A stretch of DNA of 64,000 nucleotides, taken from NCBI GenBank assembly GCA_017864995.1, contig GCA_017864995.1_4097.1. One strand, written 5' to 3'. How positions within the stretch are numbered: the stretch's first letter is position 1; every line of letters starts with the position of its first letter. The translations under genes and the position numbers were made by a program. The stretch is from a phage. A model generated the notes under the pieces. It did not search any database. It had not been told where the DNA came from and worked only from the letters and a program-made list of their open reading frames with translations. Of the stretch, positions 1 to 64,000 are shown in pieces.

Positions 1-35
1 AAAAAAAAAGCCAGTATCAAGTACTGGCATTCAAT

Positions 36-1202
36 TTATTGTAAAAAGGACATATCTACTTCTGTATAATTAAGAACGTTCTGTCCAGAAATACCACCCA
101 TTACTACTATTGCAAGGCCACAATAATATAATTTTCCAGTATCCGTAAGTATAAGTGATCCAGATGAACTGCGTACCAAATCACACGAACTATTAAAAGA
201 AGTATAAGAAGGAGTATAGGAGTACTGATTATTATTATTACCAACACCTAATTGCCCAAACCCATTCGATCCAGAAGCATATAGAACTTCATCTGCTTTG
301 ACAATATGTGATGCCATGTTACCAACACAAGTATATAGAGTATAAACTCCTGAACTCAATAATGTCGGAGTTTTATATTGTATATCTGTAGATGTAGAAG
401 TACCACCTGTACCAAATTCGTTCCCATATTGTGCACCGAACTGTTTACCACAAGCGTACAAATTATTATCCGATTTGATAAAAAATGTACTCTGATAACT
501 TACATTAAAATCTATAACATCCGAAGAAATCATCGTCACCCCAGTAATAGAAGTTTGATTACCCGTGCCCAACTGGTAGTAATAGTTAAAACCACAACCC
601 CATAAAGTATTATCTTCTCGCAAATAAATGTTACCAACTGCCTTTTTAACCGAAGTTATAGTATCTACTCTTTTGAATGTGTTAAAAGAATTAATGTTTG
701 TGCCATCACCAAATGATGATATGTTCGATATATTGTTAGTTCCACAACAATACAATGTACCATCGTTTGTTATCAAATTCACCTTCATATCATAAAAACT
801 ACTCATGTATTTTATATCAGAAACATTAATACCACTTGATGTTATCCACGTAGTACAGTCCGTCCACAAAGTTTTTCTATCAGTTACACCAGTGAATGCC
901 TTCGTGTTACCAGTGATAAAAACTTTTCCAGTACCTTTCTCTTCATACAATTGACAATCACTACTGTTATCTTCCAATAGAACTCGTTTAACATTCTCCG
1001 CACAAAGAATAAATTTACTCGATGTTACACCTGTACCAGTACCCCAATTCGCCGCAGAAGATGCATACAACTTATCAGTATAAGTATCATGAAGATACAT
1101 AGAATCACTGGAATATATTTTAAAACGCCCAGAGTTGGTAGGTGCTTCATTCCCATAATCAAACATTCTAACAAAAGGTAACATATTTCCTCCTTTATTC
1201 AT
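36..1202 (-). CDS. RCC1-like repeat (beta-propeller) protein
   Basis: 388-aa ORF, only convincing minus-strand gene; repeated LYACG/LWGCG/LYCCG/LYYCG and G-x-G-QLG-x-G units; alternative start M7 at 1184 preceded by AAAGGAGG. Confidence 0.6.
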   Translation of the reverse strand: MNKGGNMLPFVRMFDYGNEAPTNSGRFKIYSSDSMYLHDTYTDKLYASSAANWGTGTGVTSSKFILCAENVKRVLLEDNSSDCQLYEEKGTGKVFITGNTKAFTGVTDRKTLWTDCTTWITSSGINVSDIKYMSSFYDMKVNLITNDGTLYCCGTNNISNISSFGDGTNINSFNTFKRVDTITSVKKAVGNIYLREDNTLWGCGFNYYYQLGTGNQTSITGVTMISSDVIDFNVSYQSTFFIKSDNNLYACGKQFGAQYGNEFGTGGTSTSTDIQYKTPTLLSSGVYTLYTCVGNMASHIVKADEVLYASGSNGFGQLGVGNNNNQYSYTPSYTSFNSSCDLVRSSSGSLILTDTGKLYYCGLAIVVMGGISGQNVLNYTEVDMSFLQ

Positions 1203-1232
1203 TATATCATATTTACCCCATAAACAAAACCC

Positions 1233-1261
1233 TTGACATCCTTTCAGTACTGGTGTACTAT
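1233..1261 (+). promoter_or_regulatory. sigma70-like promoter for Fam1 array
   Basis: TTGACA-17nt-TACTAT, then AAGGAG RBS and ATG at 1287. Confidence 0.45.
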
Positions 1262-1286
1262 AGAAGGAATATAAGGAGAACTGTAC

Positions 1287-1514
1287 ATGACAACTACACT
1301 TAAGTACTACATTAATACTCTAAATGAACTAGAGTACGCGAAGTTTCTCGCGGATAGTTCGTGGCTAATTGAGCTAAAAACACATAACAGTACTGGATGT
1401 AACCTTATGCTGAACAATGCACTTGATACCCTTGTAGTGAGTATTTTACACAGCAACATCTGCGGGGATAGAAACAAACAATTATCAAAAATCTTAGTAC
1501 TGGTAGCTCTATGA
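1287..1514 (+). CDS. Fam1 small protein
   Basis: 75 aa; LKYYINTL N-term; first gene of tandem array. Confidence 0.5.
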   Translation: MTTTLKYYINTLNELEYAKFLADSSWLIELKTHNSTGCNLMLNNALDTLVVSILHSNICGDRNKQLSKILVLVAL

Positions 1515-1723
1515 ACACTATGAACATTGAACAGTACTACATTGATGCACTACCAACAAAAGGTCTACGAGAAAGCCTACTGTATACACAAAATAATTAT
1601 ATAAACCTCAAACATTGTCCTAAACTCTTGAACTCGTACAGGAATAATAAAATAAGAAATGCTGTACAAGGGGTAGAAAGTATGCAATACTATTACATCC
1701 TAACCCTTTTAATCGAACACTAA
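1511..1723 (+). CDS. Fam1 small protein
   Basis: MNTMNIEQYYIDAL; ATGA stop/start overlap with upstream gene. Confidence 0.55.
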   Translation: MNTMNIEQYYIDALPTKGLRESLLYTQNNYINLKHCPKLLNSYRNNKIRNAVQGVESMQYYYILTLLIEH

Positions 1724-1724
1724 T

Positions 1725-1910
1725 ATGTATAAAGAATTCTACTGTAGTAAGCTGCACAAACAATACAGAGATTCATTTCCCAATGAACCTATGGATATGA
1801 ATAGTCCCTTTTATAAATTTGACTTCAGACTGGAGACACGTTATGCAATAGAACATCAATTTCCTGAAACTAAGTACTTATCTATCATGAACCTCATCTT
1901 TAAGTTCTAA
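1725..1910 (+). CDS. Fam1 small protein
   Basis: MYKEFYCSKL; C-term MNLIFKF. Confidence 0.55.
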   Translation: MYKEFYCSKLHKQYRDSFPNEPMDMNSPFYKFDFRLETRYAIEHQFPETKYLSIMNLIFKF

Positions 1911-1921
1911 AAGAGTACTAT

Positions 1922-2134
1922 ATGAAAACAATGAACATACACCAGTACTACTTAGATATTCTCCCTAAAGATGTACAGTTCATCCTTAAACAAGAATACA
2001 GTACTTTAAAAAACCTTAAAAGAACCGCACCGAATGTATTAATCCTGCACCAAGAAAATGTAGTTGATAATATTCTACAAGGTGTACCAGGGACCGAGTA
2101 CTTTAACATAATCAGGCTAATTACATTACCATGA
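1922..2134 (+). CDS. Fam1 small protein
   Basis: MKTMNIHQYYLDIL; paralog of 1511. Confidence 0.55.
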   Translation: MKTMNIHQYYLDILPKDVQFILKQEYSTLKNLKRTAPNVLILHQENVVDNILQGVPGTEYFNIIRLITLP

Positions 2135-2316
2135 ATCATATATTATACTATTACCAAAATCTATCCGACAGGGACAAGTACACCCACAACTCCAATGTAT
2201 GGTACTACAAACGCGGTAGTATAAGAGACAAACAACATTACTTCTGTATTGCTATAAAAGAAGCACTAACAACTAAGTACACGTACAGAGCAGTACTGAA
2301 ACTTATTGATATGTAA
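2131..2316 (+). CDS. Fam1 small protein
   Basis: MNHILYYYQNL; C-term AVLKLIDM. Confidence 0.5.
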   Translation: MNHILYYYQNLSDRDKYTHNSNVWYYKRGSIRDKQHYFCIAIKEALTTKYTYRAVLKLIDM

Positions 2317-2326
2317 AGAGAATACT

Positions 2327-2509
2327 ATGAGCATTGAATTGTACTTAAGTAAATTACAGCCTGGCGATAGATTCATCTACAATAAGTTCGAATTCAACTA
2401 CAAGAACGGGAGCAACAAATATCGTCGAGGATACCTATATACAAGCACAAGAGATGCACAAAACGAAAAGTACACATACAGAGAAGTACTTAAACTAATC
2501 TCTATTTGA
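2327..2509 (+). CDS. Fam1 small protein
   Basis: start moved to internal Met MSIELYLSKL (track 2306); C-term EVLKLISI. Confidence 0.5.
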   Translation: MSIELYLSKLQPGDRFIYNKFEFNYKNGSNKYRRGYLYTSTRDAQNEKYTYREVLKLISI

Positions 2510-2517
2510 GGTAATAT

Positions 2518-2703
2518 ATGAATACATTTGAGTACTATACAAATAAACTATCTATGCCTGAAAGATCTCACCTCTATGTGTGGAGAAATGCGTATAAAAG
2601 CGGCAATAAACGTATACAAAGAAATTCCCTTACAGTGTGTACAAATTTAATTAAAGCAGAGTACCGCACATATATTGAAGTACTCAAACTGATAGCAATC
2701 TAA
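2518..2703 (+). CDS. Fam1 small protein
   Basis: MNTFEYYTNKL; C-term EVLKLIAI. Confidence 0.55.
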   Translation: MNTFEYYTNKLSMPERSHLYVWRNAYKSGNKRIQRNSLTVCTNLIKAEYRTYIEVLKLIAI

Positions 2704-2711
2704 GGTACTCT

Positions 2712-2891
2712 ATGCAAGAATTCTATATCTATAACCTCCAGCACAAAGATAGATACAACTATAATAAATTCCAAAGGTACTACACAGTCGGGAACAAAAG
2801 AGATAAAAAACGTTATCTACTCTCGTGTACAGTAGAAGCACAAAACGAAAAGTACACGTACAGAGAAGTACTTAAACTAATCTCAATCTAA
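2712..2891 (+). CDS. Fam1 small protein (59 aa, below track cutoff)
   Basis: hand-translated MQEFYIYNL...EVLKLISI; fills gap in array. Confidence 0.5.
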   Translation: MQEFYIYNLQHKDRYNYNKFQRYYTVGNKRDKKRYLLSCTVEAQNEKYTYREVLKLISI

Positions 2892-2898
2892 GGTAGAC

Positions 2899-3087
2899 AT
2901 GAACACTTTTGAGTACTACTTCAATAAACTAAACCACATAGAACAAAGTATGCACAACTCATTTATTCAGCACCATCAATCATCTGCACATGGAATTAAA
3001 AATATATCGATTGAGATTATCACTACCCGTGTACTGTCATCTGAACGTTATATGTATATTGATGTACTGAAACTCATCTCTATGTAA
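2899..3087 (+). CDS. Fam1 small protein
   Basis: MNTFEYYFNKL; C-term DVLKLISM. Confidence 0.55.
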   Translation: MNTFEYYFNKLNHIEQSMHNSFIQHHQSSAHGIKNISIEIITTRVLSSERYMYIDVLKLISM

Positions 3088-3095
3088 GGAATAAT

Positions 3096-3275
3096 ATGCA
3101 AGAATACTATATAGAACACATAAGCATTAAAGACCGTTTCATGTACGACACCTTCGTGAAGTACTACAACCTGGCAACTAACAGTACTAAAAATATTAAT
3201 CTCAATAGCTGCATTCATCACGCACTAACAAAAGATAATCCCTTCAGGGAAATCCTCGCACTAGCATCTGTATAA
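3096..3275 (+). CDS. Fam1 small protein (59 aa, below track cutoff)
   Basis: hand-translated MQEYYIEHISIKD...; fills gap in array. Confidence 0.5.
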   Translation: MQEYYIEHISIKDRFMYDTFVKYYNLATNSTKNINLNSCIHHALTKDNPFREILALASV

Positions 3276-3286
3276 AGGAAAACCAA

Positions 3287-3946
3287 ATGAAACTTAATGC
3301 ACACAGCAAACAATACCTTAAGCACTTTAAGTACCTCAACAGTATTCAAGCAGAATCTTTTACACCAGTATATACTTACGACCCGAATGTACTAAAGAAA
3401 CGAAATAAAAAGAAAAAATCCAGAAATGTTCTCGTATCTAAGAACCTCAAATCGTACTTGAAGAAAAATAATATAGCTCTTGCTTTTATTAATATCTATA
3501 ATACTGATTTAAAAGTATTGAGTACTAATACCAGCACAAAAGCACTAAAGAATGCATCTATCTATATACACATGGATAATATCCCGTGCACTATAATTCT
3601 ATCTTTCGGGAATGTATACTTCTTCGGGAATTGTAATAGCACCCATGATATCAGTACTGCACAATTCCAAATCGGAGATATGTACTGCATGGGTTCAGAA
3701 AAAATACACGATAACATGCACTTCTTCCAAAAGCAACGTACTAACGAAACTGATACAGTACTGCAATTCCTCAAAGAACTAGAACACAAAGAATTATCCG
3801 ACGAAGAAGAATTCATGTACAGTACTGTAATCGATAATCCAGGACTCTATAAAAACGCGTACAAACTAACAAAACATGTACAGGAACTTATCAGTACTGA
3901 TAAGAAATTTCATCACCTCATTACGTATATTACAAACTATGTATAA
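3287..3946 (+). CDS. hypothetical protein (219 aa) embedded in Fam1 array
   Basis: long ORF, RBS AAAGGA upstream; Lys-rich N-terminal region; no family motif. Confidence 0.5.
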   Translation: MKLNAHSKQYLKHFKYLNSIQAESFTPVYTYDPNVLKKRNKKKKSRNVLVSKNLKSYLKKNNIALAFINIYNTDLKVLSTNTSTKALKNASIYIHMDNIPCTIILSFGNVYFFGNCNSTHDISTAQFQIGDMYCMGSEKIHDNMHFFQKQRTNETDTVLQFLKELEHKELSDEEEFMYSTVIDNPGLYKNAYKLTKHVQELISTDKKFHHLITYITNYV

Positions 3947-4124
3947 AGAATACTACATAGATAAACTCCCAATGCATCTACAATACCTTGTACCAACAGA
4001 ACCATTGGGTATAGAAAAAGACTACGAAAAAGACTACTTCGTTAAGTGCACTAAATCCTCGATAGATATTGACGACTATAATCGAGTACTGTATCACATC
4101 ATTTTACTAATATATAAGTACTAA
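3939..4124 (+). CDS. Fam1 small protein
   Basis: start at internal Met MYKEYYIDKLPMHL (track 3876); ATGTATAA overlap with upstream stop. Confidence 0.55.
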   Translation: MYKEYYIDKLPMHLQYLVPTEPLGIEKDYEKDYFVKCTKSSIDIDDYNRVLYHIILLIYKY

Positions 4125-4125
4125 T

Positions 4126-4305
4126 ATGCACAAACATAAAGAATTCTACTTGTCGTACCTTAATTCCGATATAGTAACATCCAATACCTTCAGTACTAAA
4201 ATTATCTATAATGAATTAATGAAAGAATGTATTAAAGGTGCTATTAACCCTAAAGATACGTATGACTTGTACTATGCAGTACTAACCCTTGTTTTCACGA
4301 AATAA
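4126..4305 (+). CDS. Fam1 small protein (59 aa, below track cutoff)
   Basis: hand-translated MHKHKEFYLSYL... Confidence 0.5.
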   Translation: MHKHKEFYLSYLNSDIVTSNTFSTKIIYNELMKECIKGAINPKDTYDLYYAVLTLVFTK

Positions 4306-4313
4306 CACATAAT

Positions 4314-4502
4314 ATGAATAACCACAAAGAATACTACATAGAGAAACTCCCAATGTATCTCCAGAGCCAGATACCAAACGTTGCATTGGGCATAAAAGAT
4401 GACGCAAAAACAATGTTCCAAGAATGTACTAAGTACACCCTAATGTACGAGGATAGAACATATAAACTGTATTACATCCTCGCCCTAATATTCAAGTACT
4501 AA
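4314..4502 (+). CDS. Fam1 small protein
   Basis: MNNHKEYYIEKLPMYL; C-term YYILALIFKY. Confidence 0.55.
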   Translation: MNNHKEYYIEKLPMYLQSQIPNVALGIKDDAKTMFQECTKYTLMYEDRTYKLYYILALIFKY

Positions 4503-4512
4503 AGAGAACAAT

Positions 4513-4701
4513 ATGAATAACCACAAAGAATACTACACACAATTTCTCCCCAGTATTTTTGAACACTACGCCAGATATAAAGTCCCCCTGGATAACGATT
4601 TGGCAGTACTGGGATTCAATAATTGCATAGAACGCAGTATAGAAAATAGTAGTAGCTATGACCAATTATATAACACTATCCTACTTATATTCAGGTACTA
4701 A
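4513..4701 (+). CDS. Fam1 small protein
   Basis: MNNHKEYYTQFL; C-term ILLIFRY. Confidence 0.55.
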   Translation: MNNHKEYYTQFLPSIFEHYARYKVPLDNDLAVLGFNNCIERSIENSSSYDQLYNTILLIFRY

Positions 4702-4702
4702 T

Positions 4703-4891
4703 ATGCATAAAGAATACTACACAAAATATTTCCCAATGTACCTCAGTACTAATCTATTAGATAAACCTCGCGGTATCAATGCTCAAAACGATAAAGTGTA
4801 CTTTACTATGTGCACTAAAGCATGTATACTAGATTTTGATAGCTATCATCGAGTACTGTATCATACACTGTACCTAGCTTTCGTGTACTAA
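4703..4891 (+). CDS. Fam1 small protein
   Basis: start at internal Met MHKEYYTKYFPMYL (track 4658). Confidence 0.55.
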   Translation: MHKEYYTKYFPMYLSTNLLDKPRGINAQNDKVYFTMCTKACILDFDSYHRVLYHTLYLAFVY

Positions 4892-4901
4892 AGAGGCCAA
4901 T

Positions 4902-5108
4902 ATGAACGAACAGAAAGAATTTTACACCAAACACCTCAGTGCATCAGAACAAATGTTTCTAAGGAGTGTATCACCTTTACGTTTAGATACACCTCACGCC
5001 AGAGATTGCTTTAATAATTGTATACGTATTACTCTAGAAGCTTTAGAAAACAATAACAAAAATATTCAGTACTCAGGCGTAATGGGACTAATATTCTTCT
5101 ATGAATAA
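4902..5108 (+). CDS. Fam1 small protein
   Basis: MNEQKEFYTKHLSASEQMFL. Confidence 0.55.
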   Translation: MNEQKEFYTKHLSASEQMFLRSVSPLRLDTPHARDCFNNCIRITLEALENNNKNIQYSGVMGLIFFYE

Positions 5109-5289
5109 CAAAGAATTCTACTTAAACCATCTGGAACTAAACTCCCAAATGCTTATACCACTAAACCCAATAGATATCAAGGATAAGAAAAATACCAAAC
5201 AATTCCACTATCACACACTATGTGCTATCAACCCAGATTATAATACATATAAACTGTACTACATTCTCGCCCTAATATATAGGTACTAA
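5101..5289 (+). CDS. Fam1 small protein
   Basis: MNNKEFYLNHL; C-term ALIYRY. Confidence 0.55.
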   Translation: MNNKEFYLNHLELNSQMLIPLNPIDIKDKKNTKQFHYHTLCAINPDYNTYKLYYILALIYRY

Positions 5290-5290
5290 C

Positions 5291-5476
5291 ATGCATAGAG
5301 AATACTACACACAATTTGTTAAAGGGAACTACAAACACGCCGTCCCCGTAAACCCCTTAAATTCTAATGACCCAAGTACTATATTCTTGTTCCATGACGC
5401 AATACGTACAGTACTCAATACTAAAGATGAACAGGTGCAGTACGTATTCTTACTATTACTTATATACAGACACTAA
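5291..5476 (+). CDS. Fam1 small protein
   Basis: MHREYYTQFV; C-term LLLIYRH. Confidence 0.55.
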   Translation: MHREYYTQFVKGNYKHAVPVNPLNSNDPSTIFLFHDAIRTVLNTKDEQVQYVFLLLLIYRH

Positions 5477-5481
5477 CTAAT

Positions 5482-5691
5482 ATGAATAAAGAACATAAAG
5501 AATTCTACTCCAAACACCTCAGCCCCACAGAACAAATGTTTCTAAGGACTACAGCACCTTTAAGTACTGATACATATTTCGGCAGAGTATGCTACAATAA
5601 TTGTATTCAAATGACTTTAAACGCAAACGACAATAATAACAGTACTAATATGTACTCCGGCATCATAGGTATACTATTTCTATATGAATAA
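5482..5691 (+). CDS. Fam1 small protein
   Basis: MNKEHKEFYSKHLSPTEQMFL; close paralog of 4902. Confidence 0.55.
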   Translation: MNKEHKEFYSKHLSPTEQMFLRTTAPLSTDTYFGRVCYNNCIQMTLNANDNNNSTNMYSGIIGILFLYE

Positions 5692-5866
5692 AGAACATAA
5701 AGACTTCTACATAAGAAAACTAACATTCGTCCCCGTAAAAATATATAAAGAATGCGACCCAAGATTATACCTATGGCACTTCAATGAGTGCATAAAAGAT
5801 TCTATATACCCTAAGAACTATAAAGAACATTTGTTCTCAGTACTAACACTAGTACTATCATATTAA
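5684..5866 (+). CDS. Fam1 small protein
   Basis: MNKEHKDFYIRKL. Confidence 0.55.
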   Translation: MNKEHKDFYIRKLTFVPVKIYKECDPRLYLWHFNECIKDSIYPKNYKEHLFSVLTLVLSY

Positions 5867-5879
5867 TAGAGATAATACT

Positions 5880-6062
5880 ATGTATAAAGACTTCTATATA
5901 AGTAAACTCAAAGAGAATGAACAAGCATGGGTTAACAATTTAATCCCCCTGGCAATGACTCAATACGAATTTAATATGTGTACAAAGATTGTTTTAACTA
6001 CTAATGATATCTCTAATACGTACTACTTCCTATTAAGAGTACTATATGGTACTTTGAAATAA
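5880..6062 (+). CDS. Fam1 small protein
   Basis: MYKDFYISKLKENEQAWV. Confidence 0.55.
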   Translation: MYKDFYISKLKENEQAWVNNLIPLAMTQYEFNMCTKIVLTTNDISNTYYFLLRVLYGTLK

Positions 6063-6073
6063 TAAGGTATACT

Positions 6074-6280
6074 ATGCAGAACATAAAAAACTATAAAGAG
6101 TACTATATAAGTAAACTACCACCGACTGACCAAGCATGGATTAGATCTATAATAGTACTGGCATTTAATAGATATGCATTTAACAGATGTACCGAGATTG
6201 CTATAGACCCTTATAATATTAAAGAGAATGTACAGCATAATCAGTACTACTATATGTTAATGCTTATATATAGGAAGTAA
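6074..6280 (+). CDS. Fam1 small protein
   Basis: MQNIKNYKEYYISKLPPTDQAWI; last member. Confidence 0.55.
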   Translation: MQNIKNYKEYYISKLPPTDQAWIRSIIVLAFNRYAFNRCTEIAIDPYNIKENVQHNQYYYMLMLIYRK

Positions 6281-6289
6281 TTCAACATA

Positions 6290-8230
6290 TAGACAGGGGA
6301 AGCTCCGCAGGGAAAGCATTGGACAGGCTTTAACATATGTTATATATGTTAAAATTCAGCCTGGACAAATGCGATCACTAGGATTCTCCCCAGGCTAAAC
6401 CCCGTAATCATATGTAGTCATAAGTAATCATATATAAACATTTATATGAGCACCGTAGAATCACAGAATGATTATATATGATTCAGTACTGATTATTATA
6501 GACAAGATTACTCAAGAATGCTAGGGAAGGATTCAGTACTGCCCCAAAAGTATTCAGTACTGAAGGTGTCGATATGCCACTAAGTAGGCAGAGGAAGTCT
6601 GCCGTACTTTGTAGTTTCCAAGCTCCTTTTCCAATTTGCAAATTACATCAAATGTAATCAAAAGTAATCACGCAATGATTAGTACTGAATTATTACTTTC
6701 ACCTTAATTACAATTACCCTTTTACCCTTCGGGGTAAAATTCAATTACCCCTTGAGGCTCCAGCAAAAAGTTGGTTAGTACTCCATCCTAAATCTCGATC
6801 CTAAAAATTTTGGAGTACCTATGAAATAAAAGTTGGATCTTCGAAAGTTGAAATTTACGTTGGGACGTTTATGATTTGTGGGATATAATGATGTTTGTAG
6901 TCGGGTAGTTCTCAAGAATATCAGTACTGAAAGATGAAAGAAAGTTATTGACTTTATGATTCAGTACTGTATAATGTTCTACATAGGGTGATGAGTTGCT
7001 GCGAACAATTCATTTACTCTACCTCCTGTCGTGAGACAGTACAGAAAAGATAGTTCCTCCTGTGGTGGTGGTACATCTTTTTGAACCTCATATGAAAATC
7101 GTAATAACAGTACTGATATTAACAGAATGGTGTCAGTACTGATTTTAATCTAAAGCATTATGCCACCAGCTTGTGCTGGTGGATTCCCTCTAACAGTATT
7201 CAGTACTACATGATGGTCTTCATCCTCCTAGGGTAACATAGTGAGGGCTATGATGGCAGTACTGAATACTCCCTTTCAAAAGATAGATCTATGGTATAGT
7301 ACTGACGGATTTTGGGTGTAGTTACCCTGGATGGATTTTGGACGTAGATATGTCTAGCCCTCCAGAAGTCTGGAAGTAAAGATGGCTATCCATCTAGACG
7401 GCTAAACGGCTAGATTTCTGGATGGCTGGATGGCTAGACGTTTGGACGGCTAAACGGCTAGATGGTTACACGTCTGGAAGTATAGACGGCTAAATCAAAA
7501 TTTTATTTTGTTTTTTCCAATAGTTCCCCTACCGCGTGGGGATAGTTTCCCCGCAGTATCTGGTGTTAGATTTTTCTGAATCTGGAATCATTATCTTATA
7601 AACTGGGGGCAATGTCAACGACCTGGACGGATATTTTTAAAAATTTTTTCAGTACTGAATTTTGGGCGTAACTATGCACCCGGTGGGCTTGAGTCTTTCT
7701 CGACTTGATGGAACTATTATACAGTACTGAAAAAATAAAGCAATACCCTGGAAGCAAAAAAGTTTTAATTAATTTGCTTGCTATCCTGGGCCGGACTATG
7801 GTACTATATTTCAGTACTGAGAAAGTGCGTTTACCTGCTAGGGTGCGGGAGTGTATCCTTTTTTTATATCTTGAATTTTGGGCGTAATTCCGCACCCTCT
7901 GGGGTTTCCGCTTTCTCGCGTCTATGTAGTAATTATACGCTTTTTCAGGATCAAGTCAATACCTAAAAACAAAATAATTGAAAATAATTTAACGCGTTTA
8001 AACTGCCCGTAACGCCCTGGAATGATTGGAATGGTGCAAATGTATAGCTTAGGTGTACTAATGCGTTAGAATGCGTCTGAGGCCGTTTTACGGGGTATAG
8101 GGATGATTTAGTGGATTGATTCAGTACTGAATAATAGTACTACTATATAGAAAGATAGTTCCCCTGGATGGTTGCAGTACTGAATGATAGTTTCCCTATA
8201 TAGAAAGAAAACTATTTTAAAAGTATTTGT
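6290..8230. other. ~2 kb non-coding hub with dense palindromes and repeats
   Basis: no RBS-supported ORF; many CAGTACTG palindromes; hairpins incl. TTTTACCC-ttcg-GGGTAAAA at 6720-6739; track ORFs here rejected. Confidence 0.5.
7360..7500. repeat. iteron-like direct repeats (GGCTA core)
   Basis: about 8 copies of r-GA-y-GGCTA-r incl. ACGGCTAAACGGCTAGAT x2 and GTCTGGAAGTA-A/T-AGA-y-GGCTA x2. Confidence 0.5.
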
Positions 8231-8239
8231 AGAAAGTAC

Positions 8240-8267
8240 TTGCACCGTACTGATAAAAGCGTATAAT
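8240..8267 (+). promoter_or_regulatory. class I promoter (TTGCAC-16-TATAAT, then GTTTTACATC)
   Basis: near-consensus hexamers; same cassette recurs upstream of many genes. Confidence 0.6.
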
Positions 8268-8281
8268 GTTTTACATCGAGA

Positions 8282-8298
8282 GCGGGAACTCTTCCCGC
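8282..8298 (+). promoter_or_regulatory. 5'-UTR hairpin GCGGGAA-ctc-TTCCCGC
   Basis: perfect 7-bp inverted repeat ~15 nt after -10; no U-run; RBS follows. Confidence 0.5.
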
Positions 8299-8322
8299 TA
8301 CACTTTAAGAGAGATTAAAACG

Positions 8323-8685
8323 ATGGCAACTCAAATCACCAAAATTATTGCTAACCTGGTTAACTTCCGCGACGAGATGAAAGATCTTCCGGCGGTAACG
8401 GTTAAAACTCACATTGACGCATACCGCGAACTGATTAAAATGCTGCCGCTTAAGCGTGAACAATACGCCGCTACCGTGATGCTTGATGCGATGATCCATA
8501 AGATGATCTCCCATGATTTAACGATGGTTTATCAGTACATGGGCGAAAATTTCGCGGTGTGTAGTACGCCAGTACCAGGGATGGCAACAACTGAGGAATT
8601 GCACGGTTTAAATTTAAAACAAGATGCATGGGATAATATGCCTCGTTTCCTGGTATGGGCTGACAGTGGCAAAATTTACAAATAA
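8323..8685 (+). CDS. hypothetical protein (120 aa)
   Basis: start MATQITK after RBS TAAGAGAG (track start 8266 lies in hairpin). Confidence 0.6.
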   Translation: MATQITKIIANLVNFRDEMKDLPAVTVKTHIDAYRELIKMLPLKREQYAATVMLDAMIHKMISHDLTMVYQYMGENFAVCSTPVPGMATTEELHGLNLKQDAWDNMPRFLVWADSGKIYK

Positions 8686-8699
8686 GTTTAATAAAGTAC

Positions 8700-8727
8700 T
8701 TGCAAACTATGTTTAAAAGCGTATAAT
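8700..8727 (+). promoter_or_regulatory. class I promoter (TTGCAA-16-TATAAT)
   Basis: followed by hairpin GGGGAA-tag-TTCCCC at 8742-8756. Confidence 0.6.
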
Positions 8728-8779
8728 GTTTTACATCAGGTGGGGAATAGTTCCCCACTATAATTAAGAGATTAATTGT

Positions 8780-9013
8780 ATGAGTACTATTTTAACTGTT
8801 TCTCAATCCGTTGCACTGACTGACCTATTAAACGCTTTAAGCCGTTGCACTGAGGTTGGCTTGTTTGATGCGGTTGACGTTGCACCGGACGTTATTAATC
8901 ATTTTTGTGATGCGATGGAAGAATGTAAGGAAGATGATAGCCGTATGATGGCGGTCGCCTTTGAGGAAGTACAGCCAGGTGAGATCAAAGGTTTACCAGT
9001 ACTGAAAAAATAG
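8780..9013 (+). CDS. hypothetical protein (77 aa)
   Basis: MSTILTVSQ; RBS AAGAG; Cys/acidic-rich. Confidence 0.6.
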   Translation: MSTILTVSQSVALTDLLNALSRCTEVGLFDAVDVAPDVINHFCDAMEECKEDDSRMMAVAFEEVQPGEIKGLPVLKK

Positions 9014-9016
9014 TAC

Positions 9017-9044
9017 TTGCAAACTATGTTTAAAGGCGTATAAT
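9017..9044 (+). promoter_or_regulatory. class I promoter (TTGCAA-16-TATAAT)
   Basis: followed by hairpin GGGGAA-tag-TTCCCC at 9059-9073. Confidence 0.6.
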
Positions 9045-9095
9045 GTTTTACATCAGGTGGGGAATAGTTCCCCACTATATAAGAGGATTAAAAAA

Positions 9096-9335
9096 ATGGC
9101 TAAATCAAAAATGTTCTTAGGTCACAAAAACAAAACTCATTGGAATGTAAGCCTTTGGATTAATAACGATGAGGGATTGTATCGGTTGGCCCTGGATTTT
9201 ATTAACGATAACACTAATCGCAATGATGCGGCCCGTCATATGATGTTATTTTTAGAACAGACTGGACAAGATAAAACACCGGACGGATTCAAATATAGCA
9301 CTACTGCGATCCGTGCGGCGATGGTTGGAATGTAA
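9096..9335 (+). CDS. hypothetical protein, paralog of 11133-11372
   Basis: MAKSKMFLGHKNKTHWNVSLWINN...TPDGFKYSTTAIRAAMVGM shared with 11133 gene. Confidence 0.6.
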   Translation: MAKSKMFLGHKNKTHWNVSLWINNDEGLYRLALDFINDNTNRNDAARHMMLFLEQTGQDKTPDGFKYSTTAIRAAMVGM

Positions 9336-9349
9336 TAGAATTTATTTAA

Positions 9350-9383
9350 AGTACTATCATTTTTTGCGATAGTACTTTATAAT
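9350..9383 (+). promoter_or_regulatory. class II promoter (AGTACT...AGTACT-tt-TATAAT)
   Basis: two AGTACT hexamers 21 bp apart, second abutting TATAAT; weak -35. Confidence 0.4.
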
Positions 9384-9420
9384 AGTGTTTTATTCATACA
9401 CCAACGATAAGGGCAACAGC

Positions 9421-9687
9421 ATGAATATTAAGTATTTTGCGACGCGTGAACAAGCTCGGATCGCCGCACGCCAGGACGGGGCAACGTTTAAAGATATGGG
9501 CGTACAATCGGAACGTGGTAAACGTTGGGCCATTGTAAAGCGTAGTACCGCCAGATCATTACAGTACTGGTTAGCGGCCTTAAAAAGTCCCGATAGTGTA
9601 TCGCGTCGAGTGGTAGAAATAAAGCTCGACCGAAAGGGCAACCGCGTGACCGTGTACCGTACTAAAAAGATTGCAGTACTTGAATAA
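9421..9687 (+). CDS. hypothetical protein, paralog of 21258-21653
   Basis: MNIKYFATREQARIAARQDGATFKDMG...RKGNRVTVYRTKK shared with 21258 gene. Confidence 0.6.
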   Translation: MNIKYFATREQARIAARQDGATFKDMGVQSERGKRWAIVKRSTARSLQYWLAALKSPDSVSRRVVEIKLDRKGNRVTVYRTKKIAVLE

Positions 9688-9694
9688 AAAGTAC

Positions 9695-9722
9695 TTGCAA
9701 ACTATGTTTAAAGGCGTATAAT
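9695..9722 (+). promoter_or_regulatory. class I promoter (TTGCAA-16-TATAAT)
   Basis: followed by hairpin GCGGGAA-ctc-TTCCCGC at 9737-9753. Confidence 0.6.
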
Positions 9723-9774
9723 GTTTTACATCGAGAGCGGGAACTCTTCCCGCCTATAACCTGGAGTAATAAAA

Positions 9775-10005
9775 ATGACTAATATGTATATGACTGAAGT
9801 TAAAACCGTAAAAGATACTACCACGAATAAAACTACTTACTTACAGCGGATCTGTGGTGTATGGCAACGTATCAGCAAATCAAAGTACTTTAAATTAACA
9901 TCATATGCAAATCGTTCGGATTCATTCAGTACTGAAATAAAAGGTAATAAAGTACACCAATACGGCACTTATTATTATTATAGCCTGGACGCGATTGCAG
10001 TATAA
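9775..10005 (+). CDS. hypothetical protein (76 aa)
   Basis: MTNMYMTEVK; RBS CTGGAG. Confidence 0.55.
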   Translation: MTNMYMTEVKTVKDTTTNKTTYLQRICGVWQRISKSKYFKLTSYANRSDSFSTEIKGNKVHQYGTYYYYSLDAIAV

Positions 10006-10252
10006 GCAGTTTACAAATCTTTACAATTGCCGGTATTGACTTATTTTGTCAGTACTGGCATAATGTATTCATTGGCAGATAAGCCGTAGCCCATAGGGTG
10101 CGGGAGTGTATCTATAGCAAAATTAGTTTAGTATAGTTACAATTGTGCACCCGGTGGGTTAGCTGTTGTCATGGGGTATATTATGCCAGTACTTGATAAT
10201 GCTGTCAATACTTTTTTACTATTCAGTACTGAAAACTATTTTTAAAAAGTAC

Positions 10253-10280
10253 TTGCAAACTATGTTTAAAGGCGTATAAT
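10253..10280 (+). promoter_or_regulatory. class I promoter (TTGCAA-16-TATAAT)
   Basis: drives conserved leader element 10291-10369. Confidence 0.5.
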
Positions 10281-10290
10281 GTTTTACATC

Positions 10291-10369
10291 AGGACGGGGA
10301 ACGAAATAAGTAACTTCCCGTTAAGTAGCCCAGGAGTAAGGCACACGAAAAACTCCCCTGATAAAATAG
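10291..10369 (+). ncRNA. candidate structured leader/sRNA element (copy 1)
   Basis: AGGACGGGGAACGAAATAAGTAAC..CCCGTTAAGTAG..CAGGAGTAAG..ACGAAAAACTCCCCTG; near-identical copy at 20066-20143. Confidence 0.3.
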
Positions 10370-10370
10370 T

Positions 10371-10398
10371 TTGACAATAGAAAGTAAAAGCGTATAAT
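10371..10398 (+). promoter_or_regulatory. promoter TTGACA-16-TATAAT
   Basis: second promoter immediately upstream of 10431 gene. Confidence 0.5.
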
Positions 10399-10430
10399 AC
10401 TTACATCAACTACTGAATGAGGGTTACAAA

Positions 10431-11042
10431 ATGAAAACTATCACTACTACTACTTTTGTTATGGCTTTTTCTGAACTGAACGCAGAACAAAAAACGGCGG
10501 CTATCGAACTGGTTCGGGATCGTGAGCGTTCATGTGAGGATAATTTCTTTGCTGAGGGCGTTATCGAGTACTATAAAGAAACAGTACTACCAGAATACGG
10601 CATAGATGAAGCTGAATTGCAATACAGTGGTTTTTGGTCGCAAGGTGACGGTGCATCAATCAGTACTGACCACGTTGACGCAGTGAAGTTTTTACGCAAG
10701 GTAAGAGCATTAACTAAGTATCGCTCAATCCGTCACTTGCTGAATGAAGATGATTTGGCGATGAGTGTAGAACGTTCACACTCTCGCTACGCACACGAAA
10801 ACACGGTAAGCGGGTACATTGAATCGGCTTACACTGATTTAACCGCAAAACAAGAAACGTTAGTTAATGAGCTTGAGGAACTACTCACTGATACTATTCG
10901 TGAATTGTCCCGCAAGTTGTACCGTGATTTAGAGAATGCATATGAGGATCAATTCACTACTGAAAACATTACGGCACTGATTGAGGGTAACGAATATCAA
11001 TTCAATGTTATTGATGGCGTAGTGGAATCAATCGAATATTAA
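10431..11042 (+). CDS. hypothetical acidic protein (203 aa)
   Basis: MKTITTTTFVMAF; largest gene in this block; function unknown. Confidence 0.6.
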   Translation: MKTITTTTFVMAFSELNAEQKTAAIELVRDRERSCEDNFFAEGVIEYYKETVLPEYGIDEAELQYSGFWSQGDGASISTDHVDAVKFLRKVRALTKYRSIRHLLNEDDLAMSVERSHSRYAHENTVSGYIESAYTDLTAKQETLVNELEELLTDTIRELSRKLYRDLENAYEDQFTTENITALIEGNEYQFNVIDGVVESIEY

Positions 11043-11054
11043 TTTAAAAAGTAC

Positions 11055-11082
11055 TTGCAAACTAAGTTTAAAAGCGTATAAT
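11055..11082 (+). promoter_or_regulatory. class I promoter (TTGCAA-16-TATAAT)
   Basis: followed by hairpin GGCGGGGA..TCCCCGC. Confidence 0.6.
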
Positions 11083-11132
11083 ACTTTACATCAAGGCGGG
11101 GAGTGGTTCCCCGCTCAAACGAGGATTTAAAA

Positions 11133-11372
11133 ATGGCTAGTACTAAAACTTACAACGGACACAAAAACAAAACTCATTGGAATGTAAGCCTTTGGATTAA
11201 TAACGGTGAGTCATTGTATCGGCTTGCTCAAAGTTGCATCGCACAAAGTAGAACTAAAGATATTGCTGCGGAATGTATGTACCGCAGATTAAAAGCCAAC
11301 GGTACTACTACAACGCCGGACGGCTTTAAGTATAGCACTACTGCGATCCGTGCTGCAATGGTTGGAATGTAA
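11133..11372 (+). CDS. hypothetical protein, paralog of 9096-9335
   Basis: MASTKTYNGHKNKTHWNVSLWINN...; start at RBS-supported internal Met. Confidence 0.6.
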   Translation: MASTKTYNGHKNKTHWNVSLWINNGESLYRLAQSCIAQSRTKDIAAECMYRRLKANGTTTTPDGFKYSTTAIRAAMVGM

Positions 11373-11392
11373 TATTCAGTACTGAGATAATG

Positions 11393-11415
11393 GCGGGTAA
11401 TAGTTCCCGCCTTTA
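11393..11415 (+). terminator. intergenic hairpin GGCGGG-N7-CCCGCC (weak terminator or processing site)
   Basis: same hairpin type as the 5'-UTR hairpins but no promoter; weak T-run. Confidence 0.3.
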
Positions 11416-11429
11416 CTGAGGGTTATCTA

Positions 11430-11690
11430 ATGAGTAAAGTAATTAGCTATACAGCACTAAGCAAGACATTATCTATTAGCCAGTGCACCGATGGTTATTG
11501 GCTATTTGATGAAACGCGTGGCATGAATTTAGCCATGCGTGCAAAAACTGCTGAGGCGGCGTATCTTGAAGCATTGGAATACTACCAGGAACGTTTAAAG
11601 GAAGTAGAAGAAGATTATAAAAGCCTCAAAGCGAAAGTAGATCATTTCGTCGGTCAATTCATCGAGGAAGACGACGACAAACAATATTGA
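11430..11690 (+). CDS. hypothetical protein (86 aa)
   Basis: MSKVISYTALSK; RBS GAGGG. Confidence 0.55.
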   Translation: MSKVISYTALSKTLSISQCTDGYWLFDETRGMNLAMRAKTAEAAYLEALEYYQERLKEVEEDYKSLKAKVDHFVGQFIEEDDDKQY

Positions 11691-11776
11691 AAAAGTACTT
11701 GCAATTAGTTTTCAGTACTGTATAATGGTTTACATCAAAGGGAGAAATGGTTCTCCCTGGTAATGAGGAAAATACA

Positions 11777-11998
11777 ATGGCTAATATCACTACTCTTTCC
11801 CAACTGGAAGCACTGGTTAAATCTATGCGGGAACATGCCGACAAAATCGGCGTACAAGATCCAGCCGTTTGCTTCTGCGACGAATTGAATGATGATACCC
11901 TGGTAATAGCAGAAGTCCAGGACGTTTCTAACTATTCCTCGCGTTACACTGGCGGCGTAGCAAATAAAGGCGACTTCTGTTTATACCTTACAAAATAA
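11777..11998 (+). CDS. hypothetical protein (73 aa)
   Basis: start MANITTLSQ after class I promoter plus hairpin GGGAGAA..TTCTCCC. Confidence 0.55.
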   Translation: MANITTLSQLEALVKSMREHADKIGVQDPAVCFCDELNDDTLVIAEVQDVSNYSSRYTGGVANKGDFCLYLTK

Positions 11999-12002
11999 CA
12001 AC

Positions 12003-12035
12003 GCGGGGAGATAATAACTCCCCGTTACTTTTTCA
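12003..12035 (+). terminator. rho-independent terminator
   Basis: GGGGAG-ataataa-CTCCCC followed by TTACTTTTT. Confidence 0.5.
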
Positions 12036-12240
12036 GTACTGAATCATTTAATAGACGGATCTCGGCACCCGGTGGGTTAGTGACTGTTTCGTCTTGATGT
12101 AGTAATTATGCCAGTACTGGATGCACTTGTCAACAACTATTTTTCAAATACTTTTTATTAAAATACTTGCAATTAGTTTTTAAACGCGTATAATGTTTTG
12201 CATAGGGGGAGCGGTTCCCCTGGTAACTAAGGATAATCAA

Positions 12241-12540
12241 ATGAAAATTACAATCATCGCCCTGGCTTTATCTGTTTCCTCTTTCGCTGTTAATGCGTCA
12301 TTAGATGTAAGTAGTGAAAAATTCATTCAGTGCACTGTTGCAATGACCGATGAAAGTACTGGCGAGATTGTATTAAAGGATCTGGAGATTCAGCCGGAAG
12401 CATTTAAAAACGGCCCGTTCCATGAAGAAGACGAAAACGGTAGCACGACAATTTATTATGATGCCAGTACTAAACGCGGTTCGGTCACTGTCATGGATAC
12501 TGAGAAAGTAACTCATACCGGCGTTATTAATTGCCGTTGA
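12241..12540 (+). CDS. small secreted/periplasmic protein (signal peptide)
   Basis: start MKITIIALALSVSSFAVNA-SLD, typical signal peptide; class I promoter plus hairpin upstream. Confidence 0.55.
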   Translation: MKITIIALALSVSSFAVNASLDVSSEKFIQCTVAMTDESTGEIVLKDLEIQPEAFKNGPFHEEDENGSTTIYYDASTKRGSVTVMDTEKVTHTGVINCR

Positions 12541-12561
12541 TAGATACTACGGGGTAACATC

Positions 12562-12792
12562 ATGACTAAGCGAATTGTTTTACTTAACGAAAGCAGTACT
12601 ACACAACTACTTAACGCCGTGCATTATGATATTGAAACGAGCGTTAATCTTATCAGTACTGTAGTACTGTTGGACACTGGAAAGGTCGCCAATGATAAAG
12701 CGATTGCAGGTATATTAACGGATCTTGAGCCTGGTCGCAGTGCACCAATAACGTTAAATTGTAAAGTGTTTAATATTTTACTCACTGATTAA
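12562..12792 (+). CDS. hypothetical protein (76 aa)
   Basis: MTKRIVLLNESS; followed by strong terminator. Confidence 0.5.
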   Translation: MTKRIVLLNESSTTQLLNAVHYDIETSVNLISTVVLLDTGKVANDKAIAGILTDLEPGRSAPITLNCKVFNILLTD

Positions 12793-12798
12793 GTACAT

Positions 12799-12826
12799 AG
12801 CCCACCTGGTGGGCTTTTTTGTTTTT
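12799..12826 (+). terminator. rho-independent terminator
   Basis: AGCCCACC-t-GGTGGGCT then TTTTTTGTTTTT. Confidence 0.7.
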
Positions 12827-12874
12827 GTAGTATCGTAGTACTGAGATACTTTGAAAATAGTTTTAAGAAAGTAG

Positions 12875-12902
12875 TTGACATTACCGCAGAAAAGCGTAGA
12901 AT
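12875..12902 (+). promoter_or_regulatory. promoter TTGACA-16-TAGAAT
   Basis: followed by ~110-nt leader related to the 10291/20066 elements. Confidence 0.45.
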
Positions 12903-13031
12903 GTATTACATCAAGACGGGGAGCACTAAGTAGACCGCCAGTAAGTCGAACGAAAAACTGGACACGTCGAGAAAACTTTGATACACTAATAAACGTAAAC
13001 GTAAACTTAACTTTAATTGAGGATTTATAAA

Positions 13032-13514
13032 ATGGCTAATGTAAAATCATTCATCAAAGCACTGGTAGCAAATGAAACTAACGTCGCGGCTGAGATCCTG
13101 GCTGAACTGGATAACGATACCATGAAAGCGGTACGCAATAATTTTAACATCGCGTACAGTACTGCGAAAGAACTACAAGCAAATAAAGCGGCAGAAATTG
13201 AAGCGGCAAAGGCGGCCCGTGAAGCAGAACTAAAAGCAACAATTGAAAGTATCCAGGCGGCAGTAGTTGGATTGGATCTGGAAGTAGTTACAGAGATGGC
13301 ACAAAAAGCCCTGGCGGTTAAGTATGGGGAAGACAAGCCAGAAGTAAAAGCCAAAAAATGGATTCAGGAACGCGTAGCGGTAGTACTGGACAACGGGGAA
13401 GAATATCTGATTCCGGTGCGTGGTAACTGCATTGCGGTAGTACTGGACGCGATTAACTCCAGTGGTATGACTCGCGAGGAATGGATCGAAGCTCATCGCA
13501 AAGTTGAAGCATAA
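13032..13514 (+). CDS. hypothetical Ala/Glu/Lys-rich coiled-coil-like protein
   Basis: MANVKSFIKAL...AAEIEAAKAAREAELKATIESIQAA; RBS GAGGA. Confidence 0.6.
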   Translation: MANVKSFIKALVANETNVAAEILAELDNDTMKAVRNNFNIAYSTAKELQANKAAEIEAAKAAREAELKATIESIQAAVVGLDLEVVTEMAQKALAVKYGEDKPEVKAKKWIQERVAVVLDNGEEYLIPVRGNCIAVVLDAINSSGMTREEWIEAHRKVEA

Positions 13515-13535
13515 CAATTAAAGTACTGAATCACT

Positions 13536-13566
13536 AGCCCACCTTAAACGGTGGGCTTTTTTGTGT
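13536..13566 (+). terminator. rho-independent terminator
   Basis: AGCCCACC-ttaaac-GGTGGGCT then TTTTTTGTGTTT. Confidence 0.7.
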
Positions 13567-13716
13567 TTATCGTTTACCAGGCCACCAGCACCGCCTAGAA
13601 ACGATTCTAACGCATTAAACTGATTATCTGATGCATTGCCCTAGCTGGTGGCGGTAAGGTCGTTGTAATGCGATTGAGAGCGTTTAAAGTATTTTGCAAA
13701 AAGTAATAAAAAGTAC

Positions 13717-13744
13717 TTGCACGATTAAGAGATTAGCGTATAAT
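13717..13744 (+). promoter_or_regulatory. class I promoter (TTGCAC-16-TATAAT)
   Basis: followed by hairpin GAGAGGGGGAA..TTCTCC. Confidence 0.55.
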
Positions 13745-13799
13745 GTTTTACATCGAGAGGGGGAAACGGTTCTCCTTCCAAATCAAAGGAATCAAAACA

Positions 13800-14027
13800 A
13801 TGGCTATTATCATTACTCGCGTATCTGGTACTACTGGCAACGAACAAGTAGTTGCAGTCATTACCATCAAGGAAGGTGCGGAATTGCAAAATGCAATGAA
13901 TACCTGGGCCGTTAATGAGTTCGGTCAGTGGGCAAGTGTAGCATACATTGAAACCTATCAAGTGCCGTCGATTAGTTTAACTGATTTGGGCGTTGAGCGT
14001 ATCCTTTGCCTTGATGAATTAAATTAA
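13800..14027 (+). CDS. hypothetical protein (75 aa)
   Basis: start MAIIITRVSG (track start 13743 lies in promoter/hairpin). Confidence 0.55.
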   Translation: MAIIITRVSGTTGNEQVVAVITIKEGAELQNAMNTWAVNEFGQWASVAYIETYQVPSISLTDLGVERILCLDELN

Positions 14028-14112
14028 AAAGTACTTGCAAAGTAAATCGAATAAAGTATAATACATTACATCAAGGGGAGAAAATGGTTCTCCCCACTAC
14101 AAGGAAACTAAA

Positions 14113-14256
14113 ATGAAAACTTGTCAATGTGGTCAGAAATCTATTACTGGTTTAAAGCGGGGCGTTGCACTTTGCCAGTACCATTATAATTTACAAGTAT
14201 GGGGTAAAGAATGGGCCGACCAGGTGGAAGCAGCAAAGAAAGCAAAAAGTAAGTAA
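14113..14256 (+). CDS. tiny Cys-containing protein (47 aa, below track cutoff)
   Basis: MKTCQCGQKS...LCQYHYN; own class I promoter plus hairpin upstream. Confidence 0.45.
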   Translation: MKTCQCGQKSITGLKRGVALCQYHYNLQVWGKEWADQVEAAKKAKSK

Positions 14257-14275
14257 AAATATTATCACAGTACTA

Positions 14276-14304
14276 TTGACATAGTTTGATAGTACTGGCA
14301 TAAT
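14276..14304 (+). promoter_or_regulatory. class II promoter (AGTACTaTTGACA-N9-gatAGTACTGg-CATAAT)
   Basis: TTGACA-17-CATAAT flanked by two AGTACT; near-identical copies at 17116 and 25293. Confidence 0.5.
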
Positions 14305-14345
14305 AGATTTTATCAAGACAACATATTAATTTAAGGAATACTAAA

Positions 14346-14669
14346 ATGGCTAAAACTATCATTAACACCGTTTCCCTGGCTGCAATCCGTGCAATCAATG
14401 TTGACGGTAAACGTTGGACTGATTCATATGGCAATACTTATCATTCTTGTCATGTAAGCGTCGAACTGGATAACGGTTTGAATGATCTGGCGGTTGAATC
14501 ATTTACTTATGGCTATGAAGATGCATATCAACAAACGGCGTTAGATCTATTAAAGGAATCAGTAGACGGGCTTAATACTGATGAAACCTCCCTTACTCGT
14601 TTGTGCAATGATCTTAATATCCCGTTGCATTGTACTGTACATAATGTTAAACGCAAAAAAGATCTTTAA
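14346..14669 (+). CDS. hypothetical protein, paralog of 20839-21162
   Basis: shared RWTDSYGNTYHSC..FTYGY..VKRKKD with 20839 gene. Confidence 0.6.
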   Translation: MAKTIINTVSLAAIRAINVDGKRWTDSYGNTYHSCHVSVELDNGLNDLAVESFTYGYEDAYQQTALDLLKESVDGLNTDETSLTRLCNDLNIPLHCTVHNVKRKKDL

Positions 14670-14749
14670 TTAGCTTTACTTTATGCAGATACTTTGATAT
14701 AGTGTCTGCATAGGGGAAAGAAATTAAATTAACTTAAGAGGAACGTATA

Positions 14750-15019
14750 ATGAAAAATATCAGTACTTTAATCGATGCAGGTACTCATGTTCGTCGGTCT
14801 ATGGTTGCAACCAGTACTACAAAACAAGTACCAAGCGGTTATCTTGTATTTGTGTACGATGGTAAACTCCTGGAACGTTCAATCAATTTTGATGTTAAAA
14901 ACAATTGCCGTTTTATTATCTTTAAGCGTGAACAATATAAAATTGATTTACCAGCAAAGCCCATAAGCGGGGCGTACAACGTGCAATCATTGTTTGAACG
15001 TCAACCATACACCTATTAA
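14750..15019 (+). CDS. hypothetical protein (89 aa)
   Basis: MKNISTLIDAG; RBS AAGAGGAA. Confidence 0.55.
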   Translation: MKNISTLIDAGTHVRRSMVATSTTKQVPSGYLVFVYDGKLLERSINFDVKNNCRFIIFKREQYKIDLPAKPISGAYNVQSLFERQPYTY

Positions 15020-15070
15020 TCAAAACATCGTTAGCGGTCGATTTAGGCCGCTTATATTGGGGATTATACC

Positions 15071-15343
15071 ATGAACGTTAATCAAGTACTGAATGAAGTT
15101 GAAAGCATCATTAAACCAATGAAACGCATTGATGCTATGTTAACACCGGAAGAATGCCGCCTTTATGAGCGTTACAGCGTCGAACAAGTCCAGGCGATGG
15201 CTATGGCTACCCCAGCCGTTAAACCGCCTGAGAATGCGTTACAGGACGTTACAGGGGATTATATCATCAATCCAGTACTAGGGAAGATGGCTGCAATCAC
15301 CGAAGATCAACAAGACTACTTAAGCCAGTACTTAAAAGGTTAA
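15071..15343 (+). CDS. hypothetical protein (90 aa)
   Basis: MNVNQVLNEVES; RBS GGGGA. Confidence 0.55.
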   Translation: MNVNQVLNEVESIIKPMKRIDAMLTPEECRLYERYSVEQVQAMAMATPAVKPPENALQDVTGDYIINPVLGKMAAITEDQQDYLSQYLKG

Positions 15344-15348
15344 TTAAT

Positions 15349-15558
15349 ATGCTTACTGTACAGGATAAGATCGACATCTTAAAGGTTAATATGTATGTGA
15401 TTGATGCAGTACCTGGTAAAGTATTTGCATACGATGACACCACTGTAAGCGATTTCTACTATAGCCAGGACGTGGGGGATCTTTCTGTACAGTCGGTTAT
15501 TGAAAACGTAGTTAATGCAGCGTATGAGCATTTACTTTCAAATAGTACTTGCAATTAG
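15349..15558 (+). CDS. hypothetical protein (69 aa)
   Basis: MLTVQDKIDILK; closely follows upstream gene. Confidence 0.5.
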   Translation: MLTVQDKIDILKVNMYVIDAVPGKVFAYDDTTVSDFYYSQDVGDLSVQSVIENVVNAAYEHLLSNSTCN

Positions 15559-15627
15559 TTTTTAAACGCGTATAATGTTTTACATGAAGGGGAGAAATGA
15601 TTCTCCCCACTAATTAAGGAATATGAA

Positions 15628-15774
15628 ATGAAAGCATCAAAAAAGAGTAATACTAAGAAAGCACGTTCACCTTTCGCTGGGGTATTCCCTTTACGTTTCG
15701 TTGATGAAGTAGTTTCCTACCCGCCGGGCCTTACTCCTGAGATGGTAGAAAGTTTGCGTAAATCTAAAAAATAG
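15628..15774 (+). CDS. small basic protein (48 aa, below track cutoff)
   Basis: MKASKKSNTKKARSPFAG...; class I promoter plus hairpin GGGGAGAA..TTCTCCCC upstream. Confidence 0.45.
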   Translation: MKASKKSNTKKARSPFAGVFPLRFVDEVVSYPPGLTPEMVESLRKSKK

Positions 15775-15855
15775 TACTTGCAATTAGTTTTTAGTACTGT
15801 ATAATGTTTTACATGAAGGGGAGAAATGATTCTCCCCAATAACAGGAGAATCAAA

Positions 15856-16008
15856 ATGAAACAATACAACGCTCGGTTTGATGTTACTATCGGTAACGGC
15901 AAAGGTCAATTCTCTTTCAGTACTCGCAAAAGTTATACAGAAAACTTCCTGCGTAATTGTGCACTGACCGCCGCACAAATTAAACATTATTTTCAGGCTA
16001 AAAAATGA
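15856..16008 (+). CDS. hypothetical protein (50 aa)
   Basis: start MKQYNARFD after RBS CAGGAGAA; class I promoter plus hairpin upstream. Confidence 0.5.
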   Translation: MKQYNARFDVTIGNGKGQFSFSTRKSYTENFLRNCALTAAQIKHYFQAKK

Positions 16009-16094
16009 AAACATTAGCTTACTATAGTTCGGCCCTGGTCGGTGCATTGATCGCGGCGTTGTTAGTAACCTATCTATTCTTTATGGTGATTTAA
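16005..16094 (+). CDS. candidate 29-aa single-pass membrane peptide
   Basis: MKTLAYYSSALVGALIAALLVTYLFFMVI; ATGA overlap with upstream stop. Confidence 0.35.
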   Translation: MKTLAYYSSALVGALIAALLVTYLFFMVI

Positions 16095-16238
16095 ATGAAT
16101 CCAACAGGTTTAAACTATAAAAGTTGTTCGGCATTTACGAAAGCAAATAAAGCGAATGCACGTAAAGCGAAAGTACAAGAATACATCAAGCAAGGCATGA
16201 CGCGAAAGGCGGCGATTCTAAAAGCTAAAAATAAATGA
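16095..16238 (+). CDS. small basic protein (47 aa)
   Basis: MNPTGLNYKSCSAFTKANKANARKAKVQEYIKQG; abuts upstream ORF. Confidence 0.4.
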   Translation: MNPTGLNYKSCSAFTKANKANARKAKVQEYIKQGMTRKAAILKAKNK

Positions 16239-16459
16239 AAAAAGTGGTTGACTCCGGTCAGCCATTTTGCTATTATATATTCATTGAGAGATAGCTCACT
16301 AGCCCACAGGGTGCATAAGTGTATCTATTATATAAGTATTGAGTACTGAAAACTATTTTAAAAGTATTTGTAGAAAGTACTTGCAAACTATCTCAATAAG
16401 CGTATAATGTTTTACATCGAAAGGGGAAACGGTTTCCCCTGGTAATAAGGAAACGAATC

Positions 16460-16801
16460 ATGACTATCTCAATTGCTCAATCTAACTTTGAAAATGAAAT
16501 CATCGCCCAGGCACTGCGTTTAAATGATGGTCGGGCCGAAATTAATTACGGTTTCAATTCAGGCGGTTGCGAAAACTATCAGTACTTTGTAACGGCTGAT
16601 GGCGGTGTCCTGGGTATCAATACAGTTATTGTAAACATCCAAAAAATTAATTTCAATGATCCAGACGATAGCCAGTTTTACATCACTGGCGTAGACGTGA
16701 ACTATGAGGATGACTCACTAACTGATGATTACACTGGCGAGCGGTTAGAAAGTGCATACGGTGAAGATGATTATCAGTCCGGTCCAGAAGATTTCGAATA
16801 A
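16460..16801 (+). CDS. hypothetical acidic protein (113 aa)
   Basis: MTISIAQSNF; Asp/Glu-rich C-term; class I promoter plus hairpin upstream. Confidence 0.6.
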   Translation: MTISIAQSNFENEIIAQALRLNDGRAEINYGFNSGGCENYQYFVTADGGVLGINTVIVNIQKINFNDPDDSQFYITGVDVNYEDDSLTDDYTGERLESAYGEDDYQSGPEDFE

Positions 16802-16897
16802 TATAAAAAAATAGTTTGACAATAGATTATAGTACTGTATAATAGTTTACATCAAGGGGAGAGATGATTCTCCCCACTAACAGAGAGAGAAAACAAA

Positions 16898-17110
16898 ATG
16901 GCTAATATCTGCACTGTACTGAAAAATGCAAAACAAGTTTTATTTTCTGATCACGATCATTTAAACAAGGATATTACTGGCGTTCGGAATATCAAAGATG
17001 TAAAAAGTGTTATGGGTATCTATTGCAATATGAAACGTGTTGGAACGTTCGGCGACAAAGTACTATACCAGGCAGGGGATTACAATTTTACACTGACTAT
17101 CATTAACTAA
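16898..17110 (+). CDS. hypothetical protein (70 aa)
   Basis: MANICTVLKNAK; promoter TTGACA-16-TATAAT plus hairpin upstream. Confidence 0.55.
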   Translation: MANICTVLKNAKQVLFSDHDHLNKDITGVRNIKDVKSVMGIYCNMKRVGTFGDKVLYQAGDYNFTLTIIN

Positions 17111-17193
17111 AAATATTATCACAGTACTATTGACATAGTTTGATAGTACTGACATAATAACTTTTATCAACTACACTACTAAGGAATTAAAAA

Positions 17194-17373
17194 ATGGCTA
17201 TCATCGCAAAAACTGAAATCGTTGGTCTGGATTCTATCATCATGACGTTTGAAGATCAAAAAGGTATGTATGTAGTTTCATATGGTGATTATGTTCGGGA
17301 GTATGAAACGGTAGACGAAGCCTTTGAAAGTTATATTCGCCAGGTGAATAAAGCATACGACGACTACCGCTAA
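17194..17373 (+). CDS. hypothetical protein (59 aa, below track cutoff)
   Basis: MAIIAKTEIVGLD; class II promoter upstream; RBS AAGGAA. Confidence 0.5.
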   Translation: MAIIAKTEIVGLDSIIMTFEDQKGMYVVSYGDYVREYETVDEAFESYIRQVNKAYDDYR

Positions 17374-17463
17374 AATATATTACCAGTACTATTGACAACG
17401 TTTGATAGTACTGTATAATAAGTTTTATAAACAGTAGTTAACTTAACCTAAGAGAGAAATAAA

Positions 17464-17607
17464 ATGATCGCACTGGATTCATTCATCGACGCAGTACTGG
17501 CAAAAACTGGCGAGGATCTGACCGCAGAACAATACGCGATGATCGAGCAATGTCAGCAAAACGGTAAATCGGTGAAAGATACTGTTAAGATTATCCGCAA
17601 GATGTAA
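17464..17607 (+). CDS. hypothetical protein (47 aa)
   Basis: MIALDSFIDAVLAK; class II promoter upstream; terminator downstream. Confidence 0.45.
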   Translation: MIALDSFIDAVLAKTGEDLTAEQYAMIEQCQQNGKSVKDTVKIIRKM

Positions 17608-17613
17608 TATTAT

Positions 17614-17643
17614 AGCCCACTGGTTAACGCTGGTGGGCTTTAA
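17614..17643 (+). terminator. terminator-like hairpin
   Basis: AGCCCAC-N12-GTGGGCT then TTTAATC; stem contains GCTGGTGG. Confidence 0.45.
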
Positions 17644-17706
17644 TCATTTACCCTATACAATGCCAGTACTCAACCGTTTATCTCGTTAGAATGCGTTACA
17701 GGACGT

Positions 17707-17919
17707 TTGACAATGATTAGCATGAAATCAGTACAAAAACAAATAGAAACATTATCAAAAATTAAACGTAAACAGTACTCGTTAGAATATACAATCAATG
17801 GTAACTATCATCTAATGAAAGAGAATAATTTCATTGTCATTGATGAATCATTGCAAGTTATTAGTATAGTACTGAAAGCATTAATCAATGACAGAAAAAA
17901 AATTAAAATAATCTATTGA
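17707..17919 (+). CDS. hypothetical protein (70 aa)
   Basis: ORF only; weak RBS and no clear promoter. Confidence 0.3.
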   Translation: MTMISMKSVQKQIETLSKIKRKQYSLEYTINGNYHLMKENNFIVIDESLQVISIVLKALINDRKKIKIIY

Positions 17920-18240
17920 CAATATCCTCCAGTACTGGCATAATACTTACATCAAGACGAGAACGTCACTAACCCATAGGGTGCACAAATGTAACTATAT
18001 AATATCGATCAATAAATGATCAAAAAAGTACTGGATCAATTTAGCATAAGGCGTATAATTCTGATCAATTCTTGATCAAAGGCAATATACGCAGTTGAAT
18101 TTATATAGACAGTACAAAGGCGTTACTATCCGTGGTAATGCTGGTGGATATGTAGTATCATGTGGTTTGAATAAGATTAGCACTAGTAGTATTATTGTAG
18201 CATTACAGTACTATAGTATTTTTATAATGAGGTTAAAATA

Positions 18241-18498
18241 ATGGCAGTAGGATACGCGAAAGACGGGGCCGAACAAGACGAGATTAACGCAGTGATTCAG
18301 GCAGCCGTTAACCACGCTAGAAAGCAAATTAACGCACAAAGAGAATCACTGGTACATTGCCTCGACTGCGGCGATAAAATCCCTGAGAATCGACGCCAGG
18401 CCGTTATAGGGTGCATGTATTGTATTACTTGCCAGGAGGATCATGATAGTACTTTTAAAAGAGATCCGCGTAATTGTTGGCATAGATCTATGAGATAA
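18241..18498 (+). CDS. TraR/DksA-family C4 zinc-finger protein
   Basis: RKQINAQ...CLDCGDKIPENRRQAVIGCMYCITCQ matches the TraR-type C-x2-C-G-x2-IPE-x-RR...C-x2-CQ pattern. Confidence 0.7.
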   Translation: MAVGYAKDGAEQDEINAVIQAAVNHARKQINAQRESLVHCLDCGDKIPENRRQAVIGCMYCITCQEDHDSTFKRDPRNCWHRSMR

Positions 18499-18505
18499 AA
18501 AGTAA

Positions 18506-18533
18506 TTGACAGTACTGAAAGATAGTGTATAAT
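18506..18533 (+). promoter_or_regulatory. promoter TTGACA-16-TATAAT
   Basis: AGTACTG in spacer; upstream of GNAT-like gene. Confidence 0.5.
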
Positions 18534-18562
18534 GTTTTATATCTTAACTGAGGATAGTAATC

Positions 18563-18919
18563 ATGGGAATACAACATATCACGCGTACTACTGACAATGG
18601 CGAGATCACTGGTTATCAGGTACAGGGCAAAGTAGCACAATTGCAGTACTGGTTTGTTAAACGTGGAATCATTGCACCGGATCTTGATTATGACCGTGTA
18701 GCGTTTATTGATTCTCTTTATGTTGATCCTGATAGTCGGGGCAATGGTGAAGGTAACGAATTAATGAATGCCTTTATTGATGCCGCCGATGATTCAGATT
18801 GTATCATCTTAGAATGCGATACGGGAGAAGATAACGCCTTTAATCTTAAAGAATGGTACGAAGGTTTCGGATTCGAGGTATTGATAGATAGTGAATATCC
18901 TATCATGATTTTATCATAG
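18563..18919 (+). CDS. putative GNAT-like acetyltransferase (small)
   Basis: LYVDPDSRGNGEGNELMNAFIDAA resembles GNAT motif A (R-x-x-G-x-G/A); weak call. Confidence 0.35.
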   Translation: MGIQHITRTTDNGEITGYQVQGKVAQLQYWFVKRGIIAPDLDYDRVAFIDSLYVDPDSRGNGEGNELMNAFIDAADDSDCIILECDTGEDNAFNLKEWYEGFGFEVLIDSEYPIMILS

Positions 18920-18996
18920 TACTTGCATTTAGTTTTCAGTACTGTTATAGTACTTGCATCAAGGGGAAATATCTTCCCCTACTAAGAGGAAATAAA

Positions 18997-19185
18997 ATGG
19001 AAAACTTATCAAGTATTTTAGTACAAGATGATTTCGGTAATCCTGGAAGTGCTATCATTGTTCGGGGCAATAAAGCAACGTTTGTTATTGCTGGTGGACC
19101 CGTACAGCGTAGCATTAAAAATAATGCTGTTACCATTAATAATGTACGCTATCGCTTAGATAAAGAATTAATTCATAAACTGTAA
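18997..19185 (+). CDS. hypothetical protein (62 aa)
   Basis: MENLSSILVQDD; promoter plus hairpin GGGGAAAT..TTCCCC upstream. Confidence 0.55.
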   Translation: MENLSSILVQDDFGNPGSAIIVRGNKATFVIAGGPVQRSIKNNAVTINNVRYRLDKELIHKL

Positions 19186-19270
19186 AAAAGTACTGGACAA
19201 TAGATTATAGTACTGTATAATAGTTTACATGAAGGGGAGAAATGATTCTCCCCACTAAGAGGAAAGAAAA

Positions 19271-19483
19271 ATGCAAGGTCAACTAATCGTTCGTAAATGG
19301 TCTGATACTAACGAAAAACCGTGGGATGTACAATACATCGCCCCCAATGGTGAATCCAGATATCAACCAGGTGTAACGCATAGTACTGAGCAATTCGCCG
19401 CCGCTCATCGCGAACGTCTGTTACAATCAATGCAGCAAGGTTCCGGTGAAAAATTCATTCAGGATCATTGGCTGAAAGATTAA
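19271..19483 (+). CDS. hypothetical protein (70 aa)
   Basis: MQGQLIVRKW; promoter plus hairpin upstream. Confidence 0.55.
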   Translation: MQGQLIVRKWSDTNEKPWDVQYIAPNGESRYQPGVTHSTEQFAAAHRERLLQSMQQGSGEKFIQDHWLKD

Positions 19484-19569
19484 AAAGTACTTGCACAGTA
19501 CTGAATAAAGTGTATAATGTTTTATATCGGAAGGGGAATAGTTCCCCTCCGAACAAAGAGGAAAGTATA

Positions 19570-19743
19570 ATGGTCCAGGTAGAATTAACAGTACTGAAAG
19601 ATCTGTTTTATCGGATTGGTACTACTGGCGAATATCCGAAGGGTGATAATGCAAAACTTTACGTATCACTCGACTTATGGCAACGCGAACAATTAGCAAC
19701 AGCCTGGCGTAAAGGCAAAGCAGATAGCGAGGTGAAAGCATGA
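19570..19743 (+). CDS. hypothetical protein (57 aa)
   Basis: start MVQVELTVLK after RBS AAAGAGGAAAG; track start 19468 lies in promoter. Confidence 0.5.
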   Translation: MVQVELTVLKDLFYRIGTTGEYPKGDNAKLYVSLDLWQREQLATAWRKGKADSEVKA

Positions 19744-19889
19744 AAGAATTCTTATTTGAAGTAGTGTTTCAAGGTGTCGGCAATAACCAACTGATTCGAT
19801 CAAGTGGTTATAATGTTAACCAGGCATGGAATAACATTAAACAAATGTACCCGAACGCTATCACATATCGCAACCCGAAAGAAGTTTAA
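19740..19889 (+). CDS. hypothetical protein (49 aa)
   Basis: MKEFLFEVVFQGVGNN; ATGA overlap with upstream stop. Confidence 0.4.
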   Translation: MKEFLFEVVFQGVGNNQLIRSSGYNVNQAWNNIKQMYPNAITYRNPKEV

Positions 19890-20204
19890 AAAATAATTGA
19901 AAAAGGGATTGACTCCGGTCAGTCCCTTTGCTATTATATACGCATAGAAACAAATCAGCCCACCGGGTGCATAAATGTATCTATTGTTTGCTGGTGGCTA
20001 GTACTGAAAACTATTTTTAAAAAGTACTTGCATTGTACTTATAATCAAGTATAATGTTTTACATCAGGACGGGGAACGAAATAAGTAACCCCGTTAAGTA
20101 GTCCAGGAGTAAGACATACGAAAAACTCCCCTGATAAAATAGTTTGACAATAGAAAGTAAACGAGTATAATACTTACATCAACCACTGATAAGGAAACAT
20201 AAAA

Positions 20205-20480
20205 ATGCGGATTCTACTGACAGCTAACGAAATCGAACAAGTACTGACTACTAACCTGGAAGACTGGAAACGTGAAGCAGATATCCAGGCGGTTCAATGG
20301 TTAAATGATAAGTTAACGCCGGATGACTTAAGCAAGATTGTAGATCCTCAATTCTACGAAGATATCCACGACACCGCGTTAAGCGTCGAGGATGTACTAG
20401 ATAAGCACTTTATTGATACTGATTTGCAGGTTTACGGTCGTAAAAACTTTATCACTATTCACGACATTTACAATAATTAA
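20205..20480 (+). CDS. hypothetical protein (91 aa)
   Basis: MRILLTANEIEQ; downstream of leader element copy 2 and a second promoter. Confidence 0.55.
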   Translation: MRILLTANEIEQVLTTNLEDWKREADIQAVQWLNDKLTPDDLSKIVDPQFYEDIHDTALSVEDVLDKHFIDTDLQVYGRKNFITIHDIYNN

Positions 20481-20567
20481 GTATTGACAAAGTATCTTAG
20501 TACTGTATAATAGTTTACATCGAGAGGGGGGAATGGTTCCCCTCCTAACTAAAAGAGAGAAATAAAA

Positions 20568-20750
20568 ATGGCTAAGTGCACTATCTGCAAGAAAGAAATA
20601 GTATTAGTTCCAAGTGCCCGTGAACGTGCCGCTCGGTTCGGTGGCAAAGCGTCAGACTATACAAAAATGTTTACTACCCATACAGCTTGCCAGGTAGCAA
20701 AACGTTCACAAGAAAGCGTAGAATTAATGCGTAAACTTTCCAAAAAATAA
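20568..20750 (+). CDS. small Cys-containing protein (possible zinc ribbon)
   Basis: MAKCTICKKE...HTAC; promoter plus hairpin upstream. Confidence 0.5.
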   Translation: MAKCTICKKEIVLVPSARERAARFGGKASDYTKMFTTHTACQVAKRSQESVELMRKLSKK

Positions 20751-20838
20751 GTATTGACAAAGTATCTTAGTACTGTATAATAGTTTACATCAAGTGAGGG
20801 GAAACGGTTCCCCTCCTAACAAAGAGAGAGAAATAAAA

Positions 20839-21162
20839 ATGGCTATGATCCTTGCCCAGAAAGTAGAATTGAAAATTGTAACCTCCTTTGACATTAACGT
20901 TAATCGGTGGACTGATTCACACGGCAATACTTACCACTCTTGCTACGTGTCTGCGTTAATTGGCGACCGCTGGGAAGACCTGGGACACGAAACCTTTACA
21001 TACGGTTACGGTACACAAGGCGAATACACGGGCTTGGAGATCATTAAAGAAACCGTTATAGGTTTCAACCCGAAAGAAAAAGTTATTCACCGCATCGAGG
21101 AAGAGATCAACAAAGAAATAACAGTTCGCTACCACGATGTAAAACGTAAGAAAGACATGTAA
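20839..21162 (+). CDS. hypothetical protein, paralog of 14346-14669
   Basis: MAMILAQKVEL..NRWTDSHGNTYHSC..FTYGYG..VKRKKDM. Confidence 0.6.
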   Translation: MAMILAQKVELKIVTSFDINVNRWTDSHGNTYHSCYVSALIGDRWEDLGHETFTYGYGTQGEYTGLEIIKETVIGFNPKEKVIHRIEEEINKEITVRYHDVKRKKDM

Positions 21163-21257
21163 TAGAATCCATTTAAAGTACTATTTGACATTGCCCAGAT
21201 AGTACTTTATAATAGACTCTAACTTGTAGTACTAACTCAACCAATAGGATGTATACC

Positions 21258-21653
21258 ATGATTACTAAATTCTACGCTACCCGTGAAGCTGCCCGTATTG
21301 TTGCACGCGAGGAAGGAGCAGCATTTAAAGACATGGGAACGACAGCACCGAAAGGTCAACGCTGGGCCGTACAGTTCAAAGAAATCTCTGATATTGTGAA
21401 TTCACCTGAGCCAGTACTAACAGCAGCAGAACTAAAACGAGCGGATATGCTGGCGGCAATACTTGACGCACAAGATGAGTTTATCGCTGATTCTGATATC
21501 AAAGTACAGGTAAACCACACCGCATGGACTCACGCGGATCACCTGGCAAACCTTAAGCGTCCAAGTGAACTGATTCGCAACCAGAAAGAGATCCGACATG
21601 ATCGTAAGGGTAATCGTGTAACAGTATACAGTAAACGCCGCCAGGTTATCTAA
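21258..21653 (+). CDS. hypothetical protein, paralog of 9421-9687
   Basis: MITKFYATREAARIVAREEGAAFKDMG...RKGNRVTVYSKRR. Confidence 0.6.
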   Translation: MITKFYATREAARIVAREEGAAFKDMGTTAPKGQRWAVQFKEISDIVNSPEPVLTAAELKRADMLAAILDAQDEFIADSDIKVQVNHTAWTHADHLANLKRPSELIRNQKEIRHDRKGNRVTVYSKRRQVI

Positions 21654-21675
21654 TAACTTGCAGTACTAACAACAC

Positions 21676-21700
21676 GGCGGGATCAGTTCCCGCCTTTTTT
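21676..21700 (+). terminator. rho-independent terminator
   Basis: GGCGGG-atcagtt-CCCGCC then TTTTTT. Confidence 0.65.
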
Positions 21701-21714
21701 ATAGGACAAACAAA

Positions 21715-21969
21715 ATGATTAAGGTTCAACTATATAAAGATAACATCTTACGGGTACACTATAAAGCACCGAAGAGAATCATCACAAAGGCCGTACAGCT
21801 TGCTAATGAGTTTATTAATGGTAACCTATTACCTAGGAAGTTAAGCAACGGGAAACTGCGTGTAATCGACGTGGACACTAACAACAGGATAGTAATCGAG
21901 AACACAGGAAAGATAAACCTTTATGAGCATCAACAATACAATAAGAAAATAAAACTAATATCACGTTGA
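21715..21969 (+). CDS. hypothetical basic protein (84 aa)
   Basis: MIKVQLYKDN; RBS AGGA. Confidence 0.5.
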   Translation: MIKVQLYKDNILRVHYKAPKRIITKAVQLANEFINGNLLPRKLSNGKLRVIDVDTNNRIVIENTGKINLYEHQQYNKKIKLISR

Positions 21970-22022
21970 CAGTACTCAATTGTTTTAGTACTATGTACAC
22001 ATACCAACACGGGAGAAACAAA

Positions 22023-22241
22023 ATGAAATTATCTAAAATCGAAAAGAAAACTATTGATGAAGCAGTTAAGCACGGTTATACCTTTCGTAATGATTCACAT
22101 TTTACCAATTTTCAACAAGGGTATCGTACTATTAAAAAACTAATTGACAAAGGTTTATTAGTTGAAGTCAATAACGGTAACGGTATCGAGTATCAACCAA
22201 CACAGGACGCATTTTATTTTAAGAAATATAATATTATCTAA
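22023..22241 (+). CDS. hypothetical protein (72 aa)
   Basis: start MKLSKIEKK; shares a duplicated ~60-nt promoter/leader with 22299 gene. Confidence 0.5.
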   Translation: MKLSKIEKKTIDEAVKHGYTFRNDSHFTNFQQGYRTIKKLIDKGLLVEVNNGNGIEYQPTQDAFYFKKYNII

Positions 22242-22298
22242 TTGACAGTACTCAAATGTTTTAGTACTATATGTACATACCAACACGGGGGAAACAAA

Positions 22299-22541
22299 AT
22301 GATTACTTTAGAAAAACGTATCAAAGAAACTACATCGCTGGTGGAACTGTTAACAGTACTCAAATGTAAAACAACACCATTCAGCACGCCGGACTTTATT
22401 AATATGGTTGATGTTAATGGTCGCTATCGTATCACGGTCGAACAAGGAGCGGCGAAAGTATTCAGTACTAAAAACACGAAGGAAGTGATCCACGCCGTTA
22501 ATGTTAAAAAAGTAGTTGCCATTGATAGTAAAGTACTGTAA
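22299..22541 (+). CDS. hypothetical protein (80 aa)
   Basis: start MITLEKRIKE; promoter/leader 22243-22301 near-identical to 21966-22025. Confidence 0.5.
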   Translation: MITLEKRIKETTSLVELLTVLKCKTTPFSTPDFINMVDVNGRYRITVEQGAAKVFSTKNTKEVIHAVNVKKVVAIDSKVL

Positions 22542-22572
22542 TATAGTTTCATTAACTCAAGGAGAACATGCA

Positions 22573-23157
22573 ATGCGTAATTATACAAAATTCATCCGTA
22601 CACTGTCAGAAATGGAAACCAACAAAGAGATCCTTTCAGCTTGTCGGTTAGCTGACCTGGAGATCATCGGTGCTGGTTCTTCCCGTATAGTTTTCGCTTT
22701 AAATGATCGGTTAGTGATTAAGGTCGCGAATTGTGATGCGGGTGTCGAACAAAATGAAACTGAATGTAAGGTATGGAATTTTTTAGACTATGACCGCCCT
22801 CAGTTGAAACAGTACTTTGCAAAGGTGCATATGCATTTATGCGATCCTGATAATATGTTTATCGTTATGGATCGGTTGAGTACTGCAAGCAAAGGCAGTG
22901 TGAAGCACGTAAACGCGTGCAATGAATTAAAGTACAATATTAAACGTAATGCAATCGAACGCCAGCACCGCTTTGCTGATGCACTACAACACGTTGATGA
23001 TACATTATCAACACTAACGATAAGAGATATCAGAAAACAGAATATCGGCCAGGATCGTAATGGACTTATTAAAGTACTTGATTACGGTTTAACCAGCAAT
23101 ATCTGGAATCAGTACTATAAAAAGCGTGATGTGGCAGCAAGTAAAGTAACACGATAA
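22573..23157 (+). CDS. putative protein-kinase-like protein
   Basis: IGAGSSRIVF (Gly-rich loop), VIKVA (Lys), IRDIRKQNIG (HRD-like loop), LDYG (DFG-like); RBS AAGGAGAA. Confidence 0.4.
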   Translation: MRNYTKFIRTLSEMETNKEILSACRLADLEIIGAGSSRIVFALNDRLVIKVANCDAGVEQNETECKVWNFLDYDRPQLKQYFAKVHMHLCDPDNMFIVMDRLSTASKGSVKHVNACNELKYNIKRNAIERQHRFADALQHVDDTLSTLTIRDIRKQNIGQDRNGLIKVLDYGLTSNIWNQYYKKRDVAASKVTR

Positions 23158-23378
23158 AAAAGATTAAAAAAGGGATTGACTTCGGTCAGTCCCTTTGCTA
23201 TTATATATTCATTGAGAGATAACTCACTGACCCATAGGGTGCGGAAGTGTATCTATTATATAAGTATTCAGTACTGAAAACTATTTTTAAAAAAGTACTT
23301 GCATTGTACTTAGAATCAAGTATAATGTTTTATATCGAGAGGGGGAAATGGTTCTCCCTGGCAATAAGGAATAAAATC

Positions 23379-23600
23379 ATGACTACAATGACTTGCATTT
23401 ACGCTTCCAATCGTCTGAATGATGCGGCCTTTAATGTTGATTCAGAATATCAATGTTATCGGGATGAAAATAAAAAAGTTTTTGTAGTTGATAATAATGG
23501 TTTCCATATTGAATTGCAATCCGGCTTCACTGGCGTTGATGGTAAATCAGTATGGGGCGTACAGGATGATAAAGGTACATATCATTTTAAACGTAATTAA
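23379..23600 (+). CDS. hypothetical protein (73 aa)
   Basis: start MTTMTCIYASN after promoter plus hairpin. Confidence 0.5.
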   Translation: MTTMTCIYASNRLNDAAFNVDSEYQCYRDENKKVFVVDNNGFHIELQSGFTGVDGKSVWGVQDDKGTYHFKRN

Positions 23601-23683
23601 GTATTGACAAAGTATCTTAGTACTGTATAATAGTTTACATCAAGGGGAGAATAGTTCTCCCCAATACAATAAGGAATAAAATC

Positions 23684-24091
23684 ATGTCTACTACTACTAA
23701 TCTCGCTCGGAACATCACTAACGATAAAAATCATGCTGCAATGGTCGCTGGTTACATTGAAGCTATGCAATTCAGTACTGTACATAATGATAACGGCGAT
23801 TACCTGGAAGATTATGAGTTATCTGATGAAGCACGTCAAGCGGCGGTGATTGCATGTTCTCGCTTCATTGAGAAACACGGTAATGATCTGGAAGTAGTTC
23901 GCGGTATGTTTATTGATTACGGTTATGAGCAAGCTGGTCATGATCTGTTCCTTACCCGCGAAGGTCACGGAACTGGTTTTTGGGATCGTGGTTTAGGTCA
24001 CTATGGCGATGTATTCACGAAGTACTGCGAAGAAATCAACGTTTGCGATCCCTATGTAGGCGATGATAACTTAATCTATATGGGCGAATAA
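23684..24091 (+). CDS. hypothetical acidic protein (135 aa)
   Basis: MSTTTNLARN; promoter plus hairpin GGGGAGAA..TTCTCCCC upstream. Confidence 0.6.
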   Translation: MSTTTNLARNITNDKNHAAMVAGYIEAMQFSTVHNDNGDYLEDYELSDEARQAAVIACSRFIEKHGNDLEVVRGMFIDYGYEQAGHDLFLTREGHGTGFWDRGLGHYGDVFTKYCEEINVCDPYVGDDNLIYMGE

Positions 24092-24178
24092 AAGTATTTG
24101 ACAAAGTATATCAGTACTGTATAATAGTTTACATCAAGGGGAGAACTATTCTCCCCACCAATAAAAGGAAACAAAATT

Positions 24179-24451
24179 ATGTCCAGCTACTCCGCTACTA
24201 TGATCATTAAAGATATGAACGGTAATCCTACTTCTGCTGGTGGATCATTTGGAAATATTAACTTAGATGGGCGGTTATCCATGCAATCAGCCATCGATGC
24301 AGCGAAAGAAGTTTTTAAGAATGAATGTACTGTTAGTAAGCTGGATTATATGGGATTCGCTATCGAGAAAACTACTCGTTTTGTGAACTACAAAAATCCA
24401 CTGATGATTGATACTAACCTGAAAGCTAACGAAGTGGGGTACTTATTATGA
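24179..24451 (+). CDS. hypothetical protein (90 aa)
   Basis: MSSYSATMIIKD; promoter plus hairpin upstream. Confidence 0.55.
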   Translation: MSSYSATMIIKDMNGNPTSAGGSFGNINLDGRLSMQSAIDAAKEVFKNECTVSKLDYMGFAIEKTTRFVNYKNPLMIDTNLKANEVGYLL

Positions 24452-24639
24452 CAGTAGAAGAAGTTAAAAAAGTACTGGCAGTACTACGATATCATAATCA
24501 TTGCAAGGTGAAGAATGATCCTGATTATCTTGATTCATCCCTGGAGGAAGACACCTTGAACGCTATAAGCCATATGCAGACATTAGCAAAGCGTATGACT
24601 GAAAAGAACATGCCGGACTATATCGGAAATAAAATTTAA
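24448..24639 (+). CDS. hypothetical protein (63 aa)
   Basis: MTVEEVKKVLAV; ATGA overlap with upstream stop. Confidence 0.5.
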   Translation: MTVEEVKKVLAVLRYHNHCKVKNDPDYLDSSLEEDTLNAISHMQTLAKRMTEKNMPDYIGNKI

Positions 24640-24726
24640 AAAGTACTTGCATTGTAGTTAGATTAACGTATAATGTTTTATATCGAGAGGGGGAAATGGT
24701 TTCCCCTCAAGTCCAGGAGATACACC

Positions 24727-24990
24727 ATGAACACTATCGAAATCACTATCAATGCACACGTATACGACAACGTAGTACTGCAAACTACTATGACCGCCAA
24801 TGATACCAGTACTTTGCGGAATACTGTTATTAGTGCCGTATGTGCCGCTATCGGTGATGTCGCCCTGGAAAATGCAAAACACGTAAACGATGGTTTCACT
24901 ATGTGCAAACGTGATAACGCAAAACATATCATCGTGGAAGGTTACGGCGGTGTAGAATTTAATGTTTATATGAAAAAAGTACTTGCATAA
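24727..24990 (+). CDS. hypothetical protein (87 aa)
   Basis: start MNTIEITINAH after RBS CAGGAGA; track start 24673 lies in promoter. Confidence 0.55.
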   Translation: MNTIEITINAHVYDNVVLQTTMTANDTSTLRNTVISAVCAAIGDVALENAKHVNDGFTMCKRDNAKHIIVEGYGGVEFNVYMKKVLA

Positions 24991-25057
24991 TAACTAAAAC
25001 AAAGTATAATGTTTTGCATAGGGGGAGATATCCTCCCCCACTAAAAGGAGTAATAAA

Positions 25058-25282
25058 ATGGCTAACTTTGATGAACTGATGCGGGAAGTAGCTAACCTGG
25101 CAGAAGAGAAGAAATCATTCGATTCTATCTATAACACCGCTCACCGTGATTCAGTACTGGCATGTAACCAGGAACAAAAAGATGAACTAATCGCCACCTA
25201 TCATGAAGCATGGAAGTACTACCGACAATGGGAGAAAGAAGAAAGTGAGTCTACCATTGACGGCCTCAATAATCTAATCTAA
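25058..25282 (+). CDS. hypothetical protein (74 aa)
   Basis: MANFDELMREVA; promoter plus hairpin GGGGGAGATATCCTCCCCC upstream. Confidence 0.55.
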   Translation: MANFDELMREVANLAEEKKSFDSIYNTAHRDSVLACNQEQKDELIATYHEAWKYYRQWEKEESESTIDGLNNLI

Positions 25283-25358
25283 AAGTTTTATTTCAGTACT
25301 ATTGACATAGCTTGATAGTACTGATGTAATAACTTTACTAACTACAAGGGGAAACATA

Positions 25359-25616
25359 ATGGATCAGTTCACACAATATCGGGTAAATCCTCAAGCTATG
25401 GCCTACGTAGAAGACCATAAAACGTTACCAGTACTGCAACCAGTTAAAGGCCATATCTATCGTGCAATGTCGTGGTGTACGGCCCAGGATGGCTATAAAA
25501 CCGTAGCCGTTGGTATGTATTGCGGTAATGGTGAATGGTTTGATCCAAATAATCCGGTAGCCATTGACAGTACTGAAAAAATGAAATGGGCCGACTACAT
25601 CGAAGATATTTCATAA
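25359..25616 (+). CDS. hypothetical protein (85 aa)
   Basis: MDQFTQYRVNPQ; class II promoter upstream. Confidence 0.55.
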   Translation: MDQFTQYRVNPQAMAYVEDHKTLPVLQPVKGHIYRAMSWCTAQDGYKTVAVGMYCGNGEWFDPNNPVAIDSTEKMKWADYIEDIS

Positions 25617-25706
25617 AAACTATTTGACAGTACTAACCAGTAATGTATAATGTTTTACATAGAGCGGGGGAATAGTTCTCCCGCCAATAGTTTGGAGTAA
25701 AACATT

Positions 25707-25907
25707 ATGTCTATCGCTATCGCCCTGGTTGAAGTACTGAAAGAAGCTAAAGCCAACCAGATCGACGTAAAGATCCAGGAACTACAAAACGGCTTAATCG
25801 GCTGTACTTGTACCGCTGGTGGAGCGGCAGACTATCGAGAACACGAATCACTCGAATCACTGGTTCGGTATCTTACCATGATCGTTGATGATTGGAGAAT
25901 CATCTAA
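25707..25907 (+). CDS. hypothetical protein (66 aa)
   Basis: MSIAIALVEVLK; promoter plus hairpin GCGGGGGAA..TTCTCCCGC upstream. Confidence 0.55.
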   Translation: MSIAIALVEVLKEAKANQIDVKIQELQNGLIGCTCTAGGAADYREHESLESLVRYLTMIVDDWRII

Positions 25908-26152
25908 CAAAAAAGAATAAAAAAAGGGATTGACTCCGGTCAGTCCCTTTGCTATTATATACGCATAGACAAAAACTAGCCCACAGGGTGCATAGGTGTA
26001 TCCAAAATATATAGTTAATAACGGTGAGTAACTATCTGCTGGTGGAGTGAAAACTATTAATAAAAAAGTATTGACAAAGTATATCAGTACTGCGATAATG
26101 TATCTCGTAGGGCGGCAATGGTGCGACGGCCCACAAAGTTAGGAGATTCACC

Positions 26153-26488
26153 ATGAGTACTTCAATCGCTATCGTTAAAGCTTTCATCCGTACCAATGAT
26201 TCATCTGTATACTGCGACGGCCTTGATCGTAAAGTATCATTCTCATTCATTGTCGCACAAACGGCTGACGGTTCTCGGTATATCCTTAACGATAGCGAAG
26301 TAAATCATTACTACTTCACTAAAGCTACTGGCTTTAAACGCATCGATGCTGATGTAGTATACGCTAAGATGAATAAGCTGGTAGATAAGATTAACGCTAA
26401 AGGGACTATCGATTTACTGTACTGGACCGAAACCGATCCAGAATACGGCTCTCACCGTTACCTGAATCCAGGTATTAAAATGAAATAG
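26153..26488 (+). CDS. hypothetical protein (111 aa)
   Basis: MSTSIAIVKAF; RBS AGGAGA. Confidence 0.55.
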   Translation: MSTSIAIVKAFIRTNDSSVYCDGLDRKVSFSFIVAQTADGSRYILNDSEVNHYYFTKATGFKRIDADVVYAKMNKLVDKINAKGTIDLLYWTETDPEYGSHRYLNPGIKMK

Positions 26489-26573
26489 TACTTGCATAGT
26501 ACTTAGATTCATGTATAATGTTTTACATAGAGAGGGGGAAATGGTTCTCCCTCCTAAATTAAGGAGTTTTATC

Positions 26574-26975
26574 ATGACCTTCTCAATCACTTCCTTCGCT
26601 GACGTTTTAGTACTGGCCCGGACTTTTGGTAAAGCTGGCCTTGAACACGCTGTAAGTAATGGTCATATGCACCCTGAATATTGCCGCATCATTGGAAGCT
26701 GCAAACGTTGGGCAGTGTCCCGTAATATTGAGATTGAAAACTTCAATGACGGCAACAACGAATATACAGTTGATGCAGTATTCGAAGCCGTTGATCTCGG
26801 CGGTATCTATAACACTAACCTGAATGATGTGCGTATCGTTCGCACGGGGTTCGGTGCTTATGATGTATCTATCCGTGACGCTATGGACAAGGGATACATT
26901 AGCAAGGACCAGTTAGCTTACATCATGCAGCAAACTAAGGAGCGTAATGAAGCACGTACTATCTTAGGGTTGTAA
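26574..26975 (+). CDS. hypothetical protein (133 aa)
   Basis: start MTFSITSFADV after RBS AAGGAG; promoter plus hairpin upstream. Confidence 0.55.
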   Translation: MTFSITSFADVLVLARTFGKAGLEHAVSNGHMHPEYCRIIGSCKRWAVSRNIEIENFNDGNNEYTVDAVFEAVDLGGIYNTNLNDVRIVRTGFGAYDVSIRDAMDKGYISKDQLAYIMQQTKERNEARTILGL

Positions 26976-27033
26976 GCGTTACACATCATAGGCCGCTCTC
27001 TAGCGGCCTTAACTATATCAGGAGTACATACAC

Positions 27034-27243
27034 ATGATCTATACAGTATATAGCGTTCTAGGCACTATTACAGGCGTACATGATAACGTCGATGGTGCTA
27101 TGCGTACAGTACTGCAACAGGTTCCACTAAAGCCTAAGACCATTAAGCAGATGACAGCACGACTAACCAGGGCGACGGCTGGCGTGGAAGTATGGCAGGA
27201 CTATGGGGATACACAGATAATCGTAAGCGTAACGAAGGATTAA
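27034..27243 (+). CDS. hypothetical protein (69 aa)
   Basis: MIYTVYSVLGTI; RBS CAGGAG. Confidence 0.5.
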   Translation: MIYTVYSVLGTITGVHDNVDGAMRTVLQQVPLKPKTIKQMTARLTRATAGVEVWQDYGDTQIIVSVTKD

Positions 27244-27271
27244 TGCGTAAAGGGATTTAGTACTGAATCAT

Positions 27272-27335
27272 AAAAAAGTCAAGGCATTTTTAAACTTCAG
27301 CGTTAAAAAAATGCATAGGTAATCCCTTGACTTTT
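27272..27335. repeat. nested inverted repeat (large palindrome)
   Basis: AAAAAGTCAAGG..GCATTTTTAAAC-ttcagc-GTTAAAAAAATGC..CCTTGACTTTT. Confidence 0.45.
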
Positions 27336-27434
27336 ATGAATAAAAAGGGATTGGACTATGGCAAAATGCGTAGGGGGCTAAAGGGCGGGTAACCTTAGCG
27401 ACTTCGATAAAGGGGTATTACTAATAAAATGTTA

Positions 27435-27462
27435 TTGACTTTTTATACGAATCGTATATTAT
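27435..27462 (+). promoter_or_regulatory. promoter TTGACT-16-TATTAT for Fam2 array
   Basis: only clear promoter between 27250 and the first Fam2 gene. Confidence 0.5.
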
Positions 27463-27492
27463 AGGATTGATATTATTTTTAATGGAGTCCCT

Positions 27493-27690
27493 ATGCGTAT
27501 TTTAACTCAAGAAGAGCACAACCACACACTCATATCCAACATGGCATATATCCTACATATGTCACATATCCGTGGTATTGCATATAAGCGTGAATTGGTT
27601 ATGAAACTTTTCATAGGAACTAACTATCAAGAAAAGTATATCGAACTATACTTACAAGAATTACGAAGGGACATAAAAGGTAGACTATGA
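27493..27690 (+). CDS. Fam2 small protein
   Basis: motif FIGTNYQEKYI; first of tandem array. Confidence 0.55.
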   Translation: MRILTQEEHNHTLISNMAYILHMSHIRGIAYKRELVMKLFIGTNYQEKYIELYLQELRRDIKGRL

Positions 27691-27881
27691 TAATTTTAAA
27701 TAAAGAAGAATATCAAGAACTGTTACGTAAAAACTACGTAAAGATTTACAATACAGACACACACGTAGAACGAATGGAGTTATACCTTTTGATTACTTTG
27801 GGAACTAACTATCAGGAAAGATGGGTGATTCAATATATGGATACATTGAAAAATAAAATATTGTCCACGAGGAAACAATGA
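27687..27881 (+). CDS. Fam2 small protein
   Basis: ITLGTNYQERWV; ATGA overlap. Confidence 0.55.
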   Translation: MIILNKEEYQELLRKNYVKIYNTDTHVERMELYLLITLGTNYQERWVIQYMDTLKNKILSTRKQ

Positions 27882-28087
27882 AAACTATAACACGAACCCA
27901 ATCATTCGGTCTTATCTTGAAATACATGGACTTAATGTTTGATATCAGCAAAGACCTTTCTAAAACTGAAATCCAAGTTGCAAGAGCAGAGATCCGCATG
28001 TTGGCTGTACTGAACACAAACCATCAGGAAGAGTATGTTGACGATTGGATTCATTTTTTAATAGAAGATATTAAGAGTAAACTATGA
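27878..28087 (+). CDS. Fam2 small protein
   Basis: AVLNTNHQEEYV. Confidence 0.55.
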   Translation: MKTITRTQSFGLILKYMDLMFDISKDLSKTEIQVARAEIRMLAVLNTNHQEEYVDDWIHFLIEDIKSKL

Positions 28088-28296
28088 TTTTTTTAACACC
28101 AGAAGAATATAAGATACGTTTTGTTTCTGTCCAGAATAAAATCTTAATTATATACAATTCAAATGCAGACCTTAACTTATCAAGGGTATTAGAAAAAGAT
28201 TTACTTATGGGTGCATTTTTGGATACAGACTTTCAGGAGTATTATGTAGGGGAATACTTAATTGCACTCCAGAATTACATTAAGAGTAAACTATGA
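28084..28296 (+). CDS. Fam2 small protein
   Basis: GAFLDTDFQEYYV. Confidence 0.55.
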   Translation: MIFLTPEEYKIRFVSVQNKILIIYNSNADLNLSRVLEKDLLMGAFLDTDFQEYYVGEYLIALQNYIKSKL

Positions 28297-28505
28297 ATAG
28301 CATTAACTCAAATCTATATACCGAACGCGTCGCTGCAAGACAACTTGAAATTCTCATAGTATATGAAGAGACTGATGATTTAAACTTAGCATTAGTATTG
28401 GAAAATGATATACTATTGGGTGCATTCCTCGGCACAGATTATCAGGAGCACTTCTTGAATGAGTATATAATTGCACTCCAGAAATACATTAAGAGCAAAC
28501 TATGA
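28293..28505 (+). CDS. Fam2 small protein
   Basis: GAFLGTDYQEHFL; close paralog of 28084. Confidence 0.55.
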   Translation: MNSINSNLYTERVAARQLEILIVYEETDDLNLALVLENDILLGAFLGTDYQEHFLNEYIIALQKYIKSKL

Positions 28506-28720
28506 AACATTTAAGTAATTCCGAGAAGAATAAAATTATCATTGCTGCAATAAACAAATATTTTACACTTCCTCACACAGAAGGTTTATGTGTAAGGGAA
28601 CACAGGATAAACACCACCGATATACGCATGATGGCTGTACTGGGGACGAACTTTCAGGAAGAGTATGTTGTTGCACACATAGTTGCCCTCACTGATCTAA
28701 TAAGGGACAAATGTAAATGA
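28502..28720 (+). CDS. Fam2 small protein
   Basis: AVLGTNFQEEYV. Confidence 0.55.
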   Translation: MKHLSNSEKNKIIIAAINKYFTLPHTEGLCVREHRINTTDIRMMAVLGTNFQEEYVVAHIVALTDLIRDKCK

Positions 28721-28974
28721 AACACTTAACTGATGATGAATTTGAAACTATAATTCGTAAACTAACCCCCATCACAAGGATAGTCTACGGTGACCCCAGC
28801 CTTACATGGAACCAAATGCGAGCTAAAGTTAATGAGCTATGGTTGCTGTACTTTATGGGGACTCAATATCAAGATAAGTTTTGCACAGAATATATCGAAC
28901 AATTAACGAATGTTATACAGGATAAACTAGATGATTATTTGCTCACAAAACATGAAGACTTTATCAGGAGTTGA
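28717..28974 (+). CDS. Fam2 small protein
   Basis: YFMGTQYQDKFC. Confidence 0.55.
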   Translation: MKHLTDDEFETIIRKLTPITRIVYGDPSLTWNQMRAKVNELWLLYFMGTQYQDKFCTEYIEQLTNVIQDKLDDYLLTKHEDFIRS

Positions 28975-29203
28975 GTATCAAACTGCCCTATTCTCTTTAA
29001 TCCATGCCCTTAGAAAAAACAATGCCTTATATGGTGCACCTGAAGTGGATGTTATCAACGGTGAACTTTATCTTATGAAATTCATTGGAACAAACTATCA
29101 AGATCTGTTCATTCAACGATACTTATCAGCATTAAGAAACCAAATCCAATATAAAACCATCAAGGCAAAAAAAGAATGGAATAAACAATGCGACACAGAC
29201 TAA
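28931..29203 (+). CDS. Fam2 small protein
   Basis: KFIGTNYQDLFI; alternative start at 28952. Confidence 0.5.
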   Translation: MIICSQNMKTLSGVEYQTALFSLIHALRKNNALYGAPEVDVINGELYLMKFIGTNYQDLFIQRYLSALRNQIQYKTIKAKKEWNKQCDTD

Positions 29204-29439
29204 ATCACAAAATGTATTGTAAACTATTGCAGACACTGGCACAGAAACACTATGACACGGTATCTGGAATATTACCCTATGATATCATGCGTTTACTTCA
29301 CTGTGAGGCCGAGATGCTTGTACTGATGACAGGCACAGATAAAAAAGCAATTGCCAAATCAATAGATATGTTCATCGAAGCACAATGTCAACACATTAGA
29401 ACCGAGATATGGAGGCGAGAGAATGATAACACTAAATGA
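29188..29439 (+). CDS. Fam2-like small protein (degenerate motif)
   Basis: LMTGTDKKAI in motif position. Confidence 0.45.
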   Translation: MRHRLNHKMYCKLLQTLAQKHYDTVSGILPYDIMRLLHCEAEMLVLMTGTDKKAIAKSIDMFIEAQCQHIRTEIWRRENDNTK

Positions 29440-29638
29440 GTATCAGTATCATTGGAGGTTACAAGCTATAAGAAGGAAAGTTGTTAGTATTTCTTTAGAC
29501 AAGTCTATTGCACAAGAGGACAAATGTGTTATAATAGCTGAAATGAAGTTGGGTGCTTTCGTAGGAACAAACTATCAAAACATCTACACTGACGTATTGT
29601 TAAGTGCCTTACGTAACAAGGTGATATCAAAAGAATGA
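29423..29638 (+). CDS. Fam2 small protein
   Basis: AFVGTNYQNIYT. Confidence 0.55.
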   Translation: MITLNEYQYHWRLQAIRRKVVSISLDKSIAQEDKCVIIAEMKLGAFVGTNYQNIYTDVLLSALRNKVISKE

Positions 29639-29853
29639 GAAAATTACAAGGCTTTGAATACATCAGACTCCTGAAAACATGTGCCAACAGAAGAGTAAAG
29701 ATTCAATCTGATAAGAGCATCCCTGCCAACCTAAAACATGCATTGATAGCTGAACTCTATGCAGGGGCACTCATAGGGACAAACTATCAACAAATGTATA
29801 TAGACATGTGGGTTGATGCATTAGTCAAGGAGGTCAAAAGTAAATGCAAATGA
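29635..29853 (+). CDS. Fam2 small protein
   Basis: ALIGTNYQQMYI. Confidence 0.55.
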   Translation: MRKLQGFEYIRLLKTCANRRVKIQSDKSIPANLKHALIAELYAGALIGTNYQQMYIDMWVDALVKEVKSKCK

Positions 29854-30062
29854 TTAATTTAAGTAAAGATGAATATTATGAACGTCTTGCAAAAACTTAT
29901 CCAGCACGTAACGCCGTTTATAATAGTAACATTATTGAACGCTCAAAGAAGTTGATTGTAGTAAATGAGATTAAGATGCTTTCAGTCTTAGGAACAAACT
30001 ATCAAGAGAATGCTGTACTGTTGTTAATTGATGCCCTCAAGAGAGAGATACAAAGTAAATGA
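29844..30062 (+). CDS. Fam2 small protein
   Basis: SVLGTNYQENAV; N-term MQMINLSKDEY. Confidence 0.55.
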   Translation: MQMINLSKDEYYERLAKTYPARNAVYNSNIIERSKKLIVVNEIKMLSVLGTNYQENAVLLLIDALKREIQSK

Positions 30063-30307
30063 TTAATTTATCTTTCCATGAATATCAAAAACGTTTAAAT
30101 GCATCAAGGGATATAAGGATTCAAATCTTTAATAACAAAAGATTGAAACCTGACACCAGAAGAATCAAAATAATAGAAGCAGAGTTATGCAACTTCCTGG
30201 GGACGAACCATCAGGAAGGTAAGATAAAAAACTATCTTAGAGAACTCATGATTTGTATCGAAAATAAATGTGAGGTTGATGAACATGCAAATGATCAATT
30301 TAAGTAA
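30059..30307 (+). CDS. Fam2 small protein
   Basis: NFLGTNHQEGKI. Confidence 0.55.
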   Translation: MINLSFHEYQKRLNASRDIRIQIFNNKRLKPDTRRIKIIEAELCNFLGTNHQEGKIKNYLRELMICIENKCEVDEHANDQFK

Positions 30308-30548
30308 AGATGAATATACCGAGCGTATGACAAAAATTACACACAAACGTAATACAATCTATCACGACCAAAAAATTCAACACAGTAAGAAAATGATTAT
30401 GATGCGTGAGTTAAAGATGGGTGTATTCTTGGGAACAAACTATCAAGAGCCAGAAGTAAATCGCTTAATCGCGGAGTTACTACTGGAAATCAGAGGTAAG
30501 CTGTACTTTCATCAAATGACCCAACCACTGAGGTGTACTGATCGATGA
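30285..30548 (+). CDS. Fam2 small protein
   Basis: VFLGTNYQEPEV; start MQMINLSKDEY as in 29844 gene (track 30270). Confidence 0.5.
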   Translation: MQMINLSKDEYTERMTKITHKRNTIYHDQKIQHSKKMIMMRELKMGVFLGTNYQEPEVNRLIAELLLEIRGKLYFHQMTQPLRCTDR

Positions 30549-30796
30549 ATGCGATGAATAAAATTAATAACATCAGAATAGCAGAAAGATTTGATAGACT
30601 TGGGGAAGCTCTGAGACGATACGATAAGGAATATGGTCATTTGAGCTTTTCTATAGAAAAGAGATATGAACTTGAAGCAGAGTTTAAAATGCAGTTCCTT
30701 TTAGGTACACAGTATCAAAACCAATATGTAGAAAAATGGATTTCACTTTTAATCCAGACAATTTACGTAAGGAACATTAAATGCAAAATGAAATGA
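30545..30796 (+). CDS. Fam2 small protein
   Basis: FLLGTQYQNQYV. Confidence 0.55.
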   Translation: MNAMNKINNIRIAERFDRLGEALRRYDKEYGHLSFSIEKRYELEAEFKMQFLLGTQYQNQYVEKWISLLIQTIYVRNIKCKMK

Positions 30797-31017
30797 TATA
30801 CTTAACACATGATGAGTTAACAGAAAGACTAGATAAATCCAAAAAACTTACAAAATATCTTCCACACAACCCAAACCAAACCCCAGCAGAAAGGAGTGCA
30901 GAAGTTTTATTTCATCAACTATCATACCTTCTTGGAACTGATAGACAAGAGTATCACATTGAACGTATAATTAAATATCTTAAAATTACTATTATGGAAA
31001 AAGTAAATGCAAAGTGA
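30781..31017 (+). CDS. Fam2 small protein
   Basis: YLLGTDRQEYHI; N-term MQNEMIYLTHDE. Confidence 0.55.
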   Translation: MQNEMIYLTHDELTERLDKSKKLTKYLPHNPNQTPAERSAEVLFHQLSYLLGTDRQEYHIERIIKYLKITIMEKVNAK

Positions 31018-31237
31018 AATGATATACTTAACGAATGAAGAATTTCAAGAGAAGATGTTAAAAGCCAATAACATTACTCTTAAGTTCGTTCCAAATCAAT
31101 CAATATATGAAATGTCTGCGAATGTATTGTTTCAGAAGCTACCATACGTTCTTGGAACTGATAAACAAGAATTTATGGTTCAAAATATGATTGAACATCT
31201 TGTAATGAGTATTAAGGAAAAAGTAAATGCAAAATGA
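31007..31237 (+). CDS. Fam2 small protein
   Basis: YVLGTDKQEFMV; N-term MQSEMIYLTNEE. Confidence 0.55.
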   Translation: MQSEMIYLTNEEFQEKMLKANNITLKFVPNQSIYEMSANVLFQKLPYVLGTDKQEFMVQNMIEHLVMSIKEKVNAK

Positions 31238-31484
31238 AATGAAATACTTAACAGACGATGAGTTAAAAGAACGATTAATTAAATCCAGAAAACTTACAAA
31301 TCAACTTCCAAACGACACAAACAAGTCACATGCCGAAAGGAGTGCAGAAGTTTTATACATTCAACTCCTGTACTTTCTTGGAACTGACAGACAAGAGTAT
31401 TACATTGAAAGTATGCTTCGATATCTTAAATTCTCTATAAAGGAAAAGATACATGCTCAAGAATTTAAAAATCCTAACAGTTAA
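31227..31484 (+). CDS. Fam2 small protein
   Basis: YFLGTDRQEYYI; N-term MQNEMKYLTDDE. Confidence 0.55.
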   Translation: MQNEMKYLTDDELKERLIKSRKLTNQLPNDTNKSHAERSAEVLYIQLLYFLGTDRQEYYIESMLRYLKFSIKEKIHAQEFKNPNS

Positions 31485-31695
31485 TGAATATCATAAGATT
31501 GTAATGAAAACTAATAGTGCAATTTCTAAAAAATCAAACCCAAAGTACATACTGGAACACACATTTGAAGAACGTCAATTAGCTTTAGTTGAAGCAAAAC
31601 TTCTTGCACTCCTAGGAACAAACTACCAAGAAGAATACATCAGAAAACTAATATACCTTTTAACTAAACACATCAGGAAAAGAAAAAAAGCATGA
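31453..31695 (+). CDS. Fam2 small protein
   Basis: ALLGTNYQEEYI. Confidence 0.55.
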   Translation: MLKNLKILTVNEYHKIVMKTNSAISKKSNPKYILEHTFEERQLALVEAKLLALLGTNYQEEYIRKLIYLLTKHIRKRKKA

Positions 31696-31922
31696 AGCAC
31701 TTGACAGATGATGAACATGGGCTTATAGTAATGGATGTAATCAACATCGAATACAAAAAGTTGATACGCTACCGTTGTTATGAAGATAAGCAACTCGTTC
31801 TAGCAGAACAGAAGTTGTTTCGACTCTTAAACACAAACTTCCAAGCACAATACGAAGAATCGTATATGTACCTTTTGGCGAGGAAAGCAAAAAGAGATTA
31901 TGAAAATTTTAAACCACAGTGA
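31692..31922 (+). CDS. Fam2 small protein
   Basis: RLLNTNFQAQYE. Confidence 0.5.
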   Translation: MKHLTDDEHGLIVMDVINIEYKKLIRYRCYEDKQLVLAEQKLFRLLNTNFQAQYEESYMYLLARKAKRDYENFKPQ

Positions 31923-32115
31923 ACAAACAGAATTGTTAATCTTTAATACAAGTAAATTCTTAAACATAACATTGTCTGATATAGATGAGGATGAAAAAGA
32001 GTTACTTAGAGCAGATTTAAGAGTTCTTTTATATGTTGGAACTAACTTCCAAGAGCAATTCGTTGAGGACTACATCGATGAACTTAAAGAATCTGTACTG
32101 AGAACATGCAAATGA
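31900..32115 (+). CDS. Fam2 small protein
   Basis: LYVGTNFQEQFV. Confidence 0.55.
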   Translation: MKILNHSEQTELLIFNTSKFLNITLSDIDEDEKELLRADLRVLLYVGTNFQEQFVEDYIDELKESVLRTCK

Positions 32116-32321
32116 AAATCCTTTCACCAAGTGAATACCACGAACTATTAAGTAGTTTAATTCTAAAATTGTATATAGCAAAGACCACAGATTTACCTGA
32201 TGAAGAAAAAAATATTCTAATGAGTGAAATCTATGTTCAAGCTACCCTAGGGACTAACTATCAAGAATGTAATATTAATGATTACATCAAAGAACTAAAA
32301 AGGTTTATCCAATGCAAATGA
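32106..32321 (+). CDS. Fam2 small protein
   Basis: ATLGTNYQECNI. Confidence 0.55.
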   Translation: MQMKILSPSEYHELLSSLILKLYIAKTTDLPDEEKNILMSEIYVQATLGTNYQECNINDYIKELKRFIQCK

Positions 32322-32563
32322 AAATCATTACCGAAGCAGAATACCTAACAATCATAAATGGACTGTTTTCGAAGTTATTTGCCATTAACACATCAAAACT
32401 TCCAGATACTGATAAAATTATTAAGTTAAATGAAATCTACGTTCAAGCAACTCTAGGAACAAACTATCAAGAAGCCAATGTGTATAATTACATTAATACA
32501 CTCAAAAGGGTAATACAATTAAAATGCACAGACAGCACAAACAGCCAATACACAAACCCCTAG
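32312..32563 (+). CDS. Fam2 small protein
   Basis: ATLGTNYQEANV; close paralog of 32106. Confidence 0.55.
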   Translation: MQMKIITEAEYLTIINGLFSKLFAINTSKLPDTDKIIKLNEIYVQATLGTNYQEANVYNYINTLKRVIQLKCTDSTNSQYTNP

Positions 32564-32763
32564 GAACAGCAGAATACATTGAACTAATGGCTGCAAACTT
32601 CTCATCCTTTAAGAAACTGATGCAAGAATCAAATAATGATTTAGAATATCATATCAAAAGTTCAGATTTAAGATTACTACTCACTCTAGGAACAGACAGT
32701 CAGTACAAATTCGTACAGGAACATATTAGAGCACTTTTAAATGGCATCAGGGATAAACTATGA
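32524..32763 (+). CDS. Fam2 small protein
   Basis: LTLGTDSQYKFV. Confidence 0.5.
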   Translation: MHRQHKQPIHKPLGTAEYIELMAANFSSFKKLMQESNNDLEYHIKSSDLRLLLTLGTDSQYKFVQEHIRALLNGIRDKL

Positions 32764-32975
32764 AGGAAATATCAAATCAAGAGTACTTGGCACTATTCAG
32801 GAAGAATAATCACAAATATATGGCACTTGATTCAAGAACTGATATAAGTGAACTTGAAAAAAATCTTTTGCGTTCAGAGATGATAGTACTGACACTCTTA
32901 GGAACACAGCATCAAGAGAGAACTGTTAATTCACACATAGGTATTCTTATACAGATAGTACAGGAAAAGATATGA
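32760..32975 (+). CDS. Fam2 small protein
   Basis: LLGTQHQERTV. Confidence 0.55.
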   Translation: MKEISNQEYLALFRKNNHKYMALDSRTDISELEKNLLRSEMIVLTLLGTQHQERTVNSHIGILIQIVQEKI

Positions 32976-33193
32976 GAATCATAACACAACAAGATATTCT
33001 TAAGTTCACAAGGGTTCATGCATCTGAATTTGATGCTATATTATCAAAAAGTTACAACAACCCTTATACAGAAGATGTACACTACAATGAATTATGGATG
33101 TATATACTTTTAGGTACAGATCATCAAGAGCAAGCAGTACAGAAGTATTTGTTAGCTTTACGTGATGCTACTGCTAATGGAGTACGTGTTTAA
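32972..33193 (+). CDS. Fam2 small protein
   Basis: ILLGTDHQEQAV. Confidence 0.55.
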   Translation: MRIITQQDILKFTRVHASEFDAILSKSYNNPYTEDVHYNELWMYILLGTDHQEQAVQKYLLALRDATANGVRV

Positions 33194-33194
33194 T

Positions 33195-33446
33195 ATGAAA
33201 GTACTGACAGAACTAGAAATGTATCATAGATTTAATAAGTACTATCATTTACTTAAGCCTATACAGAGAATTAAATGTCCATTTGAAGAGAAACAGGTTT
33301 TAATCTATGAGCACAAGTTCTTTGTATCATTAGGTACAGATCAACAAGAGTACTATTTGACGTTGTACTTGATTACATTAATAGATTTCATTCACTATAA
33401 AACCACACAATCTAAACAAGCTAAGAAAGAGCAATATGAAAACTAA
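33195..33446 (+). CDS. Fam2 small protein
   Basis: VSLGTDQQEYYL; start MKVLTELEMY (track 33162). Confidence 0.5.
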   Translation: MKVLTELEMYHRFNKYYHLLKPIQRIKCPFEEKQVLIYEHKFFVSLGTDQQEYYLTLYLITLIDFIHYKTTQSKQAKKEQYEN

Positions 33447-33774
33447 TATAAAACTCAAGGTATATAAATCATTTGCAAGTACATACATCAAATGCCATAC
33501 ATGTAACTCTGTAATGGACTACAAAGGTAAGCCATTTGCACTTACTTATGATAATACAAGAGGTTTTTATATATCTTTTGCTGATTACAAATATAACATA
33601 TACGAACACATTGACATTGAAGATTTAAGTACTTTATCCGAAGAGGAATACTTTCAAGAATCATTAGTATGGGATTTGGAGTTTCCTATGCCATTAGTAC
33701 ATAAGATGATAGTACTAATAAAAGAAACTAAACCTGTACCTAATGGTTATGAAGAACACATTATTGAGTATTAA
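33436..33774 (+). CDS. Fam3 protein (E-E-x-Y-F-Q motif family)
   Basis: motif LSEEEYFQESLVWD; N-term MKTNIKLKVY. Confidence 0.6.
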   Translation: MKTNIKLKVYKSFASTYIKCHTCNSVMDYKGKPFALTYDNTRGFYISFADYKYNIYEHIDIEDLSTLSEEEYFQESLVWDLEFPMPLVHKMIVLIKETKPVPNGYEEHIIEY

Positions 33775-33788
33775 TATATAAGGTAACT

Positions 33789-34130
33789 ATGAAAACTAAT
33801 ATACAACTCAATGTATACAGTTCAGAAGAACATACATATATCAAATGTAGTCTATGTAAAGATGTAATGGACTACAAAGGTAAGCCATTCACAATTACCT
33901 ATGATTCTGATGTTAATGATTTATATATATCATTTCTTAATTACGAAAATAAAATATACAAGCACGTTGATATTAAAGATTTAAGTACTTTATCACCAGA
34001 GGAATACTTTCAGGAATCGTTAGTATGGGATTTGGAGTTTCCTATGTCATTAGTACATAAAATGGTAGTCCAAATGAAAGAAGCTAAACCAGAGTTTAAC
34101 GGTTATGAAGAACACACAATTGAGTATTAA
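33789..34130 (+). CDS. Fam3 protein
   Basis: SPEEYFQESLVWD; close paralog of 33436. Confidence 0.6.
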   Translation: MKTNIQLNVYSSEEHTYIKCSLCKDVMDYKGKPFTITYDSDVNDLYISFLNYENKIYKHVDIKDLSTLSPEEYFQESLVWDLEFPMSLVHKMVVQMKEAKPEFNGYEEHTIEY

Positions 34131-34133
34131 ACC

Positions 34134-34349
34134 ATGAAAAGATTATCATACGAAGATTATCGCAAGATTCGCGGTATGTTGCGACCAGAAATTCAAAGAA
34201 TTAATTCACTTCCTATATCTAATGCAGAATGTTCAGTACTGAAAGATGAGTTAATATTAAAACACACAGTAGGAACTAACTATCAAGCTGATAGTGTTCG
34301 ATATCTAATTTGGGGATTAATATGCATAATAAAGTCCAGACAAGCTTGA
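34134..34349 (+). CDS. Fam2 small protein (dispersed copy)
   Basis: HTVGTNYQADSV. Confidence 0.5.
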   Translation: MKRLSYEDYRKIRGMLRPEIQRINSLPISNAECSVLKDELILKHTVGTNYQADSVRYLIWGLICIIKSRQA

Positions 34350-34374
34350 CAGTACTTTTCATTACTGATATAGT
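34346..34374 (+). promoter_or_regulatory. promoter TTGACA-17-TGaTATAGT
   Basis: extended -10; upstream of 34404 ORF. Confidence 0.5.
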
Positions 34375-34403
34375 ACCTGTACGTTAATCATGGGGTAAAA
34401 ATT

Positions 34404-34649
34404 ATGTTGAATTTTTTAAATTTCCTTATCGTCTTGTGTATTGTTCTTGGGATTGCACCATTTGTATTGTATTTCATGGAGTCCGATGAAATGCAAAAGA
34501 TGAATTGCACAAGGACAGGACAGAGTAGAGAAGAGACGATTCTTATGCCTGTTACCGTTATTGTTAATAATATGCCCATTACAAACATGGTCCCTACCCT
34601 AACGACAACGTACCAGTACTCTTGTACAGACGGAGAGAGGTGGAGATAA
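34404..34649 (+). CDS. small membrane protein (N-terminal TM helix)
   Basis: MLNFLNFLIVLCIVLGIAPFVLYF hydrophobic segment; own promoter. Confidence 0.45.
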   Translation: MLNFLNFLIVLCIVLGIAPFVLYFMESDEMQKMNCTRTGQSREETILMPVTVIVNNMPITNMVPTLTTTYQYSCTDGERWR

Positions 34650-34972
34650 TGCGTAAGTTCAATTGTATTGTACGTAAGAATTCATGTTACATTGTAGTAG
34701 CTGATTTTAATACAGGTTCTGGGTTGAAGATATTTGAGTACAGAAAATGCAATAATTCTTTTCATTGGAAATTGGGTGCAAGAAAAGCAAAAACAATTTC
34801 AGTACCGAATTTATGTTCTATCTCTGAAGAAGAAGAGTTTCAGTACTTGTTAGTACATGATGATTCTTTAGGATTTACATTCGAAGACATGAAGGAAGTA
34901 CAAAAGCAGATGATTGCACATTGTCATCTTCCAAAGAATTTTGTTCAACACGTATGTGAATTCTACATATAA
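34649..34972 (+). CDS. Fam3 protein
   Basis: SEEEEFQYLLVHDD; start MRKFNCIV after RBS GAGAGAGGTGGAG (track 34622). Confidence 0.55.
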   Translation: MRKFNCIVRKNSCYIVVADFNTGSGLKIFEYRKCNNSFHWKLGARKAKTISVPNLCSISEEEEFQYLLVHDDSLGFTFEDMKEVQKQMIAHCHLPKNFVQHVCEFYI

Positions 34973-34981
34973 GAGAAGAAT

Positions 34982-35293
34982 ATGAAATTTAATATAGCAA
35001 AAACATCGAGTATATGTATTTTTGGTTATGCAGAAGAGTTAGGTGATATTGACATTCTTTTGTACAAAAAAGATGGTGTTATGCATTTCAAGTACCAGGA
35101 TGAAGAGGCAGACAATTATCTTTTACCTAATTTAGTACAAATGCAGGAAGAGGAATTATTCCAGTACAGCTTAATATACGACATTGATATTTGCACGATG
35201 CCAGTATTAATTAGTATTCAAAAAGTGATGCTCGATATGTATGATAAGCTAATACAAGGTATGTCAGGGAGGATCATTGAAATCGATATATAA
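34982..35293 (+). CDS. Fam3 protein
   Basis: QEEELFQYSLIYD. Confidence 0.55.
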   Translation: MKFNIAKTSSICIFGYAEELGDIDILLYKKDGVMHFKYQDEEADNYLLPNLVQMQEEELFQYSLIYDIDICTMPVLISIQKVMLDMYDKLIQGMSGRIIEIDI

Positions 35294-35312
35294 GAATATA
35301 CCTAATGCATAT

Positions 35313-35489
35313 ATGTTGAAGTACAAAGAGTTTATTAAAGATGTATATGTAGATCCTTTCAATATAAAATTATCAGAGTTCGAAGTATCATTTTATCTAG
35401 GGACAATAGTACAGGATCAATACGTTGATAATCTAATAAGGTGCATGAAAAAGGAGATACAATGCAGACCCAAAGGTATAAAAAGATAG
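35313..35489 (+). CDS. Fam2-like small protein
   Basis: FYLGTIVQDQYV; track start 35277 is TTG, ATG at 35313 preferred. Confidence 0.4.
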   Translation: MLKYKEFIKDVYVDPFNIKLSEFEVSFYLGTIVQDQYVDNLIRCMKKEIQCRPKGIKR

Positions 35490-35725
35490 ATGCTTATTTG
35501 TATGCTTCAAAGTACAGGGATTTTTGTTTACGAGGGGGAGAGGAAGATTTCGCTCTGAGATTATCTGAATTTAATATGTTATTTTATCTTGGTACAAAAG
35601 AACAAGAAGATACAGTACAGAAATTTCTCAATCATCTTGTACAAAAAATTAATATGCAAATTTTGATGCATAAGTTACAGAATGAGATAAATGAATATGA
35701 ATCCAGAAATAGTTCAGGATCTTAA
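35462..35725 (+). CDS. Fam2-like small protein
   Basis: FYLGTKEQEDTV; start MQTQRYKK after RBS AAGGAGA (track 35441 is GTG). Confidence 0.45.
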   Translation: MQTQRYKKIDAYLYASKYRDFCLRGGEEDFALRLSEFNMLFYLGTKEQEDTVQKFLNHLVQKINMQILMHKLQNEINEYESRNSSGS

Positions 35726-36101
35726 AAAAGTAATATTTCTTTTGAATACAAGAAGCTCTTTATATAAGGAGTTCAAGGATATTAAAACATCGTGTAATAT
35801 AGATTTTTTTGAAACCATACATGCGGAGTTTCGTGATTTAATTGCAGATGCATTGTTTGAATTTTCCGAGAAATATCAAGGTACAGTCTTCGGTGTTAAG
35901 AATGTTCTTCGTCCAAGTACAGGTACAAGGAAGATTGAGTTATCACATTTTACAATTGGTAACAACGATTTATTCAGTTATAACCCCAGTACATCTTTAT
36001 ATTTTATTCCTGTTTCAGACAAAAATCATCCTATTCATTACGGATGGATTATATCTTATACAATAAATGGAACGGAGTATCCTATTAAATGGCACGATTA
36101 G
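35691..36101 (+). CDS. hypothetical protein (136 aa)
   Basis: MNMNPEIVQDLK; no family motif. Confidence 0.5.
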   Translation: MNMNPEIVQDLKKVIFLLNTRSSLYKEFKDIKTSCNIDFFETIHAEFRDLIADALFEFSEKYQGTVFGVKNVLRPSTGTRKIELSHFTIGNNDLFSYNPSTSLYFIPVSDKNHPIHYGWIISYTINGTEYPIKWHD

Positions 36102-36240
36102 GGTGTGAAGATTATAATATGAATATATTATTAAGAAATATTAATGCAGATTATTGTGTATGGGTTAAGAATAGAGATATGATGTATTATGATTTTTATT
36201 TAGATTGTGCCATTAAGCGTTTTTTAAGAGAAGAACATTA

Positions 36241-36423
36241 ATGAAAACCGTTAATACAAAAGCAATAAATGATTTAAATGATTCTTTATTAGTAAGTATC
36301 AAGATGTATTACAATATACATTTAAAGGGTGGTATAGATAATTACAATTATTATCTTTCATTAGTTACAATAGAACATTTAAATTATATAGATCAGTTAT
36401 TACATCCAAATCCACCAAATTAA
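36241..36423 (+). CDS. hypothetical protein (60 aa)
   Basis: MKTVNTKAINDL; no motif. Confidence 0.4.
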   Translation: MKTVNTKAINDLNDSLLVSIKMYYNIHLKGGIDNYNYYLSLVTIEHLNYIDQLLHPNPPN

Positions 36424-36434
36424 GGAATACCAAT

Positions 36435-36995
36435 ATGAATGATATTGAGTTATTGGTACATAAGATTTGCACAATATCGTTAGTGCTGAACAATGCGAAT
36501 ACAGTACAGAGTTCCCTTTTAAGAATTAATAAAGTTGGGAGTAGTTTATATTTGGAAGTAAAAGCTGGTTTTGCAGGACAGTACAATGATAAAATCAAAG
36601 AAGAAGTTAAGGGAAATGAAGATGCTTACATTGAGGTTTGTGCAACAGTTGGTTCAAATCCAATTTCAGTATCACCTTTAATGCGAAATGAAAATCCAGA
36701 ATTTGATTCCAGTTTTGAAGGTTATTTGTGGTACAATTATGGTGATGATTATTTTATATATCAGAATTCCAAAACGGATTATAGTGAAGAAGGTATAAAA
36801 TTCATTGATCCTTACAATGAAGCAGAAGTATTTCAGACATCCCTAATATACAATACAAATCAAATGAAGTATCTTATGTTGTTTAGTACAATGCATTTGA
36901 ATCCATTGAAAGATAATTTAAAATTTTTCATTCGTTTAGAATTAGTTGATATTGCTTATGATCTTTTAATGCAAGGATATAGTTATGAAGTATAA
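36435..36995 (+). CDS. Fam3 protein
   Basis: NEAEVFQTSLIYN; C-term DLLMQGYSYEV shared with 37072 gene. Confidence 0.6.
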   Translation: MNDIELLVHKICTISLVLNNANTVQSSLLRINKVGSSLYLEVKAGFAGQYNDKIKEEVKGNEDAYIEVCATVGSNPISVSPLMRNENPEFDSSFEGYLWYNYGDDYFIYQNSKTDYSEEGIKFIDPYNEAEVFQTSLIYNTNQMKYLMLFSTMHLNPLKDNLKFFIRLELVDIAYDLLMQGYSYEV

Positions 36996-37065
36996 AATGC
37001 TTTATACAAAAGATATGATTTATGTTGAATTAGAAGACAATGACGATGTATCCATCAATAGGTAA
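36985..37065 (+). pseudogene. truncated remnant of MKYKxLYT..IYVELE-type Fam3 gene
   Basis: 26-aa ORF MKYKMLYTKDMIYVELEDNDD matches N-termini of 37568 and 37885 genes, then stops. Confidence 0.35.
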
Positions 37066-37071
37066 TAATAT

Positions 37072-37578
37072 ATGAATGAGATAGAATTATTAGCACACAA
37101 GATTAGTACAGTAATGCTTATGCTCAAGAATAATCATTCTATGCATAAGTACATTTTTATAGGTGATTTACGCATAGAAGATAGATATGATAAATTATCG
37201 TTTATGTTTAAAGATGAAAGTAATGCAAAAGTTTGTTTTGCAGCATTTGCCCAAGGCAATCCAGAACAAGCATCTCCTGTTATATACGAAAATAGTGAAG
37301 GGTATTTGTGGGTCAACACAAACGATTATTTCTTTTATGTTTTGAAACAAGATGATGAAGTAGAAGCACGAATTGATTTAATTGATATTAGTTCAGATTG
37401 TAGTGCTGAATTATTTCAGAAATCGTTATTATACAGTCCTCGTCAAATACATTATCTAAAGTTATTCAGTTCATTGTACGCGAATCCTTTAATTAAGGGT
37501 TTTAAATTTTATATCAAAATTCCGCACCTTTCAAACGTTTATGATTTATTAATGCAAGGATATAGTTATGAAGTATAA
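37072..37578 (+). CDS. Fam3 protein
   Basis: SAELFQKSLLYS; paralog of 36435. Confidence 0.6.
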   Translation: MNEIELLAHKISTVMLMLKNNHSMHKYIFIGDLRIEDRYDKLSFMFKDESNAKVCFAAFAQGNPEQASPVIYENSEGYLWVNTNDYFFYVLKQDDEVEARIDLIDISSDCSAELFQKSLLYSPRQIHYLKLFSSLYANPLIKGFKFYIKIPHLSNVYDLLMQGYSYEV

Positions 37579-37879
37579 AATTCTTTATACATTAACATTA
37601 ATATATGTAGAATTAGAATCCGATTCAGATGCATGGAATTTGGTTAAAGAGGTCGATACCAATCAATGGTACATGGCAAATTTAGACGAACATGTTGTTA
37701 CGGATTATTTTATAGATTTTAATACATTATCTGAAGAAGAATTTTTCCAAATGCAATTGGTGGTTGACATGTACGGACATGACATGGTAACATTAAGAAA
37801 TATACAGAAAGTCGTTAATGAATTCCAAAGCAAGAAAGATTATGAGGTAGGAGCGTATTATGACATCGACGTACAGTGA
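37568..37879 (+). CDS. Fam3 protein
   Basis: SEEEFFQMQLVVD; N-term MKYKILYTLTLIYVELE. Confidence 0.6.
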   Translation: MKYKILYTLTLIYVELESDSDAWNLVKEVDTNQWYMANLDEHVVTDYFIDFNTLSEEEFFQMQLVVDMYGHDMVTLRNIQKVVNEFQSKKDYEVGAYYDIDVQ

Positions 37880-37884
37880 AAGCA

Positions 37885-38226
37885 ATGAGTACAATAGTTA
37901 TGATATATAAAATGCTTTATACAGTATCGGGGATATATGTAGAATTAGAACCCGATTATCCAGATGGATGGAATTTTATTAAACGCTCCGAAAGAAATAC
38001 ATGGCACATGGCACATTTGGATAATGACGTAATATTAGACAATTTTGTGGATTTTAATACATTATCAGAAGAAGAATTCTTCCAAATGCAATGTGTGCTT
38101 GACACAAAAGGATTTGATGTGCTATTATTAAAGAATATACAGAAAGCTGTTAACGAATTAATATCCAATGACGAGTTAGGCAAAGTGAGGCTGTTCCATG
38201 ATCTCGAAGTACAGTACCAGCAATGA
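37885..38226 (+). CDS. Fam3 protein
   Basis: SEEEFFQMQCVLD; paralog of 37568; track start 37876 is GTG, ATG 37885 or 37900 likely. Confidence 0.55.
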   Translation: MSTIVMIYKMLYTVSGIYVELEPDYPDGWNFIKRSERNTWHMAHLDNDVILDNFVDFNTLSEEEFFQMQCVLDTKGFDVLLLKNIQKAVNELISNDELGKVRLFHDLEVQYQQ

Positions 38227-38767
38227 AATTCAGTACACCTACGCTAATGCAATCCTAATGGGACAAAAGTTAGCTTGTATTGTTGCAGCCTTATATAATG
38301 TACAAAAAGCAGCACATAATAAAAAACCATATACAAGAATCATTAACGCATTCATGGGGTTTAAACCATCTGATTTTGATTCACATATTGCGTGCACAAG
38401 TTATTTTGACAAACGATTCAATACACCTGATACCCCAAATGCCCGTAGTGTTATTAGTCTTTTACAGTTTAATCCAACACCAGTTATATCAAAGAATGAT
38501 TTGGATTACACTTGGTACAATTCAAATCAAGATTCATTTTATTCTAATGATCAATCGATTGAATATAATAAAATTAAATCAGAGGAAGCATTTTTTCAGG
38601 AATCATTATTTACACATGAACGTTCTTTGTTTTATAGTGTTATGTTGAGTACAGTATACAATAGTCCATTACACAAGAATAACAAAATTAATTTCAGTTT
38701 TTGTGCTTATGCGATTGATGGTGTTTATGAGTGCTTAATGGAGGTATTGAGTTATGAAGCTGAATAA
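38198..38767 (+). CDS. Fam3 protein
   Basis: SEEAFFQESLFTHE. Confidence 0.55.
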   Translation: MISKYSTSNEIQYTYANAILMGQKLACIVAALYNVQKAAHNKKPYTRIINAFMGFKPSDFDSHIACTSYFDKRFNTPDTPNARSVISLLQFNPTPVISKNDLDYTWYNSNQDSFYSNDQSIEYNKIKSEEAFFQESLFTHERSLFYSVMLSTVYNSPLHKNNKINFSFCAYAIDGVYECLMEVLSYEAE

Positions 38768-39095
38768 TACATTTGATATTAAGAAGTTAAGAGAATGGTT
38801 TTATAGTATTGAAATTGAAGCCATTCCTTATCATAGATATGAACAAAGTGATTTACAAAGTATTGATATCAGAGAGTTGTACAAATATTATCAGAGTGCA
38901 TTAGAGATGCATAAGTTATTTTTGAGTACAAATTTCATTCTAAATTACAATTTTGAGGAATTTAATAATTATAATTTAGTACAGAAATATGTAGTAGCAA
39001 AGTACATGTACAATCAAGGTATCAAAGGTTGCATCGAATTCAATACCGTTCTTATTTTAGTTGAGGTAATTTTATGCACCGCATGTCTGATTTAG
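38754..39095 (+). CDS. hypothetical protein (113 aa)
   Basis: MKLNNTFDIKKL; no clear motif. Confidence 0.5.
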   Translation: MKLNNTFDIKKLREWFYSIEIEAIPYHRYEQSDLQSIDIRELYKYYQSALEMHKLFLSTNFILNYNFEEFNNYNLVQKYVVAKYMYNQGIKGCIEFNTVLILVEVILCTACLI

Positions 39096-39571
39096 AGTTC
39101 AGTTTAGATGCAGCCTTTAAATTTGTTCACAAAATAGAAACAATATATCGTACATTATGTGCAATAACATCAGTATCAAAAGAGTTTGATGTTGGTGAAA
39201 GGTATCAGGTGTGGAATAATTCATTTTATAATAAAGAACATTCTGCGACGGCATTTTATATTTTAGCATTTAATCCCAGCAATTGTTACCCAGAGAAGCA
39301 TGAACGTTATCCAAATGACGACATGTGGTTTGAGTACAAAGAAGATGCTGATATGTCGTCAATTGTAGTTCCTGATGATTTTAATGCACAAGATTTAACA
39401 GAAGAGTGGTGGTTCCAGCAGAATTTAGTACATGATGATATTGATTTATTTTTCTATATTGCATTTAAAATGCTTTATCACAACAATATAGTTAAAGAAA
39501 GTTTATCGTTTTCATGTCTATATATTGATGATTTGTACAATGAAATTCAAATAAACATGCCTGTATCGTAA
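39074..39571 (+). CDS. Fam3 protein
   Basis: TEEWWFQQNLVHDD. Confidence 0.55.
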   Translation: MHRMSDLEFSLDAAFKFVHKIETIYRTLCAITSVSKEFDVGERYQVWNNSFYNKEHSATAFYILAFNPSNCYPEKHERYPNDDMWFEYKEDADMSSIVVPDDFNAQDLTEEWWFQQNLVHDDIDLFFYIAFKMLYHNNIVKESLSFSCLYIDDLYNEIQINMPVS

Positions 39572-39589
39572 GATATGGGCTTTTTTTGT

Positions 39590-39618
39590 TTGACACGAGT
39601 ACAAATGCATGGTACAAT
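39590..39618 (+). promoter_or_regulatory. promoter TTGACA-17-TACAAT (internal to Fam3 array)
   Basis: follows G/C segment plus T-run (possible terminator) at 39575-39588. Confidence 0.5.
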
Positions 39619-39643
39619 GTGTAATCATTTTAAGGAGATACCT

Positions 39644-40219
39644 ATGGAAAATTTTAAAATACCAGATGATTTCAATTCAGTACAAGAGATTGTACACAAG
39701 GTTCATTATATTTTTAATGAATTAATTATTGCCAATTCATCCGGTATGCAAATTGAGTTAAAGGATATTGATAGAGAAGAAGTTTTTTTGGGTTCCCCAA
39801 ATTCAATCATTCCTTTTTATGGACAAGATCGTTTATGGTTCATGAGAGATATCCCAATTGACAAATACAAAATACAAACAAAATCAGATTTTTATTCTAT
39901 TTTTGAATATCTTAATATTACATTACAAACACAAGATATAAGTGCAATAAATGCAATGAGTGCAGAGGAATATTTTCAGTACAGTACATTGCATAGTCCA
40001 GAAGAAATCTTTGTTGTTATGCTCGTTGCAAAATTGAGTACAGTTGATTTTGGGACGTACCCAAATAAATCATTCAAGATTATTATTCCTGCATTCGTCG
40101 ATCTTTATGATTTCATTGTGCACAAGAAAGAAAGTACAGTGTACGATATGTATCGTTCAAATATCAGTTTATTTGCATCAAGTGCAGTAAATGCAGTGAT
40201 TACAGGGGAATTAAAATGA
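39644..40219 (+). CDS. Fam3 protein
   Basis: SAEEYFQYSTLHSPEE; start MENFKIPDD after RBS TAAGGAGA (track 39575 lies in promoter). Confidence 0.6.
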   Translation: MENFKIPDDFNSVQEIVHKVHYIFNELIIANSSGMQIELKDIDREEVFLGSPNSIIPFYGQDRLWFMRDIPIDKYKIQTKSDFYSIFEYLNITLQTQDISAINAMSAEEYFQYSTLHSPEEIFVVMLVAKLSTVDFGTYPNKSFKIIIPAFVDLYDFIVHKKESTVYDMYRSNISLFASSAVNAVITGELK

Positions 40220-40824
40220 ACATAGATCAATTAATGAAGTACAGTACAAATACAATTCCAGTGCTAAGTAAAGCATTAGATGCATTCAATGCTAAGTACC
40301 CTGAAGGTTCAGAGTTAAATATTCCTTTTACCACAGAAGGGATTGTTGATACGTACATTGTAAACATTAGTAGTACAGGTATTGTTTTGAAGCAAAAGTA
40401 CGGCGAAAGTGAATATTATGGATTGAAGCTGGATAATATTTCAGGAGAGAAGACACCTTATGAGTTTTGGGTTCCGAATAACATTGAGTCATGGAAAACA
40501 AATATTAATAAGAGAGACGAAAGAAATTTACCTCTTGTACAAAATAATGAAAAAAGAATTGACGTATTTTATTATTACAGTACAGCCCAGTTTCCAGAAG
40601 AGATTTATTTAAATTCAGAGGTGCATGAAGATATTGAATCATTTTTCTTTCAGTTATCATTGGTACAGGATATCATGCCTGTGCAAATGTTCAGGGATGA
40701 AATAAATTTAGCGAAAGAGATTTCGGATATGTTACCTGAATTTAGTGTTCTTTATGGTAGTAGAGCTTTACCTGAAAATGTTTACAAAGAATTTATTTCC
40801 ATTGTTAAAGGGTTGAATATATAA
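40216..40824 (+). CDS. Fam3 protein
   Basis: ESFFFQLSLVQD. Confidence 0.55.
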   Translation: MNIDQLMKYSTNTIPVLSKALDAFNAKYPEGSELNIPFTTEGIVDTYIVNISSTGIVLKQKYGESEYYGLKLDNISGEKTPYEFWVPNNIESWKTNINKRDERNLPLVQNNEKRIDVFYYYSTAQFPEEIYLNSEVHEDIESFFFQLSLVQDIMPVQMFRDEINLAKEISDMLPEFSVLYGSRALPENVYKEFISIVKGLNI

Positions 40825-40825
40825 T

Positions 40826-41020
40826 ATGACCGCCTATGATATCAAACAAAGGCATACGAAGTTTGATTTGTTCACATACCAATTCCACAATGATATAGTG
40901 AATTTTAACATCAATGCGTCCTTGCATCCTACATCACAAGATGATTTTGACAACAGAGTGCTTAACATAGTGGTGCTTTTGTGTTATAATCATTTCAGTG
41001 AATATTTTAACACAAGATAA
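40826..41020 (+). CDS. hypothetical small protein (64 aa)
   Basis: MTAYDIKQRHTK; no motif. Confidence 0.4.
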   Translation: MTAYDIKQRHTKFDLFTYQFHNDIVNFNINASLHPTSQDDFDNRVLNIVVLLCYNHFSEYFNTR

Positions 41021-41033
41021 GGTTGAGGCACAC

Positions 41034-41552
41034 ATGTATCAGGCCAAGTACAATACATCATATGCATTTGCACACAACATTTTGAAGATCATCAAAGCGT
41101 TAGAGGGTGGATTGCTTAGTCATAAGTACACCAAAGTAGGTGACAATTGGTTCAGAAATGATGATGAGTTCAGAAGTCATAAGATTGTTTACAGCAATAA
41201 TTACAGTGCAAATTACCTTCAGGATGTTGCTATGTGCTTCGAATACGTGTTACAGTTCAGGGGTTCCATCAGTTCTGAGCTAAGAGAACACATGTACATT
41301 CGATACCTACCAATGCTTAAGGATGAGAAATCAATATTCAATTCAGTACACCACAGAGTACGAGAGAGAACATTCAGGGATATTTTAGAAGATGAAGCTG
41401 CATATTTCCAGCAATCATTGATTGATGCTCCTGATGTGTTACAGATGCAGAATTTGTATAATGTATTAGATGTGAACATCGATACGGATATCTTTTTTTC
41501 CTTAAGTGATTATGAAACATTTTTGGAAGATTTAAAGGAAATAGGATTATGA
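41034..41552 (+). CDS. Fam3 protein
   Basis: DEAAYFQQSLIDAPD; start MYQAKYNTSY after RBS AAGGTTGAGG (track 40998). Confidence 0.55.
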   Translation: MYQAKYNTSYAFAHNILKIIKALEGGLLSHKYTKVGDNWFRNDDEFRSHKIVYSNNYSANYLQDVAMCFEYVLQFRGSISSELREHMYIRYLPMLKDEKSIFNSVHHRVRERTFRDILEDEAAYFQQSLIDAPDVLQMQNLYNVLDVNIDTDIFFSLSDYETFLEDLKEIGL

Positions 41553-41893
41553 GTAGATTTTCAGTTTATATAGTAAACGTCAGTAAAGATGGTAGTTTAA
41601 TTGAATTTGATGTAGTTGATAACAATGATAATTCATATGGTATTAAGGTACAGGACAATGATGTACAGTTCAGTACAAGGACAAATTTTGAGAATCCAGT
41701 CCAAGTTCCGCATTTCATAGAAGATGAAGCTGCACGATTCCAACACGAAACGGCCTTTGATAATTTAGCGATGCATATTATTATGCAACAGAGTTTAGTT
41801 CAATTGCTTCAGGTATTCAGACAAAATATATATGTACATGAAGTGTCGATTAATGGCATTCAAAGTTCCGTTTTATTCGGTACAAATATGTAA
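41549..41893 (+). CDS. Fam3 protein
   Basis: DEAARFQHETAFDN. Confidence 0.5.
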   Translation: MSRFSVYIVNVSKDGSLIEFDVVDNNDNSYGIKVQDNDVQFSTRTNFENPVQVPHFIEDEAARFQHETAFDNLAMHIIMQQSLVQLLQVFRQNIYVHEVSINGIQSSVLFGTNM

Positions 41894-41903
41894 GGAAAGT
41901 ACA

Positions 41904-42458
41904 ATGAGTTCAATGAGTTTATTAGATACATTAGAAAAAGACAGAAGTGCCATTAAGAGATTAAAAAATCTTGTCCAGAGCATTGCGAACAATGCTGAGA
42001 AGTTCAGTGACAATCTTAGTATAGGTGATATAACCAGTACAGGAATAAAATCCCTGAAGTCAGATTTATTAATTCATAAGGAAGATAAATTATTATTTGT
42101 ATTGAGTTCAGATTTAATGGTTGCAAGTAATGGTTTCAATTCGATATCAACACAAGATGGTAGCACAGGATTATATCTATCACAGGGTGTCCAGACGAAC
42201 GAACAAAAGTGTTTTAGTTCAGGAGTACAGAATCCCTTTAAGTTCAGTACAGAACAAGCTACAGAGCTTTTAGATGCTTCAGAAGAGATGTTATTTCAGT
42301 ACAAAACGGTTCATACAGATTTTGAATTACGATGCATGTACGCTGTTAAGCATTATGTTCAGGAGTTCGAGGATTTAAGTTATCTTTTAGTTCGAACGAA
42401 TACAAAGAACATTGGTGCATTAGAAGATTACATTTCAAAAGTTGTTAAAGGGTGCTAA
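41904..42458 (+). CDS. Fam3 protein
   Basis: SEEMLFQYKTVHTD; start MSSMSLLD after RBS AAGGAAAG (track 41832). Confidence 0.55.
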   Translation: MSSMSLLDTLEKDRSAIKRLKNLVQSIANNAEKFSDNLSIGDITSTGIKSLKSDLLIHKEDKLLFVLSSDLMVASNGFNSISTQDGSTGLYLSQGVQTNEQKCFSSGVQNPFKFSTEQATELLDASEEMLFQYKTVHTDFELRCMYAVKHYVQEFEDLSYLLVRTNTKNIGALEDYISKVVKGC

Positions 42459-42621
42459 AGTGTGCTGATGAAAGAGTTATTTGAAGAACAGTTCGATACA
42501 TATGTGGATAATATTCTTTATTCTAGTCGTGCTAGTCAACGAGGAAATCGTGCTTACAACATAGATTACCTATTAACGGTGCTGAGTTCACAGTACACCT
42601 ACGCTGTGCAGAGGACATATT

Positions 42622-42825
42622 ATGGATAATTTTAGAGATGTTGCAAAGGAGAAGTTCAAGTGCAGTTTAGATTACGGTTTAAATGATTTTCTTACATGCA
42701 CAATGTACAGGAATGATGATTATGAGCAATCCGTAATTTCGTTGCACAGATATTTCGAAATAATTTACGCAAGATATCTTAGAAGGTTAGATGGGATAGG
42801 GGATTGGAATTATGATTACGTTTGA
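42622..42825 (+). CDS. hypothetical small protein (67 aa)
   Basis: MDNFRDVAKEKF; no motif. Confidence 0.45.
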   Translation: MDNFRDVAKEKFKCSLDYGLNDFLTCTMYRNDDYEQSVISLHRYFEIIYARYLRRLDGIGDWNYDYV

Positions 42826-43027
42826 AGAGCCGGAAGTGGTATATTGCTATAGTGTGAAAGGTTTTGAATACATGATGGATTCGATTTTGAAGGATACATA
42901 TTTGGTTCAGATTGCAGTTGCAGATGATGCAGTACAACGAGTATTGAATATATACGAGAAGACGAGTCGAAGGCTTTGTGCGATGAAAAGGATTGAAGAA
43001 ATCAAGCTTTCTAGGCTGAATAAATAG
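42812..43027 (+). CDS. hypothetical small protein (71 aa)
   Basis: MITFEEPEVVYC; no motif; followed by ~190 nt non-coding stretch. Confidence 0.45.
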   Translation: MITFEEPEVVYCYSVKGFEYMMDSILKDTYLVQIAVADDAVQRVLNIYEKTSRRLCAMKRIEEIKLSRLNK

Positions 43028-43222
43028 AGACGTTTCGTTTTCACAGGCCGCAGGGGGGGTCAAAAAAATTTTCGCTGAAAAACATGTTAAGGTATATGTT
43101 TAATATAAAGTTTTAAAATGTGTTTTCAGAGTACAGTTCATGTTTCCTGAAACAAAAAATACCCCGCCGCGAACGTTCTCCTTATATTGGAGTTTACCTT
43201 ATTAATTACAGTAGAGATTATT

Positions 43223-43600
43223 ATGGAAATAAAATATAAAGAATTTAGTATAGGGACATGGATGTACACGGGTGAGTTGATTACGTGTTGTAATTTGTAC
43301 AAAGGTGATTTAAACTACACAAGGGGCAAGGTTATAAAGTTCTGGAATTCACAATTTTATTTAATGGATCTTGGTACTGGATTTAGTTGTAAAGCAACCG
43401 ATATGCTGGACTATACCTTAATGGATGATGCTGCACTATTTCAGGAGTCATTAGTATTTGACAAGAAGTACATCTGTACATTAGAAGAGATTGTTGAAAT
43501 CCAGCGTAGAATTAAATGCATTCACAGGGAATGTATAGATAAATGGTGTAAAACTGGTGAAACTAATTTTAGTAATCATTTCAATCTAGGGGAAGAGTGA
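43223..43600 (+). CDS. Fam3 protein
   Basis: DDAALFQESLVFDKKY; start MEIKYKEF (track 43187). Confidence 0.55.
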   Translation: MEIKYKEFSIGTWMYTGELITCCNLYKGDLNYTRGKVIKFWNSQFYLMDLGTGFSCKATDMLDYTLMDDAALFQESLVFDKKYICTLEEIVEIQRRIKCIHRECIDKWCKTGETNFSNHFNLGEE

Positions 43601-43956
43601 TGGAATTTGATTTTGTAATATCAGTACATTCTTTTAAGAACAGTTTTCAGTACTTTTGTAATTTAAACAAAGGTGATTTGATGCACAGTGCGAATGAGTA
43701 TATTCATTACACTCAGGGTAAATTTACATTCATTGATTACAGTTCATTACAGTATCCACACCAAGATATGCCGGACTATACATTAATGGATACCGCAGAA
43801 CTATTCCAAGAATCATTAGTATTTGATAAGAAGTACTTGTGTACATTTGAAGAAGTTATTGCAATACAAAATGAAATGAAAGAGTATGCTGCTTTGCATA
43901 AACCCAATGCAAGTATTAATCAAGAATACAAATTCAATTTAGGAATTCAAGAATGA
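43597..43956 (+). CDS. Fam3 protein
   Basis: DTAELFQESLVFDKKY; paralog of 43223. Confidence 0.6.
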   Translation: MMEFDFVISVHSFKNSFQYFCNLNKGDLMHSANEYIHYTQGKFTFIDYSSLQYPHQDMPDYTLMDTAELFQESLVFDKKYLCTFEEVIAIQNEMKEYAALHKPNASINQEYKFNLGIQE

Positions 43957-44312
43957 CATATGATTATTCTATGTACTATTATAAGTTACCTAAAGGATGG
44001 GACTTGTGCTGTAATCTTATTAAGGGCGACTCGGAACATGAGTTGAGTTTATATATGCATTACAAAGATTCTTGTTTTAAATTTATTCATGTATCACATG
44101 ATGACTATGACTATGAATCTGAGAGTCTTATAGATTATACAGTACTGGACGATGGTGAACTATTTCAGGCTGCATTAGTGTTTGATAAGAATAAGTACTC
44201 CTGTACATTTGAAGAAATGGTTTCTTTGCAAAATGAAATGAAGAGATTTGAAAAAGAAAACGTATTTAATCCATCCCCATCAAGAACGAATAATTATTAT
44301 TTCAATATATGA
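43953..44312 (+). CDS. Fam3 protein
   Basis: DDGELFQAALVFDKNKY; paralog of 43223. Confidence 0.6.
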   Translation: MTYDYSMYYYKLPKGWDLCCNLIKGDSEHELSLYMHYKDSCFKFIHVSHDDYDYESESLIDYTVLDDGELFQAALVFDKNKYSCTFEEMVSLQNEMKRFEKENVFNPSPSRTNNYYFNI

Positions 44313-44321
44313 GATTATAAA

Positions 44322-44813
44322 ATGACATTACAGAGTTCATTGGAAAAAGCAAAGAAGATTCATGAGTACATGAATATGGCAAAAGAAGGTTCAGTTTACG
44401 GTGTTTTCAAAGACACAAGTACTCAATATTATGTACCGGATAACCTCCTTTATAATGACTGCTCAGATACAGAAACGTGCGTACTGGATACAGAAACGTG
44501 CATACTAGATACCGACCCTAATGATTATGAATGCTACATTAATATGCATAATGAGTACATGGTCTATATTAATGATACAAATACCATCTACAGTACTGAC
44601 AGCGATTCCGATGACATTATAATTCCGAGTGAAGTACTGGAAGGTCCGTGGGATAGTGAAGAGTATTACTTCCAACAAAGTACTGTTTACGATGATGAAG
44701 TACTTGATGTTATTATAATTATGTGGTACTTTAAAAGTATTGGTTCTGGGAACTTCTATTTCGATTACAAATACGTAAAGAAAACTGTAGATAACGGTAT
44801 TAACAGGGGTTAA
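44322..44813 (+). CDS. Fam3 protein (MSLxSAL subfamily)
   Basis: WDSEEYYFQQSTVYDDE; N-term MTLQSSLEKAKKIHEYM. Confidence 0.6.
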   Translation: MTLQSSLEKAKKIHEYMNMAKEGSVYGVFKDTSTQYYVPDNLLYNDCSDTETCVLDTETCILDTDPNDYECYINMHNEYMVYINDTNTIYSTDSDSDDIIIPSEVLEGPWDSEEYYFQQSTVYDDEVLDVIIIMWYFKSIGSGNFYFDYKYVKKTVDNGINRG

Positions 44814-44814
44814 A

Positions 44815-45285
44815 ATGAGTTTAGAAAGAGCATTAGAGATTGCGAAGTTAATTGATTTATGTAAAAAGGAAATAGTACTCAATCAACTCAATGGGTATCT
44901 ATTCAAGGAAGGTAAAGCTTATTGTCGAATGATATACGATGACAGTAGTGAGTACATTCACATGTACGAAGAAAACTTAGATTCTTCTGAAACAACACTC
45001 ACTGGGTGTGATGTTAATCTGGAAGATAATTACATGTACTTCTGTCGTGATGCTGATATTTTAATACAATATACTGACATTATAACTGGTGCAGCAGAGA
45101 AACATCTTCCGTATTCAGTACTGGATAATGACTGGGGAAGTGAAGAGTTCTACTTCCAGCAGAATACTATCTACGAGGAATATGTGCTTGACAAGCTTGT
45201 CATTCTGTGGTACTTTAATAATACCGATTGTCCTAGCTTCTATCTGGACTTGGATCTACTACGAGTTATTAAAGAGGATATATGA
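44815..45285 (+). CDS. Fam3 protein (MSLxSAL subfamily)
   Basis: WGSEEFYFQQNTIYEEY. Confidence 0.6.
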   Translation: MSLERALEIAKLIDLCKKEIVLNQLNGYLFKEGKAYCRMIYDDSSEYIHMYEENLDSSETTLTGCDVNLEDNYMYFCRDADILIQYTDIITGAAEKHLPYSVLDNDWGSEEFYFQQNTIYEEYVLDKLVILWYFNNTDCPSFYLDLDLLRVIKEDI

Positions 45286-45722
45286 GTTTAGCAAGTGCAC
45301 TTAAACTGGCACACAAAATACATCACTTCCACGATAACATAAAAAGTGGTTTCTATGGTGATAAAGTAAGTGCATTTGGTAATGAGTATTATCTATCAGG
45401 TATAAAGACATACTCTGATGATATTTTACTTATGGGCCATGATAAAGACAATACTATACAGTACTCTTCATGTAGTCAATATACTAGTTTTTTTGTATAT
45501 ATTCCAGGTACTAAGATTACTTTTGACACATCAAATACACCTGTTGACTTCGGGGTACTTGATGGGCCGTGGGGTACTGAAGAGTATTACTTCCAACAGA
45601 GTCTTATTTTTAACCAAGAAATGCTTGATTCCTTGGTTGTTTTGTGGTACTTTAAGGAATTGAATTTTGAACCCTTCTTCCTTGACTGGGGAGCATGTGA
45701 ATATTTAAGTACAGGGGATTAG
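45282..45722 (+). CDS. Fam3 protein (MSLxSAL subfamily)
   Basis: WGTEEYYFQQSLIFNQE. Confidence 0.6.
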   Translation: MSLASALKLAHKIHHFHDNIKSGFYGDKVSAFGNEYYLSGIKTYSDDILLMGHDKDNTIQYSSCSQYTSFFVYIPGTKITFDTSNTPVDFGVLDGPWGTEEYYFQQSLIFNQEMLDSLVVLWYFKELNFEPFFLDWGACEYLSTGD

Positions 45723-45724
45723 TA

Positions 45725-46213
45725 ATGTCATTAGAAAGTGCATTGAAAGAAGCAAAGAAGATTCATGAGTACATGATTATGGTACAAGAAGGTTCAGTGC
45801 CTGGTGTGTATAAAACATCTGATACTGAATTTTTTGTAAAAGACCGCGACGATTATGATGAGTCAGAGATATGTGCAGAAACGTTAGTACTACACACTGA
45901 TACGGGTGATACTGATGACTGTGAATATCATATGTACAATCAGTACATTAGTTATTGTAGAGATGAAGATATTATAATTTACAGCCCTGATTACGATGAT
46001 GATGACACAATCATTCCGTATTCAGTACTGGAAGGTCCGTGGGATAGTGAAGAATATTACTTCCAGAACAGTACTGTGTACAATGAAGAAGAATTAGATG
46101 TTATTGTAATTATGTGGTACTTTAAAAGTATTGGTTCTTGTAGTTTCTATTTCGATTATGAATACGTAGAGAATACTGTAGGGGAAGATAATGTCATTAC
46201 GAAGTGCTCTTGA
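45725..46213 (+). CDS. Fam3 protein (MSLxSAL subfamily)
   Basis: WDSEEYYFQNSTVYNEE; close paralog of 44322. Confidence 0.6.
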   Translation: MSLESALKEAKKIHEYMIMVQEGSVPGVYKTSDTEFFVKDRDDYDESEICAETLVLHTDTGDTDDCEYHMYNQYISYCRDEDIIIYSPDYDDDDTIIPYSVLEGPWDSEEYYFQNSTVYNEEELDVIVIMWYFKSIGSCSFYFDYEYVENTVGEDNVITKCS

Positions 46214-46634
46214 TAAAGCAAAAGAACTACAGGCATATATTGAAGATATTAAGGCTGGGAAGTTCGAAGAAGTATACAAAGCCGAGAATGGTAACTACTA
46301 CAAGGATTGTGATTTTGCTACAACTACAGTTATTCTTGGGTTGAATTCCAAAAGTCCCGCAGATTTTTCACAATACAATCCAGATGCAGAATTTATCAGT
46401 TATGCTTATGGTGGTGAAATCCGTTTTTATAATCGCAGCAGACCTTTAAAATTGAACTTTGAAGTACTGAAAGGTCCGTGGGATAGTGAAGAGTATTACT
46501 TTCAGAATAGTACTTTGTATGATGATGAAGTACTAGATACTTTAGTTATTATGTGGTACTTTAAAAGTATTGATAGCACAAGATTTTATTTGGATTATGA
46601 ATATGTACGTGCAGCACATAAGGGTAAACGATGA
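46191..46634 (+). CDS. Fam3 protein (MSLxSAL subfamily)
   Basis: WDSEEYYFQNSTLYDDE. Confidence 0.6.
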   Translation: MSLRSALDKAKELQAYIEDIKAGKFEEVYKAENGNYYKDCDFATTTVILGLNSKSPADFSQYNPDAEFISYAYGGEIRFYNRSRPLKLNFEVLKGPWDSEEYYFQNSTLYDDEVLDTLVIMWYFKSIDSTRFYLDYEYVRAAHKGKR

Positions 46635-46945
46635 AATTATTATACAGTATTCAGTACATTCCAGGTACAATTAGTTTAATGTATTTCTTCGATCATGATA
46701 ATTTCCAGCACCTTGCCGTTAGAAGATGTAATGAATCTTTAATGATTGAATATCTTCACGATTGTGATTATATTCCTGACTTCCTTGAATGTGATTACAG
46801 AGATGATCATGAAACATTTCTTTTTCAGGAATCACTTGTATGGGATAAGAGAATTAATTTTTATGCTTTACTTGAGATACAAAAACAAGTGAAGTACTAC
46901 TGGGATTACTTAATTACCCAAAAATATATAGAGATTGAAATATAA
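46631..46945 (+). CDS. Fam3 protein
   Basis: DHETFLFQESLVWDKR. Confidence 0.55.
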   Translation: MKLLYSIQYIPGTISLMYFFDHDNFQHLAVRRCNESLMIEYLHDCDYIPDFLECDYRDDHETFLFQESLVWDKRINFYALLEIQKQVKYYWDYLITQKYIEIEI

Positions 46946-47394
46946 TGTACGAAAGTGATCTTAAGCACGCTGAAGAATTAGTTAATATAGTAAAGTTCTT
47001 TCAAAATAATGTAAAGTACTTAGACTATAAAGGGGCATATATTAGTACTATAAGTGTTGGTACAGATATACTAGGATTAGGTAATGAATATAAGTACGAG
47101 TCCCATGATTATGATTTGGAATTCAAGTACTTCGTATGGGATTCTGGAACTTTCTATTCTATAGAGGAAGATGGCAAATATTTTGAATTCACAGAAGAAG
47201 AAGTACTATTTTTAAATTCAGAAGATGCTTACTTCCAGTACAGTACTATATACCCAAATGGGGCGTTAAGAGCTTTAGTAGTTTTTAATGCATTCCTGAA
47301 AGAGAACTTTAATAATTCTATATTCATTGATTTAGATTATGTATATGAACTAAATCAGGTAATATATATGGAGTCCAGAAAAAATGAGTTATGA
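46945..47394 (+). CDS. Fam3 protein
   Basis: SEDAYFQYSTIYPNG. Confidence 0.55.
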   Translation: MYESDLKHAEELVNIVKFFQNNVKYLDYKGAYISTISVGTDILGLGNEYKYESHDYDLEFKYFVWDSGTFYSIEEDGKYFEFTEEEVLFLNSEDAYFQYSTIYPNGALRALVVFNAFLKENFNNSIFIDLDYVYELNQVIYMESRKNEL

Positions 47395-47830
47395 AAGTGC
47401 AATCAAGAAAGCAAATGATATTCTAAAAGTTGTTAAGTTCTTCAAAGAAAATCCTGAATACGTAGATGATGAACGAAGAGAAGTTTCTAATGGCACGAAG
47501 ATTACAATTGATTCTTTATTTGACACTAGCAACAACAACTGTAGTACTATTGAATTAGCATACGATTATATTTCATTGAACAGAAAATATGATGAAGTTA
47601 CGATAGAGCATCATGAGAATGAAGAATCTTTTAAAATTTCTGATATTTTATCTCTGAGTACAGAAGAAGGGTACTTCCAGGGAAGTACTGTTTATAATGA
47701 AGGAACACTTGACAATCTATGTACATTTAGTGTACTATATCAGAAGTCAGTACTGGATATATTTTATCTAGACACTGAAAAACTTGATAGGTTAGTTGAT
47801 TTCGTTACTATAGAAGAGGCATCCTTTTGA
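47384..47830 (+). CDS. Fam3 protein
   Basis: STEEGYFQGSTVYNEG (closest instance to E-x-x-Y-x-Q-G). Confidence 0.55.
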   Translation: MSYESAIKKANDILKVVKFFKENPEYVDDERREVSNGTKITIDSLFDTSNNNCSTIELAYDYISLNRKYDEVTIEHHENEESFKISDILSLSTEEGYFQGSTVYNEGTLDNLCTFSVLYQKSVLDIFYLDTEKLDRLVDFVTIEEASF

Positions 47831-48363
47831 GAAAAATTAACATTAATGATTATGATGCATTACAAGATTTATCAAAAAAGATTCGCACTATCGTACCAGT
47901 ACTGAAGAAATGCAGTACTGGATTAATCGATCCTAGTACTGTTGTTAATGAGAAGTACAATTTTCATTATGTATTACAGGGTACTGGGGCATTCCAGAAG
48001 TGTGAGGTGCGTGAGAAACACGTAATTGATACATCATTGTTTTCTATTGGTGCACCTATGTCGAATAATACTATTTTCCTGGATGACGCAGGAAATATTC
48101 AACAATTAACATTTAAGAAAAGGAAAAAGAACAATAACATTGGTGTGTACGCGATGAAGTGGGGTCAACCTGATTTGAAGCGTGAAATTCACATCCCTAA
48201 GTACAATTACAATTCATTTGAAGAACAGTGTTTTCAACTATCGTGTACTGACCCTGACTATGCTATCATTCAGTTCTATATGGAATTGCAGATTGCATTT
48301 AACAGTAATTTGTATATTAACTTATTGGCGATGAACATCGATGAAGTATTCAAAAACATTTAA
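47827..48363 (+). CDS. Fam3 protein
   Basis: FEEQCFQLSCTDPDY. Confidence 0.5.
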   Translation: MRKININDYDALQDLSKKIRTIVPVLKKCSTGLIDPSTVVNEKYNFHYVLQGTGAFQKCEVREKHVIDTSLFSIGAPMSNNTIFLDDAGNIQQLTFKKRKKNNNIGVYAMKWGQPDLKREIHIPKYNYNSFEEQCFQLSCTDPDYAIIQFYMELQIAFNSNLYINLLAMNIDEVFKNI

Positions 48364-48559
48364 TCGAATTGAATACATGAGAACTGTGAGTGCAGTGTGG
48401 GACATATGGTTCACTACTAAACCAAAAATGGATTACCATGACTTTAAGCTATTGTTCTTCGTTGGCTCTAACAAACAGGATGTTGCAATGAAGGGTTATA
48501 TTCAGCACTTACAGGAACTAATCCAGAAGAGAATATATGAAAATAATAGACCAAGATGA
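48341..48559 (+). CDS. Fam2-like small protein (dispersed copy)
   Basis: FFVGSNKQDVAM. Confidence 0.4.
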   Translation: MKYSKTFNRIEYMRTVSAVWDIWFTTKPKMDYHDFKLLFFVGSNKQDVAMKGYIQHLQELIQKRIYENNRPR

Positions 48560-48728
48560 TATTGCCAAACTATTCAATATATATTCTTCTAAAATGATGC
48601 AAATTGACTCATATAGTACTGAATTCAAAGAATTAAAAGTACTGATGTATTTGGGTACACAGTATCAGGAACAAGTTGTTAAAGAATATATTGATTCTTT
48701 ACAGAAGGATATCCGTTATGTACAATGA
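48537..48728 (+). CDS. Fam2 small protein (dispersed copy)
   Basis: MYLGTQYQEQVV. Confidence 0.5.
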   Translation: MKIIDQDDIAKLFNIYSSKMMQIDSYSTEFKELKVLMYLGTQYQEQVVKEYIDSLQKDIRYVQ

Positions 48729-49272
48729 ACTTGACTTAGCATTTGAGCGTGTAAAAATCTTCATTGAAACTTATCTTATGCATGAAACTATACTGAAAAC
48801 AAAAGGAATATGGTTCACTGATAAATTTCTTACTCTATCTATGAGAGGTGGAATGAAACATCTGTACTGCACAGATAATGCAAGAATTTCAGTACTGAAT
48901 TATGATGAAAGTGTAGCATCCAGTACCAGTTTAATTTCTACATACAATGATAATGTTATTAGTATTATGTTCAATATGAATGTCCCATCTATTTCTGTAT
49001 ATAAAAACTGTGATAGTTCATTGGAGTACAAGATTGAGCAGTACTTATATCCTAACACAGAAGAAAACATCTTTCAAAATAGTCTTATGTGGGATGATAC
49101 ATCTACTAAGTGCATATATCTTTATAATAAATTAAAAGAGTACATTGTTGATAGTTCAATTAGTACTGCTGTATTCAGTGTTACTGTTTTTAATGATAAT
49201 CGTGAAGATATGAGTTATTACAGAGACATTGTAAGAATACATGCAATGTATAAGGATCTACTATGTTATTAA
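48718..49272 (+). CDS. Fam3 protein
   Basis: TEENIFQNSLMWDD; start MYNELDLAFERV (track 48676). Confidence 0.55.
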   Translation: MYNELDLAFERVKIFIETYLMHETILKTKGIWFTDKFLTLSMRGGMKHLYCTDNARISVLNYDESVASSTSLISTYNDNVISIMFNMNVPSISVYKNCDSSLEYKIEQYLYPNTEENIFQNSLMWDDTSTKCIYLYNKLKEYIVDSSISTAVFSVTVFNDNREDMSYYRDIVRIHAMYKDLLCY

Positions 49273-49865
49273 ATGCAAATAAATGTTGTAGTACTGAGGT
49301 TCATTTGTATTTTAAGAAATTAGTAAATGATATTATCTATATGCAAGAAATCATTTATCACAAAAGAATGGACTTAGAAAAAGCATTAGTTCAGTTCTCT
49401 TTTAATCTCGATGGTGATATATCGTTAGATGGTGATGGATTGCGTATAGCATTTGACGGTAATACAAATAGGGTTTTCTTTTGGATAGATAATAAATTAT
49501 GTTCATCAATATGTCGTACTTTTTATAACCCTATTTCGGACTTATATCAATTGGTGTATTCTAAAGGTGCAGTTGAAGCATCATACGGTGATAGCTTTGC
49601 CCTAGGGAAGAGTATCCCATATATGCAATCATTTGATATTGAATTGGTCAGTACTGATGAAGATGCGATGTTCACAAATGATATAACAATGCAGCGTGAA
49701 TCTGCAATGAGATATATTACAAATTCTATGCATACATTCTTCGAAAGAACAGAATTTGATAATGTGTATATAGCAAATGTAAATATTTTTACTGACCTTT
49801 GTCAGTTCTTGAGAAGTATTTTTGATTTCGATGAAAGCTATTGTAAGCTTTATACTGAGGTTTAA
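49263..49865 (+). CDS. Fam3-like protein (degenerate motif)
   Basis: DEDAMFTNDITMQ in motif position. Confidence 0.45.
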   Translation: MLLNANKCCSTEVHLYFKKLVNDIIYMQEIIYHKRMDLEKALVQFSFNLDGDISLDGDGLRIAFDGNTNRVFFWIDNKLCSSICRTFYNPISDLYQLVYSKGAVEASYGDSFALGKSIPYMQSFDIELVSTDEDAMFTNDITMQRESAMRYITNSMHTFFERTEFDNVYIANVNIFTDLCQFLRSIFDFDESYCKLYTEV

Positions 49866-49870
49866 ATGCC

Positions 49871-50230
49871 ATGAATACCATTAGTATTACGTACTACACA
49901 ACGAAAAAATACGTTTGTTGTTTACTTTCGTTAAAGACAAATGATGATATGTTTGAAATGGCGGCATATACATTAGAATTATCAGAAGATGGTTTTCAAT
50001 GTCATGAAGCGTACTCAAATACACGTGAAGATACAATTGATACTACGCTAATGCAAGAAGATGAGTTATTTCAAGAAAGTTTAGTATGGGATAAAAAATA
50101 CTATTGTGATTTTGATTTTCTTTGTTTAATCCAGAAAGAAATGAAAAGGATCTTCGACAATTATCCGGTGAAGAGATTGAGTACTAAGCCGGAGCAGTAC
50201 AGGAGAATTTTATTCCGTTATGAAGACTGA
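49871..50230 (+). CDS. Fam3 protein
   Basis: QEDELFQESLVWDKKYYC. Confidence 0.55.
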   Translation: MNTISITYYTTKKYVCCLLSLKTNDDMFEMAAYTLELSEDGFQCHEAYSNTREDTIDTTLMQEDELFQESLVWDKKYYCDFDFLCLIQKEMKRIFDNYPVKRLSTKPEQYRRILFRYED

Positions 50231-50558
50231 ATTAGTAAAAATAATGTACGCAACTCACACTAAGTTATTATTGGTTAAAATGAATTATAACAGAAAACAT
50301 AATGAATTCTGTACATTAATCCGAAATGAGGAATCATTTACATTGCGTACCAATGATAAGCCAATGCTAACTATAAATGATTTTTCATGTTTAGATACAG
50401 GTGAATTGTTCCAGGAGTCATTAGTACTGGATAGTAGTATACATTTGGAAATTGAAGTACTACAACAGTACCAGATACTTTTGAATCGTATTATGGAAAA
50501 TTATCCATGTGAAGTTGGTGGACCAATGCAATTCAAATCAAAGATGTATGAACTATGA
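50220..50558 (+). CDS. Fam3 protein
   Basis: DTGELFQESLVLDSS. Confidence 0.55.
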   Translation: MKTELVKIMYATHTKLLLVKMNYNRKHNEFCTLIRNEESFTLRTNDKPMLTINDFSCLDTGELFQESLVLDSSIHLEIEVLQQYQILLNRIMENYPCEVGGPMQFKSKMYEL

Positions 50559-50565
50559 GGTTAGT

Positions 50566-51099
50566 ATGTTAGATAAAATAAAGAACGAGGGAACTCTATA
50601 CAATCATCTTAAGTTGGATACGTTCGAGGCAGCTATCAGTACTGCACAAGATATAATTGATATTATCAAGTACATTAAAGAAAATAAGATAAAATGTTTA
50701 AAAAAGATAAATCATTCAATGTACAAAGATGACGACATTCATGTATCAGTTCTAAAGCCAAAAGATAAAGTAAATGGGAGAGATTTCTATAATAACAGTG
50801 GACAGTATGAATGTGAATATGATCCCGAATTTAGAGGTGGATTCATGTGCTTCAGTAAAACAGATACTTCACATGTTGAGATACGTACATTAAAAGGTCT
50901 AGGTAGATTTGAGTTCATGGATATAGAACTAAATGAAGAAAACTACTTCCAACAATCATTACTTAATACTGAATACAATTTAGGTGTACTATTCATGTAC
51001 AAGTACTTATATGAGCACTTAAATGAAGACTTCTATCTGGACTTAGAAGATTACCATTTAGTATGGAAAGAAATGGTAGAACTTCGTGAGAACTCTTGA
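50566..51099 (+). CDS. Fam3 protein
   Basis: NEENYFQQSLLNTEY; start MLDKIKNEG (track 50509). Confidence 0.5.
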   Translation: MLDKIKNEGTLYNHLKLDTFEAAISTAQDIIDIIKYIKENKIKCLKKINHSMYKDDDIHVSVLKPKDKVNGRDFYNNSGQYECEYDPEFRGGFMCFSKTDTSHVEIRTLKGLGRFEFMDIELNEENYFQQSLLNTEYNLGVLFMYKYLYEHLNEDFYLDLEDYHLVWKEMVELRENS

Positions 51100-51125
51100 C
51101 ACCCTCCAAATCTTTGTGATATAAT
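51096..51125 (+). promoter_or_regulatory. promoter TTGACA-18-TGaTATAAT (internal to Fam3 array)
   Basis: consensus -35, extended -10; upstream of 51159. Confidence 0.55.
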
Positions 51126-51158
51126 CTCTTTATATTAATTGTAAAGGGTTATATCACA

Positions 51159-51638
51159 ATGTCCAAAGACCTATCATTTAGCAATGCACAAAAAATCGCA
51201 CAAAATATCATTAAACTTCATAAGTTCTTTGTAACAGTTAAAGAGAATATAATTCTCCCACGATGCACACTTTATGCGTACAAAAATTATTTGTCAATGA
51301 ATAGCAATTTGTTGCATACTACAGATGAGAATTTCTGTGGTATTCGTGTACTTGACGATGCACCATCAGGGGATTTTATCTCATATTGTTTCCATACATC
51401 TGATAGTTTTAAGTACTATCATCCTAGATCTGATGATGATGATGAATATGACACATTTAATGTTAGATCAGAAGAAGAATTCTTCCAGTACAGTACTTTG
51501 TACAATGAGAGAATCGTGTTTAGTTCTACAATTTTTACAGTACTTAAAGATGAACTCAATGACGCAAATGATAGATTCTATATGGATTTAAACTTCGTAG
51601 ATGAAATCATTGAGTACATGGAGAAAAATGGTCTATGA
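51159..51638 (+). CDS. Fam3 protein
   Basis: SEEEFFQYSTLYNER. Confidence 0.6.
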   Translation: MSKDLSFSNAQKIAQNIIKLHKFFVTVKENIILPRCTLYAYKNYLSMNSNLLHTTDENFCGIRVLDDAPSGDFISYCFHTSDSFKYYHPRSDDDDEYDTFNVRSEEEFFQYSTLYNERIVFSSTIFTVLKDELNDANDRFYMDLNFVDEIIEYMEKNGL

Positions 51639-52117
51639 TTACAACAGAATATGATTACGATGGTGTTTTAGAATTTGCATCTAACATTCATCGCATTGCA
51701 AAGGAGTTCAGAAGTCCCCAACCTTTCGGTGGAATGCCTTTTGGTGGAATGTTCCAATATGACCAATTCAGTTCAACCAAAGGAAGACTTGCCTTTAAAA
51801 ATAATAAGGGCAATCAAGTATATGCTGAGTTCTTTGACGATAATGACTTTCACTACAGAGCTGAATATATTTCATATTGCCAAGGGTCTGATTTGAAGAT
51901 TAACATTGATACATTTAGAGATTCAGTGTTTATCCCTTATAGTGAGTTAGTTTTCATGACAGAAGAAATGTACTTCCAAGGGTCTTGTATTCATGATGCA
52001 AAAGTACTTAATGCTATATTACTTTATGGTGCACTACTTCATCATTACAAATACAAACAACGATTCTTTATAGATTTAGTTGTATACCATCAATGCGTGG
52101 ATTATTTGAATGCATAA
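51635..52117 (+). CDS. Fam3 protein
   Basis: TEEMYFQGSCIHDAK. Confidence 0.55.
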   Translation: MITTEYDYDGVLEFASNIHRIAKEFRSPQPFGGMPFGGMFQYDQFSSTKGRLAFKNNKGNQVYAEFFDDNDFHYRAEYISYCQGSDLKINIDTFRDSVFIPYSELVFMTEEMYFQGSCIHDAKVLNAILLYGALLHHYKYKQRFFIDLVVYHQCVDYLNA

Positions 52118-52472
52118 TACAACAACAATTCAGTACATGACGGATGGCAATGATTGCTTTGCTTCAAGATATGAATTCATCAAGAACCATTTCGTAACCT
52201 ATATCCCTGAATATAATCAGTTTTATCTACAGATTTACCAAAATGATTCATATATGAATGAGATATATTCTGAAATAAAAATCCCTGATTATAGTACTTT
52301 ATCAGAAGAGGAATTGTTTCAGGAGAGCACTGTCAATACTGAAGATGTGTACGAACTAATGGAATACCAGAAGGTACTTAAATATTTCCATGAAGTTCAG
52401 GATATACAAATGGATAGTGTTAAAACGTGGAATTATAACACATACGAGGTAAATTATGTTCGAAATGATTAA
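52110..52472 (+). CDS. Fam3 protein
   Basis: SEEELFQESTVNTED. Confidence 0.55.
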   Translation: MHNTTTIQYMTDGNDCFASRYEFIKNHFVTYIPEYNQFYLQIYQNDSYMNEIYSEIKIPDYSTLSEEELFQESTVNTEDVYELMEYQKVLKYFHEVQDIQMDSVKTWNYNTYEVNYVRND

Positions 52473-52869
52473 AATTATGCAACGATGCATTGTTGACCAA
52501 CATGGAATATATGGATATAGTTTAAGTGCAGCTATTGACAAAAACAAAACAACATATGTAAGCTATAATGCAGTACTTGGATTTGATATATTCATTAATG
52601 CCAACAATAAAATCAAACAAGCCAAGGATGTATCTATAATGACCCCTGATGAGCTATTTCAGTACAGCTTAGTTCTGCCGGGCTGTATTGATTTACAACG
52701 TCTAGGAGCTATACAGAAGGTTTTACGCGAACATAAAGTACAACCAAATAAAATCACACACATTCCAGAAACATTCTACAAACCCATAGAAGTAGAAACA
52801 CCTGATTATATGTTAAGTGATGATGAGTTCTACAAGAAACACTTCCCTGGTAAAGTTTGGAGAGACTAA
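52456..52869 (+). CDS. Fam3 protein
   Basis: TPDELFQYSLVLPG. Confidence 0.55.
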   Translation: MFEMIKIMQRCIVDQHGIYGYSLSAAIDKNKTTYVSYNAVLGFDIFINANNKIKQAKDVSIMTPDELFQYSLVLPGCIDLQRLGAIQKVLREHKVQPNKITHIPETFYKPIEVETPDYMLSDDEFYKKHFPGKVWRD

Positions 52870-53351
52870 TGAACCGAAAGTACAGAGAAACTATGAAGTT
52901 CGCTAAGGAGTGTTTAGAGACAGTTGATTTCATTTTCGATAACAAAGACTCATTGGGTCGCCACTTCGTAATTACAAAGAAAGAAGATAAGAGATACAAA
53001 TGTCAACGATTAGGATACAGTATTGAGTTCTCCTTAATGATTGATGGTATGATAAACTCCTTATATGAATGTGGTAAGACTGATTACATTTCATTTAGAT
53101 CTTGGAGTGAACGTGTCATGTTCTTGACTCCAAATGGAGTTGTATATCCTTTTCTTGATGATTTATCAGAAGAAAGTTACTTTCAAAATAGTTTAATTTA
53201 CACAGAAAAAGAACTCAAAATGCTATTCATTATGTCGTACTTTAAAAAGTACTGCAAATTTAAATCATTAGCTTTTGAGATTTCTGCAATGAAAGTATTC
53301 ATTAAAAATGTAAAAGAATTAAAGAGGATTTACGATGTACATAGAAAATGA
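52869..53351 (+). CDS. Fam3 protein
   Basis: SEESYFQNSLIYTEK; start MNRKYRE in TAATG overlap (track 52857). Confidence 0.55.
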   Translation: MNRKYRETMKFAKECLETVDFIFDNKDSLGRHFVITKKEDKRYKCQRLGYSIEFSLMIDGMINSLYECGKTDYISFRSWSERVMFLTPNGVVYPFLDDLSEESYFQNSLIYTEKELKMLFIMSYFKKYCKFKSLAFEISAMKVFIKNVKELKRIYDVHRK

Positions 53352-53877
53352 TAATGTAAAATGCATTGCCGACATTTGTATAAAATTAATGAAAATTTTC
53401 ATTAACCCAAAATACAAGACTCGTTCTTTACGTCATGACATTGATGAACATTGTGTAATTACTATTCTAGGTGGTATGCTTGATGTAAAGTACGATGGTA
53501 AATTGTTATTCGGTATACGAGAAGAGAAGATAGATGATGTCTTCTTTTCGCCTAAAGATAAGTTTGAACCTTCTGATTATAAAGTAATTATTCGTGATGA
53601 TAGCATCTACATTAGTAGTGATCATTCAAATTACGTCGAACAGATATACACTGAAAATGTTGACTACAACCATGAACTACTAGATTTACCAAAATCAGAC
53701 ATAGATATGGAGAGAATCAAATTTTCATTATCAAATAATGAGTACTTAGGTATACAAACATATTATGCACTTCAGGGAAAGATTCCACCTGCGATGTATA
53801 TAAGAATTGAGATTGGTAATGTATTCAGTGATAAGGTTATATCAATTGCTGATAAAATATTGAAGGTACAATTATGA
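53335..53877 (+). CDS. Fam3-like protein (motif not clear)
   Basis: MYIENDNVKC; in array, same orientation. Confidence 0.45.
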   Translation: MYIENDNVKCIADICIKLMKIFINPKYKTRSLRHDIDEHCVITILGGMLDVKYDGKLLFGIREEKIDDVFFSPKDKFEPSDYKVIIRDDSIYISSDHSNYVEQIYTENVDYNHELLDLPKSDIDMERIKFSLSNNEYLGIQTYYALQGKIPPAMYIRIEIGNVFSDKVISIADKILKVQL

Positions 53878-54440
53878 ATTTTATGAATTTTACTAATTAT
53901 AATTTCCATAGACTTGAATTACGTCATTGTATTGCATTTGCAAAAACATTAATGTGCATCATTGATACACTATCATCTAAAACTTTTCGAAAGGATAATG
54001 ATTTATGCCTTAAAAAAGGTAAAGTACAAAAATACGATTATACAGATGAAACGTATTTTTATATCTTTTTGGGAACAAATGATAGTACAAGAGTAGGATG
54101 TTTGGGAACAGTTGGAACACATTGCTTTACATGGAATCCAAATTCAAGTACAGTACGAATTGACACCAACGATACATGTTATGCTGACCTTAGTACTGAA
54201 TCTGATTTAGAATCAGTTATGTTCCAACACATGTTAATTCATAAACCAAATGAAATTCTTTATCTTGTTGCTTTTAGTTATCTCTTACAAAATTATAAAT
54301 CAGGTTTTACTATTGAAACTGATATCGATGAGATTATGGATGAGATTCCTAGTTTAAAAGATATTCTTGAAGAAAAAGATTTCTATCAGGACTTTAGAGA
54401 TTTATACAACATGCACAGGGAGTTATCTGATAATGAATAA
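53874..54440 (+). CDS. Fam3 protein
   Basis: DLESVMFQHMLIHKPN. Confidence 0.5.
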   Translation: MNFMNFTNYNFHRLELRHCIAFAKTLMCIIDTLSSKTFRKDNDLCLKKGKVQKYDYTDETYFYIFLGTNDSTRVGCLGTVGTHCFTWNPNSSTVRIDTNDTCYADLSTESDLESVMFQHMLIHKPNEILYLVAFSYLLQNYKSGFTIETDIDEIMDEIPSLKDILEEKDFYQDFRDLYNMHRELSDNE

Positions 54441-54951
54441 AGATGATATTCTAATCAGACTAATCAACAGTCTGTTAAAATTCGTGAATAGTGATAGCGA
54501 TACACACAATGTAGGTGACATTGAATTCAAATCATTTGGAATGTACGGTGAGGACAAAACATATTATGCATCAATGAAATTCCAAGATTATTATGAAATG
54601 TTAATTGCGTTAACATACGAAGATGTGGACCCAAGATGGAGTTCCAGTATTTCTCTGTCGAGAATGGTAATTCGTAGTAAACATCGTTACATTTCGTCAA
54701 AGAATACTCCTAATTTGTTTGATATTGTTTTGAATGAAAATACCAACCCCCCATCTAAACATGATATCGTACCTTTAACTGATGAAGTACAGTTTCAATT
54801 GAGTACCATTTGTGATGAAGATGTGATATCATGTATGAAAATTTACGAGAAGATTGGTAGTGATATCCCTAAGAACTATTACATAACAATAGATGGAACG
54901 TACCTCCGAGATGAGGCTCTAGCGTACATTGACAGCGTTTTACCAAAATAA
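54433..54951 (+). CDS. Fam3 protein
   Basis: TDEVQFQLSTICDED; start MNKDDILIRL (track 54367). Confidence 0.5.
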   Translation: MNKDDILIRLINSLLKFVNSDSDTHNVGDIEFKSFGMYGEDKTYYASMKFQDYYEMLIALTYEDVDPRWSSSISLSRMVIRSKHRYISSKNTPNLFDIVLNENTNPPSKHDIVPLTDEVQFQLSTICDEDVISCMKIYEKIGSDIPKNYYITIDGTYLRDEALAYIDSVLPK

Positions 54952-54972
54952 AGACCCTTATGGGTCTTTTTG
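54952..54972 (+). terminator. rho-independent terminator
   Basis: AAGACCC-ttat-GGGTCTT then TTTTGTGTTT. Confidence 0.65.
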
Positions 54973-54982
54973 TGTTTAGTGC

Positions 54983-55011
54983 TTTACAGGAGCATTCAGG
55001 TGTGTTATAAT
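54983..55011 (+). promoter_or_regulatory. promoter TTTACA-17-TGtTATAAT
   Basis: extended -10; RBS CAGGAGAAG then ATG 55039. Confidence 0.5.
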
Positions 55012-55038
55012 CGCTTTTAACAGAGTACAGGAGAAGAT

Positions 55039-55602
55039 ATGAGTACTGAATTAATTAAAGAAATCACATTGTTGGTAAAGCATTGTTTTAAGTTCATTGA
55101 TGATAATGGTTCACGCCAGTACATTAAAGTTAATGAGAAATATAACATTAACGTCCTAAAGAATGAAACCGTTAACAGTTATGCAAACATTGAGTTAGAT
55201 GTTGAGGACAAATACACAGCATTACACATCATTTCGTCCGGCGATAGAAAACAAGATTATCGTTCTACATTTTATGATGATAGTGTTACTGTTGGTTATA
55301 AATTTCATAAAAATAAAATTGCTTATAAGAATACATACACACATGAAGTAATTGAAGAGTACAATTATAAAATTAAAAAAGACGAGTACGATGTACTTTT
55401 ATTCAATGCGAACCTCATACACAACGCTGGAACTGTTCGCAATCTTATGTTAGCATATGAAATTCCAAAGATTATAGAAAGAAATGAATTGATAATCTTT
55501 AAAACTATATTAAAATTCAGTACGGAAGAATTAGAAGATCTAGTACTGGCTCTTAAGACGTTCATCAATGAACATGTACCTGTTAAATTAGAGGACTTAT
55601 AA
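55039..55602 (+). CDS. Fam3-like protein (degenerate motif)
   Basis: MSTELIKEITLL; KDEYDVLLFNANLIHN in motif position. Confidence 0.45.
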   Translation: MSTELIKEITLLVKHCFKFIDDNGSRQYIKVNEKYNINVLKNETVNSYANIELDVEDKYTALHIISSGDRKQDYRSTFYDDSVTVGYKFHKNKIAYKNTYTHEVIEEYNYKIKKDEYDVLLFNANLIHNAGTVRNLMLAYEIPKIIERNELIIFKTILKFSTEELEDLVLALKTFINEHVPVKLEDL

Positions 55603-56186
55603 TGCAAGCTGAACACATTCAAATTATGAAATTGATGCATGACATTGCAGAACTATCTGAAAAGCACAACATTACTGAACATGAGCCTATTGGAAATTAT
55701 CGTCTTAAAGTTGAATGCAAATCACCATATCGTTTTGGTTCAGTAGTACTGGAGTCTTATAAAGTTTACGATTATGGAACGACGAAAAAAGGTTCATGGG
55801 ATACTATGGCAATGTATATCCGCACATCAAGGCATAGTGAGCGAATCGGTTCCATTACCCCAAACATGATATTTGTCAATGCTTTACATGAAGATATTAA
55901 TCGAATTGTCGAATCCAATTTTGATGACGTAGAGAATGATACATATTTGGAAATTCCACCAGAACTAGATCAATGTGAAGACATTCGCGAAGGATACATT
56001 TTTCAGAGATCAGTACTTGACAACTTCAAGGAGTTTGAGTACATGATGCTTTGCTATGAAACTGCAAAAGCTATTGACACTGGTGAATTGGTAATGTATA
56101 GTAAGTTCATTAACTGTGAATCCGATACATTAAAAGAGCTACACACGGCAATCAAAAACATCAAGGATACATATGAACGCTTATAG
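55602..56186 (+). CDS. Fam3 protein
   Basis: REGYIFQRSVLDNFKE. Confidence 0.5.
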   Translation: MQAEHIQIMKLMHDIAELSEKHNITEHEPIGNYRLKVECKSPYRFGSVVLESYKVYDYGTTKKGSWDTMAMYIRTSRHSERIGSITPNMIFVNALHEDINRIVESNFDDVENDTYLEIPPELDQCEDIREGYIFQRSVLDNFKEFEYMMLCYETAKAIDTGELVMYSKFINCESDTLKELHTAIKNIKDTYERL

Positions 56187-56751
56187 TTATATGACAGCCC
56201 GACACCAACAGCTATATGATATCAGTACAAAGATGCTACACATTGTTGGTAGTGCCAAAGAAATTAACAAACATTACCTCATCCGTGATGTGTCATTTTC
56301 ATCTAAATGTATGTCCAAAGAATATTACGATCACGGTATTCTTACTATTTCTGGTGCCAGGAATATTTGTATTGTAAAAAATAATAGTAAAAGTAATGAA
56401 GAGTGCGAGATTAGATCCGATATCCAAATTAATGATGATGGAAGTTTTTCACACCATCCATTTCATATTAGTACTGTTGGTGTTTTATATAATATTAAAG
56501 TACTATTCGGTGATAAAGAGTATGAGTTAAAAGCTATCAATCCAGAATCAAGTACAGTTGATGAAGAACTGTTTCAGATGAGCACCGTTATACCGGAAGA
56601 GGTTCTTAGTACTGTTGTTTTTTGTAGTTTAATTTATCACACATACAAAAAGAACCAGTTCGATTTCCACATTTTAGGAACGTACATCTTCAATACTTTG
56701 AATGTTGATCGTTTAAAAGCATTAAATGCAGCAATGGACAAGGTGCTATAA
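56173..56751 (+). CDS. Fam3 protein
   Basis: VDEELFQMSTVIPEE. Confidence 0.55.
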   Translation: MNAYSYMTARHQQLYDISTKMLHIVGSAKEINKHYLIRDVSFSSKCMSKEYYDHGILTISGARNICIVKNNSKSNEECEIRSDIQINDDGSFSHHPFHISTVGVLYNIKVLFGDKEYELKAINPESSTVDEELFQMSTVIPEEVLSTVVFCSLIYHTYKKNQFDFHILGTYIFNTLNVDRLKALNAAMDKVL

Positions 56752-57179
56752 TGACAAGAGATGAATGCTTATACATATGGGATATAATTGAAACTACACT
56801 TTCAAATCCAGAAAATTATAAAACAAAAAAAAGACAACGACACAAAATATGGATAGATTTGTTCGTTGAGGGCACACACGCAGTGACTATTTGGGATTCA
56901 CCGAGGGCATCATCATCTACTCTGTTGGACAATGAATGCATTGATTGCATTAATTCCAATTTTCATCTCCACGGTACTACATATTTCGGCACATTTCTGG
57001 ATATTGAAAGTAAAGATGATATTGATTCACTTGCTTTACAATACGGAGTACTGTATGATACTAAATTAATTTACGATTTAGTACTAGCTTCTTATGTGTA
57101 TAAATTAATGATGAAATACAATCACATTTCTGTATCAGTTTATACTAAGGATATTCTTTCATTAAGAGACAAAACATGA
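56751..57179 (+). CDS. Fam3-like protein (degenerate motif)
   Basis: IDSLALQYGVLYDTK. Confidence 0.45.
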   Translation: MTRDECLYIWDIIETTLSNPENYKTKKRQRHKIWIDLFVEGTHAVTIWDSPRASSSTLLDNECIDCINSNFHLHGTTYFGTFLDIESKDDIDSLALQYGVLYDTKLIYDLVLASYVYKLMMKYNHISVSVYTKDILSLRDKT

Positions 57180-57682
57180 GTTTATTAAATGCACGAGAAT
57201 TAGTTGAGATGTATGAGATCTTATCTTCATATAAAAATTCCCCAAAAGATGTAATTCTAAACAAAAAGTTCCATGTCAATGTTGATCATATGAAAAATAT
57301 AGATATGATTTCTTTAGTGGAAAGTCGTAAATCGGGTATTGAGCGTGATATCATGCGTTTGATTTATATTACCAAACCATCATATACTAATGATAGTTCA
57401 ATTAGTAATGAGACGTTTTTGTACACTCCTTATACTGATTGTACTTTAGTTTCAATGTCTAATCAGAAACAAGATACTATCCAATTCATCAATACCAGTA
57501 CTGATAACATTGAAGAAAATGAATTCCAAAACAATACATTAAGTTCATGTAGTAGTGTTATAACCTTTATGTCATATCTGTGGTCAATCAAATCAAATGC
57601 AATTGTATATAGTTCTAATTACACACAAGATTGTATTGTTGAATCATTTAAAGTTCTAAAGGAATACTATGAAAATAACTAA
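57176..57682 (+). CDS. Fam3 protein
   Basis: IEENEFQNNTLSSCS. Confidence 0.5.
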   Translation: MSLLNARELVEMYEILSSYKNSPKDVILNKKFHVNVDHMKNIDMISLVESRKSGIERDIMRLIYITKPSYTNDSSISNETFLYTPYTDCTLVSMSNQKQDTIQFINTSTDNIEENEFQNNTLSSCSSVITFMSYLWSIKSNAIVYSSNYTQDCIVESFKVLKEYYENN

Positions 57683-58250
57683 TGATTTTATTAGAAGCTT
57701 AGTGCACCCTATGCTTGGTGTTATGAAAAAACTACAGACTCTACCTGAAGACAACGATTACAAGTTTAATCGTTTTGATTCGGATGTGTTTTGTATTGAA
57801 ATGGAAATTAATAACAATCGTTATTTTCATTTAAAATTCAAAGAATCGTCGAGTTCGCACTACAACTTTGACATGAATTTTAAAATAAGCAATGATATTG
57901 AAGAAAACGCAATATCAAATCATATTAGCAGAAATGGTTTCATGCATAGAACTAATATGTTCAATAATAAAAACAGTATTATATCTAAATGGAATCATCA
58001 ATTCACTAAAATTTGTGATATTGATTGCAGTACATTTGGTGAAGAACAATACTTTCAGTTAAGTACAATACATGAACTTCCACCATATGATTGTGTAAAA
58101 ACATGGTTTGATATTCATAATATAATTGATGATGCAATCGTACTTCCATTTGGGTTGTCAATATCATATACTGCACCTAAAACGTTTGTTTTTACTGAAG
58201 ATATGATTATGAAAAAGATATGGGCGATGATGCCACTTATGCTTGATTAA
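57669..58250 (+). CDS. Fam3 protein
   Basis: GEEQYFQLSTIHELP. Confidence 0.55.
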   Translation: MKITNDFIRSLVHPMLGVMKKLQTLPEDNDYKFNRFDSDVFCIEMEINNNRYFHLKFKESSSSHYNFDMNFKISNDIEENAISNHISRNGFMHRTNMFNNKNSIISKWNHQFTKICDIDCSTFGEEQYFQLSTIHELPPYDCVKTWFDIHNIIDDAIVLPFGLSISYTAPKTFVFTEDMIMKKIWAMMPLMLD

Positions 58251-58261
58251 CGGAGAACTAC

Positions 58262-58813
58262 ATGAATCAAAGTCATGATCTTTTTAAATTATGTGCATCC
58301 AAAGATGTGGAAGGATGGGCAGATAAAATCAATACAATTATCAACCGTTATCTTGGCTTCTGTGCACGATCACGAAGTGAAGGTTCAATGCGTTTCCAAA
58401 TAACCATGACAATCGATGGTGTTACGATTTATGTCAACGAAGAGCGTCTTGGTATTAATCTCTATGATAGTTGTGTCTTTGCTATTCACCAGAAAATGGG
58501 GGCAGGTTGGGGTTGTAATAATATGAACACCAATGCTTTTTTCTGGGTAGGTCATAGCAACACAGTACTTGATCCTTCAACTAAATCAAACCTATTAGAT
58601 GATAATATCGTATATGATTTAGCTTACTCTGAAGAACAACATTTTCAGTTAAGTACATTGCATAATTTAGTCAAATATGAAGATTGTATCAAAGCATTAG
58701 AATTATGTCATTCACTTGAACTTAAAGAAAAATTGATACAAATTTACCCGTTGTTCTTCCATGAAGAAGTTCAATGCACTTTAGATCATATTTTATATGG
58801 GTACGACAAATGA
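58262..58813 (+). CDS. Fam3 protein
   Basis: SEEQHFQLSTLHNLV; paralog of 57669. Confidence 0.55.
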   Translation: MNQSHDLFKLCASKDVEGWADKINTIINRYLGFCARSRSEGSMRFQITMTIDGVTIYVNEERLGINLYDSCVFAIHQKMGAGWGCNNMNTNAFFWVGHSNTVLDPSTKSNLLDDNIVYDLAYSEEQHFQLSTLHNLVKYEDCIKALELCHSLELKEKLIQIYPLFFHEEVQCTLDHILYGYDK

Positions 58814-59412
58814 GAAAAAGTTATCAAGAAGCTATTGACCTAATTCGAGAAGTTATTAAGGTGGCTCCTGATGCGATAGCATTCAAGAAGTCCCTATATA
58901 AAAAGTATGGTCCCATGTCAAGTATGTGCTGTCAAAAGAAACGTAGTAAATTCACTACGCAGTACTGGCATGATTCTATTATCCTGAGTAATGAACATCA
59001 GCGTATTTTAACAATCGAATCAGTAGATAATCAATATGGTGAAGGAATGATTTGTGTTCCTGACTATGATGAAATTAATTTCAATTGTGGAGATTATGAG
59101 ACTACATTATTATTACACGAGGGTTACCCTGAAGGTGATGTAATGGCAGAGTATAACCCAAAAACCAAAATACTGAAACGTGGTATGCAGTTCAAAATCA
59201 ATAACAAAGATGATGTGGAAGCAGCACTAATGCAACTTAGTACTAGTGAACCTATCACTATTGATGTAGAAGAGTTATGGGGCATCATTTCAGTACTTAA
59301 TGAGTGTTATAAAATTAAATCATTACACAAGTACGCTATCATTTTACATACTAATTGTGCAATGATAAAATGCAAGAACATACAAGAGATGGCGGTTCCA
59401 GATGAACTTTAA
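58810..59412 (+). CDS. Fam3-like protein (degenerate motif)
   Basis: VEAALMQLSTSEPI; start MRKSYQEAI (track 58774). Confidence 0.45.
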   Translation: MRKSYQEAIDLIREVIKVAPDAIAFKKSLYKKYGPMSSMCCQKKRSKFTTQYWHDSIILSNEHQRILTIESVDNQYGEGMICVPDYDEINFNCGDYETTLLLHEGYPEGDVMAEYNPKTKILKRGMQFKINNKDDVEAALMQLSTSEPITIDVEELWGIISVLNECYKIKSLHKYAIILHTNCAMIKCKNIQEMAVPDEL

Positions 59413-59986
59413 AGAAATAGAAAGTAAAATTAAGTACTTTAAAGATATTAAAAAACTTTGGGAAAAGTATAAAATTGATTATCAATTCCAAGATGATGAT
59501 ACTGTTCAAAACATTGATATTAATATTCGTGTAAAGTTCAAGAATGGCAATTATGGCGAAGTTAAATTGAATGCTATTGGTGTATTCCTTAAGGATTATG
59601 ATGGTTCTTCACTCGCTCAATTCGATTTCACACCTGATCCTGATGATATGTTATTGAGTGAAGTCAATGCATATGACCTTGAGATGTTTAATGGTAAACC
59701 TTTACTATTCCGCTTATCAGATGAATGGGATGAGATTTACTACACATACAAAGATGGTGTGATTCGAGACGCAAATGATGAAGTAGTAAATGATATGGAA
59801 GAACGTCTATTTCAAGAATCATGTGTGTCATCGGAGTCATATACATATCAATATCTACTTGACATGTTCGATTTGTATAGTAAAATAGATTCAGAAATGA
59901 GTACATTGGGTATTCATTATCTTACAATCAACGACTTTGCACAACTTGAAACAGCGGTTAAAGCCCTGGTCAAAGTACTGAAATAG
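59402..59986 (+). CDS. Fam3 protein
   Basis: MEERLFQESCVSSES. Confidence 0.55.
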   Translation: MNFKEIESKIKYFKDIKKLWEKYKIDYQFQDDDTVQNIDINIRVKFKNGNYGEVKLNAIGVFLKDYDGSSLAQFDFTPDPDDMLLSEVNAYDLEMFNGKPLLFRLSDEWDEIYYTYKDGVIRDANDEVVNDMEERLFQESCVSSESYTYQYLLDMFDLYSKIDSEMSTLGIHYLTINDFAQLETAVKALVKVLK

Positions 59987-59995
59987 GAATGAATT

Positions 59996-60409
59996 ATGAA
60001 ACTGTATCATGCGAGTACTGTAAAAATTGATAACTTTTATATCCCGTATGGTGGCCTTCATATGGGAGGTAAACACAGTGCTTTAGAAGCTGCATTACGC
60101 AAGCTGAGAAGCCCACTGAACGTTGTTGACGCTGATACAGTATACTTGCATACCTTAGAAGTTGATGTTGATAACGTGCTTCTGTGGACGGATATGGGCA
60201 GTGACGACGAATGGCGTGGAGTGATTGAGTACTGCGAAATTAACGGCTATGATGCAGTTCAGTACAAAAACGATTACGAACCAGATACAGTTCCTAGCTA
60301 TATGATTTGGGATACGTCTAAGGTTCGCATTGTTGAAGTTGATGCTATGCACATGGATGACGCAGAAATGATCATCGAAGATTTCCTTGATGAATATGAA
60401 GGTGTATAA
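59996..60409 (+). CDS. hypothetical acidic protein (137 aa)
   Basis: MKLYHASTVKID; no FQ motif; higher GC than neighbours. Confidence 0.55.
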   Translation: MKLYHASTVKIDNFYIPYGGLHMGGKHSALEAALRKLRSPLNVVDADTVYLHTLEVDVDNVLLWTDMGSDDEWRGVIEYCEINGYDAVQYKNDYEPDTVPSYMIWDTSKVRIVEVDAMHMDDAEMIIEDFLDEYEGV

Positions 60410-60927
60410 TGATTGAACCTATGACAGTACTAGCACGTACTAAATTATTATTGAAGATTGCTGAAATATTCACTGTTCTTATGTACAATAATAAAGACAT
60501 AAATGACTTAGATATTAAGCAACCGTGGCAAATTACAAAGTTCACGGCGTTCCACCGATTGTCATATAATGGTGAAACTGTTCTTGATTTTAATCCAAAA
60601 GCCAAGTTCGTGAATTACGCTGCATTATATGGATGTAATGGTGGATTAACAAATGACTTCACTAAAATAAAAGTACAATCAGAATCATTAGAATTTAATG
60701 ACTTACTATATCCAGAATTTAAGTTAACTGAAGAATCACTATTTCAGTACTCACTAATTATAAAAGATGTATATGATCTTGAGTACTACAAAGAGTTAGT
60801 AGATATTTTTAAGAATACTCGACTTTCAAAAGATATTGTGATATTCTGGTATGTTGAGTATGTTACAGAGGAATTGCTTGAAGAATTTCTTCTAAATATG
60901 ACAGCAATCAAGGAGAAGTTATGTTAG
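60409..60927 (+). CDS. Fam3 protein
   Basis: TEESLFQYSLIIKD. Confidence 0.55.
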   Translation: MIEPMTVLARTKLLLKIAEIFTVLMYNNKDINDLDIKQPWQITKFTAFHRLSYNGETVLDFNPKAKFVNYAALYGCNGGLTNDFTKIKVQSESLEFNDLLYPEFKLTEESLFQYSLIIKDVYDLEYYKELVDIFKNTRLSKDIVIFWYVEYVTEELLEEFLLNMTAIKEKLC

Positions 60928-61394
60928 ACATTTTAGGAAACATCGATACAGCAAATTATTTTATTCAAGATGCACTGTTCAATACAGTACAGAAAGGGTT
61001 GGATGTACGATGTAATATCCATCAGGGAGATGGGTATTTTGTTGATATCACTGAAACACGCAAGAACGTGTTCAATTTAAACATTACCACATTGACACGT
61101 CAGAACATTGCACGTATTTTGGTTAATAAAGATGAAATAGTTCTTCGTTATAATTCCAAATTCTTGTTCACATACAAGAAGAAGACTGACATGTTCAGTA
61201 CTAATTTGTTTGATGAACCCTTCAATCTGGAAGACTTAGAAGCAACTTTCTTTACACAGAACACTATGCTGAAATTCAATGATGTTGAATTTTCATCAGA
61301 AGTAATGTCTGAAACACTACAAATGGTTAAGGTAGTATTCTATGCTTTTCAACAGTTTAACGAAGAACGAAACAAGGTTAACAACAACAGATGA
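60921..61394 (+). CDS. Fam3-like protein (degenerate motif)
   Basis: LEATFFTQNTMLKFN. Confidence 0.45.
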   Translation: MLDILGNIDTANYFIQDALFNTVQKGLDVRCNIHQGDGYFVDITETRKNVFNLNITTLTRQNIARILVNKDEIVLRYNSKFLFTYKKKTDMFSTNLFDEPFNLEDLEATFFTQNTMLKFNDVEFSSEVMSETLQMVKVVFYAFQQFNEERNKVNNNR

Positions 61395-61755
61395 ACTAAT
61401 CGCGGCGATGGAAGCCAATGAGAAATACTTCAATGGGATTCATTTTTTTAAAACGGATCTTAGTGAAAGTAAAGTACTATATGTGTATGGCTCCCAGTAC
61501 TGCATTGTTACAAAGCACCCCGATGCGATTTCACTAAAATTTAATACTTATTCAAAAAACTTCTTGACGATTAATAAAAGCAATGTTACTATGTCTGGTA
61601 TAGGGAATCAGGTTGTTGAGATTCCTTTGGACTCAATTGATTCTATTGAGTTCTTTCAATACGAGTGCTTAGGTGTTGATTTTGGTACTGTCAGTACTGA
61701 ATCTATGCGAACATTAATTAATTTACTTAAAGGTAAAGTTCATGCTTTTAACTAA
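61342..61755 (+). CDS. Fam3 protein
   Basis: DSIEFFQYECLGVDF; start uncertain. Confidence 0.45.
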   Translation: MLFNSLTKNETRLTTTDELIAAMEANEKYFNGIHFFKTDLSESKVLYVYGSQYCIVTKHPDAISLKFNTYSKNFLTINKSNVTMSGIGNQVVEIPLDSIDSIEFFQYECLGVDFGTVSTESMRTLINLLKGKVHAFN

Positions 61756-62242
61756 TTCGATGAAGTATTCATTTAAAATTATCAAAGAAATACTAAATGG
61801 ATCTAAAAATCATAGTGGGTCTTCCTTTACTAGTGACCAGATCCAACACAGTACAAAGGATTGTACTGTAATCTTTGGGTTACATAGTCTGCGTTTGACA
61901 ATAGTAAATAATATTGATAACACAGCAATTGTAATCACCCCATGTCATATTCAGAATGATACTGGTGTATACTTACACCACATGGGGACTGTATTCTACA
62001 TCTTCAATACTGAAGAAAACATTGTTAAAGAATACAACACACTCAATGTTGATGCAGGTGAGTTATTCCAATTGAGTACTGTCAATGATTGTAACTTCAG
62101 TGACAATGCAGAAGTACTTCCATTGTTTCTAAGTCTTCTCAATAACATGGAAAAACTAACCACTGCATACAACAAAAGTGACGTACCGCAAGCAGTATTG
62201 AATATCACCGAAGCAATGGAGAAATACAAAGCTGTGACCTAA
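61742..62242 (+). CDS. Fam3 protein
   Basis: DAGELFQLSTVNDCN. Confidence 0.55.
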   Translation: MLLTNSMKYSFKIIKEILNGSKNHSGSSFTSDQIQHSTKDCTVIFGLHSLRLTIVNNIDNTAIVITPCHIQNDTGVYLHHMGTVFYIFNTEENIVKEYNTLNVDAGELFQLSTVNDCNFSDNAEVLPLFLSLLNNMEKLTTAYNKSDVPQAVLNITEAMEKYKAVT

Positions 62243-62284
62243 TATATGTGCACATGGAGTGCCTTTGAAGATCAAGGATAGATC

Positions 62285-62758
62285 ATGGAGATTAAAACTG
62301 TTGAGAATGGAAAGATAGATGACATTTTAGAGTTGGACGCATTCAAAGTTCATGATATAATGTTCAATGTAAAGGACATAATTCAGTGCTTGTTTTTATG
62401 CAGTAAAACTATGCACGACTTCTTTCACAATCCAAATACTAATGTTTTCATACTAACAATCAGTACTAGTAATTCGTTTATCATGGGTATGCCTATGAGT
62501 ACAAATGACGAGTACATTGATTGTGTTATTCGTAACAATGATAATATTACCCCACAATCTGAAGTACGTAAGAAAAAGAATACATACACCATCAAAGATG
62601 ATAAAATCATGATGTGTTGTAGTAAAGGGTTTATTTTGGATAATTTTAAAGTGAAAGATAGTTATCATGATTTTAAAGTATCAGAGACACAAACTAATGT
62701 AGTTCTTTACGCAAGTGATATTGAAAGCCTAACAGTTAAAGATCCCGATTTGGAGTAA
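62285..62758 (+). CDS. hypothetical protein (157 aa)
   Basis: MEIKTVENGKID; no clear motif. Confidence 0.5.
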   Translation: MEIKTVENGKIDDILELDAFKVHDIMFNVKDIIQCLFLCSKTMHDFFHNPNTNVFILTISTSNSFIMGMPMSTNDEYIDCVIRNNDNITPQSEVRKKKNTYTIKDDKIMMCCSKGFILDNFKVKDSYHDFKVSETQTNVVLYASDIESLTVKDPDLE

Positions 62759-62760
62759 GT

Positions 62761-62892
62761 ATGGCTAAAAATGTAAACAACTTTGTACAAAAGCATATGA
62801 ATGAGTTTAATAAACCTCAAACACATGTGGACCGTAAAAAAGCAATGAAGAATGGTAAAGTAAAACACAAGTCGAGATTTATTCTCGACTAA
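62761..62892 (+). CDS. small basic protein (43 aa, below track cutoff)
   Basis: MAKNVNNFVQKHMNEFNKPQTHVDRKKAMKNGKVKHKSRFILD; 2 nt after upstream stop. Confidence 0.35.
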   Translation: MAKNVNNFVQKHMNEFNKPQTHVDRKKAMKNGKVKHKSRFILD

Positions 62893-62925
62893 TTTTTTGT
62901 CCGAAATTTAGGAGATTGTATTACG

Positions 62926-63771
62926 ATGGATATCGCAGATTTTCGTAATTTCAAAAAGTATTCAGTACTTGAGCATATAAATGAATTTCTGAATTCCCCA
63001 ACACCGTTTGGTATCAGTTCATCAGATGTATACGATGGGTATACAATCTTCCCATGCAATGACTTTCAAATTTCTGTCAAAAAAGGTACTTCAAAAGAAG
63101 TTGCAATTCGTGATGTAGTACTGTATAGCGATTCTTCTATTTCTTACTGTCATGATGTGAACAAGTTTGAATCTCTTGCAACACCTAATTGTTCATACTA
63201 CAAATCACATGACACGATGATGTATAAAGAACAACATATCAATGGTGTTTCGTTCTATAAAACTAGCAGTGATAAATCATATACATCTAGAGATGATTTT
63301 GGAAAATACACATGTACTATGCACACGGATAATGAAAAAACAAATTACACTCATTCATTCGAGACAAAATTCCAAGAGAGTGAAGTTTCAAATATCACTA
63401 TACGAGAACAGGTTTCAGAAGGCATTGTATATCGTAGCACTGCATTCTTTCGCATGAAAGATATTGCCACAGGCAGACCAATGATGTACAATATTGAGAT
63501 ATACATGAAAGGTGATATATCCGAAGTAGTGATTAGTACTGGTTATCGTACCAACTACACATTTACAATGGAATCACCTGATGCATCGTTGGTACATCTA
63601 TTCAACAATTTATATACTTTCCAATTCGAACTTGGTTTCGAAACAAATGAATATCAAATATTTGAGATATTAAAAAGTAATATTATTAATAAATTGGAAT
63701 ATTACTTCAAGTTAGGTGGGAAGATGAACATAGTTAATACTATGTTACGCAACATAAAAGAAACAATGTAA
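62926..63771 (+). CDS. hypothetical protein (281 aa)
   Basis: MDIADFRNFKKY; RBS AGGAG; largest + strand gene in array. Confidence 0.6.
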   Translation: MDIADFRNFKKYSVLEHINEFLNSPTPFGISSSDVYDGYTIFPCNDFQISVKKGTSKEVAIRDVVLYSDSSISYCHDVNKFESLATPNCSYYKSHDTMMYKEQHINGVSFYKTSSDKSYTSRDDFGKYTCTMHTDNEKTNYTHSFETKFQESEVSNITIREQVSEGIVYRSTAFFRMKDIATGRPMMYNIEIYMKGDISEVVISTGYRTNYTFTMESPDASLVHLFNNLYTFQFELGFETNEYQIFEILKSNIINKLEYYFKLGGKMNIVNTMLRNIKETM

Positions 63772-63787
63772 TTATGGAGGATTTGGT

Positions 63788-64000
63788 ATGGATACTAAAT
63801 TCAAACTTATTTTCAAAACAGAGCCGTATATCCCTTATACTGGTGAACGTTTTATTCCACCTGGTGCAGTGGAGATTGAGCATCCTGATGGAACAAAATT
63901 GTATCTCAGCCCATGTTCGTATGAACGTGCAGTTGAAATGCTAATTATGAATAGCAAACATTGTAGTAATAAGTACATTAGCTACTTATACAATGAACAT
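63788..64000 (+). CDS. hypothetical protein, 3'-truncated by window end
   Basis: MDTKFKLIFKTEPYIPYTGE; RBS GGAGGA; open to 64000. Confidence 0.5.
   Translation, partial: MDTKFKLIFKTEPYIPYTGERFIPPGAVEIEHPDGTKLYLSPCSYERAVEMLIMNSKHCSNKYISYLYNEH

What the first reader, a model, noticed from the sequence alone, without database searches (positions are those of the whole stretch)
9096..21653. Dispersed paralog pairs among the singly promoted small genes
Seen: 9096-9335 and 11133-11372 share GHKNKTHWNVSLWINN and TPDGFKYSTTAIRAAMVGM; 9421-9687 and 21258-21653 share KYFATRE.ARI.AR..GA.FKDMG and RKGNRVTVY; 14346-14669 and 20839-21162 share RWTDS.GNTYHSC, FTYGY and VKRKKD. Pairs are 2-12 kb apart and diverged, so these are older duplications than the tandem arrays.
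Basis: seen in the sequence. Interest (0 to 1): 0.45.

Follow-up and report, generated by a model that had tools for sequence, protein, structure and literature searches.

The report
Duplicated early genes in jumbo-phage repeat
The three gene pairs are real, diverged relatives from three small phage protein families of unknown function, sitting in the early-gene terminal repeat of an E. coli jumbo phage, where self-contained promoter-plus-gene units are copied, swapped and exchanged with other phages; this is a typical pattern, not a new kind of system.

Summary
All three pairs are confirmed: BLASTP E 7e-36, 1e-19 and 6e-31, and 25-54 SD above shuffled controls.

The window comes from an Asteriusvirus, a PBECO4/121Q-like E. 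coli jumbo phage. The pairs lie in its ~21 kb direct terminal repeat (window ~6583-27400). That region is a row of ~50 small genes, most with a near-consensus sigma-70 promoter and many with a G/C leader hairpin.

- **Family identity.** Pair 1 is Pfam DUF7249/phrog_871, pair 2 is phrog_8127 and pair 3 is phrog_6246. None has a known function.
- **Selection.** All six genes are intact in the related phages that carry them. Ortholog dN/dS is 0.1-0.2 where divergence is informative (121Q) and up to 0.6 in comparisons resting on few substitutions.
- **Origin.** "Simple old duplication" holds only in part.
  - F1a is closer to genes of ~150 kb Phapecoctavirus phages (83-95% aa; 87% DNA including the promoter) than to F1b (63%).
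  - The F2 pair shares a private promoter variant, and phage EJP2 carries a mosaic intermediate.
  - The F1b and F3a slots are replaced or empty in related phages.
- **Age.** The tandem arrays are as diverged as these pairs, so the "older" claim fails.

The pattern resembles PeSL-type modular shuffling in T4-like phages. Protein function remains inferred: early host-takeover or accessory proteins.

The parts
6583..27400 (+). Direct terminal repeat (DTR) early region of an Asteriusvirus: about 50 small + strand genes, most with their own sigma-70-type promoter. The right boundary is approximate.
   Evidence: Window 9000-22000 is 95% identical to Escherichia phage vB_Ec-M-J positions 1659-16117, inside its annotated 21,525-bp 'Direct Terminal Repeats'. 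Record position 1 maps to window 6583. A ~21 kb DTR was confirmed by restriction digests in fEgEco12 (PMC13070987). At least 29 strong promoters lie between 6.9 and 26.5 kb on the + strand and almost none elsewhere.
9096..9335 (+). F1a, 79 aa, DUF7249 / phrog_871, pI 9.2.
   Evidence: Pfam PF23907 at 44.4 bits (cutoff 27); phrog_871 E 5.5e-29. It is 63% identical to F1b and 83-95% identical to proteins on 135-155 kb phage contigs. Ortholog dN/dS is 0.11-0.46.
9017..9095 (+). F1a promoter (TTGCAA-16-TATAAT), leader hairpin GTGGGGAA-TAG-TTCCCCAC (~9057-9075) and Shine-Dalgarno sequence.
   Evidence: This promoter plus gene is 80-87% DNA-identical to Phapecoctavirus genomes, for example phiWec188.
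11133..11372 (+). F1b, 79 aa, DUF7249 / phrog_871, pI 9.9.
   Evidence: Pfam PF23907 at 50.7 bits; phrog_871 E 6.3e-29. No F1b-type copy was detected in 121Q, G17 or A4.
11055..11132 (+). F1b promoter (TTGCAA-16-TATAAT) and leader hairpin GCGGGGA-GTGG-TTCCCCGC.
9421..9687 (+). F2a, 88 aa, phrog_8127 short form (linker deleted), pI 11.0.
   Evidence: phrog_8127 E 3.9e-26. Aligned to F2b. Its C-terminus is 33/38 identical to the long-form F2 that occupies the same slot in phage EJP2.
9333..9420 (+). F2a private promoter variant: TAATAGAATnnATTTAAAGTACTAT ... GATAGTACTTTATAATAG. It has no G/C hairpin and starts at the stop codon of F1a.
   Evidence: The 25-nt element occurs only at 9333 and 21160 in the 64-kb window, against 0 expected. 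Aligned.
21258..21653 (+). F2b, 131 aa, phrog_8127 long form, pI 9.5.
   Evidence: phrog_8127 E 1.2e-34. It lies in synteny with the single F2 gene of Klebsiella phage RaK2 (ORF353, 40% identity).
21160..21257 (+). F2b promoter (TTGACA-17-TATAAT) carrying the same private upstream element. It begins at the stop codon of F3b; with the preceding ATG the shared string is ATGTAATAGAAT.
21676..21694 (+). Intrinsic-terminator-like hairpin GGCGGGATCAGTTCCCGCC plus a T-run after F2b.
14346..14669 (+). F3a, 107 aa, phrog_6246, pI 5.2. The predicted alpha/beta fold gives only weak RNase H-like matches.
14276..14345 (+). F3a promoter (TTGACA-17-TGgCATAAT, extended -10), no leader hairpin.
20839..21162 (+). 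F3b, 107 aa, phrog_6246, pI 5.9. It ends ...KRKKDM where all other family members examined end ...K(R/C)KKDL.
   Evidence: phrog_6246 E 7.9e-36. Alignment; junction analysis.
20754..20838 (+). F3b promoter (TTGACA-16-TATAAT) and leader hairpin GAGGGGAA-ACGG-TTCCCCTC.

Best explanation
**What it is.** The three pairs are genuine, anciently diverged homologues from three phage-specific small-protein families.
- F1 is DUF7249.
- F2 is phrog_8127.
- F3 is phrog_6246.

**Where it sits.** They are encoded in the ~21 kb direct terminal repeat of an Asteriusvirus jumbo phage. Each gene is a self-contained early-expression unit: a near-consensus sigma-70 promoter, in half of the cases a G/C leader hairpin, a Shine-Dalgarno sequence and a short ORF.

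**How the pairs arose (shown by comparison).** The pairs come from, and are kept dispersed by, cassette-level recombination. This occurs between the many near-identical promoter/hairpin repeats, between the paralogues themselves, and with the early regions of other coliphages. It is the same kind of modular shuffling described for PeSL elements in T4-type phages. It produces duplication (F2), slot swapping and allele replacement (F1b, F3a), mosaic genes (EJP2 F2) and inter-genus transfer (F1a).

**What the proteins do (inferred, not shown).**
- Being in the terminal repeat and read by unmodified host RNA polymerase, the six proteins are probably made in the first minutes of infection. They probably act as non-enzymatic binders that adjust host or phage nucleic-acid or protein machinery.
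- F1 and F2 are strongly basic and small, so a nucleic-acid or RNA-polymerase-associated target is the most likely.
- F3 is acidic with an invariant basic tail; its alpha/beta fold gives only weak RNase H-like matches.
- Keeping two diverged copies under purifying selection suggests two specificities, not dosage.
For: **Homology**
-.

**Genome identity and DTR location**
- and PMC13070987.

**Cassette anatomy**
- At least 29 near-consensus promoters lie on the + strand between 6.9 and 26.5 kb.
- 23 of 23 '-10 plus G-run/C-run hairpin' motifs in the window fall inside the DTR.

**Family membership**
-.

**Purifying selection**
- All six genes are intact in the comparison genomes that carry them (vB_Ec-M-J, SP27, 121Q).
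- dN/dS is 0.11-0.21 against 121Q, where dS is 0.35-0.5. F3a is the exception: its dS against 121Q is 0.03 and its dN/dS 0.43 rests on five substitutions.

**Horizontal exchange**
- The F1a promoter plus gene is 80-87% DNA-identical to Phapecoctavirus and Vequintavirinae phages, yet the protein is only 63% identical to F1b.
- A 7-kb Phapecoctavirus early region holds homologues of 8 window DTR gene families, including F1 and F3 plus a short protein matching the F2 N-terminus only weakly (E 0.002), in a different order.
- F3a differs from its 121Q copy by dS 0.03, while neighbouring genes differ by 0.35-0.5.

**Duplication or conversion of F2 with its promoter**
- A private 25-nt element is found only upstream of the two F2 genes.
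- The shared tract starts at ATG-TAA. That ending is native to F1 genes, which end ...VGM. It is foreign to F3, which ends ...KKDL everywhere except in F3b.
- EJP2 keeps ...KKDL and a different promoter at its F3-F2 junction.
- The EJP2 slot-A F2 is mosaic: its N-terminus is 32/40 identical to F2b and its C-terminus 33/38 identical to F2a.
- RaK2-like phages have one copy.

**Slot replacement**
- 121Q lacks F1b and SP27 has a 32%-identical F3 at the F3a slot.
- EJP2 has F1b-like and F1a-like genes in exchanged slots.

**Precedent**
- PMC2839356.
Against: - There are no expression data, so early timing is inferred from promoters and position.
- The leader hairpins lie downstream of the -10 and mostly lack U-tracts. 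They are not obviously the terminators that define PeSLs. F2a, F2b and F3a have no such hairpin.
- No recombination event was observed directly; junctions are inferred by comparing a few genomes.
- F1 also occurs in cyanophages and Ralstonia phages. That argues against a host-specific target and leaves its role open.
Confidence: 0.7

Rival explanations
1. Plain intragenomic duplication followed by divergence. Each pair arose once by copying within the ancestral Asteriusvirus genome and has since diverged in place.
For: - Both members of each pair lie in the same 21-kb region on the same strand.
- F2 is single-copy in RaK2-like phages and two-copy in Asteriusvirus.
- The F1a and F1b clades are sister groups in the neighbour-joining tree.
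Against: - F1a is nested among genes of 135-155 kb coliphages and shares 80-87% DNA identity with them, including the promoter.
- F1b and F3a are missing or replaced in 121Q, G17, A4, SP27, UE-S1 and SHEFM2K.
- EJP2 shows exchanged F1 slots and a mosaic F2.
- F3a and F3b are no closer to each other than to homologues in other genera.
Confidence: 0.2
2. Independent acquisition (xenology). The two members of a pair entered the genome separately from the shared pool of coliphage early genes, with no duplication in this lineage.
For: - All three families occur in other phage groups: 328 phage records for F1, 210 for F3 and 58 for F2.
- The Phapecoctavirus early region shares many genes with this DTR.
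- The F3 lineages (F3a, F3b, the SP27 type, the EJP2 type, the Phapecoctavirus type) are all about equally distant, at 32-47%.
Against: - The F2 copies share a private promoter and junction found nowhere else in the window. An intermediate mosaic sits in the same slot in EJP2. Both point to within-lineage copying.
- F2 is essentially restricted to the RaK2-like jumbo clade.
Confidence: 0.25
3. The three families form one functional module. F1, F2 and F3 proteins work together, for example as a basic/acidic complex, and the pairs are two versions of the same system.
For: - In the window both F2 genes are immediately preceded by an F1 or F3 gene: F1a-F2a and F3b-F2b.
- The same holds in EJP2 with very diverged members: F1c-F2long and F3-F2'.
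- F3 and F1 are adjacent in many Stephanstirmvirinae and Vequintavirinae genomes.
- F3 is acidic and F1/F2 are basic.
Against: - F1b and F3a are not next to any F2.
- RaK2 has F2 without a neighbouring F1 or F3.
- The F3b-F2b adjacency looks secondary. The junction carries an F1-type last codon.
- The adjacencies come from related genomes and are not independent observations.
- The families have very different taxonomic ranges.
Confidence: 0.12
4. Chance similarity, or artefact of over-called ORFs.
For: Two other apparent pairs in the same region are artefacts of translating repeated promoter DNA.
Against: - z-scores are 25-54 against shuffles.
- Family HMM matches reach E 1e-26 to 1e-40.
- The same ORFs are annotated in many related genomes, and ortholog dN/dS is below 1.
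Confidence: 0.01

Closest known systems
PeSL (promoter-early stem-loop) cassettes of T4-type phages (Arbiol et al. 2010, PMC2839356; Comeau et al. 2014, PMC4122927)
   Same: - Strong sigma-70 consensus promoters with A/T-rich upstream DNA and a polyG/polyC stem-loop.
- Repeated dozens of times upstream of small ORFans in a hyperplastic region.
- Insertions, deletions and replacements between close relatives coincide with these units.
   Different: - A different phage lineage and a different location: a 21-kb terminal repeat rather than internal hyperplastic regions.
- The hairpin lies after the -10, in the transcribed leader, and mostly lacks a U-tract, so a terminator role is doubtful.
- Three of the six genes here have no hairpin.
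- Mini-circles were not examined.
Pre-early genes in the long terminal repeat of phage T5
   Same: - A long, non-permuted direct terminal repeat.
- Many small genes of unknown function read by host sigma-70 RNA polymerase.
- Every gene is present twice per virion genome.
   Different: - No sequence homology was tested or found.
- Two-step DNA injection is not known for Asteriusvirus.
- The repeat here is twice as long, with about 50 genes.
Pfam DUF7249 (PF23907) / PHROG 871; PHROG 8127; PHROG 6246
   Same: The six proteins match these family models above threshold.
   Different: These are families of unknown function, so membership gives a name and no mechanism.
Paralogous ORFs reported in the RaK2-like jumbo phage CBB (PMC5259590)
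   Same: The same jumbo-phage clade, a ~22 kb terminal repeat with 51 small ORFs, RpoD-like promoters with UP-like elements in the early region, and 22 ORFs noted as paralogues.
   Different: That paper lists paralogues without analysing how they arose. Whether it covers these particular families was not checked.
RNase H-like / ASKHA-type alpha-beta fold (for F3 only)
   Same: - Three long antiparallel strands followed by helix, helix and strand.
- An invariant Asp at the end of the first long strand, followed by a Gly-rich hairpin (D-x-x-G-N-T-Y-H).
   Different: - No complete catalytic acidic set could be placed.
- The protein is smaller than any known active RNase H-like enzyme.

Membership tests
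Pfam DUF7249 (PF23907) | Whole-protein score above the curated gathering cutoff (27 bits) | tested here: met
   F1a scores 44.4 bits and F1b 50.7 bits. All 120 listed homologues carry PF23907.
PHROG 871 / 8127 / 6246 | Significant full-length match to the family HMM | tested here: met
   E 5.5e-29 and 6.3e-29 for F1; 3.9e-26 and 1.2e-34 for F2; 1.3e-40 and 7.9e-36 for F3.
PeSL-type mobile regulatory cassette | Repeated sigma-70 consensus promoter with an A/T-rich upstream region, in front of small ORFs of unknown function | tested here: met
   At least 29 such promoters lie on the + strand between 6.9 and 26.5 kb. All six genes have one.
PeSL-type mobile regulatory cassette | Associated G/C-rich stem-loop | tested here: inconclusive
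   Present for F1a, F1b and F3b and at 23 sites in the DTR. Absent for F2a, F2b and F3a.
PeSL-type mobile regulatory cassette | The stem-loop acts as a transcription terminator or attenuator | not testable with these tools
   Most hairpins lie downstream of the -10 and lack a T-run. Only a few sites in this region, for example 21676-21694, look like intrinsic terminators.
PeSL-type mobile regulatory cassette | Gene gain, loss or replacement between close relatives coincides with the cassettes | tested here: met
   121Q lacks F1b, and SP27 has a different F3 at the F3a slot. EJP2 has exchanged F1 slots and a mosaic F2. The F1a promoter and gene were transferred together.
PeSL-type mobile regulatory cassette | Excised mini-circles formed by recombination between neighbouring cassettes | not testable with these tools
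   This needs PCR or sequencing-read evidence from infected cells or virions.
T5-like pre-early terminal-repeat genes | Location inside a long, non-permuted direct terminal repeat | tested here: met
   Collinear at 95% with the annotated DTR of vB_Ec-M-J. The fEgEco12 DTR was verified by digestion.
T5-like pre-early terminal-repeat genes | First-step transfer and expression before the rest of the genome enters | not testable with these tools
   No data.
RNase H-like nuclease superfamily (F3) | Confident structural match to the fold | tested here: inconclusive
   [not shown]
RNase H-like nuclease superfamily (F3) | Conserved catalytic acidic residues (DEDD / DDE) on strand 1, helix 1 and strand 4 or the C-terminal helix | tested here: inconclusive
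   The invariant acidic residues are D26, D47 and D106. D26 is at the expected place. No invariant acidic residue lies on helix 60-72. This was assessed by eye without a structural superposition.
Known anti-phage defence proteins (PADLOC) / NCBIfam named families | Match to any model | tested here: not met
   No PADLOC hit, and only sub-threshold noise in NCBIfam.

The most novel reading that the evidence does not exclude
F1, F2 and F3 may be parts of one previously unrecognised immediate-early module. In this reading a very basic F2 protein works with either a basic helical F1 (DUF7249) or an acidic alpha/beta F3. The phage keeps two diverged versions to cover two variants of a host target, such as a defence or nucleic-acid-handling factor. 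The repeated F1-F2, F3-F2 and F3-F1 adjacencies across deeply diverged genomes would then reflect function, not ancestry.
Probability: 0.1. Interest if true: 0.55.

Novelty: new member of a known kind. Interest (0 to 1): 0.3.

Why it matters
About 75-80% of genes in these 350-kb therapeutic-candidate coliphages are annotated as hypothetical. The terminal repeat is the block likely to act first in infection.

This work shows that the block is built from exchangeable promoter-gene units, and that some of them (DUF7249, phrog_6246) are shared with unrelated 150-kb coliphages. DUF7249 even reaches cyanophages.

That points to a common pool of early accessory genes. It also gives a short list of conserved, duplicated candidates for host-takeover or counter-defence screens. 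It does not reveal a new kind of system.

Tried and rejected
1. **NCBIfam and PADLOC scans of all six proteins.** Nothing above noise.

2. **Pfam on every member of the F2 and F3 alignments at E <= 5.** No consistent family.

3. **Profile searches of PDB sequences for all three families.** No credible hit. The F3 match to a designed helical repeat (E 4e-5) comes from a low-complexity helix.

4. **Exhaustive HMM search of 1.84 billion representatives with the F2 profile.** Only 67 hits, almost all 40-190 aa standalone proteins. The one long hit, P0217 (630 aa), consists of ExoX-like_C repeats. By eye it matches the F2 profile only through a 'GRTFADL...W' similarity summed over seven repeats. 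I rejected a link between F2 and ExoX-like_C.

6. **Two extra 'pairs' from the all-against-all search (8266/13743 and 23325/24673).** Rejected as translated promoter/hairpin DNA.

7. **A duplicated multi-gene block.** The genes after F1b (11430-11690) and after F3a (14750-15019) show no F2 motif, so this was rejected.

8. **The afdb50 fold library** was not available.

9. **Rfam on the DTR.** No hit of note.

10. **Literature searches** for DUF7249 and the PHROG numbers found nothing on these families. A search for an AGTACT motif found nothing relevant in the ten papers listed.

Full report

Yes. The six ORFs are present on the + strand at the stated coordinates. BLASTP results:
- 9096-9335 vs 11133-11372: 63% identity over 79 ungapped residues, E 7e-36.
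- 9421-9687 vs 21258-21653: 35% identity, E 1e-19. The conserved N- and C-terminal blocks are separated by a ~45-residue stretch present only in the longer protein.
- 14346-14669 vs 20839-21162: 40% identity over 107 ungapped residues, E 6e-31.

Smith-Waterman scores lie 54, 25 and 41 standard deviations above 1000 shuffles, and cross-family scores are at background.

In an all-against-all comparison of window ORFs, these are the only true dispersed pairs between 8 and 27 kb. Two further weak 'pairs', 8266/13743 and 23325/24673, share only 'MFYIERGK...'. That string is the in-frame translation of the repeated promoter and hairpin DNA upstream of the real start codons.

**2. Where are we?**

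- Window 9000-22000 is 95% identical over its whole length to Escherichia phage vB_Ec-M-J. It is 92-97% identical in parts to fEgEco12, PBECO4, 121Q, G17 and other members of the genus Asteriusvirus, which are 350-385 kb jumbo myoviruses of E. coli.
- In vB_Ec-M-J the matching stretch lies inside the annotated 21,525-bp direct terminal repeat.
- Record position 1 corresponds to window 6583, and the repeat should end near window 27.4 kb.
- A ~21 kb repeat was confirmed by PhageTerm and restriction digests for the close relative fEgEco12 (PMC13070987).
- Each of the six genes is therefore present twice in the packaged linear genome.

**3. Anatomy of the units**

The + strand between 6.9 and 26.5 kb carries at least 29 near-consensus sigma-70 promoters: TTGCAA or TTGACA, a 16-17 nt spacer, then TATAAT, often preceded by A/T-rich DNA. 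Almost none occur elsewhere in the window.

In 23 cases the -10 is followed after 8-16 nt by a G-run/C-run hairpin such as GTGGGGAA-TAG-TTCCCCAC. A Shine-Dalgarno sequence and the start codon follow. All 23 are inside the repeat.

The six genes divide as follows:

| Gene | Promoter type | Leader hairpin |
|---|---|---|
| F1a | TTGCAA-16-TATAAT | yes |
| F1b | TTGCAA-16-TATAAT | yes |
| F3b | TTGACA-16-TATAAT | yes |
| F3a | TTGACA-17, extended -10 | no |
| F2a | private variant | no |
| F2b | private variant (TTGACA-17-TATAAT) | no |

**4. What the proteins are**

*F1 (79 aa, pI 9-10)*
- It belongs to Pfam DUF7249 and phrog_871.
- tblastn finds it in 328 phage records. These include Asteriusvirus, Phapecoctavirus, Vequintavirinae, Ralstonia, Vibrio and Aeromonas phages and about 90 T4-like cyanophages.

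*F2 (88 and 131 aa, pI 9.5-11)*
- It is phrog_8127.
- It has a very conserved ~38-residue N-terminal module (F-A-T-R-E-x-A-R ... F-K-D-M-G ... G-x-R-W-A-V), a variable linker, and a C-terminal L-K-x-P ... D-R-K-G-N-x-V-T-V-Y block.
- A full HMMER scan of 1.84 billion representatives gave only 67 hits. Nearly all are small standalone proteins, and some consist of the N-module alone at 38-46 aa.
- Among phages it is confined almost entirely to RaK2-like jumbo phages.

*F3 (107 aa, pI 5-6)*
- It is phrog_6246 and occurs in 210 phage records across Enterobacteria, Pectobacterium, Cronobacter, Xanthomonas, Stenotrophomonas and Pseudomonas phages.
- Invariant residues are R23, W24, D26, G29-H33, D47, F53-Y57, K70 and most of the C-terminal V-K-R-K-K-D tail (V101, K102, K104, K105, D106).
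- The model has pLDDT 86 and pTM 0.76. It shows three long antiparallel strands, two helices and a final strand.
- BFVD returns only uncharacterised family members plus weak RNase H and terminase hits.

No NCBIfam, PADLOC or PDB-sequence match exists for any family.

**5. Are both copies functional?**

All six genes are intact in the comparison genomes that carry them (vB_Ec-M-J, SP27, 121Q).
- Against 121Q, where synonymous divergence is informative (dS 0.35-0.5), dN/dS is 0.11-0.21. F3a is the exception: its dS against 121Q is only 0.03 (see section 6d).
- All estimates fall between 0 and 0.58; the higher values rest on few substitutions.
- Between paralogues, dS is saturated for F2 and F3. 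For F1, dS is 0.78 and dN/dS is 0.44.

**6. How did the pairs arise?**

The evidence goes beyond simple duplication.

(a) *F1a has been exchanged between genera.*
- F1a is 83-95% identical to proteins on 135-155 kb phage contigs but only 63% identical to F1b.
- In a neighbour-joining tree it is nested among them, and the F1b clade is the sister group.
- At DNA level the F1a promoter plus gene is 80-87% identical to Phapecoctavirus and Vequintavirinae genomes.
- A 7-kb Phapecoctavirus early region contains homologues of 8 window DTR gene families in a different order. These include F1 and F3 and a 55-aa protein matching the F2 N-motif only weakly (E 0.002).

(b) *F1b and F3a sit in variable slots.*
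- No F1b-type copy was detected in 121Q, G17 or A4.
- In SP27 the F3a slot holds an F3 that is only 32% identical.
- In UE-S1 and SHEFM2K the best match to F3a is only 38-40% identical, the level of the F3b orthologue.

(c) *F2 was copied together with its promoter.*
- RaK2-like phages have a single F2 gene in synteny with F2b. Every Asteriusvirus listed has two (two or four places per record, four where both terminal-repeat copies are assembled).
- The two window copies share a 25-nt element, TAATAGAATnnATTTAAAGTACTAT, and an identical -10 context. The element is found only at 9333 and 21160 in the 64 kb, against 0 expected.
- The shared tract begins at ATG-TAA. That is the native end of F1 genes, which all end ...VGM. 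It is foreign to F3: every other family member examined ends ...K(R/C)KKDL, while F3b ends ...KKDM.
- The divergent Asteriusvirus EJP2 keeps ...KKDL and an unrelated promoter at its F3-F2 junction.
- EJP2's other F2 lies downstream of an F1 gene in the F2a slot. It is a long form whose N-terminus and linker resemble F2b (32/40 and 28/47 identical) and whose C-terminus resembles F2a (33/38 identical).
- The simplest reading has three steps. The F1-linked F2 cassette, promoter included, overwrote the F2 at the F3 locus. The copy left behind then lost its linker to become F2a. The paralogues have since recombined within the coding region.

(d) *Other signs of cassette movement.*
- EJP2 also has F1b-like and F1a-like genes in exchanged slots relative to the window.
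- F3a differs from its 121Q copy by dS 0.03, while other genes differ by 0.35-0.5, which indicates recent cassette exchange within the genus.

**7. Comparison with what is known**

- *PeSLs.* The pattern is the one described for PeSLs in T4-type phages: strong sigma-70 promoters with G/C stem-loops, repeated upstream of ORFans in hyperplastic regions, mediating insertion, deletion and replacement (PMC2839356). Three differences stand out. The phage lineage is different. The location is a terminal repeat. The hairpin sits in the transcribed leader without a U-tract, so a terminator role is doubtful, and half of the six genes lack it.
- *T5.* The positional analogy with the pre-early genes of T5 rests on my own knowledge and was not tested.
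- *CBB.* Paralogues and RpoD-like early promoters have been noted in the related jumbo phage CBB, without analysis of their origin (PMC5259590).

**8.

The tandem arrays at 1.5-6.3, 27.5-35.7 and 36-53 kb are mostly 25-45% identical, with the best pairs at 55-69%. The dispersed pairs (35-63%) are therefore not older on this measure.

**9. Verdict**

The biology is typical for this kind of phage region: members of known families of unknown function, in a known type of plastic early-gene region, shaped by cassette recombination and horizontal exchange.

Protein function remains inferred. I think early, non-enzymatic binders are most likely, with nucleic acid or RNA polymerase as a plausible target for the basic F1 and F2 proteins, but I hold this with low confidence.

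The recurring F1-F2, F3-F2 and F3-F1 adjacencies leave a small chance that the three families form a functional module.

Noticed in passing
whole window; dense 1-27264, none 27265-32781, sparse 35-43.6 kb, dense again 44-48 kb: AGTACT (the ScaI palindrome) is the most frequent hexamer in the window: 281 sites against 18.9 +/- 4.4 in dinucleotide shuffles. It occurs in coding and intergenic DNA and often flanks the -35 and -10 of the early promoters (AGTACTTGCAA, CAGTACTGTATAAT). Outside promoters it has no conserved context. The dense zone ends close to the right end of the terminal repeat. It may be a site for DNA modification, a binding protein or nicking; it remains unexplained.
   Followed up: partly
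window ~10253-10370, ~20028-20143 and, diverged, ~12875-12990: Three dispersed copies of a promoter-driven unit with no ORF. Each has a sigma-70 promoter followed by ~75 nt (ACATCAGGACGGGGAAC...CCAGGAGTAAG...ACGAAAAACTCCCCTGAT). In the first two copies the promoter of the next gene follows. Copies 1 and 2 are 88-91% identical over ~200 bp. Predicted folds are modest (z -1.8 and -2.9; third copy -0.4) and there is no Rfam match. It could be an early small RNA or a leader.
   Followed up: partly
window 8266-8685 / 13743-14027 and 23325-23600 / 24673-24990: These are apparent paralogy artefacts. ORFs that start at upstream ATGs translate the repeated promoter/hairpin DNA into 'MFYIERGK...', which produces spurious BLAST matches. 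The true starts are downstream.
   Followed up: yes
L002 (Phapecoctavirus Ro121c4YLVW, NC_052654, 128092-135421): The early region of an unrelated 150-kb coliphage has the same architecture: small genes ~85 bp apart. It carries homologues of 8 window DTR gene families at 36-89% aa identity and in a different order (the 24179, 8266, 17194, F3, F1, 13743 and 16898 families, plus a 55-aa protein that matches the F2 N-terminus only weakly, E 0.002). F3 and F1 are adjacent there and in many Stephanstirmvirinae and Vequintavirinae genomes.
   Followed up: partly
window 14346-14669 vs 121Q (L004 10366-10689): F3a differs from its 121Q copy by dS 0.03. F1a, F2a, F2b and F3b differ from 121Q by dS 0.35-0.5. 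This points to recent exchange of a single cassette within the genus.
   Followed up: partly
window 1511-6280, 27493-35725 and 36435-53351: Large tandem arrays of small paralogous genes (60-190 aa; 25-69% identical) flank the terminal repeat. Unlike the DTR genes, they have almost no individual strong promoters.
   Followed up: no
window ~6000-8000: GC skew changes sign, from about -0.2 to +0.1, and GC content rises from 0.33 to 0.40 near the left end of the terminal repeat at 6583.
   Followed up: no
GenBank records MG065656, MG065689, MG065690, MG065674 ('Campylobacter phage' C3, A110a, A135, A140; 141-146 kb): These records carry F1 and F3 homologues and DNA 73% identical to the F1a cassette, like E. 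coli Phapecoctavirus and Vequintavirinae phages. The host label looks doubtful.
   Followed up: no
L007 (Escherichia phage CMSTMSU, MH494197, 115547-120828): Homologues of 20205, 20568, F3b, F2b and 21715 are broken into several frames in this 'UNVERIFIED_ORG' record. This is probably sequencing error and not pseudogenisation.
   Followed up: no

Follow-up and report, generated by a model that had tools for sequence, protein, structure and literature searches.

Among the described RNAs, the put RNA of phage HK022 comes closest to the element reported here. It is about 70 nt long, starts at position +3 of the PL transcript, consists of two stem-loops with a tertiary triplex, binds the beta' zinc-binding domain and suppresses pausing and termination without a phage protein (PMC9378689). 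Like put, our element is cis-encoded, about 75 nt long and located just downstream of an early sigma70 promoter; the 5' end of the transcript lies within the fold, as helix P0 begins 1–3 nt after the predicted start, and two stem-loops are combined with a tertiary interaction. As put needs host RNA polymerase alone, a mechanism of this kind would explain the conservation across unrelated phages. Unlike put, which belongs to lambdoid phages, the element is found in virulent phages, shows no sequence similarity to it and has an H-type pseudoknot with invariant UAAGUAG/ACGAAAAA instead of a V-shaped pair of long stems; antitermination is here an analogy only, and one of the units is bounded by terminators. 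With the lambda nut sites and the boxA–boxB signals of rrn leaders the element shares its role as a promoter-proximal leader RNA feature of early transcripts, but the + strand of the 64-kb window (the whole stretch of phage DNA that was analysed) is devoid of a boxA, the loop of 16–17 nt is pseudoknotted whereas boxB carries a GNRA-like pentaloop, and no N-like protein is common to the carrier phages.

Two other groups of known systems are worth comparing. The PeSL of T4-type phages are mobile promoter-early stem-loop regulatory cassettes, and they resemble our locus in the dense, near-identical strong early promoters, in the stem-loops around small genes of unknown function and in the exchange of cassettes (PMC2839356). 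Their stem-loops, however, are terminators without conserved loops or a pseudoknot, whereas the structure described here lies behind the promoter, within the transcript, and its conservation extends well past a single phage group. Small H-type pseudoknots such as the preQ1-I-type aptamers and the T4 gene 32 leader pseudoknot are also located in 5' leaders and have a core of about 31–35 nt with similar topology: a pair of short stems, a first loop of 1 nt and an A-rich loop that can line a minor groove. In contrast to them, the element differs in stem lengths and strand order, matches no Rfam family and is connected neither to an expression platform nor to an autoregulated gene.

The window derives from an Asteriusvirus-type jumbo coliphage of the PBECO4/121Q group (best match JNE01, 97%). 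Between 6.9 and 26.5 kb its + strand carries about 26 near-identical early promoters, and nearly all of these lead into a GC-rich 5' hairpin of simple form and then a small gene. The element itself is present in three copies, A (10286–10362), B (20061–20135) and the diverged C (12908–12982), all on the transcribed (+) strand and with no further matches in the window. A degenerate pattern of 23 bases describing the core matched these three sites only, where shuffled sequences lead one to expect 0.00 matches, and a search of the whole window with covariance model R1 and all filters off gave three + strand hits of 55–60 bits (copy B 60.5, copy C 55.0) followed by the next best at 8.4 bits. Because of the uniqueness of the pattern and of this gap in score, the three copies are not a product of chance. 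UAAGUAG, S1 (GNC:GN'C), S2, a third loop of the ACGAAAAA type and an early promoter upstream are present in all three (Table 1).

An earlier note on this DNA had described near-identical copies at 10291–10369 and 20066–20143, each between tandem promoters and in front of unrelated genes (10431 and 20205), and a diverged third copy upstream of 13032, and all of this was borne out. Between copies A and B there are a 2-nt indel and three substitutions, and two of the latter form a compensatory pair in S1 (C10329-G10341 to U20102-A20114). Both have a sigma70-type promoter P1 upstream and a P2 with perfect consensus (TTGACA-16-TATAAT) downstream, and the genes that follow (10431–11042 and 20205–20480) belong to different PHROG families of unknown function. 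Copy C is part of a monocistronic unit between good terminators at 12799 and 13536. In related records with annotated terminal repeats, copies A and C are located within the direct terminal repeat, a few kb from the left end. Since the records that include the terminal repeat hold four places of the A/B type, copy B probably lies within the repeat as well.

Table 1: Features of the three copies in the window and of the corresponding region of the T7 A1 leader.
Feature	Position	Strand	Description	Basis
Copy A, promoter P1	10253–10280	+	TTGCAA-16-TATAAT	Consensus scan and sequence
Copy A, predicted transcript start	near A10286–A10288	+		Promoter spacing only
Copy A, closing helix P0, 5' arm	10288–10293	+	AUCAGG, pairs with 10357–10362	MFE and centroid fold
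Copy A, hairpin HP1	10294–10321	+	ACGGGGA/UUCCCGU, 14-nt loop, abuts UAAGUAG	
Copy A, junction	10322–10328	+	UAAGUAG, last G opens S1	Near-invariant in 36/36 aligned
Copy A, pseudoknot helix S1	10328–10342	+	G10328-C10329-C10330 : G10340-G10341-C10342; span includes S2 5' arm (10333–10336) and loop L2 UAA (10337–10339)	Covariation of middle pair
Copy A, helix S2	10333–10356	+	GGAG 10333–10336 : CUCC 10353–10356	
Copy A, A-rich loop L3	10343–10352	+	ACACGAAAAA, enclosed by S2	Conserved
Copy A, P0, 3' arm	10357–10362	+	CCUGAU, contiguous with S2	Fold
Copy A, second promoter P2	10371–10398	+	TTGACA-16-TATAAT, 12/12; then SD and gene 10431–11042	
Copy B, promoter P1	20028–20055	+	TTGCAT-16-TATAAT	Sequence and repeat families
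Copy B, element	20063–20135	+	P0 20063–20068 : 20130–20135; HP1 20069–20094	
Copy B, junction and S1	20095–20101; 20101–20103 : 20113–20115	+	UAAGUAG; GUC:GAC	
Copy B, helix S2	20106–20109 : 20126–20129	+		
Copy B, second promoter P2	20144–20171	+	TTGACA-16-TATAAT, 12/12; then gene 20205–20480	
Copy C, promoter P1	12875–12902	+	TTGACA-16-TAGAAT	Consensus scan
Copy C, element	12910–12982	+	Short type without HP1	
Copy C, outer P0	12910–12914 : 12978–12982	+	AUCAA:UUGAU	Suggestive only
Copy C, inner P0	12915–12918 : 12965–12968	+	GACG:CGUC	Suggestive only
Copy C, junction and S1	12927–12933; 12933–12935 : 12945–12947	+	UAAGUAG; GAC:GUC	
Copy C, helix S2	12938–12941 : 12958–12961	+	CCAG:CUGG	
Gene behind copy C	13032–13514	+	Followed by terminator 13536–13557	
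T7 A1 start	A498			
T7 5' hairpin	499–533			
T7 HP1	536–549			
T7 junction	551–557		UAAGUAG	
T7 S1	557–559 : 570–572			
T7 S2	561–565 : 583–587			
T7 S3	541–545 : 589–593			
T7 promoter A2, -35 hexamer	589–594		TTGACA	

Outside the window the element is widespread. A version of 89 nt occurs at 88–100% identity in 45 phage records belonging to Asteriusvirus, to the Justusliebigvirus phages of about 145 kb (outra, muut and EmilieFrey) and to the Vequintavirinae (A73, W70, A7_1 and A5-4), and in the carriers of the latter two groups the order P1–element–P2 is repeated ahead of different genes. With copy C as query we obtained T7-like Yersinia phages, which carry the core at nt 553–587 between the early promoters A1 and A2, and a BLAST search with the T7 version identified about 486 T7-like records with one place each, including T3, K1F and phages of Klebsiella, Pantoea, Serratia, Edwardsiella and Aeromonas. 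Six T7-like loci scored 48–79 bits with R1 (LIMElight, EspYZU05, K1F, PZL-Ah1, KX1 and Titus), by which Limelightvirus (LIMElight) and Melnykvirinae (EspYZU05) are among the carriers. The core was also found in Munch-like jumbo phages of Salmonella and Klebsiella, in the Erwinia phage Hallingskeid, in the Vequintavirinae LTH01/UPEC06 and in the Asteriusvirus EJP2. Pattern scans of IMG/VR and metagenomes revealed it in dozens of T7-like contigs, T7 included, and in addition brought up jumbo variants and an unrelated non-phage family that served as negative control (see below). Between phage groups the alignment is limited to the core of about 35 nt, and the placement between tandem promoters recurs in nearly every carrier phage family. 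No core match was present in 5,426 complete E. coli genomes or in 72,556 plasmids, and one genome each of 185,579 prokaryotic species (GTDB) gave two stemless chance matches and one T7-like MAG contig. As none of these scans yielded a genuine bacterial match, a bacterial or prophage origin was rejected.

The core can be written as UAAGUA-[GNC]-N-[5-nt S2 5' arm]-(A)UAA-[GN'C]-NNACGAAAAA-[5-nt S2 3' arm]. In the alignment of 36 distinct core sequences (alignment A2) the invariant positions are (U/C)AAGUAG.C.....G.UAAG.C..A.GAAA..C, and within the junction UAAGUAG only the first base varies (T or C) while all others are fixed in 36 of 36 sequences. Folding and covariation across the copies, which the earlier note had proposed as a check of its conserved structured leader, support such a leader, with stems that covary across phage families, and led to an additional pseudoknot. 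Helix S2 (columns 29–33 with 51–55) is paired in 94.4% of all cells, the inner four pairs reaching 100%, and four of its five pairs show compensatory changes on both sides; sliding its register by 1–3 columns as a control left 22–46% paired. The stems read GGAG/CUCC in copies A and B, CCAG/CUGG in copy C and Munch, GCCUG/CAGGC or CAGGU in the T7-likes and GCUUG/CAAGC, ACUUG/CAAGU or UCCUG/CAGGA in other phages, and nine G-U pairs in S2 fit the transcribed strand only. A second stem, CAGGAG/CTCCCCTG, had been predicted in the earlier note and turned out to merge two helices: its part GGAG/CUCC is the conserved hairpin stem, whereas CCUGAU pairs with AUCAGG at the 5' end of the transcript.

Helix S1 connects the junction with the loop of S2. 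Its middle pair, formed by column 26 in the junction and column 39 in the S2 loop, shows the top mutual information of the whole alignment and is a Watson-Crick pair in 36 of 36 sequences (A-U 26, U-A 6, C-G 3, G-C 1), and it is flanked by two invariant pairs (G25..C40 and C27..G38). The covariation was not imposed by our scan patterns, because columns 26 and 39 were always left free and column 27 was free in every scan after the first. As a negative control we used the 13 distinct non-phage matches to the scan pattern, none of which has S1, compared to 24 of 24 distinct phage cores. These sequence comparisons support S1 as a helix of 3 bp that crosses S2 and thereby would form an H-type pseudoknot, with a first loop of 1 nt, a second loop UAA and a third, A-rich loop of 10 nt (NNACGAAAAA). 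That the structure is real and has been selected at the RNA level appears almost certain to us.

It follows that a reading at the DNA level only, in which the element belongs to the second promoter as a UP-like component, or is a mobile promoter cassette conserved through recent transfer, with incidental RNA structure, is very improbable. Such a reading could draw on the T7 A-tract, whose place some 5 nt ahead of the A2 -35 hexamer is that of a UP element, on the further promoter that almost always follows the element and on the documented transfer of cassettes with its parallel in the T4-like PeSL cassettes (PMC2839356). It leaves unexplained, however, why three helices carry compensatory changes, why the G-U pairs suit the transcribed strand alone and why the spacing to the next promoter differs, and it does not account for loops that are fixed between fully diverged flanks. 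In T7 about 1 nt separates S2 from the -35 hexamer that follows, compared to 14 nt in copies A and B; the gap widens to roughly 25–50 nt in A7_1, Munch and the LIMElight-like L010, where the promoter is located further downstream.

The core is usually preceded by the hairpin HP1, for which about 20 different stem sequences are found across the phages and which always abuts UAAGUAG in the copies of the long type; a short type without HP1 occurs in copy C, EJP2, Hallingskeid and LTH01. In the T7-likes (alignment A3) the loop of HP1 pairs with 5–6 nt beginning one base after S2. This helix, S3, was seen as GUCAA:UUGAC, GAUUAG:CUAAUC, GUCGGU:ACCGAC, GUCAUC:GAUGAC, GCUAA:UUAGC and GUCAAG:CUUGAC, with changes on both sides in five of its six pairs. 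For the whole T7-like structure of S1, S2 and S3 we counted 8 double-changed pairs, compared to 3.9 +/- 1.0 in shuffles (0 of 500). For most T7-likes this helix has as its 3' strand the transcribed -35 hexamer of promoter A2, and where A2 is located further downstream this strand varies freely and covaries with the HP1 loop. In the window and in other myoviruses the corresponding position 3' of S2 pairs with the first nucleotides of the P1 transcript to give P0. This helix is uniform within the A/B type and single P0 helices are no better than shuffles; supported by its analogy with S3 and by two compensatory changes (Hallingskeid versus L048 and Munch versus L073), it is suggestive only. S1 and the S3-type helix may together form a nested double pseudoknot. 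Thus a conserved, strand-specific and pseudoknotted fold is located within the first 75–100 nt of early transcripts made by the host polymerase.

In order to see whether the element belongs to a known class, we compared it with described RNAs and signals. Rfam 15 gave no hit at the gathering score in the whole window, only noise around copy A under permissive settings (E 5.6–9.5), and nothing on the element at the loci of T7, phiA1122, Munch, Hallingskeid, LTH01, EJP2 and A73, and a scan for tRNA and tmRNA found none. No match to boxA (GCTCTTTAACAA-like, up to two mismatches) is present on the + strand of the whole window, for which reason a boxA/nut site was rejected; the 11 matches on the minus strand correspond to chance expectation. 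A homologue of put was rejected too, as a search of the complete HK022 genome with R1, all filters being off, reached no more than 7.7 bits (E 0.88), a partial match outside any promoter context. A decayed gene start or leader peptide was rejected because there is no ATG and the conservation is of RNA type, and a hammerhead-like three-way junction (CUGAU.., CGAAA) because of mismatching core nucleotides and the missing Rfam hit. The A-tract as UP element of P2 was rejected as sole explanation, since the spacing to the -35 hexamer varies widely and the stems covary. The unrelated downstream genes argue against gene-specific regulation, and a gene-specific operator was rejected on these grounds. 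Topic and literal-sequence searches of the literature, older subscription literature being outside their scope, returned T7 A1/A2 DNA as template only. This large RNA family therefore appears to be undescribed, and T7 itself carries a member.

Terminator-like sites are absent from 10286–10431 and 20061–20205, which cover copies A and B up to their genes, and for this reason an attenuator based on an intrinsic terminator was rejected. From the features of a small-RNA gene the promoter is present while the terminator after the element is absent, which makes a discrete primary transcript of about 80 nt unlikely unless it is processed.

How could such an RNA work? We propose that the element would act at the RNA level, as a module of the immediate-early transcripts that host sigma70 RNA polymerase makes. 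It would fold co-transcriptionally into the invariant H-type pseudoknot, usually behind HP1, and a further helix would lock the fold, for which the sequence 3' of S2 would pair with the 5' end of the P1 transcript in the window and in other myoviruses, with the HP1 loop as partner in the same role in the T7-likes. The folded element would then be recognised by a conserved host macromolecule, with the elongating RNA polymerase that has just made it as favoured partner, and the outcome would be put-like, pausing and termination being suppressed on the first phage transcripts. In addition, the module has moved between unrelated virulent Enterobacterales phages within promoter cassettes. We assign this explanation as a whole, a host-directed early-leader RNA that most likely acts on the transcribing RNA polymerase, a probability of roughly one in three and regard it as the best available.

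Its parts differ in strength. That the element works through a host macromolecule is probable, because the loops and unpaired nucleotides are near-invariant while no early proteins are common to the carriers, and because the motif is absent from bacteria and precedes unrelated genes. A put-like action on RNA polymerase specifically is doubtful: promoters A2 and A3 of T7 give transcripts without the element, T7 early transcription stops efficiently at TE, sequence homology to put is absent and P0 is uniform, and the unit of copy C is bounded by terminators and hence not organised as predicted for an antitermination site. Stated more broadly, the element could represent an undescribed class of structured RNA, a nested double pseudoknot that over 500 genomes of virulent phages have in common across five or more unrelated lineages (T7, T3 and K1F among them) and that is a specific ligand for a core host machine, with RNA polymerase, Rho, RNase E and the ribosome as candidates, or for an immune sensor; this broader proposal falls slightly short of an even chance.

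The T7 A1 leader offers a view of the element in a well-known transcript. Here the core (nt 551–587) lies between A1 and A2, just upstream of the anti-restriction gene ocr, with the gene start about 340 nt and two promoters beyond it. The element is part of the A1 transcripts only, as those from A2 and A3 cover the same operon without it. RNase III cuts the T7 leader off the mRNAs at R0.3, which is a further reason to think of host recognition either during transcription or by the free leader. Further downstream in the leader the sequence CGCTCTTTAACAA is present, which we take to be a boxA.

A free leader would suit a trans-acting decoy or aptamer, a fold that the strongest early promoters would supply in quantity and that would titrate a host RNA-binding protein or a factor of defence or RNA decay, either inside the 5' UTR or once processed. 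The combination of near-invariant loops, variable stems and absence from bacteria would point to a host partner in this case as well, and a titrating RNA would agree with the presence of three copies in each unique jumbo genome, a number that the terminal repeat probably doubles, with horizontal transfer between unrelated phages in early accessory regions, with the neighbourhood of ocr in T7 and with the tandem P2, by which gene expression becomes independent of the element. We nevertheless consider a decoy unlikely, as the window has no terminator or mapped processing site that would release a small RNA and the single copy in every T7-like genome looks like a core and not an accessory feature.

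The cut at R0.3 also bears on a second explanation, in which the knot and its closing helix hide the 5' end from RNase E and so prolong the life of early mRNAs. Such a 5' stabiliser would fit to the simple 5' hairpins behind nearly all of the window's early promoters, of which HP1 in copies A and B resembles an expanded version, and to P0, which pairs transcript nucleotides +3 to +8. A generic barrier, however, does not need some 20 near-invariant unpaired nucleotides, and in T7 the module is located about 38 nt downstream of a separate 5' hairpin, in a leader that is severed from the mRNAs anyway; as the transcripts from P2, A2 and A3 do without it, we regard nuclease protection as improbable.

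Two pseudoknotted helices within about 70 nt and the A-rich L3 also resemble small pseudoknot aptamers, so that a riboswitch-like aptamer for a metabolite or ion, or a small ribozyme, might couple early expression to the state of the host. This we judge quite improbable, since an expression platform is absent, with neither a terminator nor an alternative pairing with the ribosome-binding site, the T7 gene start is far away and no Rfam model matches even at E <= 10. For a ribozyme one would further expect self-cleavage, and we know of no report of cleavage from decades of in vitro transcription from T7 A1.

Few phages have been studied as intensively as T7, and transcription biochemistry uses its A1 promoter and leader as standard tools. 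A strongly covarying, ultra-conserved pseudoknot in this leader that is common to jumbo, rV5-like and phAPEC8-like phages implies an overlooked function in early infection for which host components alone are needed. If the host-directed reading is true and RNA polymerase or some other host machine is the target, the element would represent a new class of protein-free regulatory RNA and would help to understand in what way unrelated phages safeguard the transcripts they make first. It would also allow phages a takeover in the first minutes of infection for which no protein is needed. It would also call for caution in comparing T7 A1 templates with and without nt 536–593.

Finally, the surroundings of the element are of the PeSL type, with 26 promoter copies accompanied by hairpins and a cassette in common with muut; this description concerns the genomic setting and says nothing on the function of the pseudoknot. 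The cassette in question comprises the element of copy B together with its P2 and gene and matches Justusliebigvirus muut at 93% identity over 531 bp, from which we infer that cassettes of promoter, RNA and gene travel between phage families.

At copy B of the element, the pseudoknot leader RNA, window 20049-20575 forms a cassette comprising the element, the downstream promoter P2 and a gene of 91 aa. It is 93% identical over 531 bp to a stretch of Escherichia phage muut (Justusliebigvirus), a 146-kb phage that is unrelated to the jumbo phage of the window. The similarity sets in at the -10 region of the promoter upstream of the element, P1. P2 of the window (10371-10400 and 20144-20173; TTGACAATAGAAAGTAA...) resembles the T7 promoters A2 and A3 (T7 locus 589-650; TTGACAACATGAAGTAA...) in its hexamers and spacer, and because of this resemblance the P1-RNA-P2 arrangement as a whole may share common ancestry with A1-A2 of T7.

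Downstream of nearly all early promoters of the window (see table) there is a 5' hairpin rich in GC, located between about +8 and +30, and a small ORF. Several of them, e.g. near 13753, 20523, 23338 and 24686, have the initial transcribed sequence of T7 A1 (AUCGAGAGGG) in common. A second promoter class, TTGACA-17-TGnCATAAT, differs from the class upstream of the element. In a four-copy repeat family the 12-bp terminator-like hairpin AAAGGGATTGACTCCGGTCAGTCCCTTT has a TTGACT -35 hexamer embedded in it and is followed by the -10-like GCTATTATAT and, 3' of this, by a second conserved hairpin, GCCCACCGGGTGC. One copy of this family lies directly upstream of copy B.

Repeats and promoter classes in the window
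Feature	Window positions	Strand	Sequence or character
Sigma70-type early promoters, ~26, near-identical	6941-26541	+	AAAGTACTTGCA-N16-TATAATGTTTTACATC
Second promoter class	14250-14316, 17104-17170, 17366-17432, 25276-25342, 26045-26111		repeated AGTACT motifs and extended -10
Repeat family with terminator-like hairpin	16227-16320, 19888-19981, 23155-23248, 25909-26002
8-bp periodic repeat run	7332-7491		GGATGGCT / AGACGGCT / AAACGGCT
Arrays (several) of diverged tandem paralogous small genes	28396-32470, 33564-34130, 44586-53218

The degenerate pattern of the element core used for scanning was also matched, by sequence, by a recurrent non-phage family at metagenome loci L047, L052, L054, L055, L063-L065 and L069. 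Its members read GTAAGTAAGTAAGTAGG...TAAGGCRCACGAAAAC followed by a stem of their own, the pairings of the pseudoknot helix S1 and the hairpin stem S2 are absent from them, and the family is unrelated to the element.

Comparison with records starting at the terminal repeat puts the left genome end at about window position 6560, so that the 8-bp repeat run would be located about 0.8 kb inside it. The tandem paralogue arrays were picked up as direct-repeat families (D9-D16 and D20) whose copies are spaced roughly 200-490 bp apart.

What the first reader, a model, noticed from the sequence alone, without database searches (positions are those of the whole stretch)
12241..12540. Predicted secreted or membrane small proteins
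Seen: 12241-12540 begins MKITIIALALSVSSFAVNA-SLD, a typical Sec signal peptide with A-x-A-like cleavage site; 16005-16094 is a 29-aa peptide that is essentially one hydrophobic helix; 34404-34649 begins with a 20-residue hydrophobic segment and has its own promoter. Established: phages often use small envelope proteins for superinfection exclusion or lysis control.
Basis: partly seen in the sequence, partly recalled or inferred. Interest (0 to 1): 0.4.

Follow-up and report, generated by a model that had tools for sequence, protein, structure and literature searches.

The report
Three small early phage envelope proteins
Three small genes in the early region of an E. coli jumbo phage really do encode proteins aimed at the cell envelope (one periplasmic, two membrane-anchored), but none belongs to a family of known function, and a public record's label of the first as T4 "Spackle" is wrong.

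Summary
The window comes from an Asteriusvirus-group E. coli jumbo phage (121Q/PBECO4/G17 relatives).

- ORF1 (12241-12540, 99 aa) has a Sec-type leader (predicted cut VNA|SLD). Its mature domain is a confidently modelled all-beta domain bracketed by two invariant cysteines. In 22 relatives at about 30% identity the leader is always kept, as an A-x-A site or, in three members, a lipobox.
- ORF2 (16005-16094, 29 aa) is one hydrophobic helix. It is translationally coupled to both neighbouring genes and under purifying selection (pN/pS 0.21), so it is a real gene.
- ORF3 (34404-34649, 81 aa) is a signal-anchor followed by a small domain with two invariant cysteines and a C-terminal RWR. Its family (phrog_8826) occurs in several unrelated phage groups.

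Each ORF is driven by a strong sigma-70-type promoter. ORF1 and ORF2 lie inside the ~21 kb direct terminal repeat.

Function is not established. GenBank's "protein spackle" label on the fEgEco12 ortholog of ORF1 fails direct tests: only the leader aligns, and the fold class differs. MliC, the PDB and PADLOC also give nothing.

The best reading is immediate-early envelope remodelling, with exclusion-type roles most likely. That part is inference. The finding is ordinary in kind and modest in interest.

The parts
12167..12194 (+). Sigma-70-type promoter of the ORF1 unit (TTGCAA, 16-nt spacer, TATAAT). It is one copy of a repeated early-promoter cassette.
12203..12222 (+). GC-rich 8-bp hairpin predicted near the 5' end of the ORF1 transcript (RNAfold -11.4 kcal/mol)
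   Evidence: sequence
12241..12297 (+). ORF1 signal peptide, codons 1-19 (MKITIIALALSVSSFAVNA), with a predicted signal peptidase I cut after Ala19
   Evidence: A leader is kept in all 22 family members. AF2 leaves residues 1-23 unstructured.
12298..12540 (+). ORF1 mature chain (80 aa) plus stop codon. It is an all-beta six-strand domain with invariant Cys31 and Cys98 and a conserved HEED-x-x-GSTT hairpin. It belongs to phrog_31669.
12562..12792 (+). 76-aa ORF co-transcribed with ORF1. It matches no family and has no hydrophobic segment.
12799..12815 (+). Intrinsic terminator that closes the ORF1 bicistronic unit (AGCCCACCTGGTGGGCT followed by a T-run). The terminator of the preceding unit is at 12003-12025.
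15778..15805 (+). Promoter of the ORF2 operon (the same cassette), followed by the hairpin GGGGAGAaatgaTTCTCCCC
15856..16008 (+). 50-aa basic protein (phrog_7119). Its TGA stop overlaps the ATG of ORF2 (ATGA).
16005..16094 (+). ORF2: a 29-aa single-helix hydrophobic peptide (MKTLAYYSSALVGALIAALLVTYLFFMVI)
16095..16238 (+). 47-aa basic protein (phrog_29913). It starts immediately after the ORF2 stop (TAAATG).
16241..16268 (+). 12-bp-stem terminator-like hairpin that closes the ORF2 operon. A TTGACT-17-TATTAT promoter-like motif overlaps it (16248-16276).
34346..34374 (+). Promoter of ORF3 (TTGACA, 17-nt spacer, TATAGT, with TGn extended -10). No leader hairpin follows it.
   Evidence: read from the sequence
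34404..34649 (+). ORF3: 81-aa protein with an N-terminal transmembrane segment (about residues 2-25) and a C-terminal domain carrying invariant Cys35, Cys74 and a terminal RWR. It belongs to phrog_8826.
34649..34972 (+). 107-aa downstream gene whose ATG overlaps the ORF3 stop (TAATG). It resembles neighbouring ~110-aa genes.

Best explanation
Three unrelated small genes of an Asteriusvirus-type jumbo phage each send a small protein to the E. coli envelope at the start of infection. Host RNA polymerase is predicted to transcribe all three from strong sigma-70-type promoters.

ORF1
- It is made with a Sec-type leader, exported, and cut by signal peptidase I after Ala19.
- The 80-residue mature chain folds in the periplasm into a compact six-strand beta domain.
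- A Cys31-Cys98 disulfide probably staples the first strand to the last.

ORF2
- It is a 29-residue peptide that inserts into the inner membrane as a single helix, probably with the N-terminus on the cytoplasmic side.
- It is made by translational coupling between two small basic proteins.

ORF3
- It is an inner-membrane protein with an uncleaved N-terminal signal-anchor.
- Its roughly 55-residue C-terminal domain, with a Cys35-Cys74 pair, is probably periplasmic.

What is shown and what is inferred
- Shown by computation: the genes are real, the targeting signals are conserved, the ORF1 fold is confidently predicted, and the promoter and operon anatomy is as described.
- Inferred: early timing, the disulfides, the membrane topology, and above all the function.

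My committed guess is that these proteins remodel the envelope immediately after infection. For ORF1 I favour an exclusion-type role that works like T4 Spackle or T5 Llp without being related to them: it would bind a periplasmic target, such as the periplasmic face of a receptor or an incoming phage's wall-degrading enzyme, and so block later infections or protect progeny. I put about 0.85-0.9 on genes and localisation and about 0.3-0.35 on the exclusion function.
For: Identity of the genome
- The region is 94-98% identical to Asteriusvirus-group phages such as vB_Ec-M-J, BF17 and fEgEco12.

ORF1
- The leader obeys the n/h/c rules.
- Eight close orthologs keep the leader, C31 and C98.
- In 22 representatives at about 30% identity, every member has a +1/+2 n-region, a 9-18 aa h-region, and either an A-x-A-type site or a lipobox. 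Three have the lipobox: P0019, P0027 and P0028, with LSGC or LTGC. Mature cysteine counts are always even, 2 or 4.
- The Muenster homolog is annotated in its record as a SignalP-positive putative secreted protein.
- The AF2 model has pLDDT above 90 over residues 29-99, six strands, and a disordered leader.

ORF2
- The start and stop overlap or abut the neighbouring genes: ATGA at the start, TAAATG at the end.
- The frame is open in 8 distinct DNA versions. Eight of 12 variable sites are third codon positions, and the amino-acid changes are all conservative.
- pN/pS is 0.21 in frame, against 0.8-2.4 with stop codons in the other two frames.
- It is present in 35 records.

ORF3
- It matches phrog_8826 at E = 8e-28.
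- Homologs occur in Seuratvirus, Loughboroughvirus, Nimduovirus and Vequintavirinae.
- The hydrophobic segment varies in sequence, while C35, C74 and the C-terminal RWR are invariant.
- AF2 gives a helix over residues 2-33 followed by a beta hairpin.
- S144 ORF65 is annotated with Phobius and TMHMM predictions of a non-cytoplasmic domain.

Timing
- Promoters and terminators frame each transcription unit.
- ORF1 and ORF2 lie inside the direct terminal repeat. [quoted passage not shown] Window mapping is, and both ORFs occur at two places per record.
- In the related jumbo phage CBB, RpoD-like promoters cluster over short hypothetical ORFs near and in the terminal repeat, and the authors read these as early host-takeover genes (PMC5259590).

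Functional analogy
- T4 Spackle is an early periplasmic protein of 75 aa with one disulfide (PMC7677548).
- T5 Llp is a small periplasm-facing outer-membrane lipoprotein with an intramolecular disulfide, expressed early according to a study cited in that paper (PMC9586334).
Against: - No functional evidence of any kind exists for any of the three families.
- No homology to Spackle, MliC or anything in the PDB.
- No significant structural neighbour for ORF1 outside its own family. The best PDB hit is E = 0.019 with TM 0.30, and the BFVD hits are all uncharacterised viral proteins, the strongest being clear homologs.
- Nothing in PADLOC.
- ORF1 is not next to a receptor-binding-protein gene, as llp is in T5. 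Its neighbours are all small proteins of unknown function.
- Early timing is inferred from promoter type and position, not from transcript data.
- The ORF3 model is poor (pLDDT 66). Some annotated homologs have acidic N-terminal extensions that blur the positive-inside argument, although those annotated starts may be too far upstream.
- The disulfides could not be checked on model coordinates.
Confidence: 0.6

Rival explanations
1. ORF1 is a homolog of T4 Spackle, as its fEgEco12 ortholog g10 is labelled in GenBank, and inhibits the tail-tip lysozyme of superinfecting phage.
For: The record annotation reads 'protein spackle'. There is a weak hit to phrog_1586 'spackle periplasmic'. Size, leader, single cysteine pair and early periplasmic logic are all similar.
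Against: - The phrog_1586 hit has E = 0.22 and covers only residues 1-40, mostly the leader.
- BLASTP against verified T4 Spackle finds no alignment even at E <= 100.
- The family-profile comparison aligns only 15 leader residues, at probability 37%.
- Spackle is an alpha-helical bundle (PMC7677548), while ORF1 is all-beta at pLDDT above 90.
- No Spackle chain is among the 50 PDB matches listed, and none reaches E <= 0.001.

Homology is rejected. A non-homologous inhibitor of a wall-degrading enzyme is still possible at the level of mechanism.
Confidence: 0.03
2. ORF1 works like T5 Llp or the Cor proteins. [quoted passage not shown] This blocks re-infection and stops progeny being inactivated by receptor in cell debris.
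For: - Three members of the ORF1 family are lipoproteins with a lipobox in place of the A-x-A site.
- Four members also give weak hits (best E 0.017) to the Pfam lipoprotein attachment-site model.
- ORF1 is a small, disulfide-containing domain facing the periplasm, which is the class of protein described for Llp (PMC9586334).
Against: - No sequence or fold link to Llp or Cor was found, and Llp itself was not directly compared.
- ORF1 in this phage is soluble, not lipidated.
- The gene is not next to a receptor-binding-protein gene, whereas llp lies next to pb5.
- The receptor of this phage is unknown to me.
Confidence: 0.15
3. The membrane proteins ORF2 and/or ORF3 control lysis, as a holin, antiholin or spanin-like component.
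For: Lysis proteins are typically small membrane proteins. From my own knowledge, the T4 antiholin RI has an N-terminal anchor and a small periplasmic domain, which is the layout of ORF3.
Against: - Both genes sit in sigma-70-promoter early-type units among small proteins of unknown function. No neighbour is annotated or matched as an endolysin or holin in the window or in the homolog loci from Seurat, SD04, N1M2, ABPH49 and S144.
- The periplasmic part of ORF3 is about 55 aa and predicted to be beta, not the long coiled coil of an i-spanin.
- ORF2 has only one helix and no charged C-terminal tail.
Confidence: 0.1
4. ORF2 is a host-directed membrane peptide. Either it is a toxin-like depolariser that helps shut the host down, or it is a small regulatory subunit that binds a host inner-membrane transporter or sensor.
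For: - It is a 29-aa single helix with strong predicted membrane insertion (dG -3.35).
- It is tightly conserved (at least 86% identity over 35 records) and under purifying selection.
- It lies in the terminal-repeat early region.
- From my own knowledge, bacterial peptides of this size such as TisB, KdpF and PmrR act in exactly these ways.
Against: No homolog was found outside the genus. The only family hit is a weak phrog_32088 match at E = 0.006. Nothing points to a particular target.
Confidence: 0.2
5. One or more of the ORFs are chance open frames in AT-rich DNA, which favours hydrophobic codons, and are not genes.
For: ORF2 is only 29 codons. It is left unannotated in several records, including vB_Ec-M-J, 121Q and PBECO4. 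It has no clear Shine-Dalgarno sequence of its own.
Against: - ORF1 and ORF3 have protein-level homologs down to about 30% identity with invariant cysteines.
- ORF2 keeps an open frame, shows pN/pS of 0.21 in its own frame only, and exactly fills the gap between two coupled genes.
- ORF2 is annotated in fEgEco12, E9.1 and JP4.
Confidence: 0.03

Closest known systems
T4 Spackle (Sp, gp61.3): periplasmic superinfection-exclusion protein that inhibits the gp5 tail lysozyme
   Same: Both are early phage genes. Both have a cleavable N-terminal export signal, a mature chain of about 75-80 residues, and one cysteine pair joining the N- and C-terminal parts (C29-C81 in Spackle, C31/C98 in ORF1). Both act in the periplasm (PMC7677548).
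   Different: There is no sequence similarity beyond the leader. The fold class is opposite: alpha-helical bundle versus six-strand all-beta. The families are different (phrog_1586 versus phrog_31669). No target is known for ORF1.
[quoted passage not shown]
   Same: Both are small, disulfide-containing and periplasm-facing and are made early. Some members of the ORF1 family are lipoproteins.
   Different: ORF1 of this phage has a signal peptidase I site and no lipobox. It is not adjacent to a receptor-binding-protein gene. No sequence or structure relation was found.
Bacterial periplasmic lysozyme inhibitors (MliC/PliC, Ivy, PliG, PliI)
   Same: They are small, exported, mostly beta proteins with a conserved loop between antiparallel strands, and some are lipoproteins (as described in PMC7677548). 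ORF1 has a strongly conserved acidic hairpin, HEED-x-x-GSTT, between strands 3 and 4.
   Different: The profile comparison with a verified MliC sequence aligns only the leader, at probability 2.6%. No member of the family hits Pfam MliC. No MliC, PliC or Ivy chain is among the 50 PDB matches listed.
Small single-helix membrane peptides of bacteria and phages, such as TisB, KdpF and AcrZ-type peptides (recalled from my own knowledge, not tested)
   Same: ORF2 has the same size and the same single-helix layout.
   Different: There is no sequence relation. ORF2 is confined to one phage genus.
phrog_31669, phrog_8826, phrog_7119 and phrog_29913: existing phage protein families of unknown function
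   Same: ORF1 matches phrog_31669 (E = 2e-61), ORF3 matches phrog_8826 (E = 8e-28), and the two operon partners of ORF2 match phrog_7119 and phrog_29913.
   Different: These families carry no functional annotation, so membership says nothing about function.

Membership tests
T4 Spackle (phrog_1586) | Significant sequence similarity across the mature domain | tested here: not met
   The phrog_1586 hit has E = 0.22 over residues 1-40 only. BLASTP gives no alignment. hhalign aligns 15 leader residues at probability 37%. The T4 sequence used was verified at 100% identity to T4 orf 61.3.
T4 Spackle (phrog_1586) | Compact alpha-helical bundle fold | tested here: not met
   The ORF1 model is six beta strands plus one 4-residue helix, with pLDDT above 90. 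Spackle's fold is described in PMC7677548. No PDB match reaches E <= 0.001, and no Spackle chain is among the 50 matches listed.
T4 Spackle (phrog_1586) | Cleavable periplasmic export signal and one intramolecular disulfide | tested here: met
   Leader rules are met and two cysteines are invariant. The feature is shared, but it is generic to exported proteins.
T4 Spackle (phrog_1586) | Binds and inhibits the tail-tip (gp5-type) lysozyme | not testable with these tools
   This needs biochemistry or complex modelling.
MliC/PliC lysozyme inhibitors (PF09864) | Match to the MliC profile or sequence | tested here: not met
   No Pfam MliC hit for any of the 22 members. hhalign against a verified E. 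coli MliC aligns the leader only.
Sec-dependent secreted protein (signal peptidase I substrate) | Positively charged n-region, 7-15 residue hydrophobic h-region, small residues at -3/-1, no Pro at +1 | tested here: met
   ORF1 has MK(+1), a 15-aa uncharged h-region, and VNA|S. The same plan is seen in all 22 relatives. The Muenster homolog is SignalP-positive in its record. No dedicated predictor was run here.
Bacterial lipoprotein (signal peptidase II substrate) | Lipobox L-[AST]-[GA]-C at the end of the leader | tested here: not met
   The window's ORF1, ORF2 and ORF3 have no lipobox. Three distant ORF1 relatives do (P0019, P0027, P0028).
phrog_31669 (unknown function) | Full-length profile match | tested here: met
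   E = 2.1e-61 over residues 1-98 of 99.
phrog_8826 (unknown function) | Full-length profile match | tested here: met
   E = 8.3e-28 over residues 2-81. Homologs were aligned.
T5 Llp / Cor exclusion lipoproteins | Lipoprotein, sequence relation to Llp or Cor, and a gene next to the receptor-binding-protein gene | tested here: inconclusive
   No lipobox in the window protein and no receptor-binding-protein gene nearby. The Llp sequence itself was not compared. No FhuA-Llp entry is among the 50 PDB fold matches listed.
Holin / antiholin / spanin lysis proteins | Location in or near a lysis cassette, late expression, and characteristic topology | tested here: not met
   The units are early-type with sigma-70 promoters. 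No neighbour is annotated or matched as a lysis gene in the window or in five homolog loci. Expression timing itself was not measured.

The most novel reading that the evidence does not exclude
The ORF1 family is a previously unrecognised class of phage periplasmic effector. It is rare: 25 clusters at 50% identity among 1.84 billion representative proteins. It has no significant structural neighbour and exists in both soluble and lipoprotein forms. Large enterobacterial myoviruses express it from the first DNA to enter the cell, in two copies in the terminal repeat, to shut the envelope against further infection or to neutralise an envelope-based host defence. It would do this with a fold and a target different from Spackle, Llp/Cor and Imm.
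Probability: 0.2. Interest if true: 0.55.

Novelty: new member of a known kind. Interest (0 to 1): 0.27.

Why it matters
Envelope-targeted early proteins are how phages such as T4 and T5 close the door behind them, and very few have been characterised. Here they are rare, about 3 of roughly 190 genes in 64 kb, so these three are a short and concrete list to test for exclusion or envelope takeover in a jumbo-phage group being considered for therapy. The work also corrects a "protein spackle" label in a public record, which rests on signal-peptide similarity and could spread to other annotations. If ORF1 had a new periplasmic target, the result would be of moderate interest. As it stands, this is a sound but ordinary prediction about hypothetical proteins.

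Tried and rejected
- Spackle homology for ORF1: rejected.
- MliC/PliC lysozyme-inhibitor homology: rejected.
- Pfam on ORF1, ORF2 and ORF3: only sub-threshold noise, for example DUF4969 at E = 0.04 against a cut-off of 31.4 bits. Pfam on all 22 ORF1-family members found nothing real beyond the lipoprotein-site model.
- PDB sequence searches with the single ORF1 sequence and with the ORF1 and ORF3 family profiles: nothing significant. The best hits were SlpX at E = 0.023 and ThreeFoil at E = 0.17.
- Foldseek of the ORF1 model against the PDB: no hit at E <= 0.001. The top hits were LolA at TM 0.30 and the Cap15 barrel at TMq 0.47, which are generic small beta-barrel or sheet resemblances.
- Foldseek against the viral library BFVD: the strongest hits are clear homologs (for example the 121Q ortholog at 78% identity) and every hit is uncharacterised.
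- PADLOC defence models: no hits for the three ORFs or for three of their operon partners.
- Plasmid collection: no ORF1 relatives.
- Genomic context of distant ORF1 relatives: only arrays of small hypothetical genes, so no functional clue.
- My first promoter pattern had the wrong spacer length and found nothing. It was corrected.
- Two literature searches were too broad or malformed.
- The fEgEco12 and Sharanji papers do not discuss these genes.
- The ungapped pN/pS figure for the gene downstream of ORF2 is unreliable because of length differences between phages, and I ignore it.
Full report
**What the window is.** The region around the finding is 94-98% identical to Escherichia jumbo phages of the Asteriusvirus group, including vB_Ec-M-J, BF17, fEgEco12, PBECO4, 121Q and G17. 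In fEgEco12 and vB_Ec-M-J the corresponding genes lie near the left genome end, inside an annotated direct terminal repeat of about 21 kb. [quoted passage not shown] Mapping the window onto fEgEco12 puts the left repeat boundary at about window position 6.2 kb. ORF1 and ORF2 each occur at two places in records that include both repeat copies. ORF3 corresponds to vB_Ec-M-J position 28,327, beyond that phage's repeat end at 21,525, so it is single-copy.

- ORF1 begins MKITIIALALSVSSFAVNA|SLD. It has one positive charge at the N-terminus, a 15-residue uncharged hydrophobic stretch, and V-N-A at positions -3 to -1.
- ORF2 is 29 residues, of which 11-29 form a strongly hydrophobic segment with summed Hessa-scale free energy of -3.35.
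- ORF3 has a hydrophobic stretch at residues 7-25 (-2.36). Its promoter is TTGACA at 34346-34351, a 17-nt spacer, and TATAGT at 34369-34374, with a TG two bases upstream of the -10 element (sequence).

In a rough census of about 196 non-overlapping ORFs in the 64 kb window, only ORF1 and ORF3 show such an N-terminal segment. ORF2 was lost to the overlap filter because of its size. Envelope-directed proteins are therefore uncommon here, not a by-product of AT-rich composition.

**ORF1: gene anatomy.** The unit is bracketed by a terminator of the previous unit at 12003-12025 and a promoter TTGCAA-16-TATAAT at 12167-12194. A GC-rich hairpin is predicted near the 5' end of the transcript. An AAGGA ribosome-binding site lies 7 nt before the ATG at 12241. 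A second 76-codon ORF follows at 12562-12792, and a terminator at 12799-12815 closes the unit. The longer reading frame starting at 12193 cannot be used, because that ATG lies inside the -10 hexamer.

**ORF1: family and export signal.** ORF1 matches phrog_31669, a family of unknown function, at E = 2e-61. Close orthologs at 67-97% identity keep the leader and both cysteines unchanged. More distant relatives at 28-40% identity exist in rV5-like Vequintavirinae (UPEC06, SSBI34, A73), in Klebsiella Alcyoneusvirus Muenster and in Salmonella jumbo phages. Muenster gp039 is annotated 'putative secreted protein' on the strength of a SignalP-type prediction.

An exhaustive profile search of 1.84 billion representative proteins found only 25 clusters, so the family is rare. 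In an alignment of 22 of them:

- Only Cys31, Gly94 and Cys98 are invariant.
- Every member has a leader with a +1 or +2 n-region and a 9-18 residue hydrophobic core.
- Every member has either an A-x-A-type site or, in three members, a lipobox (LSGC or LTGC).
- The number of cysteines after the leader is always 2 or 4.

The leader sequence drifts freely, its form is always kept, and it can be swapped between the two signal-peptidase types. That is the strongest evidence available here that export is the selected property.

**ORF1: fold.** With a 13-sequence alignment, AlphaFold2 models residues 29-99 at pLDDT above 90 as six beta strands with one short helix, and leaves the leader unstructured. 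The two invariant cysteines lie in the first and last strands, so a disulfide staple is likely. I could not measure the distance in the model. Foldseek found no PDB structure at E <= 0.001. The best hits were LolA at TM 0.30 and the Cap15 beta barrel at TMq 0.47, which are generic resemblances. In the viral predicted-structure library the strongest matches were clear homologs, and every match was uncharacterised.

**Is ORF1 Spackle?** GenBank labels the fEgEco12 ortholog (g10) 'protein spackle', and the accompanying paper does not discuss it. I tested the claim directly.

- The only link is a phrog_1586 hit at E = 0.22 covering residues 1-40, which is mostly the signal peptide.
- I recalled the T4 Spackle sequence from memory and verified it as 100% identical to T4 orf 61.3 / sp.
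- BLASTP of that sequence against ORF1 gives no alignment.
- A profile comparison with the ORF1 family aligns only 15 leader residues.
- Published Spackle is a compact alpha-helical bundle of 75 residues with a C29-C81 disulfide (PMC7677548). ORF1 is all-beta.

ORF1 is therefore not a Spackle family member, and the label most likely arose from signal-peptide similarity. The resemblance in plan is real, though. Both are early, exported, about 75-80 residues when mature, and carry one cysteine pair.

**Other candidates for ORF1.** The Spackle paper notes that bacterial lysozyme inhibitors such as MliC, PliC and Ivy are small beta proteins that insert a hairpin loop into the enzyme. ORF1 has a strongly conserved acidic hairpin, HEED-x-x-GSTT. 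However, a verified MliC sequence (PF09864, E = 6e-18) aligns to the ORF1 profile only over the leader, and no family member hits Pfam MliC. T5 Llp is a 61-residue periplasm-facing outer-membrane lipoprotein with an intramolecular disulfide that jams the plug of FhuA (PMC9586334). The lipoprotein variants in the ORF1 family echo this. But the window's protein is not lipidated, and its gene is not next to a receptor-binding-protein gene. PADLOC, the plasmid collection and a PDB profile search gave nothing. Contexts of distant relatives are always runs of small same-strand hypothetical genes in large phage contigs.

**ORF2.** It lies in a three-gene unit.

- The promoter is at 15778-15805 with the same leader hairpin.
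- A 50-codon gene (phrog_7119) ends in a TGA that overlaps the ORF2 ATG (ATGA).
- The ORF2 TAA is followed directly by the ATG of a 47-codon gene (phrog_29913).
- A 12-bp-stem terminator follows at 16241-16268.

ORF2 exactly fills what would otherwise be an 86-nt gap. Several records leave it unannotated (vB_Ec-M-J, 121Q, PBECO4), while others annotate it (fEgEco12, E9.1, JP4). Across eight distinct DNA versions the frame is always open. Eight of 12 variable sites are third codon positions, and the amino-acid changes are K/R, S/T, L/F, L/V and V/I. Pooled pN/pS is 0.21 in the ORF2 frame. In the other two frames it is 2.42 and 0.82, and both contain stop codons. The annotated upstream gene gives 0.10. 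So ORF2 is a real gene. It is found only in this phage group, in 35 records at 86% identity or more. With one lysine at position 2 and a hydrophobic C-terminus, the likely topology is N-terminus in the cytoplasm and a single membrane span.

**ORF3.** It matches phrog_8826 at E = 8e-28. Relatives at 30-40% identity occur in unrelated phage groups: Seuratvirus (Seurat, CAjan, SD04), Loughboroughvirus (S144), Nimduovirus (N1M2), a Vequintavirinae-classified Acinetobacter phage (ABPH49) and Serratia phages.

In the alignment the hydrophobic segment varies in sequence and is 16-24 residues long, with no consistent signal-peptidase site. In the window protein the only candidate site, GIA, is followed by proline. 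The C-terminal domain keeps Cys35, Thr38, Ser41, Thr68, Tyr72, Cys74, Asp76 and a terminal Arg-Trp-Arg. This pattern fits an uncleaved signal-anchor with a small periplasmic, disulfide-bonded domain. S144 ORF65 is annotated with Phobius and TMHMM predictions that agree.

It shows a helix over residues 2-33 and then a beta hairpin. Its fold search was uninformative. The ORF3 stop overlaps the ATG of the next gene (TAATG at 34647-34651). That gene resembles other ~110-residue genes nearby.

**Timing.** Early expression is inferred, not measured. On the plus strand between 6.9 and 25.7 kb there are 28 strong sigma-70-type promoters. That span nearly coincides with the terminal repeat. About 18 of them share a stereotyped leader. 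For the related jumbo phage CBB, RpoD-like promoters were likewise found concentrated over short hypothetical ORFs next to and within its 22 kb terminal repeat, and the authors read these as early host-takeover genes (PMC5259590).

**Most likely mechanism.** Each protein is made by the host transcription and translation machinery soon after DNA entry and is sent to the envelope: ORF1 to the periplasm, ORF2 and ORF3 to the inner membrane. For ORF1 I favour an exclusion-type role in which it binds a periplasmic target, either the inner face of a receptor or the wall-degrading enzyme of an incoming phage. This works like Spackle or Llp without being related to either. I put about 0.3-0.35 on that function and about 0.85-0.9 on the genes and their localisation. 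Alternatives are host shut-off or regulation by a membrane peptide (ORF2), interference with an envelope-based host defence, and, less likely, lysis control.

**Novelty and verdict.** The ORFs are already present in public records as hypothetical proteins, and they belong to existing families of unknown function. What this analysis adds:

- Evolutionary support for export and membrane targeting.
- A confident all-beta model for ORF1 with no significant structural neighbour.
- Proof that the 29-codon ORF2 is a gene.
- The transcription-unit anatomy and placement relative to the terminal repeat.
- Correction of the 'spackle' annotation.

In kind this is ordinary: small phage envelope proteins of unknown function. 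The interest is modest.

Noticed in passing
window 6948-25651, + strand: There are 28 strong sigma-70-type promoters (TTGCAA or TTGACA, 16-nt spacer, TATAAT). About 18 are followed by a stereotyped transcript leader: 'gttttACATCAag', then an 8-bp GC-rich hairpin (GGGGAGA...TCTCCCC-like, -11 to -15 kcal/mol), then a ribosome-binding site and ATG. The span nearly coincides with the ~21 kb direct terminal repeat, and none was found beyond 25.7 kb. The hairpin could stabilise early mRNAs or serve in regulation. I found no description of it in the papers I read.
   Followed up: partly
PP777464.1 (fEgEco12) g10 = L001:2676-2975, ortholog of window 12241-12540: The GenBank product name 'protein spackle' is not supported. 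Only the signal peptide resembles Spackle, and the fold class differs.
   Followed up: yes
L002:10419-10760 (vB_Ec-M-J EcMJ_024, 'DNA ligase', which I take to be the ortholog of window 16460-16801) and L001:8095-8238 (fEgEco12 g027, 'tail fiber protein', which I take to be the ortholog of window 17464-17607): A 113-aa and a 47-aa early-region ORF carry functional names that look implausible for their size. The names are probably automatic mis-annotations like the 'spackle' one.
   Followed up: no
alignment A5: P0019, P0027, P0028: Three distant members of the ORF1 family have a lipobox (LSGC or LTGC) in place of the A-x-A site. Many members also carry a 25-50 residue N-terminal extension with a second cysteine pair (C-x-SNAA-x-FYP-x-C). 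The family has therefore switched between soluble periplasmic and lipid-anchored forms.
   Followed up: partly
window 16241-16268 and 19902-19929: Two near-identical 12-bp-stem terminator-like hairpins (AAAGTGGTTGACTCCGGTCAGCCATTTT and AAAGGGATTGACTCCGGTCAGTCCCTTT) each overlap a TTGACT-17-TATTAT promoter-like motif. They may be combined terminator and promoter elements.
   Followed up: no
window 9057-9335 and 11103-11372: Two paralogous ~90-aa genes inside the terminal repeat share long identical stretches (GHKNKTHWNVSLWINN...TPDGFKYSTTAIRAAMVGM), which points to a gene duplication within the early region.
   Followed up: no
window 32312-35725: This is a dense array of apparent paralogs. At least eight ~70-95-aa proteins share an 'LGT(D/N/Q)xQE' motif (for example 32312-32563, 32760-32975, 32972-33193, 34134-34349 and 35277-35489). 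Four ~105-115-aa proteins share an 'EE(E/Y)FQxSL(V/I/L)xD' motif (33436-33774, 33789-34130, 34649-34972, 34982-35293). ORF3 sits in the middle of this array.
   Followed up: no
window 38754-39095: A 113-aa protein (phrog_36216, E = 2e-69) ends in a hydrophobic tail, FNTVLILVEVILCTACLI. The evidence is weak, because the segment is short and contains a Glu.
   Followed up: partly
L004 (Klebsiella phage Muenster) 2252-2500: Two genes downstream of the ORF1 homolog, the Muenster terminal repeat carries a gene annotated as a YafQ-like ribonuclease toxin, followed by a putative protein kinase. This shows that these repeat regions hold varied host-directed genes.
   Followed up: no
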